NCBI GenBank assembly: GCA_023213395.1
Contig: CM041465.1
Location: 49,669,741-49,733,740 of the forward strand
DNA from: Cycas panzhihuaensis
Lineage: Eukaryota; Plantae; Cycadophyta
Direction: 5' to 3'
Length of the DNA stretch: 64,000 bases
The notes beneath the pieces are model-generated. The model was not told the DNA's origin. It saw only the letters and a program-made list of their open reading frames with translations, and ran no database searches. Positions 1 to 64,000 of the stretch are shown piece after piece. The translations under genes were made by a program, and so were the position numbers. Numbering within the stretch: position 1 is the first letter of the stretch; each line of letters opens with the position of its first letter.

Positions 1-242
1 AATTTCTTTCCATTGTTCATTTAATATGGGAAGGGGTTGTAGCAATCTTGGGGACTTGACTGTTTCTGTCTTTTGTGGTTGACAAATTCCACATGAAGAA
101 ACATATCGCTTTACATCCCCTTTTTGGCCCTTCCAAAAGAAAAAGTATTTAAAGCGGTGGTATGTCCATAGGAATCTCGAGTGACCTATTGTTGGGGAGG
201 CATGCACATCATACAAAATTTGCTCTTTGAGGCTAGAGTGAG

Positions 243-245
<3 letters not shown>

Positions 246-330
<85 letters not shown>

Positions 331-331
331 T
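246..331. repeat. (TA)n microsatellite
   Basis: About 85 bp of near-perfect TA repeat. Confidence 0.97.
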
Positions 332-559
332 TCTTGTACCAGAGAACATTTGTGGATCATGTGTAGTGGGTTGAGTTCCCCATCCTAGCTTGAAGGTCTT
401 GATCTGCTTTGTAAAGGTGAAGCACCAATTTTAAGTCATTTGGGATGCCATCATCTTGGAGAATGTCCCCCTCCATTGGAATTTCCCGACCTTTTAGAGC
501 ATAACATTTGGCAATGATCCATGTACCACCCCTTTTAATGAGCCTCTCCATACAGTGTG

Positions 560-2010
560 AGTTGATGATTTGGCTTGGGGAGGAATGATCCCATTCAATT
601 GATAGTTGATTGCTTCAGAAGTAAATCAGATGAAGAGCTCCTGCATATTTAGTTGAATGGTCCCTAGCGATTTGAGTCATTTTACCCCCAATACAACATT
701 GACTCCTCGAATGGGAATGGCATACATGGAAGTAGAGAGTTGATAGTCACCCATTTGTAACTTGATGTTGTGACGTTTTTCCCCATAAGACTGTGTCCCT
801 TCATTAGCCACCATAACCTGGAATTTTTTGATAAGATACGGAAAATAGTTGAGCTCATCAACAAGTTTCCGATTAATGAAATTATGGGTGCTCCCAAAAT
901 CTATGAGAATGACCACTTTCCTCTCTTGATGTACCCAATAAGTTTGAGTGTTTGTGGAGCCACAATTCCAGCAAGGGCATGCACGGATATAGTAGTGGTA
1001 TCTTCGTCTTCCTGTTCGGGTGGGTCAAATTCATTATTTTTTGGCTCTAAGGAGACTTCTTCTATTGATTTGTCATCTTGAACATCCTTAATGATGAATA
1101 AGGGTCATTCATGACACTTATGTTCTTTGTTCCACTTTTGATTGTAATAAAAACATAACCCTTTCAACCGTTTTTCATCCATCTCTTAGGAAGTCATTCG
1201 TTGCACACCAGGAACTTGAGATTGTGGTTGCTTTTCTCGAAACATTCATAGAAAGTGTTAGGATGCCTTATTTTTTACTTTAATAAGTTGAGCAAACTTG
1301 ATAGTTGTGGAGATGTTATCAGGTTTTAGGAGTCGCAACTCATGTCTAATGTCATCTCATAACCCACCAATGTGCAATTCAAGTAATTTGTCCTGACAGA
1401 GACCATCAATTCTTGTGGAGAGACATTGGTATTTTATCATATAAGCCAAAACAGTGCCCTCCTATCTGACTTTAGCTAATTAGTTGAAGTGGTCGTGATC
1501 CCAGGTAATATCATATTGAGCTATAAGGTCCTTGACAAAACCCTCCCATTGATAAGTAAGCTCGTCAATTGTTTTTGTAACCCATTAGTACCATTGGTAG
1601 GGTTTGATTTCCATGTGCAAAGAGACAAGAGAGATATTCTTGTCAGCTGGAACCTAGCGAAGAGAAAAGTATTGTTCCATTTGGGTGACCTAGGTGTGCA
1701 CATTTGTGCCATTAAGTTTCTTAATTTCCACCTTAGGAAGGAAGTTAGGACAAAAGTGTCTACTATCATTGTCTTCATCTTCCTTATTGAAGCAACCCTC
1801 ACTTGTGTGAATAGTGTCATTGAATTCAATCTTTTCTTCAGACTTGTGATGGTTGTCTTCTTCTCTAGGGAGTTTCACCGTTGTGAGCTCTAGCATCAAC
1901 CTTTCAAAATTTTCATTGAAGTTAGTTTGGATTTGCAACATGTCTCCTTGAAGTTGTGTCAGAGCATCATTGAGATCTTGAGTCCAGTTAGGGTTCATCT
2001 TAGGGGCCAT
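560..2010 (-). pseudogene. gag: gypsy gag-protease pseudogene of G1
   Basis: ORFs 1690..2010 and 677..916 (retropepsin DxGSTHNF motif), joined by stop/frameshift-broken gag sequence. Confidence 0.85.
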
Positions 2011-2118
2011 TTATTTTCTAGGCCTAAGTTGAGTCCTAGTTGGTAAATATGAATGAAAGGGGTTTAATGCGATGTCTATAGACTGTTATCCCCAATGTTT
2101 TACAATGAGGAAATATGG

Positions 2119-2120
<2 letters not shown>

Positions 2121-2188
<68 letters not shown>

Positions 2189-2192
2189 CTTT
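2121..2192. repeat. (TA)n plus poly-T tract in the G1 5' leader
   Basis: Directly visible. Confidence 0.9.
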
Positions 2193-3700
2193 CTAGAATT
2201 GAGTCTGAAACTTTGTTTTAAATTTGAAAGTAAAGGAGCGGCTAGGACAATCTGGCTACAAAATGAGGAGTATATTAGCTTATAGATTTTGGATCTCCTA
2301 ATTAGGTTTAAACCCTTGCAAGGTGAAATTCTCCCACTTTCACAAAAAATTAGTAATCTAGTCAGAGAGGGTTTTTGGTTCCAAATTATGGGAGGAGTCT
2401 ATTCCCAAATTTTGAAGGGAAATCAAGTTGTGAATGATGAGTTATGATCTAAAGAAAATAAAAATAGAAATTAGAATTTTTTTGAGAATTTTGTATGGAA
2501 TTTGGGCAAGAATTATCAAGGGAGCTTTTATATAGAATGATGTTCTAGATGGTCCTCCAAAGTTTTAAATGAAGTCGAGCTCTTGGTAGTGAGATATCTC
2601 ATTTTTAGTGATAATTTTGGGACCTTTTCTTTTGTCGCTTATAGTCGACTGACTGACTACGTGTACACGAACTGATGACAAACTTTCTAGACACACTCAA
2701 CTTTGCAGATTGATGATGATTGACTCACAAACTGACTAAGTGCGTATAGACCACTGATAGACTGACTAGGTACACTAGGTCTGGGATTGTCTGGTTTATA
2801 GGCCCTCTAATATATTGATCCTAGTCATAAATAGTATCAACTTGTAGAGGCTAACACTCTACTTTGCAGCTGTACTACCCATCTCTAGGGTATGTGGAGA
2901 GTAACTTTCTAGGGCTAACTACGTATCGATATATTACAAATTACAAATGACTGATAGGTTTCCTATAGTTACATATACTAGGGGGTTCTCCTATATGCTC
3001 GTAGGTACGTGGAGGCATAATTCCATAGTCGAGTTCTATCTAAAGCTTGGTTCAAGAGTGTAATCTCAAGTCCTTCATGCAAGCGGCAGAAAAGCCACGA
3101 TGCGCTTAGCCCAAAACAACAATTTTCTGTGATATTAATAGACCCCTGTCATAGGGTTTCTATCTAAATATAGAGAATAATTGCTTGGTGGCAATGTCAG
3201 GGTAGTTGCCCCTATTGCAGTGTTGTCTATCCCCAGAAAGTAGAAGTAATTAAGCAAAAATTTTAAATAAGAATAAATACTGATGGAAATGAAAACTAAT
3301 AGAAAAAAATTGATTATTCAATACCTTCGACTCTCCCACAAGCTGTGAACCAATTGCTCTAATACCACTTGATAGGATACCACTCCTTCAATGACAACAA
3401 CATACCATCACATCGCTTAGATAACACCAAAAGAGAGCATTTGTATTGCAATACCTTTCAAAGGGGCAACTTCCCAATTACATACAATAGCAATGATATT
3501 CAAGATATTGTATTCTAAGGATTATATGAATATATATAGGGCTCTATGGCCGCTACACAACATCCTACTTATGCATATGGGATATTAAGAAGTGAGAGGA
3601 AGTAAAAGAAATAGAAGATATAAGAGAAGATAAGAGAGAGAAGAAGTAGAAGCTATAAGAGAATATAAGAGAAGGTAAGTTAGGGGTTAGATCCCTAATA

Positions 3701-4331
3701 GGAAGCAAGCAACAGGAAGCATTTGAAGCCTTACAACTAGCAATAGCATCCACACCTATTCCTTGATTTTTGGATTAGGAAAAAGTCTTTCATGTGCATG
3801 TAGATGCATCACAATATGCCATTGGTTGTGAACTTGCTCAACCTAGTGAAACTAATATTGATCACCCCATCTTCTTTGCTAGTAAGAAATTGACCAAAGC
3901 ATAGCAAAATTATATGATGATGGAAAGAGAAGGCCTTAGAATGGTGTATGCTTTACAAAAATTTTGACATTATCTACTATCAAATCCGTTCATATTCTAT
4001 GTGGATCAACAAGCATTGACGTATCTTATAAATTAGTCCATATTGAAAGGGAGAATCAATAGATGGATTATGTTATTTGAGGAGTTTACTTTTAAATTTT
4101 TTCTCAAACTGGGAAAAACATATCATACTTGATCAATTATCATGAATCAATAATAGAGAGGAAGCTATGGGAATACAAGATGATTTTCTAGATATAACAC
4201 TCTTTAGTGTTGACACAGTTCCTATGGAGTGATATGAAGGAATCCAGAAATATCTTGCCACAGGTGAATTTCCACCAGATTTGGACAAAACAGAGTGGAG
4301 GCATTTGGTTTGAAAAGCAAAACCACACCAA
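3701..4331 (+). pseudogene. pol: gypsy RT-RNase H fragment (non-chromovirus type), G2
   Basis: QQEAFEAL..STPI..FHVHVDASQYAIGC.LAQP..DHPIFFASKKL..NY..EREGL.MVYALQKF.HYLL..RINRW with stops; cut on both sides by other elements. Confidence 0.85.
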
Positions 4332-7300
4332 TGTTAGAATGTAATGTTTTATCCTAGGTTCTCTAAGGGGAAATGTTTTAACCCCTCTTTATGTTACTTA
4401 GACACTTGTCTGACACATGTCAAATGTACTTGTTTCGGTTACATTCTCTCATGTATATTTAAGAAGGAATTCCCTCCTATAATAATACAAGTGAGTTTTA
4501 TCTCATTCATTCTATTTGAAATTTCTACATGGTATCAAAGCAAGCTCTGCTGCTTATTTGAGAGAGGGTTTTTTGTCTGTGGAGAAAGGTAATTTTGCCA
4601 GGGACTGAAATATCAATTGGCCATATTTACAATCTAATTGACAATCAAAGCAAGACATCAAATTGATCAAATGAAGCAAAGGTGCTGAAGGCAAACAGAA
4701 GGAATCATGCAGACATAACAGAATTATACGGTCGTACGAATGTACAAAAATCAAAGTGCTCAGATTTTGAAAAAAAAATGGGCAGTAGATAGATCTCAAC
4801 ATTCTTGTCAACATTCTCTTCTACATCGAATTGATCTAAGGTCATTTTCAAGCTCTTTTACCCATTTTACCAGGTGCATGGGTTTGAAGAGATAAGTCCA
4901 AAATTTTCACTGTTTTTCTCAAATTTCTCTAGGAAGTTGTTCAAAATCTCTCTGTAATTGAAGTATGACTTGATTGAATTCAATTTTGAGGAATTTTATT
5001 AGAGATTTTTTTAGTTTGAAGCCTTTTGTGAAAAACCCTAGCCGCCCCTATAGTGATTTTGACCCAGTTTTCTCTCAAATAAAAAGTGATCTCAGCAAAA
5101 GAAACTCATATTCAGATTCCTCTCGATTAGTACTTCAATTTGAGGTACTCAATGTCCCTATCCGTACAACTTAATATCCATATGGAAATCTATACATTTA
5201 TACAGTCATCCATTGTTGTCTTAGTCCCTATTGATAAAAAATGGCCTCATCTATTTTGGCCCTAGGAGATCAAGATAAATTGACTGATTCCAATTATCCT
5301 ATTTGGAGGATTAAAATAGAAACTCTTCTGTGAGCCAAAAATACTTGGAACCTAACAACTGGAACTGAAAAGAAGCCTCAAACTATCGGTGATGCTTTGA
5401 ACAACTGGGAAGAAAGAAATAACTCTGGGGCGATAATATTAAAAATGTATGTTTTTTATCATCTTTTGATTTATGTTGATAAACTAAATTCCTATCCTGA
5501 AATTTGGAAAGTGTTTGAAAACCTGTTTGCTCAAAAGAATAGAGCCAGAATCATAACTCTTAAAGAAGAGTTATTCAAATTACGTATGAAAGAAACAGAA
5601 AGAGTATCAAAATTTATTCATAAAGTTACTATAGTCAATAATGATCTATTAAGTGCAGGGGCAACTATTACAGAGCAAGAAATAGTGGAGATGATAGCAG
5701 AAAAATTGCCAAAGTTATTTGATGTGACTATCAATACAATAACCAACAATGACCAAATTGAAGAGATGACTCTTGATGAGGTAATTGGTTTGTTGTTGAG
5801 ACAGGAGTAGAGAAGCAAAAGATATAAAGATACAACTAAATTAGAAGATGCCTTCGTGACCAAATTAAACATAAGACCCAGAGGACGAGGCCAATTCAAA
5901 GGAAGAGGATGAAGTCTAGAAATCAGGAACCCATCATGAGGAAGATGGTCAGAGAACAAGGGTCGTGGGCACATGAATCCACTAAGAGATGCAAGGGTGT
6001 GCTATAAGTATGGTAAGCCCAGTCATTTCTCAAGTTCATGTAGAGCATTTGACGTATGTTATCATTGTGGTCAGCTAGGACATTACCCCTACCAATGCCC
6101 ATAAAGGAGAGCAAACATCCAAAGAGGGAAGAGGCTAGCAAGGAATTATAGTAAGAAGCAAACAGATGAGGAAGACAAAGAAACAACTTTCATTATTGCC
6201 CTGTCAGCTGATCTTCAAGATAAAGATGTATGGTTCATTGACTCTAGAGAATCACGACATATGACAAGCAGAGAAGATTGGTTTGTTTCCCTCAAACCCT
6301 ACTGCACTGACAAATCAGTCGAATTAGGAGACAAGTATCCCTTAAATATTAAAGGAGTGGGTACCATAGTTGTTGATTTGCAAGGAAGTGTAAAAAAGAT
6401 TGGAAATGTCCTTCTTGTACTTGGATTAAAGATGAATCTTCTCTCAGTGTCTCAACCCATTAACAAAAAATTAAGAACCATATTGAGGAAGGCAAGTGCT
6501 ATGTACTACACATGAAAAATAATGGTGTTGTGATTGCCAAAGGGGTGAAATATAATGACCTCTATAAACTGCTCTCAAATCCTATCATTCCTAATGTTGA
6601 TGTAAAGGCATGCTTCATTGTAAACCCTAATATTAATAATAAATTATGGCATTTGAAGTATGGACATCTTCCTTTAGATAAATTAGAAATGATGAGAAAA
6701 AGTGGTATGGTCAGTGGACTTCCTCCTGTTTCATCTAATTACTTTATTTGCAAAGACTATCAGTTTGGAAAATAGCATCATCTTCCCTCCAAGACGAGTG
6801 AATGGCATGCTCAAGACAAATTGGAATTAATACACATAGATCTATGTGGTCCTCTAACGCCACACTCAATTAATGGTTCCAGATACTTCCTAACTTTCAT
6901 CGATGGTTTTTCAAAGAAAGTGTGGATTTATTTTCTTCATAATAAATTAGAAGTATTTGATAAATTCAAAGAATTTAAAGCTAAAGTGGAATTGGAATCA
7001 GGACAAAATAAAATGTACCAAATCTGACGGTGGGGGTGAATACATTTCAAAGGAATTTTTGGATTATTGCAAAACCAATGGCATACGTAGGCAATTTACA
7101 ACTCCTTACAAACCACAGTCCAATGGTGTAGCTGAACGGAAAAATAGAACCATCATGGAGATGGCACGTAGTCTGGTTCATGATGAATAGATCTCAAAAA
7201 CTTACTGGGCAGAAGTAGTAAGTACAACCTATTATTTGATAAATCAAAGTCTAATCAAAGCACTTAAACAAATCACTCCAGAAGAAGCATGGATAGGAAG

Positions 7301-9540
7301 AAAATCAAATGTAAGTAACCTAAAGGTTTTTGGGTGTTAAGCATTTGTTCATATACCTGGCAAAAAAAGGTCTAAGCTTGATTCCAAATGTATCGATTGC
7401 ATCATGATTGGATACAGCAAAAACTCAAAGGCATATAAGTGCATAGATCCCAAAACTAATAAGATCTATGTGAGTAGGGATGTTGTATTTAACAAAGAAG
7501 ACGCCACTAAAGATAAGCCCTCAGTCCAAATAAATGAAGAAGCACCAGGGATTGTATTTCAAGAAGAACCTTCCATGGAGGAGATATCAGGTATAACTTC
7601 AGAAGACAATCTAGAAGAATCAAAATCCACTCCAATGGCTCATGAAGTAGAGGAACAGTCACTTGAAAGTTAAACCATAAAGGAAGATATAAAAAAAGAA
7701 AAGGGAGCACCAAAATGGTACATCAAAACCATTGAGGAAGGAAAGGGAGATCTCTTCACACATAGGACTAGAAGTCAACAACATCAAGCATTGTTCAGTT
7801 GCCTAGAACCACAATCCTTTGAAGAAGCAAAGGAACATGTAGCATGGAAAATAGCAATGGACGCAGAAATGGACTCCATCGCCAAAAATCAAACTTGGGA
7901 TCTAGTTGAATTGCCTCCCAACAAACCTGTGGTCAATTGCAAATGGATTTACAAGGCAAAATAAGGACCTGACGGGAAAATAGAAAAATAAAAAGCCAGA
8001 CTTGTGGCAAAAGGATATACTTAGACTATTGGGATAGATTTCGATGAGACATTCTCTCCAGTGGCCAAATTAAGTACAGTTAGAACAGTGATTGCTCTAG
8101 TAGCTCAAAACAACTAGGAAATTTACCAGTTAGATATCAAAAGTGCTTATTTGAATGGAGACCTAGAGGAAGAGGTCTACATGAAACAGCCAGAAGGCTA
8201 TATCAAGCAGGGACAAGAACATATGGTATGCAAATTGAAGAAGGCTCTGTACAGGTTAAAACAGGCTCCTAGAGCTTGGTATGCTAAACTAAACAAACAT
8301 CTATCACAAAATGATTTTCACCAATGCAGTTCAGATTCCAGTCTATATGTAAGAAAGAAAAATGGGAAAATCACAACAATAGTTGTCTATGTTGATGATA
8401 TGATTGTTACAGGAAATGATAAAGAATCAATCACAAATATAAAAAGTCAGTTAGAAAAGGAATTTGGGATGACAGATTTGGGTTCACTGAACTACTACTT
8501 GGGGATAGAAGTTGGTCAAAATAAAGAGTCAATCACACAGTCACAGAGCAAATGCATCAAAGATTTGCTAGCTAAGTTTCAAATGGAGAATTGCAACCAA
8601 TGTGCAGCTCCCATGGAAGTAAACTGCAATGTAGTCCCTGATGAAGAAAAACCTACAGTTGACACCACCCTATATAGGTAGTTGATTGGAAGTCTAATAT
8701 ATATCATCACCACCAGACCAAACATCTCACATTCAGTGGGTTTGGTTTCCAAATTTATGCAGGAGCCCAGAATAAGGAATTGGAAAGTAGCCAAAAGGAT
8801 ACTTAGATATCTAAAATGAATAGTCAGCCTAAAGCCAATATATCCCAAAGAGAAATCAACTCAATTGATAGGATTCTGTGATTCTAATTGGATAGGAGAC
8901 AAAGAAAGAAGGAGATCTACAAGCGAATACTGTTTCTTCTTAAGTACAACAGCTATCTCCTGGTGCAGTAAAAGGCAACCAATAGTGGCACTCACCTCAA
9001 CTGAAGCAAAGTATAAATCAGTCATCAATGTAACACGTGAAGCAGTCTGGTTAAAAATTGCCAATGGATTCGGATCAACATCAACAGAGACCAACAACAC
9101 TGTTGTGTGACAATCAGAGTGCAATAAAATTGACTAACAATCCAATCCTTCATGCACGAACAAAACACATAGAAGTGCATAATCATTTCATAGGAGATAA
9201 GGTGTATAATAAAGAAATTGATTTAGCATACTATCCTACAGCAGAGCAAGTTGTTGATATTCTGACTAAACCACTTAGAAGAGATAGATTTCTATCTCTT
9301 AGAGATAGAATATGTTTAAAAGGATAAAACATTAAGAGAGGGTGTTAGAATGTAATGTTTTATCCTAGGTTCTCTAAGGGGAAATGTTTTAACCCCTCTT
9401 TATGTTACTTAGACACTTGTCTGACACATGTTAAATGTACTTGTTTTGGTTACATTCTCTCATGTATATTTAAGGAGGCATTCCCTCCCATAATAATACA
9501 AGTGAGTTTTATCTCATTCATTCTATCTGAGATTTCTACA
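4332..9540 (+). mobile_element. Ty1/copia element C1, full length, decayed
   Basis: 198-bp LTRs 4332-4529 and 9343-9540 (TG..CA, 7 mismatches counted); PBS TGGTATCAAAGC 4530-4541; PPT AGAGAGGG 9335-9342; gag-PR-INT-RT-RH order; flanks ACCAA / TACCT are not a TSD. Confidence 0.97.
5241..9327 (+). pseudogene. pol: copia gag-pol polyprotein of C1 (stops and frameshifts)
   Basis: gag ORF 5397-5810, WFIDS protease, LELIHIDLCGP / SDGGGEY / NGVAERKNRT integrase, LKQAPRAW / YVDDM RT, CDNQSAI / RTKHIEV RNase H. Confidence 0.95.
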
Positions 9541-11445
9541 TACCTGTCATATGGTTAAATGCACCTGAGTCAATAAACCAATTCTCGTTGTGCTAGACAT
9601 ATGAAACTAAAGCAACAACATAAGCGGTGTCTTCATCATCATCATCCCTTAACTATTCTTTACTATAGTTTCCTTCAACTCGTTTTCCCTTGGAAATATC
9701 AGACCTCTTGTAGAAATAGTTGTTGGAGAGATGTTTGTACTCCTACAATAATAGCATGAACGACTATCTACAGTTCTATAATTTACTACAATGTGACCTG
9801 TTCTACCACATAATAGCATATTCGAGTGCCAGGTGATTTGCCTCTTCCTCTAAAGGATCTTCCTCTGTTGCTTCTAGCCTTAAATAATCTTCCTCTACCA
9901 CTTCGTACCCCTCTTTTGCTAATTCTAAACCTTGAGATAAAGGCTTATTCAACATCTGCTCCCTATTCATACCTGCAAGTCCTTTGTTCCTGTTGAAGCA
10001 AATGACCACACAAGGTATCGAAGGCCATCTTTTGAGCTTGTACCCCTATAGTAAGAGTATTTACCAAATTATCAAAGGATTTTAGCAATTTGTTCAATAT
10101 CAGGTGGACAATTTCGATATCTATCATAGTTTTTCCAGCTGAGGCTAAGTTATCTTTGATTTCTACTAGCTTGGTTATGAAATCAGTCACTTGTTCTCCC
10201 TCCTGTAGATACAACCAGTAAAGTTGTTCTATTAAGGAAATAATACAAGCTTCATTCTTTTGACTAAATAAGGAAGGTAGGGTTTTCCATGCTTTGATAG
10301 AAGTGAAGGCTCCACTAATATGAGTCAAAACTAAATCACTGATGGACAAGGTGATTATGGCTAAGGCCTGTTTGTCCCTCTCCCCCTAGCTAATCTTTGT
10401 TGTTCCATTAATAGTTGGTTTAACTTCCTTTTCAGTAACTAATTCCCATGCATTTTTTGCAATTAACAATCCCTTCATTTTAATTTTCCATGCTGCATAA
10501 TTTATGCTTGTCAATTTGTCTGACTCACTTAGGGAATCGATTGAGACCATTTTAAAAAACTTGAAGACAAGTACTAAAGTTAGAGCTTAAAGAATGTCTG
10601 TTATAATCCCAATCCGTATGGATGTACAGCCAAAGTACAAATGTACAAATTTGAATGAAACTCTCCCAAATCAAAGGTACTTAGGCTGTATATAGGGTTT
10701 TGAAGTTAGATTTTTTATTTGACTCCAGACAAGTAGAAAGTAACAATCAAACACAAAGGGGCAACTAGGATTTAAAACACTTTTTTGCTTATTTCTCCTA
10801 AAATCTTGAGTCAAATTTTAAAAACTTATACTTGAAAGATAGCTTATGACCAAAGGATCATTTTGAGTCCACTTACTTGCCTTGAAATTGAAAAATCTGG
10901 TAGAAATCTGCTCTAGAGTCCCCAAATGCGTGCACTTGTATTTTGCTCTTTACTAGACTAACAAAGCCAAATCTAAAAAACTTGCTTTGGGACAACATAA
11001 TATACTCAAAAAGGCGCACTTGCTAGTAAAATTTCACTGCATTTTGATCGCTTTGAAAAAATTTCATACAGGTCCATATAGTGTTGTATGGTCTTGCTTG
11101 GCACTTAGAATATTTCTTCTTCTTTAGGTTCTTGCTCCTTGCCTCCTCTTTTCACAATTTGCTCCTTATTTCTTCTTATTTCCTCTTCCTGATGTCTTGT
11201 TCATTCTCAGTGTATCAGACCTGCTCTGATACCATGATAGAAAAGAAAATTGAATTGTTCATTGATTGATGAGAGAGATGTTCCTCTCAGTTATACAAGT
11301 AGTCTTACATAATCGATTTGTACATAGATGACACACGTCCATCATAAGTGACAAATGTTGGACTAATACAAAGAGGGTACAATGACACATAACCCTTCTG
11401 GTTTCATAAAGTACAACTTTAGGATAAAACATTAACATCCTAACA
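9541..11445 (-). mobile_element. Ty1/copia element C2, 5' part only (LTR, PBS, gag, start of protease)
   Basis: 5' LTR 11235-11445; PBS rc GCTCTGATACCA 11223-11234; gag ATG at 10550, ORF 9963-10349; ENWFIDSGAFNHMTG cut at 9541 by the C1 3' LTR. Confidence 0.9.
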
Positions 11446-12540
11446 CTCCCAACACTCTCCCTTCCAAACAATGGATTCTTAAAGGGTGTTTTCTGATGGC
11501 TAAGCTCTAGCACTTGCACTATTATTGGTGTTGTTATCAGAAATAATTGCACGAATCCCTTTTTTGGCAAATCTTCAAAGAACTATCTTGTCAAACAATT
11601 CTCCCAATATGCTAAGGAACCTTCCTATGCTTTTTCCTCATGGTCACTTAGGTCCTTCAAAGTATAATCCACTTTTATTCCTTTCTCCTTCCCTATGGTT
11701 TCACCTTCTTCCTCTAAAGCATCTTTTTTCTTTTGGATTTTCTTCTTTTCGAATCTTGTTTTCTTCCTTTTCTAGGCTAAATATATCGGCATCAATTGGG
11801 GAAAGTGTTATCACCATTTGGTCTCCATGTCTTTCAATTTCTTATTCTTGGAGTGTCTTGCCGCCACTTGCCTCAAACCTTTCAACGAACTGCCCCTTAG
11901 TCTCATCATTTTTATTGAGGCTTAACCTCCTAGCCCTTCTTAATTTTGCCTCTTTAGACCATATTAAATCCATTTGTCTACTTGATTCTTGTATTCCCTT
12001 AGATCAAGTTCTTTTTAGTGGCTCACTCACCTTTGAAGTCTGTTTAGGTGGCATTGGAAGGTCCCTAACCTGTCGGAGGCTTAATTACGACTTGCCATCA
12101 CGACAACAGTTAGGGTTCCTTAGTCTTTGTATATAATATATATGGCAAAACTCTTGCCTAGTCCCTCCTCAATGGACATCGACAACGAAACCAATGTTGA
12201 CTTCTACCTCCACCCTATGAAGATGCACTTGTCAAGGTGGTCACTTTTCAGTAGTCTAGTTAGGGCTTGGTCAACATAGTCAGATCATCACTCTCCATAA
12301 AGATATCATAACATCAAGTCATCATCATATATCATCACCATGCTATCGTATCAATCAATATAAATTCATAACTCAACAATCATCATGCACAAGATACATA
12401 GTATTTCCACATAACTCATTAATACATTAAGCAATGTCACTGTCAATGTCTATACATCACTAGAAAGGAATGTTTGACATGCATTCTATGCAAAATCATA
12501 TCATCCAATACAATAACTCGTCTCTCACATGAAAATAGTG
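11446..12540 (-). mobile_element. 3' internal region of an unclassified LTR element, with PPT and 9 bp of its 3' LTR
   Basis: Minus strand GGAAGGGAGAG|TGTTGGGAG directly abutting the C2 LTR; degraded Lys/Glu-rich frame upstream. Confidence 0.4.
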
Positions 12541-13017
12541 GGAAAAATGCCAATAAATACCCATTTACATGTCTTTTGGGAGAATGGTTGTGACTTATGG
12601 CCACAACCATTTTATTTTATAACAAAGGGCCTTTTCACTATGATTATATCACACATCATTAATTACACTTTATTTCATCTATACGACTATACAAATGCAT
12701 GCCTCATGATGACATCAACATCCCTAGGAAGTACGGCTCTAATCTGAGTGTATGTTCCTTGCATTCCTCACAATGTATTCTGCATACATTCCCAGCTATG
12801 TTGTGTTCCTTTCAAGAACGCACCCTATCATGCATTCCCCAAGAGCTCCATTTTGTCCTTTTTCACTATTTCCTACCATGCTTTCCATTGTGCATCCTCT
12901 TGGTGATACATTCCTTCATTCCTCAGGTCAAGATAAGCATGCATTCCTGCTTTCCCACTATCCAAAATGGCCCAGGTACTAGATTTAACCCCAACAAGAA
13001 CATGGAATAAATTTACA

Positions 13018-13568
13018 CTCAAATATTCACATTATCAACAACACTGTTAATATATTCCATCAAGGCATTAGTACAGTGATATTAATAGCATTGTGATTAG
13101 AACATTTGTTGTTGGCTCATTGCTTTATGTGTTTTCTTCAACCTCATCAATACCATCTACATCATGTAACACATCATTATCTTCACTAAACAATAATAAC
13201 ATATTATGTATTATGCAACAAACCAAAATAGTCTATGGTAGTAAATGCAAAATAGGATTACAAATTTTTGAATGAAGAATTCTCTAATTTTGCTTTAGTA
13301 TCTCAAAAGCACATTCAACAACAATGCATGTTGATGATAACATAAAGTTAAATTGTCATTGACTATTAGCCAGTTCTCTACTAAAGAATGTGCTTAACCA
13401 TGGCAATAGTGAATTCCCACCATTGCTAATAATATACTCCCTCATGTCAAATAGCCCAATACAAATTGATTGACCACTTAACCTTTGACCTTTTTCACAC
13501 AATCTAAAGAATGACGAGTTGTGCAATAAGCAAGAATCATTAATAGAATTAGGACAACCAATGAAAAT
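13018..13568 (-). pseudogene. Harbinger (DDE_Tnp_4, ALP1/HARBI1-like) transposase, C-terminal part
   Basis: IFIGCPNSINDSCLLHNSSFFRLCEKGQRL..REYIISNGGNSLLPWL..FNFMLSSTCIVVECAF.ILKQN*RIL..TILVCCIIHNML. Confidence 0.9.
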
Positions 13569-15855
13569 TGTTGGCATTTTGAGACGGGTTTCGCTTTACT
13601 TTACACTACAAAGAAGCAAACAAACAGCTCAAAAGCACAAGATGGAACACAAATGATCTATCTTTATTGAAATGGAAGCCTCAAGACTACAAAAGAGCAC
13701 TTAAAGTACATTGAAAGGATACCAAAGACACATACTAACAATACGCTATTACAATGTACATATGACACAACCTTCCTTTACAATTATTGGGCCTTAAATA
13801 GGTAAGAGTGGCCCTTTCTCATGGAATGCTATTGGAAAAATATATGACCCCCACTTTTGTTAGTGGACATAGACAACCTACATACACAAGTTAGGAGATA
13901 GCACTAACCACCATGTGCCTTGATCACATGTGTTAACAATCTAGTTTTGCAATCAGTAGATGGTTATGTAATAGGTCCTCTCCCCTGAAATGTTGATTCC
14001 CCGAAGCTTAGAAGATGGGGATGTTGTTTAATAAACTCGGTTGACTCCCATGTCGCTTTCTCTAAATCACAACCAATCCATTGCATCAAATGCTCAGAGA
14101 TGGTCTAATTCCGAAGGCGGTGTTGTCAACTCACTATGATACGGTCAGGTGGAATGATGAGAAGTTACTGATCATTAAGGACCAGAAGGGTGATCTAAGG
14201 GACAATTTTTTTGCCAAGGTACTTTTTAAAATAAGAAATATCGAAAACGTTGTGGATCTTTACGTCTAGCAGGAGTTTAAGTGCATAAGCAATTTCACCA
14301 ATCTTTTGGAGAATTCTATATCGTCCATAGTAACATGGGTTTAGCTTGTCACTTTTGTTGCTCTTCATTCATTATTGTTTATATGGCTAAAGGCACAAGA
14401 ATACAAGGTCATCAATGGAGAAGAATCGATTAGAATAGTGGCAATCGATGAGTCGCTTCGTATGATTCTATGCAGTGACAAGGTTTTGCTTGAGAGTATG
14501 CAAGATTTGGTCCATCTCTTGGAGGGTTTATTTAACAGAAGCAATTTAGAGATTAGTTGCTAGAGTGTGGTGGGAAGGTGGGGGTATCCATAGAGAGCCA
14601 TAAATAGGGACATACCAATAGCTGAATGGTGTGAAGAATTGTGCCAATATTCAGTAAGGGGTAGCTAAGAAGTCCACTTAGCCTAGTAATCAGAAGAAAA
14701 ACAATGCAAGTAGGTTTCTAGGGTTTTATTTAGTACTTCAGACTAGTCATCTGTTTGTAGGCGGTATGTCAAACTCATTTTGAATGAGGTTCTCGATGCA
14801 TAGAAACGTTCTTGCCAAAATGAGCTAGTGAATTCAAGGTTTCTATCATAGACTATTGATGAGGGAAACTCGTGGAAGCAAAAGATGGATTGGATGTAAA
14901 GTTCTATGAGACATGATGCCTTATATAAGGTGTGGACTAGAAGGAAATAGGCATATTTAGTCAGCCTGTCGACGACAACTACAATCGACTTTGATCCGGT
15001 AGAGATTGGTAGGCTAGTGATAAAATCCATGATGTCCTACTTTTTCCCTTGGGGAATGTGCAAAAGTTGGAGGAGACCTAGTAGAGTCTTTGTGTCTACC
15101 TTGTTTCTTTGACAAGTGTCACATTTGGACACGAAGATAAGGATGTTAGATTTCATAAGAGGTCAGAGAAAATATGCGCAGTTGTAGTGATATGTCTTAT
15201 CAAACCTAGAATGGCCACCCAGAGGAGTAGAATAATATTCTGATAAGATGTAAGGAATGAAAGTGGAGGCAAGATGGACAAACATATAGTTTTTGAGCAA
15301 GAGATGATTATTGTGAGTGGAGCCCTTTTGGTTGTGGACTTTTGCAATCCATTGCAGGTAATTCGATTGGGACTAGTTTTCCATAGCTAAATCTTCTAAC
15401 CAAGTGGGTTGGCGATTAAAGATGGCATGAATGGCGGGATCTGGAGTAATGGGATCAGAAAGCAGGCAGGAGAGGGTGTCAACAACAATATTGTCTTTCC
15501 CCTTCTTATAAGATATGGTGAAATCAAACACTCGCAAGCAATCAATCCACTTACCCTATTCTTCAAACCATATTGGTTGATCTAAAAGGTGGTGGAAACT
15601 ATGATGATTAATGAGGATTGTGAATTTGAGCCCCAAGAGATATTGTCTCCATTTATCTACTACATGTAAAATTGCTTTCATTTCTTTTTGATAAGTTGAG
15701 AGCCAACATTCGTGACTTTTGAGTGTATGACTTTCAAAGGCAATAGGATGAAAATTTTGCACGAGTATTGTGCCTAAGCCAAATTCTAAGGCATCACATT
15801 CAAGTTCAAAAGATTAAGTAAAATTTGAAGTAACGAGAATAGGTATTGAGGTCAT

Positions 15856-18800
15856 TGTTAACATAATCTAAGAAAATTAAATAAGAAGAGAATCTGAAAA
15901 AGGAATGAATCCTCATTGAATTAGCTTGGAGATGTAGTCTTTATAAATATACATCAATGTTGTGACCGTTACAACTTGAAATGTAACCAACTCTTCCTGA
16001 GGTGACACGTGTCACAATATCAAGTATAAGTTATAAGATGAGGGTATTGAACATTACCCCTTTACTCAACCTAGGATAAAACATTATATCCTAACACCCT
16101 CTCTTAATGTTTTATCTCTTTCAGTCCTATTCTATCTCTTAGAATTTGGAATCTTTCTTTCCCAAGAGGTTTTGTCATCAGATCTGCAATTTGCTCTACA
16201 GTGGGACAATATTCCAATTCAATTTCCTTGTTGTGGACCTTTTCTCTTATAAAGTGATGGTGTACTTCTATATGCTTTGTTCTACCCCATGAAGAATTGG
16301 AATTTTAGTCAACTTGATGGCACTTTGATTGTCATAATACAGAACTGTTGCCTGACTTTATTGTTGTTCCACTTTAGCCAGAAGTTGTCTTAACCATATT
16401 GCTTCACATGTTGCAGTTACAACAGCCTTGTATTCAGCTTCAATTGATGAGAGTGCAACTGTGGATTGTTTCTTACTACACCAGGAAATGGCAGCTAATC
16501 TTAAGAAGAAATAGTATCTACTTGTGAATTTCCTCTATTCTCTGTCACTTGCCTAGTCTAAGTCACAGTAACCTGTCAATTCTATTGTTCCTTCATTGGA
16601 GTAAACCAACTTTAGATCTTTTTCACCCTATAGGTACCTTAATATTCTTCTGGCTACTTTCCAGTGTCATACTTTGGGTTCCCGCATATACCTGGAGACT
16701 AGCCCAATTGAATATGATATATCTAGTCTGGTGGTTGTAAGATATATCAGACTCCCGATCAATTGTCTGTACAAAGTGGCGTCTACAACTTGTTCTTCTT
16801 TTTCTATCACTAAGTTGCAATTCACCTCCATGAGCATCGCATAAGGATTACAATCTGCCATCTGGAATTTAATCAATAGATCTTTTATATATTTTCCTTG
16901 TGATAGGGCAACATGATTTTGTTTTTGGTCTACTTCCAGTCCCAAATAGTAGTTTAGGAGCCCTAGATCTGTCATTTCAAATTTCTTTTCGAGTTCCCTT
17001 TTTATGTCCATGATAGATTCTTCATCATTCCCTATAAGAATCATGTCATCTACATAAACAACAATGATTGTAATTAGTCCATTTCTTGTTCTTGTGTACA
17101 AATTAGAGTTAGAGTTGCATTTCTGGAACCCATTTTGACATAGATGATGATCCAATTTAGCATACCAAGCTTGAGGAGCTTGTTTCAACCAATACAGAGC
17201 TTTTTTCAGCTTACACACTAGATGTTCTTGTCCTTCTTTGATGTATCCTTCAAGTTGTGTCATGAAAACTTCCTCTTCTAGATCTCCATTCAAAAAAACA
17301 CTTTTTATGTCAAGCTGAAAATTTTTCTAGTTATTCAAAGCTACTAAAGCAATAACTATTCTTACCATGTTCATTTTAGTCATAGGAGAAAACGTTTCCT
17401 CAAAGTCAACACTAGTTGTTTGGATATATCCCTGTGCAACAAGATGAACTTTGTATTTTTCCATCTTCCTACTGGCTCCTTCTTTGATTTTCTAGACCTA
17501 TTTGCAATTTACCATTGGTTTGTTGGGAGGTAGTTCCACCAAATCCTATGTTTGATTTATGATAATCGAATCCATGGCTTCTTTCCATTTTGGTTGATTT
17601 TGGGCTTCTTGGAAAGATTATGGTTCAACTCGACTAAGCAGAGCCTTGGGCCTTTGGCTCCTTGTTTTGTGTTCAAGCATGTTTCCTCCTCCTCCTTCAA
17701 CTGTTTTGATGAACCATTTGGGCAATTTCTTCTCTTTTCTTGTCTCTTCTTTGTTCCTTGATTCTTATGCTAATTGCCCTATAGATGAACTTTCTCCTTC
17801 TGTTGATTGTTCTGAACTTTCTCCTATGGTTGACTTTGTGAGAGGAATTTCTTCTATGGTGATTTCTAAAATTTCTTTTGTAATGACTTTGTGACATGAA
17901 TCCTTTCCTCCTTCTTCAATCACCTTCAGCTGAGACTGATCACCTAAATTGTCCTCTTCATTGAAGACAACATCTCTGCTTACATAGATCCTATTTGTTT
18001 TTTGATCAATGCATTTCTAAGCTTTTGAATTTTTGTTGTATTCAATCATGATACGTTCTATGCTTTTTGCATCAAGTTTTGATCTCCTCTTGTCCGGTAT
18101 ATGAACGAAGGCCTAGCTACCAAATATCTTAAGAGAATTGACATTGGGCTTCTTACCTATTCAAGCTTCCTCAGGTGTGATGTTCTCTAATGCTTTCATT
18201 GGACTTTTGTTTATTAGATAGCAAGTAGTGCTAACCGCCTCTGCCCAGTATGATTTTGGAGTTTGCTTCTTGTGGACCATACTACGAGCCATTTCCGTTA
18301 GAGTTTTGTTTTTCCTCTCGACAACCCCATTCGACTGGGGTGTATAGGGAGTTGTAAATTGTCTACATATCCCATTTAACTTGCAGTAGTTTAAGAAGTC
18401 CTTTGAGATGTATTCACCACCTCCGTCTGATCTAATGCACTTTATTTTGGCTTCGGATTCCAATTCTACTTCTACTTTGAACTCCTTAAAAATTTCAAAA
18501 GCTTTTGATTTATTATGGAGGAAATACACCCATAGCTTTCAAGTGAAGTCATCAATAAAGGTGAGAAAGTGTCTGCAACCATTTATTGAAAGGGGCGATA
18601 GTGGTCCATAGAGATCCGTATGGATTAACTCCAGCTTGGTTTGTGCTCGCCATTTGCTTTCTTTGAATGGTAGTCGATATTGTTTGCCAAATTGACAACC
18701 TTTGTAGATAAAATTATTAGAGGAAACATAAGATAAACCATTCACCATGCCAGATTTTTCCATTTCTTTTAATGTTTCTACTGGAAGATGTCCATACTTC

Positions 18801-21120
18801 AAATTCCACACTTGATTATTAGAATTTACAATAGTACAGGCCTTCACACCCAGATTAGGTATTACAGGATCTAACATTAGTTAGTATAGATCATTACATC
18901 TTATACCTTTAGCTATTGCTTTCCCATTATTTTTCATATCTAGTATGTGGCAATAGCCTTCTTCATCAAATATAGTTCTTAGTCCCTTTTTGCTAAGTTG
19001 AGAAATAGACAGACGATTCATTTTCAATCCAGGGACTAATAATACATTTCCAATTTTCTTCACATTCCGTCGCAAGTTAACATTAATGGTACCTACCCCT
19101 TTTATGCCAAGTGGCTATTTATCACCTAATTCAACTAATTTGTCCATGTTGTGGGGTTTGAGAATTTCAAACCAGTCTTCACGATTGGTCATGTGTCACG
19201 AAGCTCCTAAGTTGATGTACCACGTGTCTCCTTCCTTTAGTCCTACTGAAAGTGCAACAACAAACATTGTTTCTTCTTCTACCTCCTCGATTTGTTCTTT
19301 GCTATAGTTGCCAACTGGACATTTCCTTCTCTGAATATTTGCTCTTCTTTATAGGCACTAGTAGGGATAATGTCCTAACTACTTGCAATGGTAACACACA
19401 TCAAATGCTCTACAAGCATTGGAGAAATGTCTAGGTCTTCCACATCTGAAGAAGATTCGTGATTCTTTGCTTCGTCCATGTCCTCTACTGTCCTATCATC
19501 AGCCACGAGCAAAGCTTCTAACATCTAGAGTGCATCTTCTTCCACATGTCTAGCCATGTCCCTGAGAACCTAAGTTCAGCCTAGATGCAAAGGCATCTGC
19601 CAATTCTGATGATTCTTCATAGCGCCTATTTCTTTGTTCTTGTCTTAACAATAACTTAGTCAATTTGTCAAGAGACATAGTATCAATTTGATTGTTATTC
19701 ATTATGGTGTTGATGGTTACATCAAAGGATTTTGGTAGCTTGTTGGCCACCATTTGAACAAATTCTTATTCTGGAACAACTTCTCCTGCACTTAACAGGC
19801 TATTTCTAAGTGAAGTAACTTTATGTATGAATTCAATTACTATTTCACTTTCTTTCATGCGGAGTTTATATAAATCTTCCTTGAGAGCAAATATCTTTGC
19901 TTTGTTCTTTTGGCCAAAGAGATTTTCAAAGCATTTCCAAATAGCTGAGGCAAAGTTTAATTTTTCTACATATACCAACAGAGGAACTGAGACAGAAAGT
20001 TTTAAGATAATTACTCCTGCAATGTCTCTTTCTATCCAATTCAGCAAGGATATACTAGTATTTGCTGGCTTGGCTTCAGTCCCATTAGCGATTTTCTAGG
20101 CATTTTTTGCCCTTAAAAATGTTTCCACTTTTATTTTCCAAATGTGATAATTTGTATCTGTAAGTTTATCTTGATCACATAAACCAAAGATGGAGGACGC
20201 CATTGAAAAAGCTGATAAATCTCAGAAACAGGTGCTGGCCATATAGTTGTACGGAATTCCGTCCGTAATTGAAATTGTATGGATTAGAAAAAAAAAAAAA
20301 GTGGTCTCAACTTCAAGATCTTGAAAATGGGTGTCCAAAAATATAAATATTTTTTTGAGATTCAATCTAGTCTGAAAGAAACAATAGGAAAAGACTCCAA
20401 AATCATGTGGCTAGGGTTTTGATAAATTCATTGAAAAACCCACAAAAATCTAAGAAAAACTCCACAAATCTAAACTTAATCTCTTTGTATTAGATAGAGA
20501 AAGATATCAGAGTAATTAATACCCAGATTTTGAAGAATTTCTCCAAGAAATTTGAAAAAAGTAGCCTCAAACCCGCGCGGCTAAAAAATGGACAAATAGG
20601 CCCCAAAAATGGCCCTAGATGAAAAAACTCTAGAAGAGAAAAGTGACGGCCATGATGAAATGGTCCTGCAGACCAAATTTCGTTGAATTCTAAGCAGGTC
20701 AAAAAATCAAGTCTATACAATTGATCCTCTGACAGACAAAAATGTTCTTCTAAGTAATTTGGCTCGATCTTGACTTCCTTTAGACTGAGAAAAAGTTTGG
20801 CTCCAACAAACTCCAGAAACCCTTGAACAGAATCTTCAAAAAGACTTCAAATTAGGCAGCCTAACCTGCTCTAATATCATGTTAACATAATCTAAGAAAA
20901 TTAAATAAGAAGAGAATCTGAAAAAGGAATGAATCCTCATTGAATTAGCTTAGAGATGTAGTCTCTATAAATATACATCAATGTTGTGACCGTAACAACT
21001 TGAAATGTAATCGACTCTTCCTGAGGTGATACGTGTCACAATATCAAGTGTAAGTTATAAGATGAGGGTATTGAACATTACCCCTTTACTCAACCTAGGA
21101 TAAAACATTATATCCTAATG
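15856..21120 (-). mobile_element. Ty1/copia element C3, full length, nested in the G3 RT/RH junction
   Basis: 241-bp LTRs 15856-16096 and 20880-21120 (9 mismatches); perfect TSD GTCAT (15851-15855, 21121-21125); PBS rc 20868-20879; PPT rc 16097-16104; gag/INT/RT ORFs 19766-20047, 18161-18877, 16667-17293; related to C1. Confidence 0.97.
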
Positions 21121-24100
21121 GTCATAACTACTTTTAGGTGATTAAAGTCAAATTTTGTAGTTGGAGACTATTGGGATGAGTCATTTTATAAGAGGTTACT
21201 TAATGGGACAGCAAGGGAAGCATAGTTGCAAACAAAGTGACAGTAAAACTTGGTGAGGCCAAGAAAAGCATGTAGTTGGGTGAGGTTTGTGGGGATTGGC
21301 TAGGTGGTGATAACTAAAATTTTATTGAAGTCAACATGGACACCAGATGAAATGATATGTCCTAAGTATTGTAATTCTAATTTACCAAATTCACATTTTG
21401 AAAGCTTAGCGTACAATTGATGTTGGTGGAAAATTTAAGGGACAATTTCTAAATGGTGAAGACGTTGGTTCAAACAAGAGTTGTAAATAAGTATATCATC
21501 GAAAAAGTCAATGACAAATTTCTAAATATGGAGGGCAAAAATTTTGTTCATTAAGCCTTGAAAGGTGGTTGGGGCATTATAGAGGTTGAAAAGCGTAACT
21601 CGGAATTCAAAATGACCATGATGAGTTCGAAAGGCCATCTTATGGCATTCATCAAGAGCAAAGGAGATTTGATAATAGCATGATTGAAGGTCCAACTTGG
21701 AGAATAAAGTGGTGCTATGAATTTCATCAAGCATATCATCAATTCTTAGAGTGGGGAACTTGTTCTTTATGGTGATTTTATTAAATTCCCTATAATCTAC
21801 ACAAAGACGGAAGGAGCCATCCTTTTTCCAAACAAGCACTATCAAGGCACCATAGGGACTTTTACTTTGTTGTATAATCCCCATATCCATTAATTCCTTC
21901 GTAAATTTTTCAATCTTATTTTTTTGGAAGTATGAATTCCTATAGGACCCAAGGATAATTGGGTCATAAGAGGTTTGGAGTTCAATGGTATGGTGGAAGC
22001 CACAAATTAGAGGGGAGGTGACTAGGAGAGGAGCAAATACCTGTTGGTATTTGTTGAGAATATCCTGAATATCTAGGTCAATATGAGGGTTGGCTTGAAT
22101 GTTGTTAACATAGACTATGTACCCAAGTTTAGTCTGTAAATAGCTCTGCATTTAGTTCTGTGAGACAAGCTTGTTAGGAGGGAATTGGATGCCATAGAGA
22201 TTGTGTGATTTGTCCATATTATCCTTAAATAATATGAAAGGGTTATGAGGCAAATTGTTGGTACTATATGTACCAAGAGTTAGAAGCCATTGGACTCTGA
22301 GGATAGCATTTGACCCACCTATGGAGAGCATAAAAATAAAAGACTAGGAGATAGGTGCCCATTTGAACGTGTAAATGTTTATAACACTAGCACAATGCAG
22401 CATTTGATACCCAAGCAAGGAGCAAGTGGAGCCAATGTTTGAGACTATGTAAAGGTTAAGCTGCTTAGCTAACAAGATATCAATAAAGTTCAACAATGCA
22501 CCACCATTGATCAGGATGATCATGGGGGTTTTTCACAGTGTACCTTTGACTCTCAGTGGTTCAAAGCAAGAAATGGAGATAACAACAAATAGAGACACTT
22601 CTGGTTAAGGATTTAAGCAAGGCTCCATGGTTGGTTCTTCCTCATGTTCTTGGTCTGAGTCAAATTCTGAGTTTTCTTCATGGGAGAGGCTAGGGTCAAT
22701 GGTGAACACCAAACATTTGGCTTTACAAACTCTGCCATGGCCAGGAGTCCATTTCTCTAAGCATTACATGCAAAGGCTAGCTTCCCTGCATTGATGTGCT
22801 TCTACAAGAGGTACATGAATGAGGTTCGTCAAGGACTTTGTTGGCAATTGATCTGCTAGAAGATGTTGTGCCTCGTCCACACATGATAGTTGACATGGAA
22901 AGCTTGCTTGTTGGGCCTGCTAGTACTAAGGAGGATCACGACGAAAGTTAGATGTTCATTTAGTTGCAAATTCTACCTCCACCACCTTAACCATGGTTAT
23001 GGCTTATTTTAAATTTGGTAGTGACAATGTTCTCAAGCGCATTTAGATGCACTCTTTAAGCTCTAAAACATATGTATCAAGAATTGTTTAACGATCCAAG
23101 TTCTGGCTAACGCAATTATGCAAGGTTTGGAACTCACTAGTATAAGCTTCCACTGAAAATACTTGCTTCAATTGTGTTAGTTGATTAAAGAAATACTGGC
23201 TTCAAGTTTCTTCATATTGTTCAAAGAAACTATTAGAAAAGTGTGCCCGCGTCTAATTAGCAGGGTACTCCCATTGCCATCAATAAAACCAATGATGTGC
23301 TTTACCATCCACATGTATAGATACAAATGTTATCTAGTCATCGATCGATATTGGATTGAGTGAAAAGACAAACTCCAACTTGCTTATCAACTTCGTTCAC
23401 TATCCCTGTTGAGATCTGGATAAAATGCAGGTATGTTAATTTTGTATTGTGGTTATTATTGTCGTGGTGGCAAAAACGTATGAGGAGGAGGAGTTCCACC
23501 TATAAAGTTTGAGGTACCCGTGGAATTAGATGACAAGTTCAATAATTGAGTTGTAATTTGTCATTTGGTTCACAATAGCAGCCATGTCAGATTTCGATGT
23601 CACATCATTCTTTAATAAGGTCAAGTCAACCTTTACCTCATTCTAGAGTTCAGCGGACTTGAGTATCCAATGAAAGAATTTGATCAACCTAGGTGGGAGC
23701 CATCATTGATATAGAAAGGGATTACAAGAGAGGGATGTAGGTAAGAAAAAGAGATATAACAAAAACGGGATCAACAAGACAAAATGGATTTTAATGAATC
23801 AGGAAGTAGATAGACAGAATAGGACTTAAAGAATTAGGAAATGTTGACAAGAGGGGGAAAAGGAAGGGGGTGTCTATAGCCTACTGACCCCCAAAAATAA
23901 GGAAAGAATTCACCTATTACACTAAGATGAGCACGAAGAGATTGTCAAAATGGGGTAGGTGAGTTTTAAGTGAAAATGTTAGGTTGTGGGGCCCACAAAG
24001 TGCCTATATGTCATACGTTGAAAATGACAGTTAAAACTGCCCTAGTAAAAAATGACTAGCGCAACGCACTAATCGAAATAATATGTATGAATAGCAAAGA

Positions 24101-24137
24101 GTAATTTTGGGCCATTAACTGAGTCCTTAATTATTTT

Positions 24138-24410
24138 TGTGCTGAGTCTAGTAGTGCAAGTTTCATCTGAATCTGAGGCGTATTTACTGAAGTGACCCTA
24201 CAAACAAGGTGATGGCTCTTTTCTTTCTTTTTTTTTTATTTTTTTAGGGAGGGGGGGGGTTGTGCTGAGTTTAGTAGTGCAAGTTTCGTCTGAATCCGAG
24301 GGGTATTTACTGAAGTGACTCTATAAACAAGGTGATGGCTCTTTTCTTTCTTTTCTTTTTTTTTGGGGGGGGGGGGGGGGCGGGGGGAGGGTGTGTGTGG
24401 AGGAGGGGGG
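24138..24410. repeat. about 123-bp tandem duplication ending in T- and G-runs (G3 leader)
   Basis: Copies start at 24138 and 24261; G-tract 24365-24410. Confidence 0.85.
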
Positions 24411-24475
24411 ATTTGTACACTGGATTTAAGGATTGAGATCTAGACTCTAGACTAAAGGTTTGGACAAGAAGAAGC

Positions 24476-24575
24476 TGTGAACACTTTGGTGCTATTACTA
24501 TAATGTTGGATTATGTTGTTATGTTGTGAACACTTTGGTGTTGTTACTATAATACTGGATTATGATGTTATGTTG
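24476..24575. repeat. 49-bp tandem duplication
   Basis: TGTGAACACTTTGGTG.. starts at 24476 and 24525. Confidence 0.85.
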
Positions 24576-26082
24576 TTGATGTTGTAGAATTTGTTAAGAT
24601 GAACTTATTTCAATAGCACTTTGTTTGGTAATATAGTAGTATTTATCAGTTTCTAGAAGTACAATAATATTTATCAATTTTTGAAAATACAATAATCTCA
24701 ACAACTTTGATAATATAGTAGTATTTGATGGTTCAGACATCCTATAGACTCTGACATAGGTTTACCTAGTCTATAGGCCCTTCAATAAACTTCTCTATTG
24801 ATACTAACGCTCAGCCCAATATCTTAGGGCACTAGCTACAGAGGAATGTCCTTCCCATAGCCATGAGAGCCATGTAGAGGTGCTCGAGAAAGGTAGCTGC
24901 CTAGCACTAACTACTAACCAATGCACTAGAGATGATAGGCAACCAATAGTTTGCCTATACTAGGTATGGAATAAGAACCTAAAAAGGGTCCTCTGATATA
25001 TCCAAAAGTATGTGGGGGCTCGATTCCATAGCCAAGTACTATTTGAAGCTTGCATAAGTAGTGTGATATGCTTCACTTCATGCACAAACATATACCCACG
25101 TACACTTGGCCGAGAACAATAATTCTTTGTGATATTTATAGACCCCCAACACAAAGTTTCTACCTAATAACTAAGAGACAATGAGTGTGAGGGCTTGTTG
25201 CCCGCTTACAATGTGTTACAAAATTTGCAGAACTATTACAAAATAGAAAGAAAAAAGAAATGTAAGAGAGCATTTTGAAGAATTTCACCATGGAAAAAAA
25301 ATCTCAATTTTCTTGCTTGTTTCTTGCAGCTACGTCTTCTTGGTCCCTTGAATCTAATCATGAATGCAGCTCTAATACCACTTGAGATGAGTTTTTCCTT
25401 GCTTTACACCATAAAGAAGCAAACAAACAACTCAAAAGCACAAGATCAGACACAAATGATCTATCTTTATTAAAATTAAAGCATCAAGATTACAAAAGAG
25501 CCCTCGAAGTACATTGAAAGGACACTAAAGAGATGTACTAACAATACATTATTACAATGAACATATGACATAACCTTCCTCTACAATTATCAACTCTTAA
25601 ATAAGTAAGAGTGGCCCTTTCTCATAGAATACTATTGGCAGGATATATGGCCCCCGCTTCTATTGGTGGACATAGATAGCCCATGCACACAAGTTAAGAG
25701 GTAGCACTAACCACTATGCACCTTGATCACATGTGTTAGCAATCCAGTTTTGCTACAGGCAGGTGGTTATGTAACATATTTAAACTAGGATCATATAGTA
25801 GAAAATAGGAAAACAACTACACTCAAATAAAATTAGTTTCAAAGGATTATTTGCATTCATCTTCTATTGATTTACAAAACATTAAGTGTAACTATATACA
25901 CTATAAAAGAATGTAACCGACATGCAACTAATGTTGACATATGTATGGATGGATAAATAACAACCATGACTTATCACTCATACACTAATAAAAAATGTTA
26001 GTAATACAATACACAAAAGGGAGAAGCTCATAACATTAAAGTTATGAGCCTAGACATAATGTAAACATTAATTATTCTAACA

Positions 26083-26533
26083 AAAGCATCCGTGAAACGT
26101 ATATTGTTGTTAATAATTTCTTGTAATACCATGCTATAGTTGTGATCTCGATCATGCCAATCTGCAGAAGACTCATTCTTGGAAGTTCATATTAAATGTG
26201 TGTTGCATTTATAACCCCACAACAATTTGGAAATCCTTGTTGATGGTGAAAACCATCTTTCACATGCTGAAGTGATATGCAATAAATTGGGCACCATATA
26301 GAATTAGAAGTTCAGAATTGCATAACCTAGATAAACTTTTTGATAGCCCTAACCATAGTGGACTTTCCAAAACCAAATAGTTGGTTACTGTATAAAAATA
26401 AATGTTCATAGTTGCATAGCGAAGATAAACTTCTTTATGACCCCAATCACGTAGACTTTCCATAACCAAATAGCTCACTAATATTAAGCACTATCATCAA
26501 TGATGATAAATGTAAAATGGCAATAGCAACTGG
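26083..26533 (-). pseudogene. Harbinger transposase, central part (HTH and first catalytic motif)
   Basis: VAIAILHLS..SELFGYGKST..GFHHQQGFPNCCGVINATH..ESSADWHDRDHNYSMVLQEIINNNIRFTD. Confidence 0.9.
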
Positions 26534-29483
26534 CATAGTGGATCTGACATCCACTACCTAAGTAAGTTTAAATTTTTGAAAGTATTTCTTAAAATACTGA
26601 ATTTTATTTGAATTGAATAAATGTGATGTTTTTACATGATCCTGGGGCATATTTATACAAATGAGGCACCTCTTATGAGAAGTCACAATTGTTCATAATA
26701 ATTTTATTAATATTTACAATTGGTTGCAAGGTTTATAACAAGTCCCTCCCTTTCGAAATGTTTTATCCTCAAAGCATGGGAAGACTTTGAAAAGTTCTTG
26801 TATTTGCGCATTAGGCTCCTCCTTAGTTGATTTTCAACTTGTTTCTTATTAAATTATTATTTTGTCAATAAGGTTTCCATGGAATATAATTGAGCGATAA
26901 AACTTGCTTGCCCTTGGCTCATCTTTGATGTAGGGGTGTTTTAGATTCAGGCATAGAAATTCCAAAGAATTGGTCGAGTTTTCCATCCCATCAAAAACAA
27001 ATAAAATTTTAGTCATGGTTCAGTGCATAAGTTCCTAGTTCCCTGAGCCATTCAATTCTAAGTACAACATCCATGTTGCCTATGGGAAAGGTGCAATAAC
27101 TAGTGTGAAAGGTGAAAGTATTGATTTGGAGTTGTTGGTTAATGAGCTCCCCATCACAATTTATCTGTCTCCCACTAAGTACGATTATTTGAAAAGTCTT
27201 GGATCTATCAACAAAAAGGCCCAAACGGTTTGCAGCCTTGGTGTCTATGAAATTGTGAGCGCTTCCTAGGTCAATAAGAACAACTATTTTTTCTTTTCCT
27301 AGGAATCCCTATAGCTTGATGGTGTTGGATTGTGGGATGCCTAATATGGCTACTAAAGAGATAGAAGGTTGGCAATCATCAAGAGGTGATATCCCCATAA
27401 GAGGTGTTTAATTGTCAATGATATCAATTTCACCGTTATTAGTGTCTATTGCATAAAGTTGGTTTCGTCGCAAACATACCTTAAGGTGTCCTATAGACTC
27501 CTTTTTGCCACAATACCGACATTTTTCATTCTAAACTACCTTTTTAGGTTTTGAAGTGTGGCCTGTAAGCAAATGTTGATTTCTAGAATCGGTTTGTTGC
27601 CTAGGAGGAATGTATTAGGAGGTTTGTGCTCACTACTTGACCTTAACTTGTCTTGCAAGACTAACGGCTTTCTCTAGTGTAGTAGGTTGAAAACTTTTGA
27701 CTCCAACATCGATGTTAGGTTGTAGGTTAGCTTGGTAGAATTGTATTATTTCTTCATCTGAATCAGTCATTTCGAGTTGGAGTTTCTCAAAGCATTCAAT
27801 GAATTCCCCAACTGATCAATCGTGTTACAAATAATGTGACAACTAGACTTTATAAGGAATAGCATTTGGTCCTTCAATTCGCTTGCACATGGCATCAACA
27901 AAGTCACCCCAAAGAATGTAACCACGATTCAAATACCATTTTTGTGCCCATGTGATGATATGTCCTTTGAAATGGTTAATAACAAATCTAATTTTTTCCA
28001 TTGAAGGCAATAATTTTTAAGATCCTGGAATGCTACTTTGAGTTTGGCAATCCATTCATCAAGATCAATTGTACCTTTGATATTAAACTTAGGAATAATA
28101 AGCTACCTTTTGTATTGAACCATTGCCTAGTTATTGTTATTGCCCAAGTTATTGTGAGACTCAGGAGTTTCGAGTCTAGGATCGTTTTGTCACAACATAA
28201 ATTTTTGGATGTTTTCATTCATTTATTCCATCTACTGTTCAATGGCATTGAGATGGGCATTAATATTATTGTTGGGGTCTCCCTTCTTTGCCATTTTTTG
28301 TTTTTCTTATATTCTATTGTATTGGGTTTTATGGAGCCAGAATAGAGCTCCGAACTCCAATTTGTAGGTTCCTAATGATCTATTAGGATATTCTTTATTT
28401 ATCAAAGTCAAGGTTGTGGACATAAGCTTTACAAGTCAACTTGATTCATTGGTCCTTCACGAAATAGTCTCACCTCTAGAGGTTATATTTCTTTATTAAT
28501 CACTTGTCGTACATTTGTTTTGCAAGCCATTTGTGTTTTGGCCATAGGCCATCAATAATAATGGCAACTATGTTATATATATATATATATTTCACGTATG
28601 ATATGATATATTTTGCGTATGATATGATATATTTTGCGTATGATATATTTTGACCCTACATATGTAGGATCCAAATTCAATAGAAAATGCAAGATAGTTT
28701 GACCTAATGATCAATTGTTATGTTGGCCGATGATGAGCTAGTATACTATTTTTAGTTTGCATGTGGTCAAACGCAGTGGTTACAAATTGATTTCTTCCCA
28801 CTCTTTGACTGACGATTAGTTTGAGAGATTGTGCATCTACTATTTATGGCATTAGCATTTGCATGACTCTGTGACATGATAGAGTTATTTTCCATGGCTC
28901 AGACTGTCTGTTGTAATGTAATCGTGTTAATAGTTGCTTGGTGACAGTTATTTACATTGTATGATATCGTCGCTAGGTTTATTGCATATATATGGCCTCA
29001 TAGGGACGTAAGCAGCTATGTAGAGATATTGGGTTGTATTTTTTTTCAAAATCAATCACTTTTCTGATGGACCATCCATACTTGCCATGGAATTCCTATT
29101 GGGAGGATATGGTTAGCAATGAAGGCAAAGAATGACTCTTGTGCTTCAATCTGCACTAAGTCACCCATTCACAAGGAAGATATATTGCTGGAAATTTTTT
29201 ATTTTAATCACTAATATTTTTTAGTTTGGAATGTGAATTATCTAGTATTGTAGACTAACTTGCTCTAATACCACTTGTAGAGGATCTGACATCCACTACC
29301 TAGGTAAATTTAAAATTTTGAAAGTATTTCTTAAAATATTGAATTTTATTTGAATTGAATGAATGTGATGTTTTTACAAGATTCTGGGGACATATTTATA
29401 CAAATGAGGCACCCTTTATGAGAAGTCACAACTATTCATAATAATTTTATTAATATTTACTATTGATTACAAGGTTTGCAACA
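26534..29483 (-). mobile_element. non-autonomous gypsy G4 (gag plus protease only, TR-GAG-like)
   Basis: LTRs 26534-26740 and 29276-29483; TSD ACTGG/ACTTG; PBS rc 29262-29273; PPT rc ~26741-26753; protease VLIDLGSAHNFID..DVVLRIEWLRELG ~27010-27300; gag remnants 27500-28300; no RT/RH/INT core. Confidence 0.9.
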
Positions 29484-29859
29484 ACTTGTTTCTCGATAGT
29501 AATAACTTGCTTTTTATAGATGTAGCCAATGAGTGTGGTTTATTACATTAGTAAAGATCTTCATGCAATAGTTCACAAAGTGATTGAAATAGTGGATGTG
29601 GCAACCTAATGCTTTGAAAATGCTCATTATCACATCTCACTTTGAAAACATAATGGTTCCACCAATGCAATGAATGTGGTTTGATATAGTAGTCACCTTG
29701 AATTCTTCCAATCCATTCATAAATTAATAAATCAAAATCTACAAGTATATTTCTTTGAACAAAATAAATTGAAGTAACAAGCTCTAAACTATTACTCTCT
29801 TTTCGACCATTCAAACTCCATAGAGATTGTAATGAGTTCCACTTAAGCCTCTTAAACAT
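29484..29859 (-). pseudogene. Harbinger transposase, N-terminal part
   Basis: ORF 29548-29859: YIKPHSLHWWNHYVF..DNEHFQSIRLPHPLFQSLCELLHEDL, then VITIEKQV at the insertion boundary. Confidence 0.85.
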
Positions 29860-31125
29860 GCATTTGCTATTACTTGAATCTTCATTGTCATACCATAACT
29901 ACATTGTCAATTGAACAATTAAAGATACAATTACTAAAGGAACATGAATAGTTTCTTTAAGATCAATCCATTCAATGTTGTTGATCTCTCAAAATCTTCA
30001 ATATCAAAATAATGTATTGATAAAAACTACACACAAAACAAAATAGTCAATTATGCAAGAAACAAAAAGAAATTGAAAATATAATTTAACTATCAATCAC
30101 ACAAATTTAAATATGAATTTTATATGAAATTATAGCTACTTAGGCTATTACTTACTTGTAGCCGAGGAAAGTCGCAAACTTAAAACAATATAAATATAAT
30201 AAAAGTATAAATATATGCAACCAAATAGAAGATATGACAAGTGTATTAATATAATTGTTATTATAGAACTTAAATTTTATACACAAAAATAGGTGTCAAT
30301 TGTTATAAGTAACAACCACAATACCATACTTATTCCATGATTGAGAAAAATCATTTATTTTTTTCAAGGACTCACTAATCTTTAAAATTACTTATCCAAT
30401 TGCATTCAAAATTGAAACCAAGTCAAGTTGTATTTTATCCTTCTATTCCTTTGCATGAATCATCCTTTGTTTATTCTACTCATCCTTGCTCAAATTTGGT
30501 AGGATCTGTTTCGAGTCATTTCATATGCCCCTTCTTAGCTAACTGAAGGTTAGAAATGATCTATTTGTTATTTTAAATCAATGTATTTCAAGACCTATGA
30601 TTTTAGATGTCAATTGCATTTTATTCTTATGGATTGCTTATTTGTTTTATTTAATACACCAATTAAATGGTAGTTCTCATTGTCGTATGCCATCTTAGGT
30701 GGTGTTTTCTCATACATTGTTTCATTTTGTTTACAAGAAGGAGAATTCTTGAGTATTCCATATTTAGTTGAAGATGTATCAACAGTTATGTCTCTAGGAT
30801 CGTGACCAAAACTATTTTCCATTGCATGAAAAATATCTTCAAAATAATTTCTTGACAATTTCTTATCCATCCTCTCTCTAGTTGTCATATTATAAGGGTT
30901 ATCATGTCATAAAGGGATATTTTTGTCATAATCTCAAATCTCCTTGTACTCTAGTCGAATATGCTTCCACTTATTGTGGCATTGGTTGGTAGAATGCATT
31001 ATACCATTGTCTGAGCAATACTTTTCCATGGCTCACCACTTTTCAATGGTTGTTTGAATTTCTCTTACTATACCACTAATAAATTGCATGCCTTTATCCA
31101 CTCATTTTATATCAATTAGAATAAA

Positions 31126-34100
31126 TTTTAGATACAAATTTTCACTAATGTTTAATTCATTAGTGTTGACTAGAATACCCCCTTCATACTCATTTACCAC
31201 TTGAATATTTCATAAATATTATGTTGTAGTGACTATGTAAAGCTATGCAAGTGGGCAAGTTGATATGTATCCTAGTTCACCAAGAGCACACCAAAGTTGA
31301 CTTGTGGAGATCTCACACGTAAGAATATTCTATATGTATGTACATTTTGTAAAATAATAGAACATAAACTTTTCATTTTGTGTTGCACTTGCTATCTTGC
31401 ATCCTCCATTCTGTAAGATGTGGTATCATTGCCATACCACATCCAAGAATTGGTATCAAAGCTAAGAGAGCATGGCTTGATCCCTAGCAAGATCATTCAT
31501 TTAATCATGGAAGTCCTTCATTGAGTGAGTAGTTTCATGGCTAAGAGTTTTTGTCAAAATATCATATGTTATAGTTCCTTTGTAGTAGTTTTTTTTATTG
31601 TAGTGTGGAGGTTTCATGTACTAAACAAGTAGTTATTTTTCAAATTAAATGTTGAAAATGGAATGTGAAGCACTTGAAAATTAGGAGTTGCAAATTTGAA
31701 ACTACAAGGATATCACTACATCAAAAATTAAATACTCACTTATGTGAAGATGAGCATACGGGACTAGCCATCCGAACAACTCATGAAATGGCTAACACTG
31801 GCTATTTTGTTTAAAACGGGAAATGCAGAATACATGTGAATGTATTCCTTTTTCTTTTTCAAGCCAATGCATTCAGTCCATTTAGTTAATCTACTATTTG
31901 CATTTGAATCCTAGGGTTGTTGAATTATTGTGAGTTCTCATCTAATCTCTATGTTTTCTATTAGTCCACATACTAGATGTTGATCCCATTTCTCAAGCAG
32001 TTGTTGTTGTTGTGACTCTCTAGTGTGTGGGATTTACTATTCACTTAGTATCTATGAATATTTTGTCCACTATGTTTGGTATTCCATATTGCCTCTGTCA
32101 TTTGCATCTCTTACCTGATTTCATTTGCATATATACCGGGCTCCTCTCCCCTCTCTTCATTATGTCTCTTTTTCAAGGAACGTATATATCAATCTCATCA
32201 CATTTGTCTATAAGAAGACCCGTGTGTTTCCATTGAAGAATTGCATTGGATTATTGCACTTATATTGTTTAAATCAAATGGAGTGACCATATCACCATCT
32301 TTGTAGCATTTGCATCTCTTACTTGATTTCATTTTCATATGTACCGGGCTCCTCTCACATCTCTTCATTATGTCTCTTTTCCAAGGAACATATATATCAA
32401 TCTCATCACATTTGTCTATAAGAAGACCTGTGTGTTTCCATTGAAGAATTACATTGGATTATTGCACTTATATTGATGAAATCAAACAGAGTGGCCACAT
32501 TACCATCTTTGTAGCATTCACCCACGTACATAGCATCTACCCTTTGTTATCTTGGTTGAATGGTATCTGGGGTTTTGTGGATGGAAGAAGCCTCTAGAGA
32601 TGAGAAGGCCTTGGTGAACTAGTTTGAAGAGAGGTTTTGCAAATGGCATCCTCATTAAGTTTACTGTCTTTGGACCTCTTTGGAGGAGCCTATTATAGAG
32701 CTCGTCACAATGCGCACTTAATGGATGGGCTCCTAGAAACACGTCAAGGGCTTATCCCTCTTTAAGATGCATATCATCATGCCAATGTTATCTATGCCTT
32801 GATTCTATGTGTTGAGAGCCCCTAGCAACACACCAAAGAGTGCAAAGAAATGAAGCCTCCCCTCAAGTATCAGCATGCATTAATTTAAGCTTAGAAGTGC
32901 TTCATTTTTCTCTTTTGATGATTGTGCTTAACATGTGGGTTGGTTGCTTATCCCCACCACTTCAATTAACATGTAGGAAGCTACTTCAATTCACACACAA
33001 GAAGTGCATAGAGGGCAACAAATTTTATGGAAATTTTGATGTGCACTCTTGTTTTTTTTTCTGGAAAAGGTTGATTAAGTTCAAACAGAATGAATATTTT
33101 TTGAAATATGCTACACCCCCCTTACTTCAAGTTGAAGGTCATATGGAATGACAATGCACTCAGGAACCAAACATCAAAAGGCCCAATTTCAAGGATTTTT
33201 TTTATTTGTCATACTCTGTTACATGTTTTCCATTATAACTTTTGCATATGACCTCTAATTTCATTATGTTAGTTACATTGAAATCCCAACTCAATTTCCT
33301 TTAAAATGAATAGTAAAATGACCACTTTTGATTCTGTTTTAAATGTGAAAATTAAGCTTAAAGTTGAGTCTCTTCTCTTTTGAAAGAAGAAAATGCTCAA
33401 ACAAAATGTTTTAAATTGATGCCATGATAGGCCAAATTTAATGTGTTTATGCCAACACCCTGTGTAGTTATTGATGATTGAAACTAAGTCACACAAGTTT
33501 ACTTAAAATTTAAGCTCAAAAGAGGTTAAAATTAGTGTTTTCTAGCACCCTACGAGGTGACTAATGACCTTTCTAAAACATTGTTCTTGATGATGTGGCA
33601 TGTAAGACCTTAGAAAGACTTTGTATTAAGTTGGCCAAATGTTAATAGCCAAAATGTGTGACAAAATTGAAGAAAATTGGCATCAAGGGAGAGTCATATG
33701 AAGATAATTATAGCAGCAAGTGAATGAATACAACGACGGTAAGTGGCAACAACTAGTAGCAAATATCCCTTAGCATATTTTTCCTTCTAAGTATGCTTTG
33801 TCATCTTTTGATATGAGATTCTTTTCAAATCACATGAGTATGATGCATATGAATATGTTTTAATGAAATTCTGCTACATAATGGCACTTTAGAAGCCAAA
33901 TTTATGATTGATGTATGCTGCTTAGCAAAAATTTGATACATTGTTGGCATTGCAACCTCTAGGATATAAAGGAAATCTCCATGCTTGTGGCTTAATTATA
34001 GTTGTTGTTTATAAGGACACCATGTGTTAGAGTCACGTTTGTGTAAACCTCATAAAGTAATTTGTGAGGCCATATAGCCCACTTACATATTTTCAACCAT

Positions 34101-34766
34101 TAGATGTCGAACAAGCTACCATAGTCCCATTAGGCAAGAGGTTGGACATATCTTATGCTACTCTTGCATTTATTTTCTAGCACACTTGATTGGCCACATA
34201 GGACATGTCCTCAAAGCATTGTTGATATATAGTTGATTGAACCACATAACCAAAGAAGCTACTTAGCAAATTAACAATTACAAGGCCGGTTAATATGTTG
34301 TCTAGCAAATGGAGTCTTCTTCATATAGATGTCAGCAAACTTGTTGAAGATTGGAGTAGCTTGAAGCAGCTACAGTAATAAGAAGATGAAGCAGCAAAGT
34401 TAGCAAATCTAAATCAATGAATTAAATATTAAGGGGAGAAATGTTAGGTGTAAAATTTTACTACTATTTAATTCATTAGTATTGACTAAGATCTCCCTTT
34501 CATGCTCATGTACCACTTGAATATTTGATGAATGTTATATCTTAGTGGCTATGTAAAGTTGTGCAAGTGGGCAAGTTGATATGTGTGTCAATCCACCAAG
34601 AACACACCAAAGTTGAATTGTGGAGATCTCACACATGTAAGGATAATATATATGTATATATATTTTGTAAAGTAATAGAACAAAAATTCTTCATTTTATG
34701 TTATATTTGTTGTCTTACATCCTTTGTTCTCCAAGATGTGGTATCATCGCCATACCACATCCAACA
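31126..34766 (+). mobile_element. non-autonomous LTR element N1 (LARD/TRIM-like, probably copia-derived) inserted in the Myb gene
   Basis: LTRs 31126-31448 and 34442-34766; PBS TGGTATCAAAGC 31451-31462; PPT AAGGGGAGAA 34431-34440; degenerate TSD ATAAA/AGAAG; no intact pol domains. Confidence 0.88.
32099..32518. repeat. 208-bp tandem duplication inside N1
   Basis: CATTTGCATCTCTTAC.. starts at 32099 and 32307. Confidence 0.92.
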
Positions 34767-37700
34767 AGAAGGGTGTCTAAAACACTCCAACGAGCTCTAC
34801 TCTTTGTTTGAGGGGGAATATCATGATGCAAAAACCACATACATGATTATAGATTTGTGGCCAAATGTGAGATGAAAGACAAGTATTTGGAATAAGCAAT
34901 GGCGAGTGAGAGAGGTTTGATTTGGAAATCCTACTCTTTATTCATGAAAGTACTACTCGGTTAAGGCTATGAGATCAAATTCTCACCCTTTGGTTGTGTG
35001 GATTTGATCCAAGACTAAGCCAACTAGTCAGGAATGCTAGCAAAGAAAATATGAGCAACTAGAGTAAGACACTTAGATCTTCTAAACATAGGAAAAACAT
35101 AAGCACCGCAATCATCAGACCCAAAGACAGTAGCTAAACCATGTCTACCATTAGATGACAAATAGAAGACGAAAGGAAAGTTTTGGGAATAAAAAATGAG
35201 AGACAAAAATTCAGTTCCCCTTGAAAATTTTGTTCTTTTTATTAAAAATAAAAAAAGTTCTTAAGATCAGTGCACTTCCTAGGATGTTGAAGGCCTCTAC
35301 CTATGCACAACGGTTAAGAATCCATTTGGAATAATAAAAGAATTTCGAAATGGCCATTATTTACTCCTTACCTAATCAAGACAAACTTAATGGCCTCAGT
35401 TCACTCTTCAAAATTTCAAAAATGGCCTCAGTTTTTTCTCTTAGTGACTCTGATAAACTCACTGGACAAAACTATAATGCATGGAAGTTAAAAATGCAAG
35501 GTCTTTTAATGGCTAAAAGTACATGAAATATTGTCATTGGAAAGGAAACAAAACCAACTAATATAATCTCTCTAAGAGAACACTTGTACAAACTCCAATT
35601 AAAGAAAGGATAATTTGTCTCAAATTTTATTACCAAAATAGTAGAAGTTAAAGACAATTTGGCCTCTACAGGAGAAACAGTGTCTGATTTTGAAATTGTC
35701 TGTCTTACACTCAATAAACTTCCAAAATCCTCTAATACTATGGTAAATACTCTTATTGTTGGTGAACATGCTACTAGCATGTCTTTTGAAACTTTAATAC
35801 GACATATGTTACAGTAGGAACAAAGAATTAAAAGATATAAAGAGGAGGCTGAAATTGAAAAAGCCTTCATTTCAAAGCTGAGAATAGATGGCAAAGGTCA
35901 TTCTAAAAGCATTCTAAGAGGAAGAGGCAGGTTTGCTAAAGGAAGGACATTAGAAGGAAGAGTCAGGTCTATATTATCAAATTCCAGACCTTACTATCAT
36001 TATGATAGATATGGACATTTTTCCAGTGATAGCAGATTTTGTAATCCACCAACTTGCTATCATTGTGGACGAGTAGAACATTTTTCTAACCATTGTCCTC
36101 AAAGGCATGCAGAAATTCAAAGAGGGTAAAGTGTTGAAGGAAACTATAACAATGAACAAACCAAAGAAGACAAAGATGAAATCACCTTTATCACAACCTT
36201 AACCAAACTTACTCATAGTAATGAAGACTAGTATATAGATTCTAGAGCATCCAATCACATGTCGGGTAGAGGCGACTAGTTTGAGACACTCCAACCATAC
36301 CCTCTCAACAAAACAATTGAACTTAGTTGAGTTTCCTTTAACATAAAAGGAAAGGGAACAATTACAATCCTAATTAACAATAAAGTTAAAAAAAATTGGC
36401 GATGTTATATGTCCTAGGATTAAAGAAAAATCTTTTGTCAGTATCTCAACTAAAAAAGAGGTTTTGTGTTGTCTTTGTTGAAGATGGAAGATGCTACAGC
36501 CATGATATGAAGAAAAATGGTGTTGTAATAGCATAAGGGATAGAAACTAACAACTTGTATAAGTTAGTCTCTACTCCTATCCTACCTCCTGCTATAAAAT
36601 CTTTTGTTATTAACAAAAGTATTAATGAAATGTGGCATTCAAAATACAGACATATTGCAAATAGGTGGTTTGAATGTTTGAAAAAAACAAATATATCTTT
36701 TAATCCATTCATATGTCTTTTAATCCATTCATATGCAAAAGTTGCATAATTTGAAAACAACATCAAACCCTATTTTTAAAAAGTATATGGAAAGCACAAA
36801 AGAAGTTAGAGTTAGTTCATACAAATTTGTGCGGTCCAATCACACCAAATTCAATTAATGGTGCAGTATATTTTCTTACCTTTATTGATGACTTCTCCTA
36901 AAAAACTTGGGTATATTTCTTCTTCAACAAATCAAAGGTTTTAGATCATTTTAAAGAATTCAAAGCTCAAGTGGAGTTAGAAAGTGAATGCAAAATTAAA
37001 ATTCTCAGGTCTGATGGAGGGGGAAAATATATTTCAAATGATTTCTATCATTTTTGTAAATTGAATGGAATACAAAGACAAGTCGCAACTCCTTATACAC
37101 CTCAGTCAAATGGAGTATTGAACAAATAAATAGAATAATAATGGAGATGGCTTGATGCATGATAAACGAAAAAGCAATGACAAAAGTCTATTGGGTTGAA
37201 GCAGTCAACACATTCGTATATCTTATCAATAGGAGTTCTACTCAAGTCCTTGATAAAATCACTCCTAAAAAAGCCTGGACGAGAAAAAAGGCAGTCGTAG
37301 GTCATCTCAAAATCTTTGGAAGTAAAGCTTATGTTTATATTCCTAACAAAAAAGAACTAAGCTAGATGACAAAAGTATAGGATGCATTATGATTGGATAC
37401 AATAATAAATCTAAAGCATATAGATGCATAAACCCGAAAATAAACAAGGTTTATGTTAGTAGAGATATAACATTTGATGAAAATGTATCCAAAGAAGATC
37501 AGGAAGGGAAAATTATTCAAAAACAAATTAAAGAAAATGCAAAAGTGCTCACTCCAGTAGAGGAAATATCTAAAGTGACTACTATAGAAGGAAATATCTC
37601 AAAAAGCGAGCTCCAAGGAGAAAATAAGCAGGATATTTCTAAAAGCAAGCTCTAAGGAGAAAATGAGCAGGATATTTCTGAAGAAGTGCAAGATCCATCT

Positions 37701-40700
37701 GAGGCAAAATACAGTCCAGAAGAAGAAAGAGTTGGTAGCAATTAGTCAAAAAAATTACCAAAATGGTATATAAAGACAGTTGAAGAATCAAAAAGTAATG
37801 TCTTTGAACATAGAATTCGATCTCAGAAACATCAAAGTTTAATATGTTCCATTGAACGACAAAGCTATGCAAAAGCATGTATTCATCCGAAGTGGCAAAA
37901 GCCATGGATGTAGAGATCAATGCTATAAATAAAAAAGGACTTAGGAATTAGTCATTGCAGCTAATGATAAATCAATTATTGGATGTAAATGGGTATACAA
38001 AGTCAGAAAAATCTAATGGTATCATTGAAAAATACAAGGCCAAGCTTGTAGCAAAAGGGTACACTCAGATATAGGAATAAACTACAAAGAAACCTTCTCT
38101 CCAGTGGTAAAATTGATAATTACAAGAACAATTATCGACATGGCAACATAATTTGGATAGAACATCATACAACTTAATGTAAAAAATGCCTTTTTAAATG
38201 GAGATCTAAGTGAGGAAGTCTATATGGAACAACCCTCTAGATACATAGACAAAGGTAAAGAACATCCTGTCTGCAGGCATAAATAAGGCTCTATATGGGT
38301 TAAAATAGGCACCCAGAGCTTGGTACGCAAAATTGGATCAACATCTCAAACCAAAAAGCTTCAGTCAGTGCAAATCTGATCCTAGCCTCTATGTCAAAAT
38401 AAATAAAAGTGGTCTAATCACTATTATAGTAGTTTATATAGATGATATGATAGTTATTAGAAATGATGATAACATAATTTGTCAAGTAAAAATCCATATG
38501 GAAAACGTGTTTGAAATGACGAACGTGAGATTATTTCATTACTATCTTGGTATTGAAGTAGATCAAAAAAAAGATTCTGTATTTATATCTTAAACAAACT
38601 ATGCAAAAAACCTCCTTAAAAATTTTAAAATAGAAGATTGTAATGCCTGTATAACCCCAATGAAAATAGGGTGCATCCTGACTGCAGATGAAGGTGAACA
38701 AAAAGTTGATGAAACTTTGTACAGACAACTCGTAGGTAGCCTCATTTATCTTACAACCCGTCGGCTAGACATTTCGTATTCAGTTGAAATAATCTCTAGG
38801 TACATGCAATCTCCAAAAGTTTCTCATTGGAATGTTGCCAAAAGAATATTGTGTGAAAAGAGGCTAGATGGCCTCAACAACCCCTAGATCTAGAAACTAG
38901 CATCACTCTAGTTCTAGTTGCAGAAATATAAACAAGTATAATAAACTCAAGGCAAAGAGAAAGCAAAGAGACAAAACTTGAATGAAGAAGCAAGAGAAAA
39001 TGATACCCAATATGTGGAGTTGGAATTGGTCCAACCTCCCAAGAAGAAACAATTTGATTAGCAAACTGATAGCATAACAATACAGCTCCAACTCTTGTGT
39101 GAGACAATGAGGAGAGCTCTCATTATATAGAGTGAAATGAGAGACCTAAGGCCTTGGATGTTTGACAAGTGTCAAACATCCAAGATACATGCCTTGCATG
39201 TTGGACATGTGTCCTTTTGGGCTCTCATGTGAGCAAAAGTGCATGAGGGTCCATTTGACCCTTTAGTGATAATGTTGTGTCACTAGGAAAGAATGTGGGT
39301 GTGCACTTTATCACTTAAGTGATAAGTCACCCCTAAAGTAAAAAGTGCATATATTACATGAAAAATAAAGTACATTAACTTAACATTTAAACATAAGGTT
39401 TAACACCCCCTTCATTTACAATGTTAAGTCGAACACCAAGACCATCTCTGATTTTACAAACTTTTCTCTACCAAGAGGTTTGGTAAAGATGTCTGCTGCG
39501 CTCATCTGTGGAGTGCATCGGAGGTTGATCTCACCATTCTGAACATGTTCTCTGATGAAGTGATGGTGAACCTCGATGTGTTTTGTCCGTGCATGAAAGA
39601 CTGGATTCTTAGCTAACTTGAGCACACTTTGATTGTCGCAATGTATCCTAGTGGGGTGACCCTGCTCAAGTCCAAGTTCCCCAAGAATCCGTCATAGCCA
39701 GATAGCCTCACAAGCTGCGCTGACTGCAGCTTTGTACTCTGCTTCGGTGGAGGACAAGGTAACATTGGGTTGCTTCTTGCAACTCCACGAAACAATTGCT
39801 GAACCAAGGGAAAAACAGTATCCCGAGGTTGATCTCCTGCCATCCTGGCAACCTGCCTAATCAAAATCTGAGAACCCTTCCAGAGTGAAGTTCTCATTAT
39901 GTGCATACTCAAGGCCATCTTTGTAATGTGCCTTTGATGTACTTAAGTATCGTTTGGGTCGCATTCGGTGTATCTGATTGGGTTGAGACATGTAGCGTGA
40001 GCAAATCCCAACAGCAAATGAAATGTCCGGTCGAGTGTTGGTGAGATAAATGAGGCTCCCAATCAACTGCCGGTAAAGTGTGGGATCTGTAGGTGCAGCT
40101 TCCTCATTGAGAGTAAGCTTAGATCCATTCTCCATTGGTGTAGGCGTTTCTGATCGTGCATCCTGAACCGTTGCAAAATGTCCCAAGAATATTTTGCTTG
40201 GGAGATGAAGATATAGCCTGGCTGTTGCCATATCTCAAAGCCTAAAAAATAATGGAGAAGTCCAAGATCATCATCTCGAAACTTCTCTTCAAATCATCTT
40301 GGAGAATATGAATCATCTTAGTGTCACTACCAGTGATCACTAAGTCATCTACATACAAGGCAACAAAAATTACATGGTTTTTTCCATTTTTTATATACAA
40401 ATTAGGATCTGAAGTAGATCGATGAAATCCATGTCTCAAGAAGTAGTCATCGATCTTCGAGTACCATGCCCTTGGAGCTTGCTTCAAGCCATATAATGCC
40501 TTTTTTAGGCGATATACAAGATGCTCCTTGCCTTGTACTTTGTATCCGGAAGGTTGCTCCAAATACACATCCTCTTGAAGATCGCCATTAAGAAAGGCGC
40601 TCTTCACATCCATCTAGTAAACAGGCCATTTGCATTGAGAAGCTAAGGCCAAGAGAAGTCTGATGGTATTCATGTTCGCCACTGGTGCAAAAGTTTCTTC

Positions 40701-42720
40701 ATAATCTATGCCTTTCTTTTGTTTAAAACCTTTTGCGACAAGGCGTGCTTTCTGCCTTTTAAGTGAACCATCAGAATGGAATTTGGTCTTGTAGACCCAT
40801 TTGCAAGCGATTGCTGTTTGTGTTTAGGCAATTCAACCAAATTCCAAGTACCATTCTTTTCAATAGAATGGATTTCTTCATCCATGGCGACCTTCCAATT
40901 TTCATTTTAGAAGCCTCCTCAAAGTGGAAGGCTCATCAACACAAAGCACTTGACCATAAGTGCATAATTGGTTTCTTAGATATTTAGATGGACGTTCTCC
41001 TTCAATGATGTGACCGTCCTGAACTGTTTGTGTGTACCATTTGGGTAACTTTTGAATTGAAGTTACTTGAACCTCAAGATCTTCTGGTGTAAGTGGTTGG
41101 TCAACAGAAGATGTGCTTGGATCAAGTGGAGCAAATTCAATTGAAGTAGACGGTCTAGCTAGTGCTGATGATGAACATGGTGTAGAGGATTGAGAGGAAG
41201 GAAGGCCTCAACAATCTTCTTGCCTTTGTCAATGGGAGGTTGCATGGATGTTGTTTGCACCTCCGGTGATCTTCTTGAGAAAGATGACATCTCTTGAGAG
41301 ATGCATTTTCTTCCCTATAGGATCATACAACTTGTAGGCTTTGTTGTGAATGGCGTAACCTACAAAGATGCATTTTAGACTATGCTTGTCTAATTTCTTC
41401 CTTTCGATCGGGAATGTGCATATAAGCGGTGCACCCAAAAGTCCTCAAATGGTCGGTGAGGCTTTTGCGGACCATGCCTCCTCGGGTGTCATGTTGGTGG
41501 CTGTTGTAGTAGGATGCGATTGGCCACATAAGCATTGTGTGAAATGCTTACTTGATGGCTCGAGTGAGTCCTTGTGCATGCATCATAGCTTTGGCTTTAT
41601 TGGCCAAAGTTACATTCATCCGTTCGGAGACTCCATTTTGTTGAGGAGTGTGAGGTATCGTCGGTTGTCTCCGAATGCGTTATCCTTGCGATTGGGTGAA
41701 TTCATTTGATGTAAATTCACCTCCATTGTCATCTGAATGTTTTGATTGAATGGCCAGACTCATTTTCCACTTCAAGTTTGAATTCTTTGAACTTGGAAAA
41801 TGCTTCATATTTGTGTTTGATGAAGTAAACCCAAACTTTGTGAGAAAAATCATCAATGAAAGAGATATAATACAAAGCTCCTCTAAAAGATGATGTGGAC
41901 ATAGGTCCACATAAATCTGAATGTACTAGCTGCAGAGGATGTGATGCACGCCACGCTTTGCCTTTAGGGAAAGGCAAGCGATGCTGAGTTCCCATAATGC
42001 ACGCTTCGCAAAGACATTTCGTTCCATAAATCTTAGGAAGCCCATGTACCATGTTCTTGTTGATCATCTGCCTCAAATTGTCTAAGCTCAAATGGCCTAG
42101 ATGTTGATGCCAAAGTTGCATCTTGGGCAAGTAAGGAGTGACAATGGAACCAGAGTAAGCAGAATCAAGTGTTATATTATTTGCATCCATCTTGTAGAGG
42201 CCTTGATCCTCATAGCCATGACTACTACTTGGTCTTCTTTGTCACTAATTATACATTTCCGTTTTGGAACAATACACTCATCATTGCTTGTCCAAGCGGC
42301 TATGAGATAGTAAATTTTGTCCATTGAAGGTATTAAATAGGCATTGCCATCGGAAATATGGAGGAAGGATTTGATGAGGAAAAAATGGAGTGATTGTGCC
42401 TACTCACGAAATTTTGGTAGATTGATTATTCCCAAAGGTCAGCGATTGACCTTTGCCTTTCTTGATGTTGGTGAGGCTCTTCACTTCCGGTCATGTGTTG
42501 TGAAGCTCAGAATCAATAATCAAGTTTCATCAACCTTGGATGTACGATATGCACAAAGCAGTTTGTCTTCATCGCAAGCGATTAGAGTGGCATTGGTTGC
42601 CACCTCTGAAGCCCCCCCTTCCTCTTTGACCTCCTCAATAGGCACCTCGATTTGGTCGAGGGGGTTGTTATTCTTCTTTGTTGAAACCGCTAACTGCTGT
42701 GGCGTGGCTGCTTCATTGTA

Positions 42721-43557
42721 CTACTCTTGGTGTGGTCTTCTTTGTTGGCCTTTGGCGTAGATTTGCTTGCTTTTTCCGACACTTAGGTGCGATGTGGCCA
42801 GGTTTGCCACACATGACATACAACATTGGTCCTTGAAGACCCAATGTTCATGTTCCCAAAGCGCTTTGAAAGTGCAGTTTGGGTTGTTGTCTGACCTTTG
42901 AATTGGCCGTAGTGAATGCACTGATGTAGATGGTCCCTCCTCATTATCCTTAGTGTAGATTTGTTCTTCTTGAAGTAGCAGACTTTCAAATTCGTTGAAT
43001 GTCATAGTTTTGAGGGAACCATCTCTTGTAGTAGACGAAATAAAGCCATTGTAGTCTATCGGTAAGGCTTTGGTGATGGATGTGATCAATTCATCCCTTG
43101 TTGCTGGACTTCCAAGTGTATTCAGTTCATTACATACCTCCTTGATAGAGGAAAGAAAAGCCGACATGGGCTTGATAAATTTAATAGAATACAATTTTGC
43201 TTTAACCATTAAAATGTGAGCTTGATCTTGCCTTTCATACAATGAGGACAAGGTGTCCCAAGCTTCCTTAGAAGTGTTAGCACCAGCAATATTCTGATCT
43301 ACATGTACATCAACAATCATGTGAAGGAATGCCAAAGCAATTTCATCTTTGACTTCCCAAGCAGCAAGCAAAGCATCATCAGGTTGCACAGTAATATTCC
43401 CATTGGTAACAGTCTTTGGTCGAGGTAATCTCCCAGAAACATAACTCCAAAATTCATTCATGATTAGCAAGTTCTGAGTGAGTCTCTTCCATTCTTGATA
43501 ATTATCTTGTCCTGTTAGCCGAATAGTGCATGCATTTAGCATGTTTATGGCGACCAT
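42721..43557 (-). CDS. gag: copia Gag (278 aa, frameshifted near its C-terminus) of C5
   Basis: RLTGQDNYQEWK..WEVKDEIALAFL..TSKEAWDTLSSLYE..ALPIDYNGFISS..LLQEE copia gag pattern. Confidence 0.85.
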   Translation of the reverse strand: MVAINMLNACTIRLTGQDNYQEWKRLTQNLLIMNEFWSYVSGRLPRPKTVTNGNITVQPDDALLAAWEVKDEIALAFLHMIVDVHVDQNIAGANTSKEAWDTLSSLYERQDQAHILMVKAKLYSIKFIKPMSAFLSSIKEVCNELNTLGSPATRDELITSITKALPIDYNGFISSTTRDGSLKTMTFNEFESLLLQEEQIYTKDNEEGPSTSVHSLRPIQRSDNNPNCTFKALWEHEHWVFKDQCCMSCVANLATSHLSVGKSKQIYAKGQQRRPHQE

Positions 43558-44610
43558 GTTTCAGGTTTATAAACACTTGAAGCTAGCAAATAACTTGGAA
43601 ACTCAAAGCTTTACGCTTAAGTTCCACCTTCTAACAAAACCAACGATCCGATCTTACTAGAAGATCCAACAATGAATGGAATGATGAGGGGTGGAGGACT
43701 AGGCTATGGAGTTGGTCCAACTTGATCTTATAGAGAAGATCCAAATGTTGGCCAAGTTAAATCTAGGACAAAGGCGGTAGGGTTGATGCATGGACGTACC
43801 ATGCTTTCACAGGATTCACACATTGATAACACCCTTTTCGAACCTCCTTTCCTCAAGCAACCTTAATTGTCGTTACCGGCCAAGCGGTCGGTTGGTCCCC
43901 TAGGGAATGCACCAAGCTTAAGGTTAATTTAGAGGCAAGGTTTGAACCTTTTCGAGCCTCTCCAATGGACTTTAAGTCACTTTTTAGCGATTTTAAAGTG
44001 AACTTAGGTTTCTTTTGCTTGGAAAATGTACTTATGAAAATGCTTTGATTAAGCTTTACAAAAAAGTGGCTTCAAGAGGAAGCAATGTAAGTACATGTAT
44101 ATGAACACTTGTAGTGTTTTTTACAATGAGCGCTTTAATGAAAATGTAGTGCTATGTTGATCCAAGTAAGAAACCAAATGCTTGATTACAATAAGTTTTG
44201 CAAGGTACTTTTTGAAAAAAAAGCTCAAGTACTGAAAGAAATAATGCAAAACTTGTGATGAAGATACAAGTGGGTTCCTTTTAATGTTGAACAAATGAGG
44301 GTAAGAGAGCCACTTGCATGAAAAATAACATCAAGCACCAAGTGTTGGGACTTTAAATTAGTCCCAACGATAAAAAAAGTGATTTTTATTAAGTATTTGA
44401 GCCCTCTTTGAGACTAAGGGCAATAGGTCACCATGCAAGGTGCCTTAAAAGTGTTTTAAAATTTAGTGATGAGTATCACTTTTTGAAAAAAAACACTTAA
44501 AATCACTTAATTAACACTTGTTCAAACAATAACTAAGTGTTAAAACTTTTAAGAGCCAAAACATAGGCTAAAATTTGAAATTTTTTGCAATATGCACACT
44601 AAGGATCGAA

Positions 44611-44880
44611 TGGGGCCCACAAAGGGTCATTGGCTGCTAGACAATGTGGGGCCCACAAAGGGTCAGCTGAGCCGGATAATGGATGCCTAAAGTGTCACTG
44701 GCCGAGAACAGAGACCGTGGGGCCCTACAAAGGGTCATTGGCTGATGGACAAGATCGGGGCCCACAAAGTCTTCTTCATGTGGATAACATGGGGCCCACA
44801 AAGGGCCGCCGGACAATGAAATGTGGGGCCCTAAAGTGCTTTGGGTGAGCAGGAGGACTGTGGGGCCCACAAAGTGTCAG
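44611..44880. repeat. array of 7 GGGGCCC(AC)AAAG motifs in the C5 5' leader
   Basis: Copies at about 44611, 44647, 44718, 44756, 44790, 44824, 44861. Confidence 0.85.
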
Positions 44881-46508
44881 TGCCGAGAACATAGACTGTG
44901 ACGCTGGATCCCAGACTACAAGACTCTTCTTTTATTTTATTTTGACAAATCTGGGTTGAAAAGAGAGATAATGGAAGAATATTTTCCAAAAAAACTGAAC
45001 ATAACCCAGCTCCAGCCTTTAAAAAAAAGCTCCTAAATGCTTGATCCTACAAAAAAACCTTCAAACAAACCTTGGATCGCCTTCGGAGTGCAAAGGTCGT
45101 CACCAAGGGTTTGTTGCTTTCTTCAAAGAACTCCTTGAGCAACTGCAAAAAAATGGTAGAACAGAGGGAGCTAGTCTCCTCTTGCTCTGATACCAAATGT
45201 GAAAAGAGACTAGATGGCCTCAACAGTCCCTAGATCTAGAAACTAGCATCACTCTAGTTCTAGTTGCAGAAATATAAACAAGTATAATAAACTCAAGGCA
45301 AAGAGAAAGCAAAGAGACAAAACTTGAATGAAGGAGCAAGAGAAAATGATACCCAATATGTGGAGTTGGAATTGGTCCAACCTCCCAAGAAGAAACAATT
45401 TGATTAGCAAACTGATAGCATAACAATACAGCTCCAACTCTTGTGTGAGACAATGAGGAGAGCTCTCATTATATAGAGTGAAATGAGAGACCTAAGGCCT
45501 TGGATGTTTGACAAGTGTCAAACATCCAAGATACATGCCTTGCATGTTGGACATGTGTCCTTTTGGGCTCTCATGTGAGCAAAAGTGCATGAGGGTCCAT
45601 TTGACCCTTTAGTGAGAACGTTGTGTCACTAGAAAGAATGTGGGTGTGCACTTTATCACTTAAGTGATAAGTCACCCCTAAAGTAAAAAGTGCATATATT
45701 ACATGAAAAATAAAAGTACATTAACTTAACATTTAAACATAAGGTTTAACATATTGAGGTATATCAAAGGAACTTCAACACTAGGACTTAGTTATACCAA
45801 GGCATAAAACTTTGAACTGATAGGTTATAGCGATTCAAACAGGGCTAAAACTCAACAAGAGAGAAAATCCACATCTAGATACTACTTCACTCTGGGGTCT
45901 GTTGTTACATCATGGAGTAGCAAAAAATAATCCATTGTAGCTCTATCCTCAACAAAAGTAGAATACAAGGTAGCTATAACTGCCACATGTGAAGTAGTGT
46001 GGTTAAAACAATTGTTCAAAGACTTAATATAGGAACAAAATCAAGCTACCTCTAATTCTTGCCACAATCAAAGTGTTATCAAGATGACTAAGAATATTGT
46101 GTTTCACACCATAACAAAATACATTAAAGTACATCATCATTTTATCAAAGAGAAAGTATAAGCAAAGCAAATAGACCTACAGTATTATACCAATGAAGAA
46201 AAACTTGCAGACATATTTATGAATCCTTTATCAAAGGAAAAATTCCAATATTTCAGAGATATGCTTGGTGTCAAAAATAAAAGATAAAACATTAAGAGAG
46301 GCCATTAGAGTAGTAATGTTTTATCTTTATATTTTCTAAAGTTAAGTTGAGGGTTATGTGTCCAACCCCTCTTTCATTATGTCTTGACACTTGGCCTACA
46401 TGCATAGGCTCACTTGTATACGTTGCATGTATTTACATAAGAATATTTCTCTCTCTCTTATTAATGCAAGGAAGTAACTTCTTATTATGTTCTTATTGTT
46501 GTGATAAT

Positions 46509-48745
46509 GTTGCCTATTTTAGTATTCTCGATAAGAAAAGGTTCAAATTAGATAATAAAATCATTAAATATAATATGGTTAAGTATAGTAGCAAATCAAA
46601 AGCATACAGGTGTATGGATCCAAAAACAAACAAATTTTACATCAGAAAAAATGTCACCTTTGACGATACCTCAACAAAAGCAAGTTCCTCAAAAGAAAGC
46701 ATAATTCAAGAGGAAGTCATAGAAATGCCAGATAAAGAGATAACACCACGAGCAGAATGTGTCCCAAAGGCTAGTCCTCAAGAGGCAAGAGAAATAACAT
46801 CACAGATGGAATATGTCCCAGAACTTGGTCCTCAAGAGGTAAGAGAACACCAAAATGAACCTCAAGAATTAGGTGAACAAAGGGAAATTATTCAAATAGA
46901 AAAGAAGCTACCCAAGTGGTATTTGAAAACCCTAGAAGAAATAAGAGGAGAAACCTTTGAGCATAGAAGAAGATCTCAAAATCATCAAGCTTAGCATGCT
47001 CAATTGGACAAAGAAATTATGAGTAAGCCTATAGAAACCTAGAATGGCAAGATGCTATGGACAAAGAAATGCCTACCATAAAGCAAAATAATAGACGGGA
47101 ACTTGTTTCTTCTCTAGAAGGCAAACCAATAGTTGGTTGTAAATATCTTGTAAAAATTTAATGGTAGCATTGAAAAATATGAGGTCAAGCTTATAGCAAA
47201 AGGATACGCTTAGACTACAAACATTGACTATAAATAAACATTTACTCCAATAGCAAAAATGACAGCAATCTACATTGTCATTGTTATGGTAGCTCAATAC
47301 GGATGAGAAATTATACAACTTGATGTAAAAAGTGCCTTCCTCAATGATTATTTCGGAGAAGAACTATATATGGAGCAACCTCTAGAGTATACAATAAAAG
47401 GGGAAGAACATCTGGTCTATAAATTAAAAAAGGCCTCGTATGGCCTAAAACAAGCACCACAAGCTTAGCATCCATCTCAAAGGAAAAGGCTTCAACTGAT
47501 GCGAGTTTGATCCAAGTCTATACATAAAAAACAAAGGAGATGACCTTATCACCATACTTGTTGTATATGTAGATGGCATGATCATCACTGACAATGATCA
47601 TGAAACAATCAAATGGGTAAGGATACAAATGGAGAGTAATGTTTAGATGACAAACATAGGCCTACTCCACTACTATCTTGGTATTGAATTGAATCAAAAA
47701 ATGAATACTATCTTCATCTCCCAAATGAAATATGCCAAAAATCTTCTAAAAAAATCTAACATAAAAGAGTGCAAACCATGTGCCACTCCCATGGAAATAG
47801 GATGTGTCTTGACTTTAGATAAAGGAAATAAAGAGGTAAGTGAAACTCTTTATCAACAACTGGTTAGAAGCCTCATTTACTTAATAGCTACAAGGCCAGA
47901 TACGCCATATTCTGTGCAAATGGTTTTTAGATATATGCATGCTCCCAAGGTCTCTCACTAAAATATAGCCAAACACATCCTATGATATATCAAAGGCACA
48001 AGAAATCTAGGATTAAACTATAGCAAAGCTACTAAGCTTGAGTTAGTTGGGTACAATGATTCAAACTGGGCAGGTGAACAACAAGAGAGAAAGTCCACTT
48101 CTGGGTATTGCTTCAATCTAGGTTTGGTTCTCACTTGCTAGAGTAGCAAAAAGGAACCCATTGTGGCCCTATCATCAATAGAAGTTGAATACAAATATAT
48201 AGTAAGTGCAACTTCTTAAGCGATTTGACTGAGGCAACTACTTAAGGATCTAAATCAAGAACGCATTAATGCAACTTCAATCTTCTATGACAATCAGAGT
48301 GTCATCAAGATGACCAAAAATTTTGTCTTCGATGCTAGAACAAAGCACATAGAAGTATAGCATCATTTCATCAGAGAGAAAGTTCAAGTCAAGGAAATAG
48401 ATCTTCAGTACTATAGTAGTGAGAAGCAACTTGCAAACATTTTTACAAAGCCTATGCCAAAGGACAAATTTCAATATTTCAGGAATCAACTAAGAGTAAA
48501 AGACAAAGGATAAAACATTAAGGGAGGGTGTTGAATATTAATATTTTATCCTATATTTTACTCTAGGGTCCTTAAGATGTCATTAAGGGTCGTGTGTCAT
48601 GTCCCCTCTCTACTCTTAAGTCACCACTTGGCTTTCATGCACTTAACCACTTTTGTAGACATTACATATATATTTGTATAAGAGATCCTCACAAGAATGA
48701 ATGAGAATGAGCTTTCTTCTCTTCCTTTGTTCATGTTTTCCAACA
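46509..48745 (+). mobile_element. Ty1/copia element C6, 3' half only (INT C-terminus, RT, RH, 3' LTR)
   Basis: DKKRFKLD..YSSKSKAYRCMDP..NVTFD; LDVKSAFLN; LKQAP; YYLGIE; DNQSVIKM..RTKHIEV; PPT AGGGAGGG 48521-48528; LTR 48529-48745. Confidence 0.9.
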
Positions 48746-51276
48746 TATTCTTCGCTAAACAACTTTATGTTTGGTTCCTTTTATGCTTGTTCCTCTTCTT
48801 CAACTCTTGAGAAGAAACCTATCTTCACCTTGCTTAAACTCACAACTTTAGATTTATAACCTTACAAAGTGATGAACATATTGGGTGTCCACTTGCAATT
48901 ACCTAGAACCCAATTACATAACAAAGCACAATATGCAGCAACCACCTATTGCTAATCTCGAATAAATTGTTGCAATTCATGCTGCCATCCTCAAAGGATA
49001 TCCCAACCATGAACTCAGTGCATGACTTCACTTAATAAAACTTCAAATACAAACTCCAATTGAAGCACTTAACAACTATGCAAAATGCATTAATCTACTT
49101 GATATGACATTTTCACATGTATTTCTCATTAATGGGTTCTCACAATTATCTCTTGAAACCACAAAAATCATAGTTTGTTATAAGAAAAAACTTGCCAATT
49201 GAAAAATATTCTTTGAAAACATAAAAAATAAGTTCGTCAAAGGTCTCTCCACTACACGTATAAACTTCAACCTTAAAAGACTCTCAAAAATCAAAAACCA
49301 ATATACCCTTCTAGTTATTTGTTTCAAAGGCATTGAAACAAGCTTCTCAACAAATTTAACGAAATTAAAATTTGAGTTCATATGTGAAAGTTATAATGGA
49401 AAAATCGAGTGGAGGTATCAAATTATTTTCTAGAGGTTGTTAATTAGGCATTTAACCCTTTTTATTTTAGCTACAGGTCACGTGTTTTTCACCATATGAC
49501 CACCTATTGATGAAATGAGGGCTTTGGTAGATTTCAAAAGTCATTCAAATATAATTTTTTTTTTAATGTAACTTTAAAAAAATATTATAAACCAAAGTGA
49601 AATTTCATCATTTTGTTGGTCAGTGGGTGAGGGTTTCACCATGCGACTCTTGTGAGATGATCAAAGACAAACCTGAGGGATGTAATGGCGAATAAAGCTA
49701 GTATAATAGGATAAAACTCCAGATCTACCACAAAATGCCCTTGTAGCTCCAAGACAATGCCAATAATGATGTAAATAAGGAGTAAATGCTGCTCTTCGCA
49801 TGTCAACGTAGGTGCATATTCATTGGTAGTTTTGCAAGATATTAATCTAGCTCAACAAATGTCAAGCTCCATGGCATAGCTACCAAGCAATCCGAAGCTA
49901 GTTAGTAACAATGTCTCACAACGTTCTACAAAGTAAACTCATGATGATCTTCATGAAAAATGATAGATTTATAGCAATGGTTAGGGCTTATCAAAGAATA
50001 AGCTCCATTCATCTTAGTCGTTGCCCGCATCCTCTTTGCATTATAAACTCTGCTTCTCTACATCAATAAATTCTTAGAGTAAAGACAATCACAATAGTAG
50101 ATAATAGTAGATAGTAAATATGCATTTGAGAATATAAGTGCCCTTTCATCTTCTAATCAACACATAAAATACCCTCTCATAGGCTTGCAAAACTATCCAC
50201 AGGGTTTTCTTCTACCATAGATATGCTAGGATTTTACTTATCAATTTCTTGCTATGACAGAATCGATGTGTTAGTTCAGCTTGCACAGATTTCATTCTGG
50301 CAACAAATCCCAAGGAGGGACACTTGCAAGTACCTTCAAAATGAGTTTTATTGTCTTCAACAAACCTACAAAAATCAACTCCCTATCATCATCACCTCCA
50401 TCCAATAATGGTGGCCTCATTCATGCAGATCTTCCTTGTGCCTTCAACATCACCATCACCTATATGAGCTTTTGGATTTTTTAGCATTCGGCTCCATAGC
50501 TATATGCCTTTAACAACACTCCACAAACACAACATCAAGAACAAACTTGTACTAGGATTTCATGGACATTCATAGACTTATCATCGTCCATCTACAAACA
50601 ATCCTACTTCAACTACCATACTCCACATCTAGCATCCAAATTTTTTGAAGTGCCATCTTCCATCAACATAACAACTTCATTACCATGAGCATTTAAGTCT
50701 ACTATGTGGGCCTCAAACAACCGACAACTAGCCACCATCAATTGCCATAGCAAGGTGATTAGGCCTACATACACGATCCAACAACACTCTTTTCGTAGGT
50801 CACTTCAAGGTGGTCTATGTGACCTTATTCCATGCTCATAATTGTCTCATCATCCTATGAGACTTGTCTCAACATCCTATGAGACCATGTGACACTTGTG
50901 TCAATATCCTTTAAGACCTTATCCATGCATATACTCTTTATTTCCTCAGCAAAAGGAAAATATTAAAATAATTGAAATGTGGACTCACAATTAAAAAATC
51001 TTGCATGCAATATTTTTAAGCTAGCCACATGCATAAGCATCTATCCATTAAATAAATTTCTAAAAAAATATTATCGTAGTTTAAGATCGTAATATCTCAA
51101 TGCAAGTGCAACTCATCCTCATTCATGATTGTCCAATATATTAGGCATAGTTTCTACAAACAAGTTCTAATGAACCTCCAAACAAATACAAGTGATGCAT
51201 ATATGGGATACAAACCATGGCTTGAATAATCAGAAATTCTCATAATCCAACCATCTGCTTTGAGGATTAACCATCA

Positions 51277-52335
51277 ACTTTGATACCATGTTAGAAAATT
51301 CACCAAGACCATTATAAGATCATGTAACAAATTATGATTAAGCTCAATAAGTTCAAAATAACAAGTCATAAATATAAGGTGTAAAATACGAATATAATAT
51401 GAGATATAAAATACATGAAAATGAAATATACATCATAACACAATACAATAAGTTTTTGTTATGAAATCCTGGTCTAAATAACCAAACTAGCCACTAGGAT
51501 CTATTCTATTTTGCAACAAGAACAAGGATTTGAAACTGTAATCAAATGCAAGCACATAAACCAAAGATCATTCAACACATACATAAAAGCATACGCATTA
51601 CCAAGTACACCAGATTTAACGTGGTAAAACCCTAACAGAGTGCTAAAGAAACATCCACACAAGAAAGGTATCAATCTTTATTAATCAAGAATGAAGATCT
51701 ATGCATTAGCTGCCACAAAGTTCATAGCAACAATAACCAATAGCCTCCCATAATACAATGTGATGCAATACTGTGATATGATAACAAATCACCCAATGCG
51801 GATTACATATAAGAAGGTACATAAATCTCAACTATTAGATATAGGACCTCGGTGATGAATGGCCCTGATTCTCTTTACAATTTAGTAGGATTTGAACCCT
51901 AAAATTTTGCTTTGGGGCACTGCAACACTAGTGGGGGGGTAAGCCCCCAACAAGCCCCCCCCCCCAATCCCCCCTCGAGGAAAGTTAGTGGGAAAAACTG
52001 CATCGAAAAAGGTCCAAAATTTTAGCCTCCTTATACATTGTTGTCACATATCCAATAGTTTTGGGGAAATGATCATCTCTATTATTGTATTATAAAAGAA
52101 TACATACTTAGGGATATAGTTCATCTCATAAATGCCCAATGATATTAGAGTACCTCTAAGATAACCTATGAGAAATACATGAATATGTGAGCTCTAAAAA
52201 TACACATTTTAATGACACTTACCACTTAATGTCTACACAAATGTGCACCTCTTTATGATGACTGCACCCAACATTTGAAGGATGACTAATACCAAAATGA
52301 TGGATTTACCATCAATTAAACATTAATCTCCAATA
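51277..52335 (-). mobile_element. PBS plus LTR-like segment (possibly containing a nested solo LTR ~51530-52057)
   Basis: ACTTTGATACCA (rc PBS) 51277-51288 followed by TGTTAG; copia-LTR-like motif GATTTAACGTGGTAAAACCC; candidate ends TATCCAATA (52057) and TCTCCAATA (~52335). Confidence 0.5.
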
Positions 52336-53036
52336 ATTTATACCCTTGAGGCCTTACCGATTTATGTTACATGGGATCATGTTTGTTTGATTTTTATCAA
52401 GCTATGCATTGAGGTTTGTAGCTACAACATAGAAAATAACAATGTGTAGTTATGGGATTATGGATGTTTGAGTTTGCAACCAATATTTGTTAAATTCCAA
52501 AGTTCATGAGTTAGTGGAAACATGTAGGAGAAAAATGCTTCCTAAACTCCACAAGTCTTCAGAAAATAGCTTTTTTGAAATCCATGGAAGTCTGTACATG
52601 AATCTAGAAGCATAGAAACAAATGCATATTTCAAAATTTATTTAATCTAAATATCTCTCTAAAAGCTAAACCTAACCAAAATGAAAGATAAATTCTCATC
52701 TCAAGCAAATGGATGGCGTTTTAATAAGAAGCTTGTTTGACCTATGTTTTGAGGCCAAAACAATGAGTACACAAAGAGTTCACTTGAATTAATTGTTGAA
52801 TTAGGAACCACATGAAAACATATGAGTGAAATAAAACAATGGAACCATAATTTTTTAATTTGAAGCAAAACACATTACATTCTAAATCTCAAATGAAATA
52901 ATCTTCATAACCATGTCAAAAGCACAAAAATTCTTACATTATGCATGGGATATATGTTTGAATGAGATATGGAAATTTTTAATTAGGGTTCCAAAGTGGA
53001 CAAATCCATGATACAAATAAGCCTTCTAGAAAGGAT

Positions 53037-56000
53037 TGTTAGACTTAATGTTTGTACATTAATTAAATTGTAATGTTATCTTGAAAGTTTATGTATTTAA
53101 TTATTATATTAGAAGTTTGTTGTATAGACCATTGTCCATTGCAACGTCTTCATATCATCACTCTCATTAAAACATGAGATGCACTTCACATAATCTTCTA
53201 GGGAAGAGAGAGAGGGAATGAGATCTTGTAGTTCTTTGTATTATGCATTATGATATTAATATATTCCTATTTCTGACATGGTTTTTCTTTCCCTAAAGGG
53301 GTTTTCTGCCTATCCATATGCTATGTAATTTGGATGTATAATTTGTGCATTTAATTCTCTCATAGGATCTCCCTCTTCAACATGGTATCAGAGCAAGTTC
53401 AGATTATTCGAAACAATCCAGATTGTTATTAGAGTAGAATTTTTTATTAGGATGTTCAAGAAATCTGCAAAAGAAGAAGAGATTTGGAGAAAAATGATGG
53501 TTATCTACCCTGCATGAGGATATGAAGATTGAAACAACCACCTAATCTAGAAGATCTTAACTAGGTTTTCTTGAGTGCAACAAACTATCAGTCCAACCAC
53601 GAACTTACAGACTTCAGGAGCCTTATATCAAAGGGTCACAATCTCATAACATGCAATTTTTAAAACACACGTTATCAAGGGCAATACTCCAACATGCAAG
53701 GAGGACAAATTAAGTGGTCACACCGGCCGGTAAGGTGTTCTTTGCTTGTCAAATGCACTCTACTCATGTGGTTCATAATTGATGGATTGGTGTCCAATGC
53801 CTAGCAACCTTTTGAATTGCTTTTGGTAAAGAACTTCATAAGCTACATACTATGGAACTAAAGGTATCATCGATCGAAAACAACCTTGCATGTCTTGTTG
53901 TATATCCAATGACGTACAGTCTAGTAAGAGGCCGTTTAACATAGTGTTGCACAGAAAACTTGTTGGAGGGATGCAAAGCAGCGCAATCCACAGATGATTA
54001 ACCATCACAAACCTTGCAATCACCAAAGTCATGTGCCTCAAATCTAGTGTCCAAAACATGAAGAATCATTCATTGTCACCTTCATCGATGTCACAGTACG
54101 AGTAATAAGCCTCAAATCAAAGCTATTTGGAGCAAACACAGACAGAATAATCACTATCATATGCCATCAATGAACTCTTCTCTTCAAGCACATAGTTGAA
54201 GATAATTTTCGTGTCGCCACAACTTTGAAAAATTCACATAGACAAAAACGAAATCTTTAATGTAGCCCTTCACAAACAAAGTTGAATGATAAATTATTTC
54301 GAAACCCTAAGTTTTTAGGAAAAAATTTATTATATGTTTGTTTTTTTCTATATATGGGCGAACATAATCTGCTTATTAAATTTGTTCTAATCTTTTTGCA
54401 CTTGCAAAAAGATTTAAATTTCATTAATTTCTTTTTTTCGGGTCTGCAACCCCTCTTTTCTCAGCCCCTGGTCATTTTGATAGCCCACATGACTCTTTTT
54501 CTTTGGTGAAAGGGGCTTAACCCCTTATTTTTTAGGCCCCCCCATTTTGTCAAGGAGTAACCTATACATTTTCAGTAATATCTTGACCATTTGGGGTCCA
54601 AATTCAAAACCAAAAGTTGCATTGGATTCCTGATTCAAAGACCTTCGTTTTGACTAGTCATTTGAGTGATTTCGAAGCCATTTTGAAGGTCAAATCTTTG
54701 TCCAAAATCAACATAGCAGAGTGCAACCAAGGTAAGTGCAGGTATATAACTTCAATTATCAACTTTCTTTATATTTCTTAGTAATATTAATTCAATTTAA
54801 TACTTTAATGATTAATTAATAAATTTATGAATTAACTACATTATTATACTCCCCTTTTTTCACAACTTCACTTAATTATTAGCATTAACATGATTATTAT
54901 TCTAATTTTAATTGCCTACAAACAAGATTATAATTTGTGTAATATTCTTATAAATTCAATTTAAATGTTTAACATTTATCTTCGCAAATATATTTTTAAA
55001 AGAATACAATCAATAAAAGTGATTCAAAGGAACACCCCCCCTTTTTTTTTCTCAAATTACATAGTCAATTTGCAAAACATCATTGTATCTTTATATTATT
55101 TTTATTAATTGAATCTTGTTATATCTTAATTTAAAAATGAAATTGTTGTGATAACAATTATTTCGCATTCCATGTTTGTGGTTTAATTTAATATTATCTT
55201 AATTTAGAAGTTTATTTAGTCACATACCTTATCTTTTTATTTTTATTAAAGAAGATCTCGAATTTATCTCAGGTTATCTTCACATTTTTTTCATTCACAT
55301 AAATATATTTCTTTCCCAAATTGGCTTTTATGCTTGCGATCATCGCCTTTAATAAAATTCCAATTCTAAATGGCTCAAATTATACTGGCTAGAAGGTCAA
55401 AGTATATGATGAGCTTAAACAACAAAAGCTATGATGCTACATGACAAGGGAGTTCACAAAATCTGTAGATACAACATCAGATGCTTACATGGTCTATCTG
55501 ATGAACTATGATAGAGCCCTAGGCATCATCCTAACCCCTCTCTCACCAGATATACCTAGGCAGTCCACTGATTCAAATGAACTTGCCACTATCTAGGAAA
55601 GTTAAAAGAAAAATGTGATAAGGTTAACACCATTCAAATTGCCATACCTGGGCAAAAAATGTACGACTTGAAATATAAAGATTTTTCCAGAATTGAGGAC
55701 TTTCTATCAAATCTTCAACTCATAAATACAGATCTAGGAAATTGTACTAAAATAGTTAAGAAAGTTGATGAAACCTTAACTATATCCCATGCAAAAGATG
55801 ACCATACACTTGTTCGTCTTGCTATCAATAAACTTCTAAAATTGCTAGAAATAAACTTCCAATATAAAACTGCTAGACAACAGTGTGGGCACCCCCATAT
55901 TTCTTTTAATCTGTTTACAAATCAATTGGTTGAATACTAGTCTATGCTAGTTCAAATAGGAGAAATCAAAGATCTTTTTTAAGCTCTTTTCTCCAACACC

Positions 56001-59000
56001 AAGCCACATAATAAATTAAGAAATCAAAATAATCAACAAAACAATTATAATAATAATCTTAAACCTTAGAAATCTTATATAGATTCTACTTCAAATAACA
56101 ATTATAATCAAAATTCTAAACATCCAAGAATGTCTAAAAACTAAAACTCACATTCAACACCCAGGCAATCATATCAAACAAAAAATACTTCTAGACCACA
56201 TTATAGTCAAAACACCAGTTGTACTTATTACCACAAAAAAGGGTACATTATAGATGTTTGTAGAAATAGGTTCACATCTAAAGCTTGGAAAGCTTCAAAA
56301 GGGATTCAATCAAGATCCCATGATTTCCTAACCGCTTCTACTTTTATTTTTTCACTACCTACTCCATTACCACCTTCTTAGATACTAGATTCTTGTGCTT
56401 CCCATCACATGACAGGACATCAAGAGTATCTGTCCACTTAGCACCCAGGTTCTAATTCCGAAGAGGAAATCTCTTTTGGTAATCGTTTCCAACTAAAAGT
56501 TGAAAGAACAATTGATGTAACTTTAAAAAATGGTTCTATCAATGATATATTTTGTGTTCCTAGTTTGTTGCCCAATTTGTTATTTGTTTAACAAATTTGC
56601 CAAGAAAACCTCATGGTGGAATTCTAGAAAGACAAGTTCATTATAAAACAACCATTCAATAAGTTTAAACCTATTGTCTCTAAACCTGTCGATTACAAAA
56701 TAGGTCTTTATAGTTTAACAAACTTAACTCATTCAGCAAAATCTAAACCATTCACTTCGGCATGCACATTTGGGCCATACAAGCTATGACAAACTGTGTT
56801 TTTTAAATCAACATGACATGGTTCATAGTCTTCCTGCTTCATCTACGATCTATGGTGTTTGTGAAGCCTATATTTCAAGCAAACAACACATGGACCCTTT
56901 TCCTTATCAGACTATGTTTCGAGTAAAATCATCATTCCAATTTGTTCATTGGGACATCTGTGGTCCCTTTCAAATACCTTCATATTCTGGAAGCAGATAT
57001 ATAGTAACTTTTATTGATGATTTCTCTAAAAAATATTAGGTATAAATGCTAAAAAACTGAAGTGAAGCTTTTAATATTTTTGTTGAATTTAAAACCTTAG
57101 TTGAAAACCAATCTGACCTTCAAATTAAAATTTTTAGATCAGACAATGTTAAAGAATATTTAAGCAATGAATTTACATCTTTTTATAAAAAAAATGGAAT
57201 TAGATTTCAACATTCAATTGCTTATAATCTCCAACAAAATGGTGTTGCAAAATGTAAAAACCATACATTGGTAGAAATAACTAGATGCATGCTACATGCA
57301 AAAAATCTACATCTAAAATTATGGGTTGAACATATAGGTTGCTCTAATTATTTGTTGAATAGGTTACCTGCTAAAGTTTTAATCAATATTATGTCGTAAA
57401 CCTTTGTAAAACACTTGAGAGTCATTGGTAGCATTGCTTGGGCACATGTTCCCAAAGAGAAATGTCAAAAGTTTGATCTGAAAAGCTCAAAGTTTATCTT
57501 CGTTGGTTATAGCAAAGAAAGCAAAGCTTACTGGTTGTTAGATCCTATCACGCACACTATTTCAATTAGGCATGATGTTAAATTTGATGAAGAAAGATCT
57601 TCATCAAACTCTAATTCTGATCGAATTCATCTTCCTTTCGAGGACATTTTAACTAACAATGTTCCATCTAGTTTATTAGAAAAGCAAGTTGAAAATGAAG
57701 TCATTGAAAGCCTTGCAACACAAGTCCAAAACTGGACTTTAACTTAAATAGATGAATCTAAATTACCAGCCTCTTCTAATCAACCTCAAACAAGTAAACA
57801 ACCTAAGTGGGTTCAACAAACCCTTTCAACTGCTAGTGTTGATGCTAGTAATCCATTGAACACTAGAAAAAATAAATCCCAAAAACTACAGGTTAACTTT
57901 ACCTTGACAGCTAAAGTAATGTCTAGTAATGATCTTTACACTTTTCAAGAAGCCCATAACAATCCAATATGGCAACAAGCCATACGAGTTGAATATGAGG
58001 TCTTCTGACAAACTATAGATGGGACTTAGTACCTTTACTTTCAAGAAAAAATTTGGTAGACTATAAATGGGTTTATCGTACAAAATACAATTCTGAAGGA
58101 GCCATTGAAAAACACAAAGCACGCCTGGTAGCAAAAGGTTTCTCACAAGTTGATGGTATTGATTATACCGAAACCTTTGCTCTTGCAAAAATGAACACCA
58201 TTAAGACTGCTATTGCTCTTGTAGCCAAGTTTGGCTAACAAATCCATCAGATAAATGTAAAAAGTGCTTTTCTTAATGGAAATCTTGATAAAGAAATTTA
58301 TATGTCCCAACCCCCTAGTTTCATAGTTGGTTCTAACCTTGTTTGTAAACTTAAAAAATCTTTATATGCAGTTAAAAAAGCCCCCTGGGCTTGGTATACT
58401 GAGATAGATAATTATCTTAATAAAAATGACTATATTAAATATATCAGTGACCCTAACCTTTATTTTAAATAAGAAAATAATAATATTACTATTCTAATTT
58501 TATACGTTAATGATATTATCATTATTTGGTCAAAACTTTCTACCATTTTTTAGTTGAAATCTATCCTTATGGATAAATTTAAAATGATTAACTTAGGTCT
58601 TCTTCATTACTTTCTGGGCTTACAAATCTGTCAATCTGATTCTTCAATTTCTATATCTCAACCTAAACATGTATTTGACTTAATTAAAACATTCAATATG
58701 GAGAATTCTAAACCAACTCTCACTCCTTTACAATCAGGTGTCAAATTATCAACTAATTGTCAAACACCTCCTTGTGATCCAACTTTATACCATCAACTAA
58801 TTGGAAGTCTTATATATCTAACCCATACTTATCCAGATATTTCTTATACTATTGCTTTATCTTCCAGGTACATGCAGCATCCACACGAATCACACTGAAA
58901 AGAAACAAAATATATCTTACCATATCTTCAAGGTACGGTTTACTATGGTTTAACTTATTATTATTGTAACTTTGATCTTAACAAGTTATACTGATTCGGA

Positions 59001-59710
59001 TTGGGCGGGTGACTGACAATCAGAAGTCAACAACTAGATATATTTTCTTTCTTGATTCTTTACCCATTACATGGACAAGTAACAAGATGCAATTTTTTGC
59101 GTTATCTACAACTAAAGTTGAATATTGTGCACTAGTAGAAGCTAGTAAATAATCTTTATGGATAAAATCATTAATAAATAAACTTGGTTTCTTTTTTACG
59201 TCTTCCATTCAAATAAAAGTAGATAATCAACATGCTATTTCAATTGCAACTAATCTTGTAGCTCATTCTAAAACTAAATGTATTGAATTGCATTAACACT
59301 TTATTCATAATCTTGTTAGTGATAATACTATTAATCTTTCTTATTGTCCCAAAAATTTACAAATTGCAAATATATTGATGAAGCCCCTAGCTAAAACCAA
59401 GTTTGTCAAGTTATACAAGTTATTAAAGGTTGATGAAGTCTTCATCAAAGGGAGATTGACATGCTAAAATCTTCATCATTCTTCTTCTCCTTCTCTTTGT
59501 ATTGAAGATAACATTAAAGAGGGATGTTAGAATTAATGTTTGTACACTAATTAAAGTGTAATGTTATCTTGAAGGTTTATGTATTTAATTATTATATTAA
59601 AAGTTCATTGTATGGAACGTCATCCATTACAACATCTTCGTATCATCACTCTCGTTAAAACATGAGATGTACTTCATGTAATCTTCTAGGAAAGAGAGAG
59701 AGGCAATCAG
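53037..59710 (+). mobile_element. Ty1/copia element C7, old; 3' LTR interrupted by C8
   Basis: 5' LTR 53037-53382; PBS TGGTATCAGAGC 53383-53394; about 1.9-kb leader; gag from ~55330, ILDSCASHHMTG protease, [35 protein letters not shown] to ~59430; PPT 59516-59524; 3' LTR 59525-59710 matches the first half of the 5' LTR. Confidence 0.93.
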
Positions 59711-62700
59711 TGAAGGAAGGATGGATCTAGGAGATAAATCACTCACATGCACACAATGGCAATGGAGAATGAAAAAGAAGATGAAACAAGATATGAGAGC
59801 AAGCTTGGAGGTGAAAATGAATAATTGCTCCCTCCTTGAGATTTCACCTTTTATTATTGAGGGTGAGCATTAGGGTTAGGATTTTCCCGCCTAATGACAT
59901 GAACTCGAAATTACATCTAAATGCACATAAAGTACATTTCATTAAGAGACTAATGCTAATAATATATCCTAAGGTCACATAATTAATCTACACAAATGAC
60001 CTTGATACATTAACCTCTTTCAATTCCCCCCTTAATGGTGGAAGGTCATTTTCAGAAAATCTATTCTATGAGGTCTTCATTTGAGCCTCATTATTACATT
60101 GAAATTCTAAATGACACTTTTATGGGAAAACCCTCATGGGGAATAAAAACCCACGAACTTTCTAAGATCTATAGCCCCTTTTATAAATCAAAATGGCTAA
60201 GGTGGCTCTTTGATGTAGCCTGATAGCCAAGTAGCTTAAATGTGCGACAATGCTAAGTCTCCATATACTGTTTGGTCATCCCCTATGCCCTTTTGGGTTT
60301 TCACAGATTCTGATTTTCCAAAACAAGTTCAACCCTTATCCTTTTGTGCCCACATGGGGTTTTCACAAAGAGGATAGAGCAGAGACTTACTCTTATTCTT
60401 CCGCGCCCACAAGGGGTTTTCACGAAAAGAATAGAGTATGATGATCTTATTGCCATCTTCTTTGATCAATCGAAGATGGAGGCCCTAAGGCCGAGCTGCC
60501 TTCGGAACTGTTCAAACTTCACCCTTTGCAACGGTTTGGTGAAGATATCGGCCACTTGATCTGCTATGGGACAGTAATCTAATTGAATTGTGCCGTCGTG
60601 AACAAGTTCCCTAATCCTGTGGACTTTTGTACTTATGTGTTTGGTACGATCGTGAAATACAGGATTTTCACCATGCAGATTGCTGATTGATTATCCACAT
60701 GAAGACTCGTAGGACTTGTTTGGGTGATATTCAATGTTTCCGAGAATTTTCTCACCATATCACCTCTTTACCGGTCTCGGAAGCGAATGTATTCGGCAGC
60801 TTGAATCTGCAACTATCTTCCGTCGGATCTCCATGATATTGGTCTTTGTTCCAAGAAACGTTACATACCCAGATGTAGATCTTCCTGTATCTTTATCTCC
60901 TGCAAAGTCTGAGTCTGTGTATGCAGAAAGCTTGAAGTCTGAATTAGGTTCATACAACAGACCATATTTGCTGGTCGTCTTAAGGTATCTCAACACTCGC
61001 ACTGCTGCCTGCCAATGATTCTACTTAGGATTTGTCATGTAACGAGCAAGAATGCCGACAGAGTGTATAATATCTAGCCTTGTATTAGTAGTGTAGATGA
61101 GGCTACCTACAAGTTTCCTGTAGAGTGTTGCGTCTGCCTCCCTAGTGTCACCTTCAGCTGAGAGTTTGGTGTTAGGATCCATAGGTAACATCACTGGTCG
61201 AGCATCTTCTAACTGAAACTTGGTTAGAAGATCGTTGATGTATTTTTCTTGGGAGAGGAAAATCTTTCCATTCTTTTGTGTTACTTCAATTCCCAAGTAA
61301 TATTTCATCAAACCAAGGTCAGACAATTCGAACGTTTTGCCAAGGTACTTTTTCAGCTGGCTTATTGCCTATTCACTATTACCCATTACTAGCATGCCAT
61401 CCACAAAGATTATGAGATAAGTGACTTTATCCTTATGGCGCTTGATGAATAACGTTGCATCAATATCTTAATAGTCACAAACCTCGTATCCAAGTTGCCT
61501 CATCCTTTCAGACAACTTGGCAAACCAAGCGCGGGGGGCTTGTTTAAGGCCATACAAGGACTTTCTGAGCCTGCAAACCTTATGCTCTTGATCTTCGATC
61601 TCATATCCTTCTAGCTAAGCCATGTAAATTTCTTCTTCAAGATCTCCATTGAGAAATGCAGTCTTCATATCGAGTTGGTGGATTTTCCAACCCTGTTGAG
61701 CAGCCAAGGCCACAAGAGTTCTAATTGTAGGCCACTTGGTTGTAGGTGCAAAGACTTCAGTGTAGTCGATGCCTTCCCTTTGTGTAAATCCTTTAGCTAC
61801 CAACATCGCCTTGTGTTTTTCAAGGGTCCCGTCTGATCTATATTTGTTTTTGAACACCCATTTATTTTGAACTACCTTTCTGCCAAGTGGTAGATCAACA
61901 AGCTCCCATGTACCGTTCTTGATAAGAGATTGGTACTCTTCGTTCATGGCGTTTCTCCAAGCTGTATGCTTTACATCTTCTTGGTACGTTAAGGGCTCTT
62001 CATTCAGAGTAAGGTGCAATTCTGCTGGTTCAAGCTCAATATATAATGATTCCTGCATCCTTGCTCTATGGGCACTTCGAGTGCCAGTTTTGCCCACCTC
62101 ATCTGGTCATATGTCCTTATTGAGCTAGCGGGCTTCTCGAGATCCTCGAGTTGGGAATGATGTCCTCATTTCCCCAACTTCTTGGTTCTCATCATGTTCG
62201 TTAAAATGATTATTTTGTGAGGAAGATGTTGATGTGCCTGAGGAAGATGGTCCTTCTACCACTGTTTTGCCTTTGTCAACTGAAGGTGGAGAGGATGGTT
62301 CTTCTATAACGGCTTTGCCTTTGTCAACTCTGCTATCTTCAAAAGATGGTGTTGGATGTGCACTCATTGGTTCAGAGTCACAACTTGTATCCTCCAAGGC
62401 TCTATTGTTAGCTTCCAACATTTGGAGTAATTTATGTCTGTCCCCCCCCAAATTTTGGAATCTGAACATCATATTTGATAACATGATTGTAGCGGCATGA
62501 GGGTACTATGGAGTCTAATTTAAGTAATTGATCCTCTGTCTCCGCAAAAATGACCTCTTTGGTAACGATGATTTTTCGTTGTGAAGGTATCACCTTATAC
62601 CCTTTCTTATCCATAGGGTATCCAACAAAAATGCCTTTAAGTGCCCTTGGCTGGAGTTTATTTCGATCTACATCCAGAATATGGGCATAGCATGTAGAGC

Positions 62701-62950
62701 CAAAAATTCTAAAGTAGCGAACTATGGGGGCTTGTCCTAACCACTTTTCATTAGGTGATTGTACTTCCTTTGATGGGCTAACAGCATTGATACAATAAAC
62801 AGCTATCCAGATTGCTTCAGCCCATAGTTAGGCAGGTACAATTTTATATATTAACATAGCATGAGCCATGTTCATGATTGTCCTGTTCATGCACTTGGCA
62901 ACTCCATTTGGTGTGGGGTACCTACTACTGTTGTTTGATGCTTGATGCCA
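59711..62950 (-). mobile_element. Ty1/copia element C8, 3' part (INT C-terminal half, RT, RH, 3' LTR)
   Basis: Putative LTR 59711-60022 (TG..CA); PPT rc CCCCCCTT 60026-60033; RT ORFs 61615-62097 and 61021-61326; RH 60760-61002; integrase breaks off at GIKHQ ~62950. Confidence 0.9.
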
Positions 62951-62952
62951 TT

Positions 62953-63008
62953 ATTGTTGTTGCTGCTTTTGTGATGCTTTATTGTTGTTGTTGCTTTTGT
63001 GATGCTTT
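62953..63008. repeat. 28-bp tandem repeat at the C8 breakpoint
   Basis: ATTGTTGTTG(C/T)TGCTTTTGTGATGCTTT x2. Confidence 0.85.
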
Positions 63009-64000
63009 ATGCTATGTGTGCAAATAGAAAAGCATGCTAGATTTAGCAGGGGAACTGGATGTTGCTTCCGATCCAAGGTTTCCCTTGCTTTAGTACAATG
63101 TTTCCAAATATGATTTTGGAAGTTTTGATACAAAAGCCACAATGGGCTAAAAAATGGATCAACTTGCCACTAAAATGATGATTTTTCTAAATCTATATGC
63201 ATGCTATTTTGCCCTATTTTGTGATTTTTTCACAAAATTTACAAATAATAATAAAAGGGCAATTTTTTAGAAATTACAAATATGAAGGCCTAAATAATAA
63301 AATCTGAATTTATGACAGAAGGAAAGAGTGTTCATAATGTAGTTTCTGATAGAGTTGTGAAGTCAGATTTCAGAAAAGGCACAAAAACGTTTCTGCCTGA
63401 AAAAGCACCAAAGTATCATGCCAGATCAACTGTCTCAGAATCTGGACTTCAATGTGTCAAACGTTGCGTTTTGACATGTACATTAACTTTCCCTTCTGCA
63501 CCATCTGCAAAATCTACCAAAAACTTGCCCGAAATGCCCTTGCAAGGTCCTTTGTGGGGTTGAGTAGGCAAAATCAGCAACCGTGAGAAAACTGCATAGA
63601 TCTCACTAACTAGTGGATGGAATTTGATGAGATTTGTCTTAAAATGATCTTAAGACATAAATGTACTAGATCCCTTAATAAAAATTTCAGATCTTCAGCT
63701 TATAATTGAAAGATTTCATTAGGAAAAGTACTTTAAATCACTTATCCACAAAATTTACCCTTTTTGTCACAGTCAAAACTCATTGTTACAGACTGAATCT
63801 GAAGTTGCTCCAGAAGACAAAAATGATCCTCTAGTGAAGCCAACCTTGCTTGCCAAATTTCATCAAATTCTGAAATGATTGAATTTTTATGAAAATTTGG
63901 GCCTTTAATGCTTCTGAGACTATTCCGGCAACTGAATGGCTTCAAAAACCTGTATTCTTCACCTCTGAATTTCTACACACATGTACAAAGCAGCAACATG

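Follow-up and report, generated by a model that had tools for sequence, protein, structure and literature searches.

On the minus strand of the 64-kb stretch of Cycas panzhihuaensis DNA analysed here (the window), a Myb/trihelix open reading frame (ORF) and a DDE transposase lie in four pieces, separated by three nested LTR-element insertions. With each piece searched and placed singly by reference and not as a joined sequence, we read this cassette as the probable remains of one very old, defunct autonomous DNA transposon of the PIF/Harbinger superfamily, from an ALP1-proximal family of ferns and gymnosperms. An earlier note on this DNA had proposed a decayed two-ORF Harbinger-type cassette, which was borne out by homologue collinearity, by the Myb-like ORF upstream and by the in-frame joins. 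The span it gave, 13018-34840, stands as the limits of the coding cassette, although neither position was demonstrated as an element end. The features are as follows, with residues numbered on the Taxus chinensis protein P0001 (intact, 459 aa).

13068..13568, minus strand: transposase C-terminal piece (P0001 aa 280-421 plus a tail), with the second catalytic position and the Glu
13569..26076, no strand assigned: outer TG..CA element of ~309 bp, presumably a solo LTR, with the duplication AAAAT/AAAGC
13581-25774, minus strand: Gypsy element inside the outer TG..CA element, with LTRs of 392 bp and the duplication CATTT/CATAT
15852-21118, minus strand: Copia element inside the Gypsy element
26077..26533, minus strand: transposase middle piece (P0001 aa 164-283), holding the first catalytic position
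26534..29483, minus strand: nested small LTR retrotransposon (G4), with 208-bp LTRs, a tRNA-Met-type primer site and the duplication ACTGG/ACTTG
29484..29985, minus strand: transposase N-terminal piece (P0001 aa 1-163), from tblastn, frames and tree placement
29986..30609, minus strand: spacer of ~620 bp separating the two ORFs, from the Myb stop to where the transposase N-terminus aligns
30610..31122, minus strand: main piece of the Myb/trihelix ORF, in a single frame, from a Pfam match and frames/stops
31123..34765, plus strand: nested non-autonomous LTR element (N1), with LTRs of ~327 bp at 31123-31449 and 34439-34765 and the duplication AGAAT/AGAAG
34771..34846, minus strand: N-terminal piece of the Myb/trihelix ORF (..KSRARWSVLDT), from translation, its edge being the insertion end plus AGAAG at 34766-34770

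When P0001 was aligned to the window by tblastn, its residues 6-159 were found at 29958-29500, 165-250 at 26530-26180, 250-283 at 26183-26082 and 274-421 at 13592-13131, all on the minus strand. The three transposase pieces are thus collinear with P0001 residues 6-421, in order and on the minus strand only, and the same search returned no second transposase copy elsewhere in the 64-kb window. By phmmer, 13359-13595 matched P0001 with an E-value of 1.6e-18. The pieces are also collinear with P0066, the best Ginkgo match, to which they are 45-71% identical per piece. Taken singly, the window's transposase pieces gave no Pfam match, so that family membership rests on the homologues, and P0001 and P0066 score against DDE_Tnp_4 (PF13359) with E-values of 2.5e-37 and 8e-32.

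The copy is dead. Its transposase has lost the start codon (ATC stands at 29983-29985), is interrupted by 11 in-frame stops and by two frameshifts, and contains an internal duplication of 93 bp. The N-terminal piece has stops at 29899-29901 and 29548-29550 and a frameshift near 29505; the middle piece is interrupted by five stops and, near 26175, by a frameshift, and holds the 93-bp tandem duplication within 26340-26490; and the C-terminal piece has stops at 13356, 13284, 13233 and 13125. The decay described earlier is in this way extended by both frameshifts and the duplication, which were absent from the earlier claim.

At the insertion sites of the outer element, G4 and N1, the frames read, codon by codon, R-F-T-D-A-F-I-G-C-P, E-K-Q-V-A-I-A-I and V-L-D-T-I-L-I-D-I, the first two matching P0001 at the equivalent positions. 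The proposal of four fragments with in-frame joins therefore holds at three of three sites, where the frame continues across a degenerate 5-bp duplication. N1 has a tRNA-Met-type primer site after its left LTR, a purine tract before its right LTR and a 208-bp tandem repeat at 32099-32518, and G4 carries a protease-like ORF at 27009-27224. K2P distances between paired LTRs were 0.20 for N1, 0.196 for the Gypsy element, 0.10 for G4 and 0.03 for the Copia element. A gag ORF of this young Copia element matched Logan proteins only, the best of them at 94% over 56% of the query.

The catalytic-region motif quoted previously is present in the window, and the catalytic codons read as claimed: AAT (Asn) at both Asp positions (26207-26209 and 13422-13424) and GAA (Glu) at 13314-13316. 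The second Asp position and the Glu lie 36 codons apart, the same distance as D330 and E366 in P0001. The window's triad is thus N-N-E, within a gene that carries 11 stops and two frameshifts. Of the columns that do not vary among seven relatives, the window matches 151 and departs from the relatives at 54. Of 48 single-step changes at these columns, 21 are G>A or C>T; they include three stops and four changes of an otherwise invariant Asp to Asn, two of which are the catalytic Asn codons. Since nearly all members of the fern-plus-gymnosperm clade have D-D-E, and both Asn codons are in line with this general G>A decay, the ancestors of the copy very probably had an intact DDE triad, in keeping with what had been proposed.

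Upstream of the transposase, the Myb/trihelix ORF keeps three spaced Trp in one frame. The first lies within the N-terminal piece, in which no in-frame start codon remains, and the second (..EKW) and third (..NKW) are carried by the main piece, which has internal stops at 31102, 31033, 30934 and 30907 and a terminal TGA at 30610-30612. Within it, a 32-aa piece (30937-31032) matched Pfam Myb_DNA-bind_4 (PF13837) with an E-value of 4.6e-4 and 21 bits, against a gathering cut-off of 27. For the 98-aa C-terminal piece of this ORF, neither a homologous-protein search nor a protein atlas returned a homologue.

We then placed the transposase among its relatives. Each piece alone fell into a gymnosperm sub-clade (Ginkgo, Taxus, Cryptomeria), with SH-aLRT support of 98 and 89 in two trees, and this sub-clade is nested in a fern-plus-gymnosperm clade with 99% support, in an unrooted tree that covers this clade and ALP1-type proteins. 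By an exhaustive phmmer search, the nearest named relatives are not ordinary PIF/Pong transposases: all 60 of the 60 real matches classify to the window's own clade or to ALP1-type clades. Because the 61 nearest proteins hold no PIF/Pong sequence, the pieces appear to belong to an ALP1-proximal lineage distinct from PIF/Pong. The claim that the transposase is closest to ALP1 and At3g55350 holds in that these are its nearest named relatives; it lies, however, outside their clade. Forcing the window pieces together with the vascular-plant ALP1/ALP1-like clade, a group named for the AU test only after the tree had been inspected, costs 159.8 lnL (AU p 2e-40), which leaves the proposed membership of the lineage from which ALP1 was domesticated unsupported in that form. 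Gymnosperm and fern ALP1-type orthologues form a separate clade with 100% support, the gymnosperm ones keeping DDE, and bryophyte ALP1-type proteins and one Klebsormidium protein stand between the window's clade and vascular-plant ALP1 in the unrooted tree. With these proteins intervening, the window's family is, on present sequences, a cousin lineage of ALP1, and the reading of it as progenitor is not supported. Of the transposon-like relatives found, the fern-plus-gymnosperm clade is nonetheless likely to be the one closest to ALP1 and ALP1-like, branching outside them.

ALP1 and At3g55350 have one conserved intron in common, located towards the 5' end (PMC4671723), which we mapped to about ALP1 aa 48-51 using angiosperm loci in metagenomes. 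The homologous site in the window, 29632-29634, is uninterrupted, with no intron, and 13 residues that are present at this point in ALP1 proteins are missing from the window's clade. The metagenome scan found no transposon locus; everything it returned was a host ALP1, ALP1-like, moss or conifer transcript. Viral contigs, scanned twice with degenerate patterns of the common G-A-I-D-G-T-H Harbinger motif, gave nothing usable, and no structural relative was found in the PDB.

Compared with known systems, the window's clade shares the DDE_Tnp_4 fold family with ALP1 (At3g63270) and ALP1-like (At3g55350), P0001 being 43-48% identical to ALP1-type proteins. It differs from them in keeping DDE, whereas angiosperm ALP1 has DGV/DGA and similar and ALP1-like has DDQ (PMC4671723). 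Unlike ALP1, it is multi-copy, and the copy described here is linked to a Myb ORF. The combination of a Myb/SANT/trihelix protein with a DDE transposase is the two-ORF layout of PIF, Ping/Pong and Harbinger elements (PMC5339849, PMC4671723). The accessory ORFs from which ALP2 and HDP2 were domesticated are of this type too; HDP2 has retained its three Trp, as the window ORF has (PMC5339849), whereas ALP2 has lost them (PMC7282668). In contrast to PIF, Ping/Pong and Harbinger elements, the window copy yielded no terminal inverted repeats (TIRs) or 3-bp duplication: inverted matches between 11500-13130 and 34800-36900 were no better than those of shuffled sequence (16/20 at best), and in the search for a 3-bp target-site duplication (TSD) around the cassette no inverted pair flanked by TTA/TAA reached 11/14 matches. 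In a copy this old, the element ends may have decayed or lie elsewhere.

The empty TIR and TSD searches would also be expected of a pseudogenised host gene pair, that is, a gymnosperm-specific domesticated transposase and its Myb partner that were never mobile at this locus. Two further observations point the same way: the branching of the conifer sub-clade follows species relationships in part, and a neighbouring sub-lineage (P0068/P0069/P0070) shows 84.5-86.5% identity between its Ginkgo and conifer members, compared with ~71% for ALP1-like orthologues, which fits a host gene, so that some clade members may be non-transposons. We nevertheless regard such a pair as improbable. The Myb ORF and the transposase are tightly linked on the same strand, as in autonomous Harbinger elements, whereas the members of the domesticated pairs ALP1/ALP2 and HDP1/HDP2 are encoded by separate genes (PMC7282668, PMC5339849); the DDE of the relatives is intact; and, because the decay is very deep, missing TIRs weigh little. 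Moreover, in Ginkgo, Taxus and Cryptomeria the sub-clade of the window pieces has several copies, some of them fragments. Across the clade, the counts are at least 12 gene models in Ginkgo, four loci in Taxus and, in Cryptomeria, at least four loci on three chromosomes, many of them truncated. The fern Adiantum nelumboides has 11 clade proteins, 91.5-100% identical, on at least nine contigs and with intact catalytic motifs. Intact relatives include Taxus KAH9320546.1 and Adiantum MCO5586704.1.

That an ALP1 or At3g55350-type orthologue of the host itself decayed here into a pseudogene might be suggested by the similarity of P0001 to Amborella ALP1 (~44% identical), and by the change of both Asp positions, since acidic residues are changed in angiosperm ALP1 as well (PMC4671723). 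The Asn codons, however, belong to the general decay pattern, and the Myb ORF is linked. This origin was rejected by the tests run, namely the AU test (lnL difference 159.8, p 2e-40), the uninterrupted intron site and the separate existence of gymnosperm ALP1-type orthologues with DDE, and it strikes us as barely credible. A chance neighbourhood of unrelated fragments, in which a transposase pseudogene came to lie beside a piece of a trihelix gene, would account for a Myb match that falls under the gathering score (E 4.6e-4) and for a C-terminal part with no homologue. It is very unlikely given that the two ORFs are on the same strand, ~620 bp apart and similarly decayed, with insertions of similar age in both (K2P 0.20 and 0.196) and with the ORF order and spacing typical of Harbinger elements.

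For the transposon reading, what is known of the superfamily suggests how an intact element would have worked. The upstream ORF would have encoded a Myb/trihelix DNA-binding protein that recognised the element ends and recruited the downstream DDE transposase, which in turn would have cut and pasted the element. The decay of the copy appears to be mostly G>A and C>T, as expected from deamination of methylated cytosines, and LTR retrotransposons broke the copy at three sites, their own LTRs having since diverged by up to K2P 0.2.

ALP1 and ALP2 are textbook examples of co-domesticated transposon proteins, which joined PRC2. Liang et al. (2015) speculated that the transposon proteins could already bind or antagonise PRC2 before they were domesticated. 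In the literature searched, no mobile close relative of ALP1/ALP2 is described. It is a tentative idea, which we hold to be rather doubtful, that the fern-plus-gymnosperm clade is a mobile sister, surviving today, of the element from which ALP1 and ALP2 arose. Being inert, the window copy shows only that the lineage was once present in this host, probably a gymnosperm on the sequence evidence. Its wider value lies in the family, which keeps DDE, is multi-copy and ALP1-proximal and has a Trp-intact Myb partner in at least this copy; together these would provide proteins from the transposon side for comparison with ALP1/ALP2. How useful they are to experimenters would depend on a rooted tree, on the element ends and on a kinship between the Myb ORF and ALP2. 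If the clade is indeed such a sister, its intact, recently amplified members, such as Taxus P0001 and the 11 copies of Adiantum nelumboides, which are nearly identical, could show whether PRC2 binding or antagonism predates domestication.

The minus-strand cassette, a Myb/trihelix ORF followed by a DDE transposase, is a dead Harbinger copy, in itself ordinary, from a less ordinary lineage. It lies in an AT-rich window (GC about 0.30-0.42) crowded with nested LTR retrotransposons. The transposase gene occupies three minus-strand pieces between 13068 and 29985; alignment of P0001, an intact 459-aa Taxus chinensis protein (KAH9320546.1), to the whole window gave four successive, collinear alignments and no further matches. 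The best overall match was the Ginkgo model Gb_09563 (P0066), with 45-71% identity per piece. A spacer of about 620 bp separates the transposase from the second ORF, which lies upstream of it in the same orientation. Insertion limits were set from terminal repeats, the primer site or purine tract, and the flanking duplication.

Features of the cassette and of the elements that interrupt it
34846-34771 and 31122-30610, minus: Myb/trihelix ORF, two pieces
29958-29500, minus: P0001 residues 6-159
26530-26180, minus: P0001 residues 165-250
26183-26082, minus: P0001 residues 250-283
13592-13131, minus: P0001 residues 274-421
31123-34765: non-autonomous LTR element, duplication AGAAT/AGAAG
26534-29483: small LTR element, duplication ACTGG/ACTTG
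13569-26076: outer TG..CA element of about 309 bp, probably a solo LTR, duplication AAAAT/AAAGC
13581-25774: Gypsy element inside the outer element, duplication CATTT/CATAT
15852-21118: Copia element inside the Gypsy element
25370-25381, 29264-29275 and 31452-31463: tRNA-Met-type primer sites of three nested LTR elements

The Gypsy element splits the outer element 12 bp from the latter's end, and these boundaries agree with the earlier note's parse of a solo LTR with nested elements. Read codon by codon, the frame is unbroken across each insertion site, and the residues at both transposase joins are those of P0001 at the same positions; the buried two-gene cassette and its in-frame joins, as the earlier note described them, are borne out. 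Three different nested LTR elements share near-identical primer sites (TGGTATTAGAGC / TGGTATCAAAGC). The non-autonomous element has no recognisable coding capacity and carries a 208-bp unit in two tandem copies, 92% identical (32099-32518). Just outside the cassette, a 203-aa ORF (11525-12136, plus strand) has no Pfam match.

In the second ORF, a 32-aa stretch gives a hit to Pfam Myb_DNA-bind_4 that falls short of the gathering score (E 4.6e-4), and three spaced tryptophans are kept (..RARW.., ..EKW.., ..NKW..), the hallmark of Harbinger Myb/trihelix partners (PMC5339849). These have been lost in ALP2, the Myb partner of ALP1 (PMC7282668), whereas the window ORF retains all three. It is decayed, with four internal stops and no in-frame start codon.

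The pieces were searched, aligned and placed in trees singly, with X at stops. When 1.84 billion representatives were searched exhaustively by phmmer with the 79-aa piece 13359-13595, only 61 proteins were returned, the best from Taxus, Ginkgo and Cryptomeria. Sixty could be classified: 29 belong to the window clade, 19 are ALP1-like, seven are ALP1 and five are bryophyte ALP1-type, with no ordinary PIF/Pong transposases among them, even though plant proteomes contain far more of these. In maximum-likelihood trees of 90 and 37 rows, unrooted and built without PIF, Pong, HARBI1 or HDP1, the three pieces, placed independently of one another, all join the same gymnosperm sub-clade, which comprises Ginkgo P0066/67/75, Taxus P0001/65/78 and fragments from Cryptomeria and is nested in a fern-plus-gymnosperm clade with 99% support; this placement makes a gymnosperm the likely host. 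Bryophyte ALP1-type proteins and one Klebsormidium protein separate this clade from vascular-plant ALP1/ALP1-like proteins, which form a clade of their own (100% support) with fern, Picea, Cryptomeria and Ginkgo orthologues. A tree that constrains the window pieces to that clade is worse by 159.8 log-likelihood units (AU p 2e-40, for a grouping named only after tree inspection). Moreover, ALP1 (At3g63270) and the ALP1-like At3g55350 have a conserved intron (PMC4671723), which metagenome-derived angiosperm loci place at around ALP1 residue 48-51; the corresponding site in the window, 29632-29634, has no interruption. The resemblance to ALP1 first noted from the sequence holds as far as the nearest named relatives go, but the copy stands outside the ALP1 lineage, and its proposed membership of the lineage from which ALP1 was domesticated is not demonstrated.

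The transposase is dead. Its start codon has become ATC (29983-29985), and it has 11 in-frame stops (29899, 29548, 26447, 26435, 26327, 26312, 26192, 13356, 13284, 13233 and 13125), frameshifts near 29505 and 26175, and a 93-bp (31-codon) tandem duplication within 26340-26490 (minus strand), which repeats a ..LFG-GKST.. helix-turn-helix-like stretch. The catalytic codons read AAT (26207-26209), AAT (13422-13424) and GAA (13314-13316), the last two spaced as D330 and E366 are in P0001. Where seven close relatives are invariant, the window has the shared residue at 151 columns and departs from it at 54; the 48 one-base differences include 15 G>A and six C>T, against eight reverse transitions. 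Because of this excess, and because the changes at invariant columns include four Asp-to-Asn (as well as three stops), the two catalytic Asn are ordinary decay, not a domestication-type change. That the ancestor had an intact DDE triad, as previously proposed, is well supported, since nearly every member of the window clade keeps D-D-E.

Among the elements that break the cassette, K2P distances between paired LTRs are 0.20, 0.196 and 0.10. The Gypsy element is younger than the outer solo LTR in which it lies, and the Harbinger copy predates them all; at published gymnosperm substitution rates it would date back tens of millions of years, depending on rate and host. No other element in the window is nearly as young as one of Copia type (38852-45751; 554-bp LTRs 98.9% identical, K2P 0.011), which has an open gag ORF of 278 aa (42721-43557, minus strand).

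Searches for terminal inverted repeats and for ends flanked by TTA/TAA yielded nothing above chance; the span 13018-34840, proposed earlier for the transposon, therefore marks no more than the extent of the coding cassette. The case for mobility is built on relatives' genomes, not on that of the host. In Adiantum nelumboides 11 proteins (P0081, P0181-P0190), 91.5-100% identical (median 97.8%), with intact catalytic motifs, occur on at least nine contigs, three copies sharing one 217-kb contig, which makes them a candidate for a recently active fern family of Harbinger elements. In Ginkgo there are at least 12 gene models, which fall into two sub-lineages and include several truncated ones; Cryptomeria has at least four loci, spread over three chromosomes, and Taxus four loci, one fused to an unrelated enzyme in annotation. 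In the Taxus chinensis model P0078 an enoyl-CoA isomerase domain (PF00378) is joined to a transposase of the window clade, probably an annotation chimera produced where a transposon inserted into or next to a host gene.

Against mobility stands a sub-lineage comprising Ginkgo P0068, Cryptomeria "ALP1-like" P0070, the 43-member Logan cluster P0069 and the locus L001:264-1643. Between Ginkgo and conifers its proteins are 84.5-86.5% identical over about 466 aa, a higher conservation than that of ALP1-like orthologues (about 71%); the triad is kept (DDE; DDD in Ginkgo), and the sub-lineage is seen as transcript-like contigs of about 2 kb in many runs. It looks like a conserved host gene, and may represent a separate domestication in gymnosperms.
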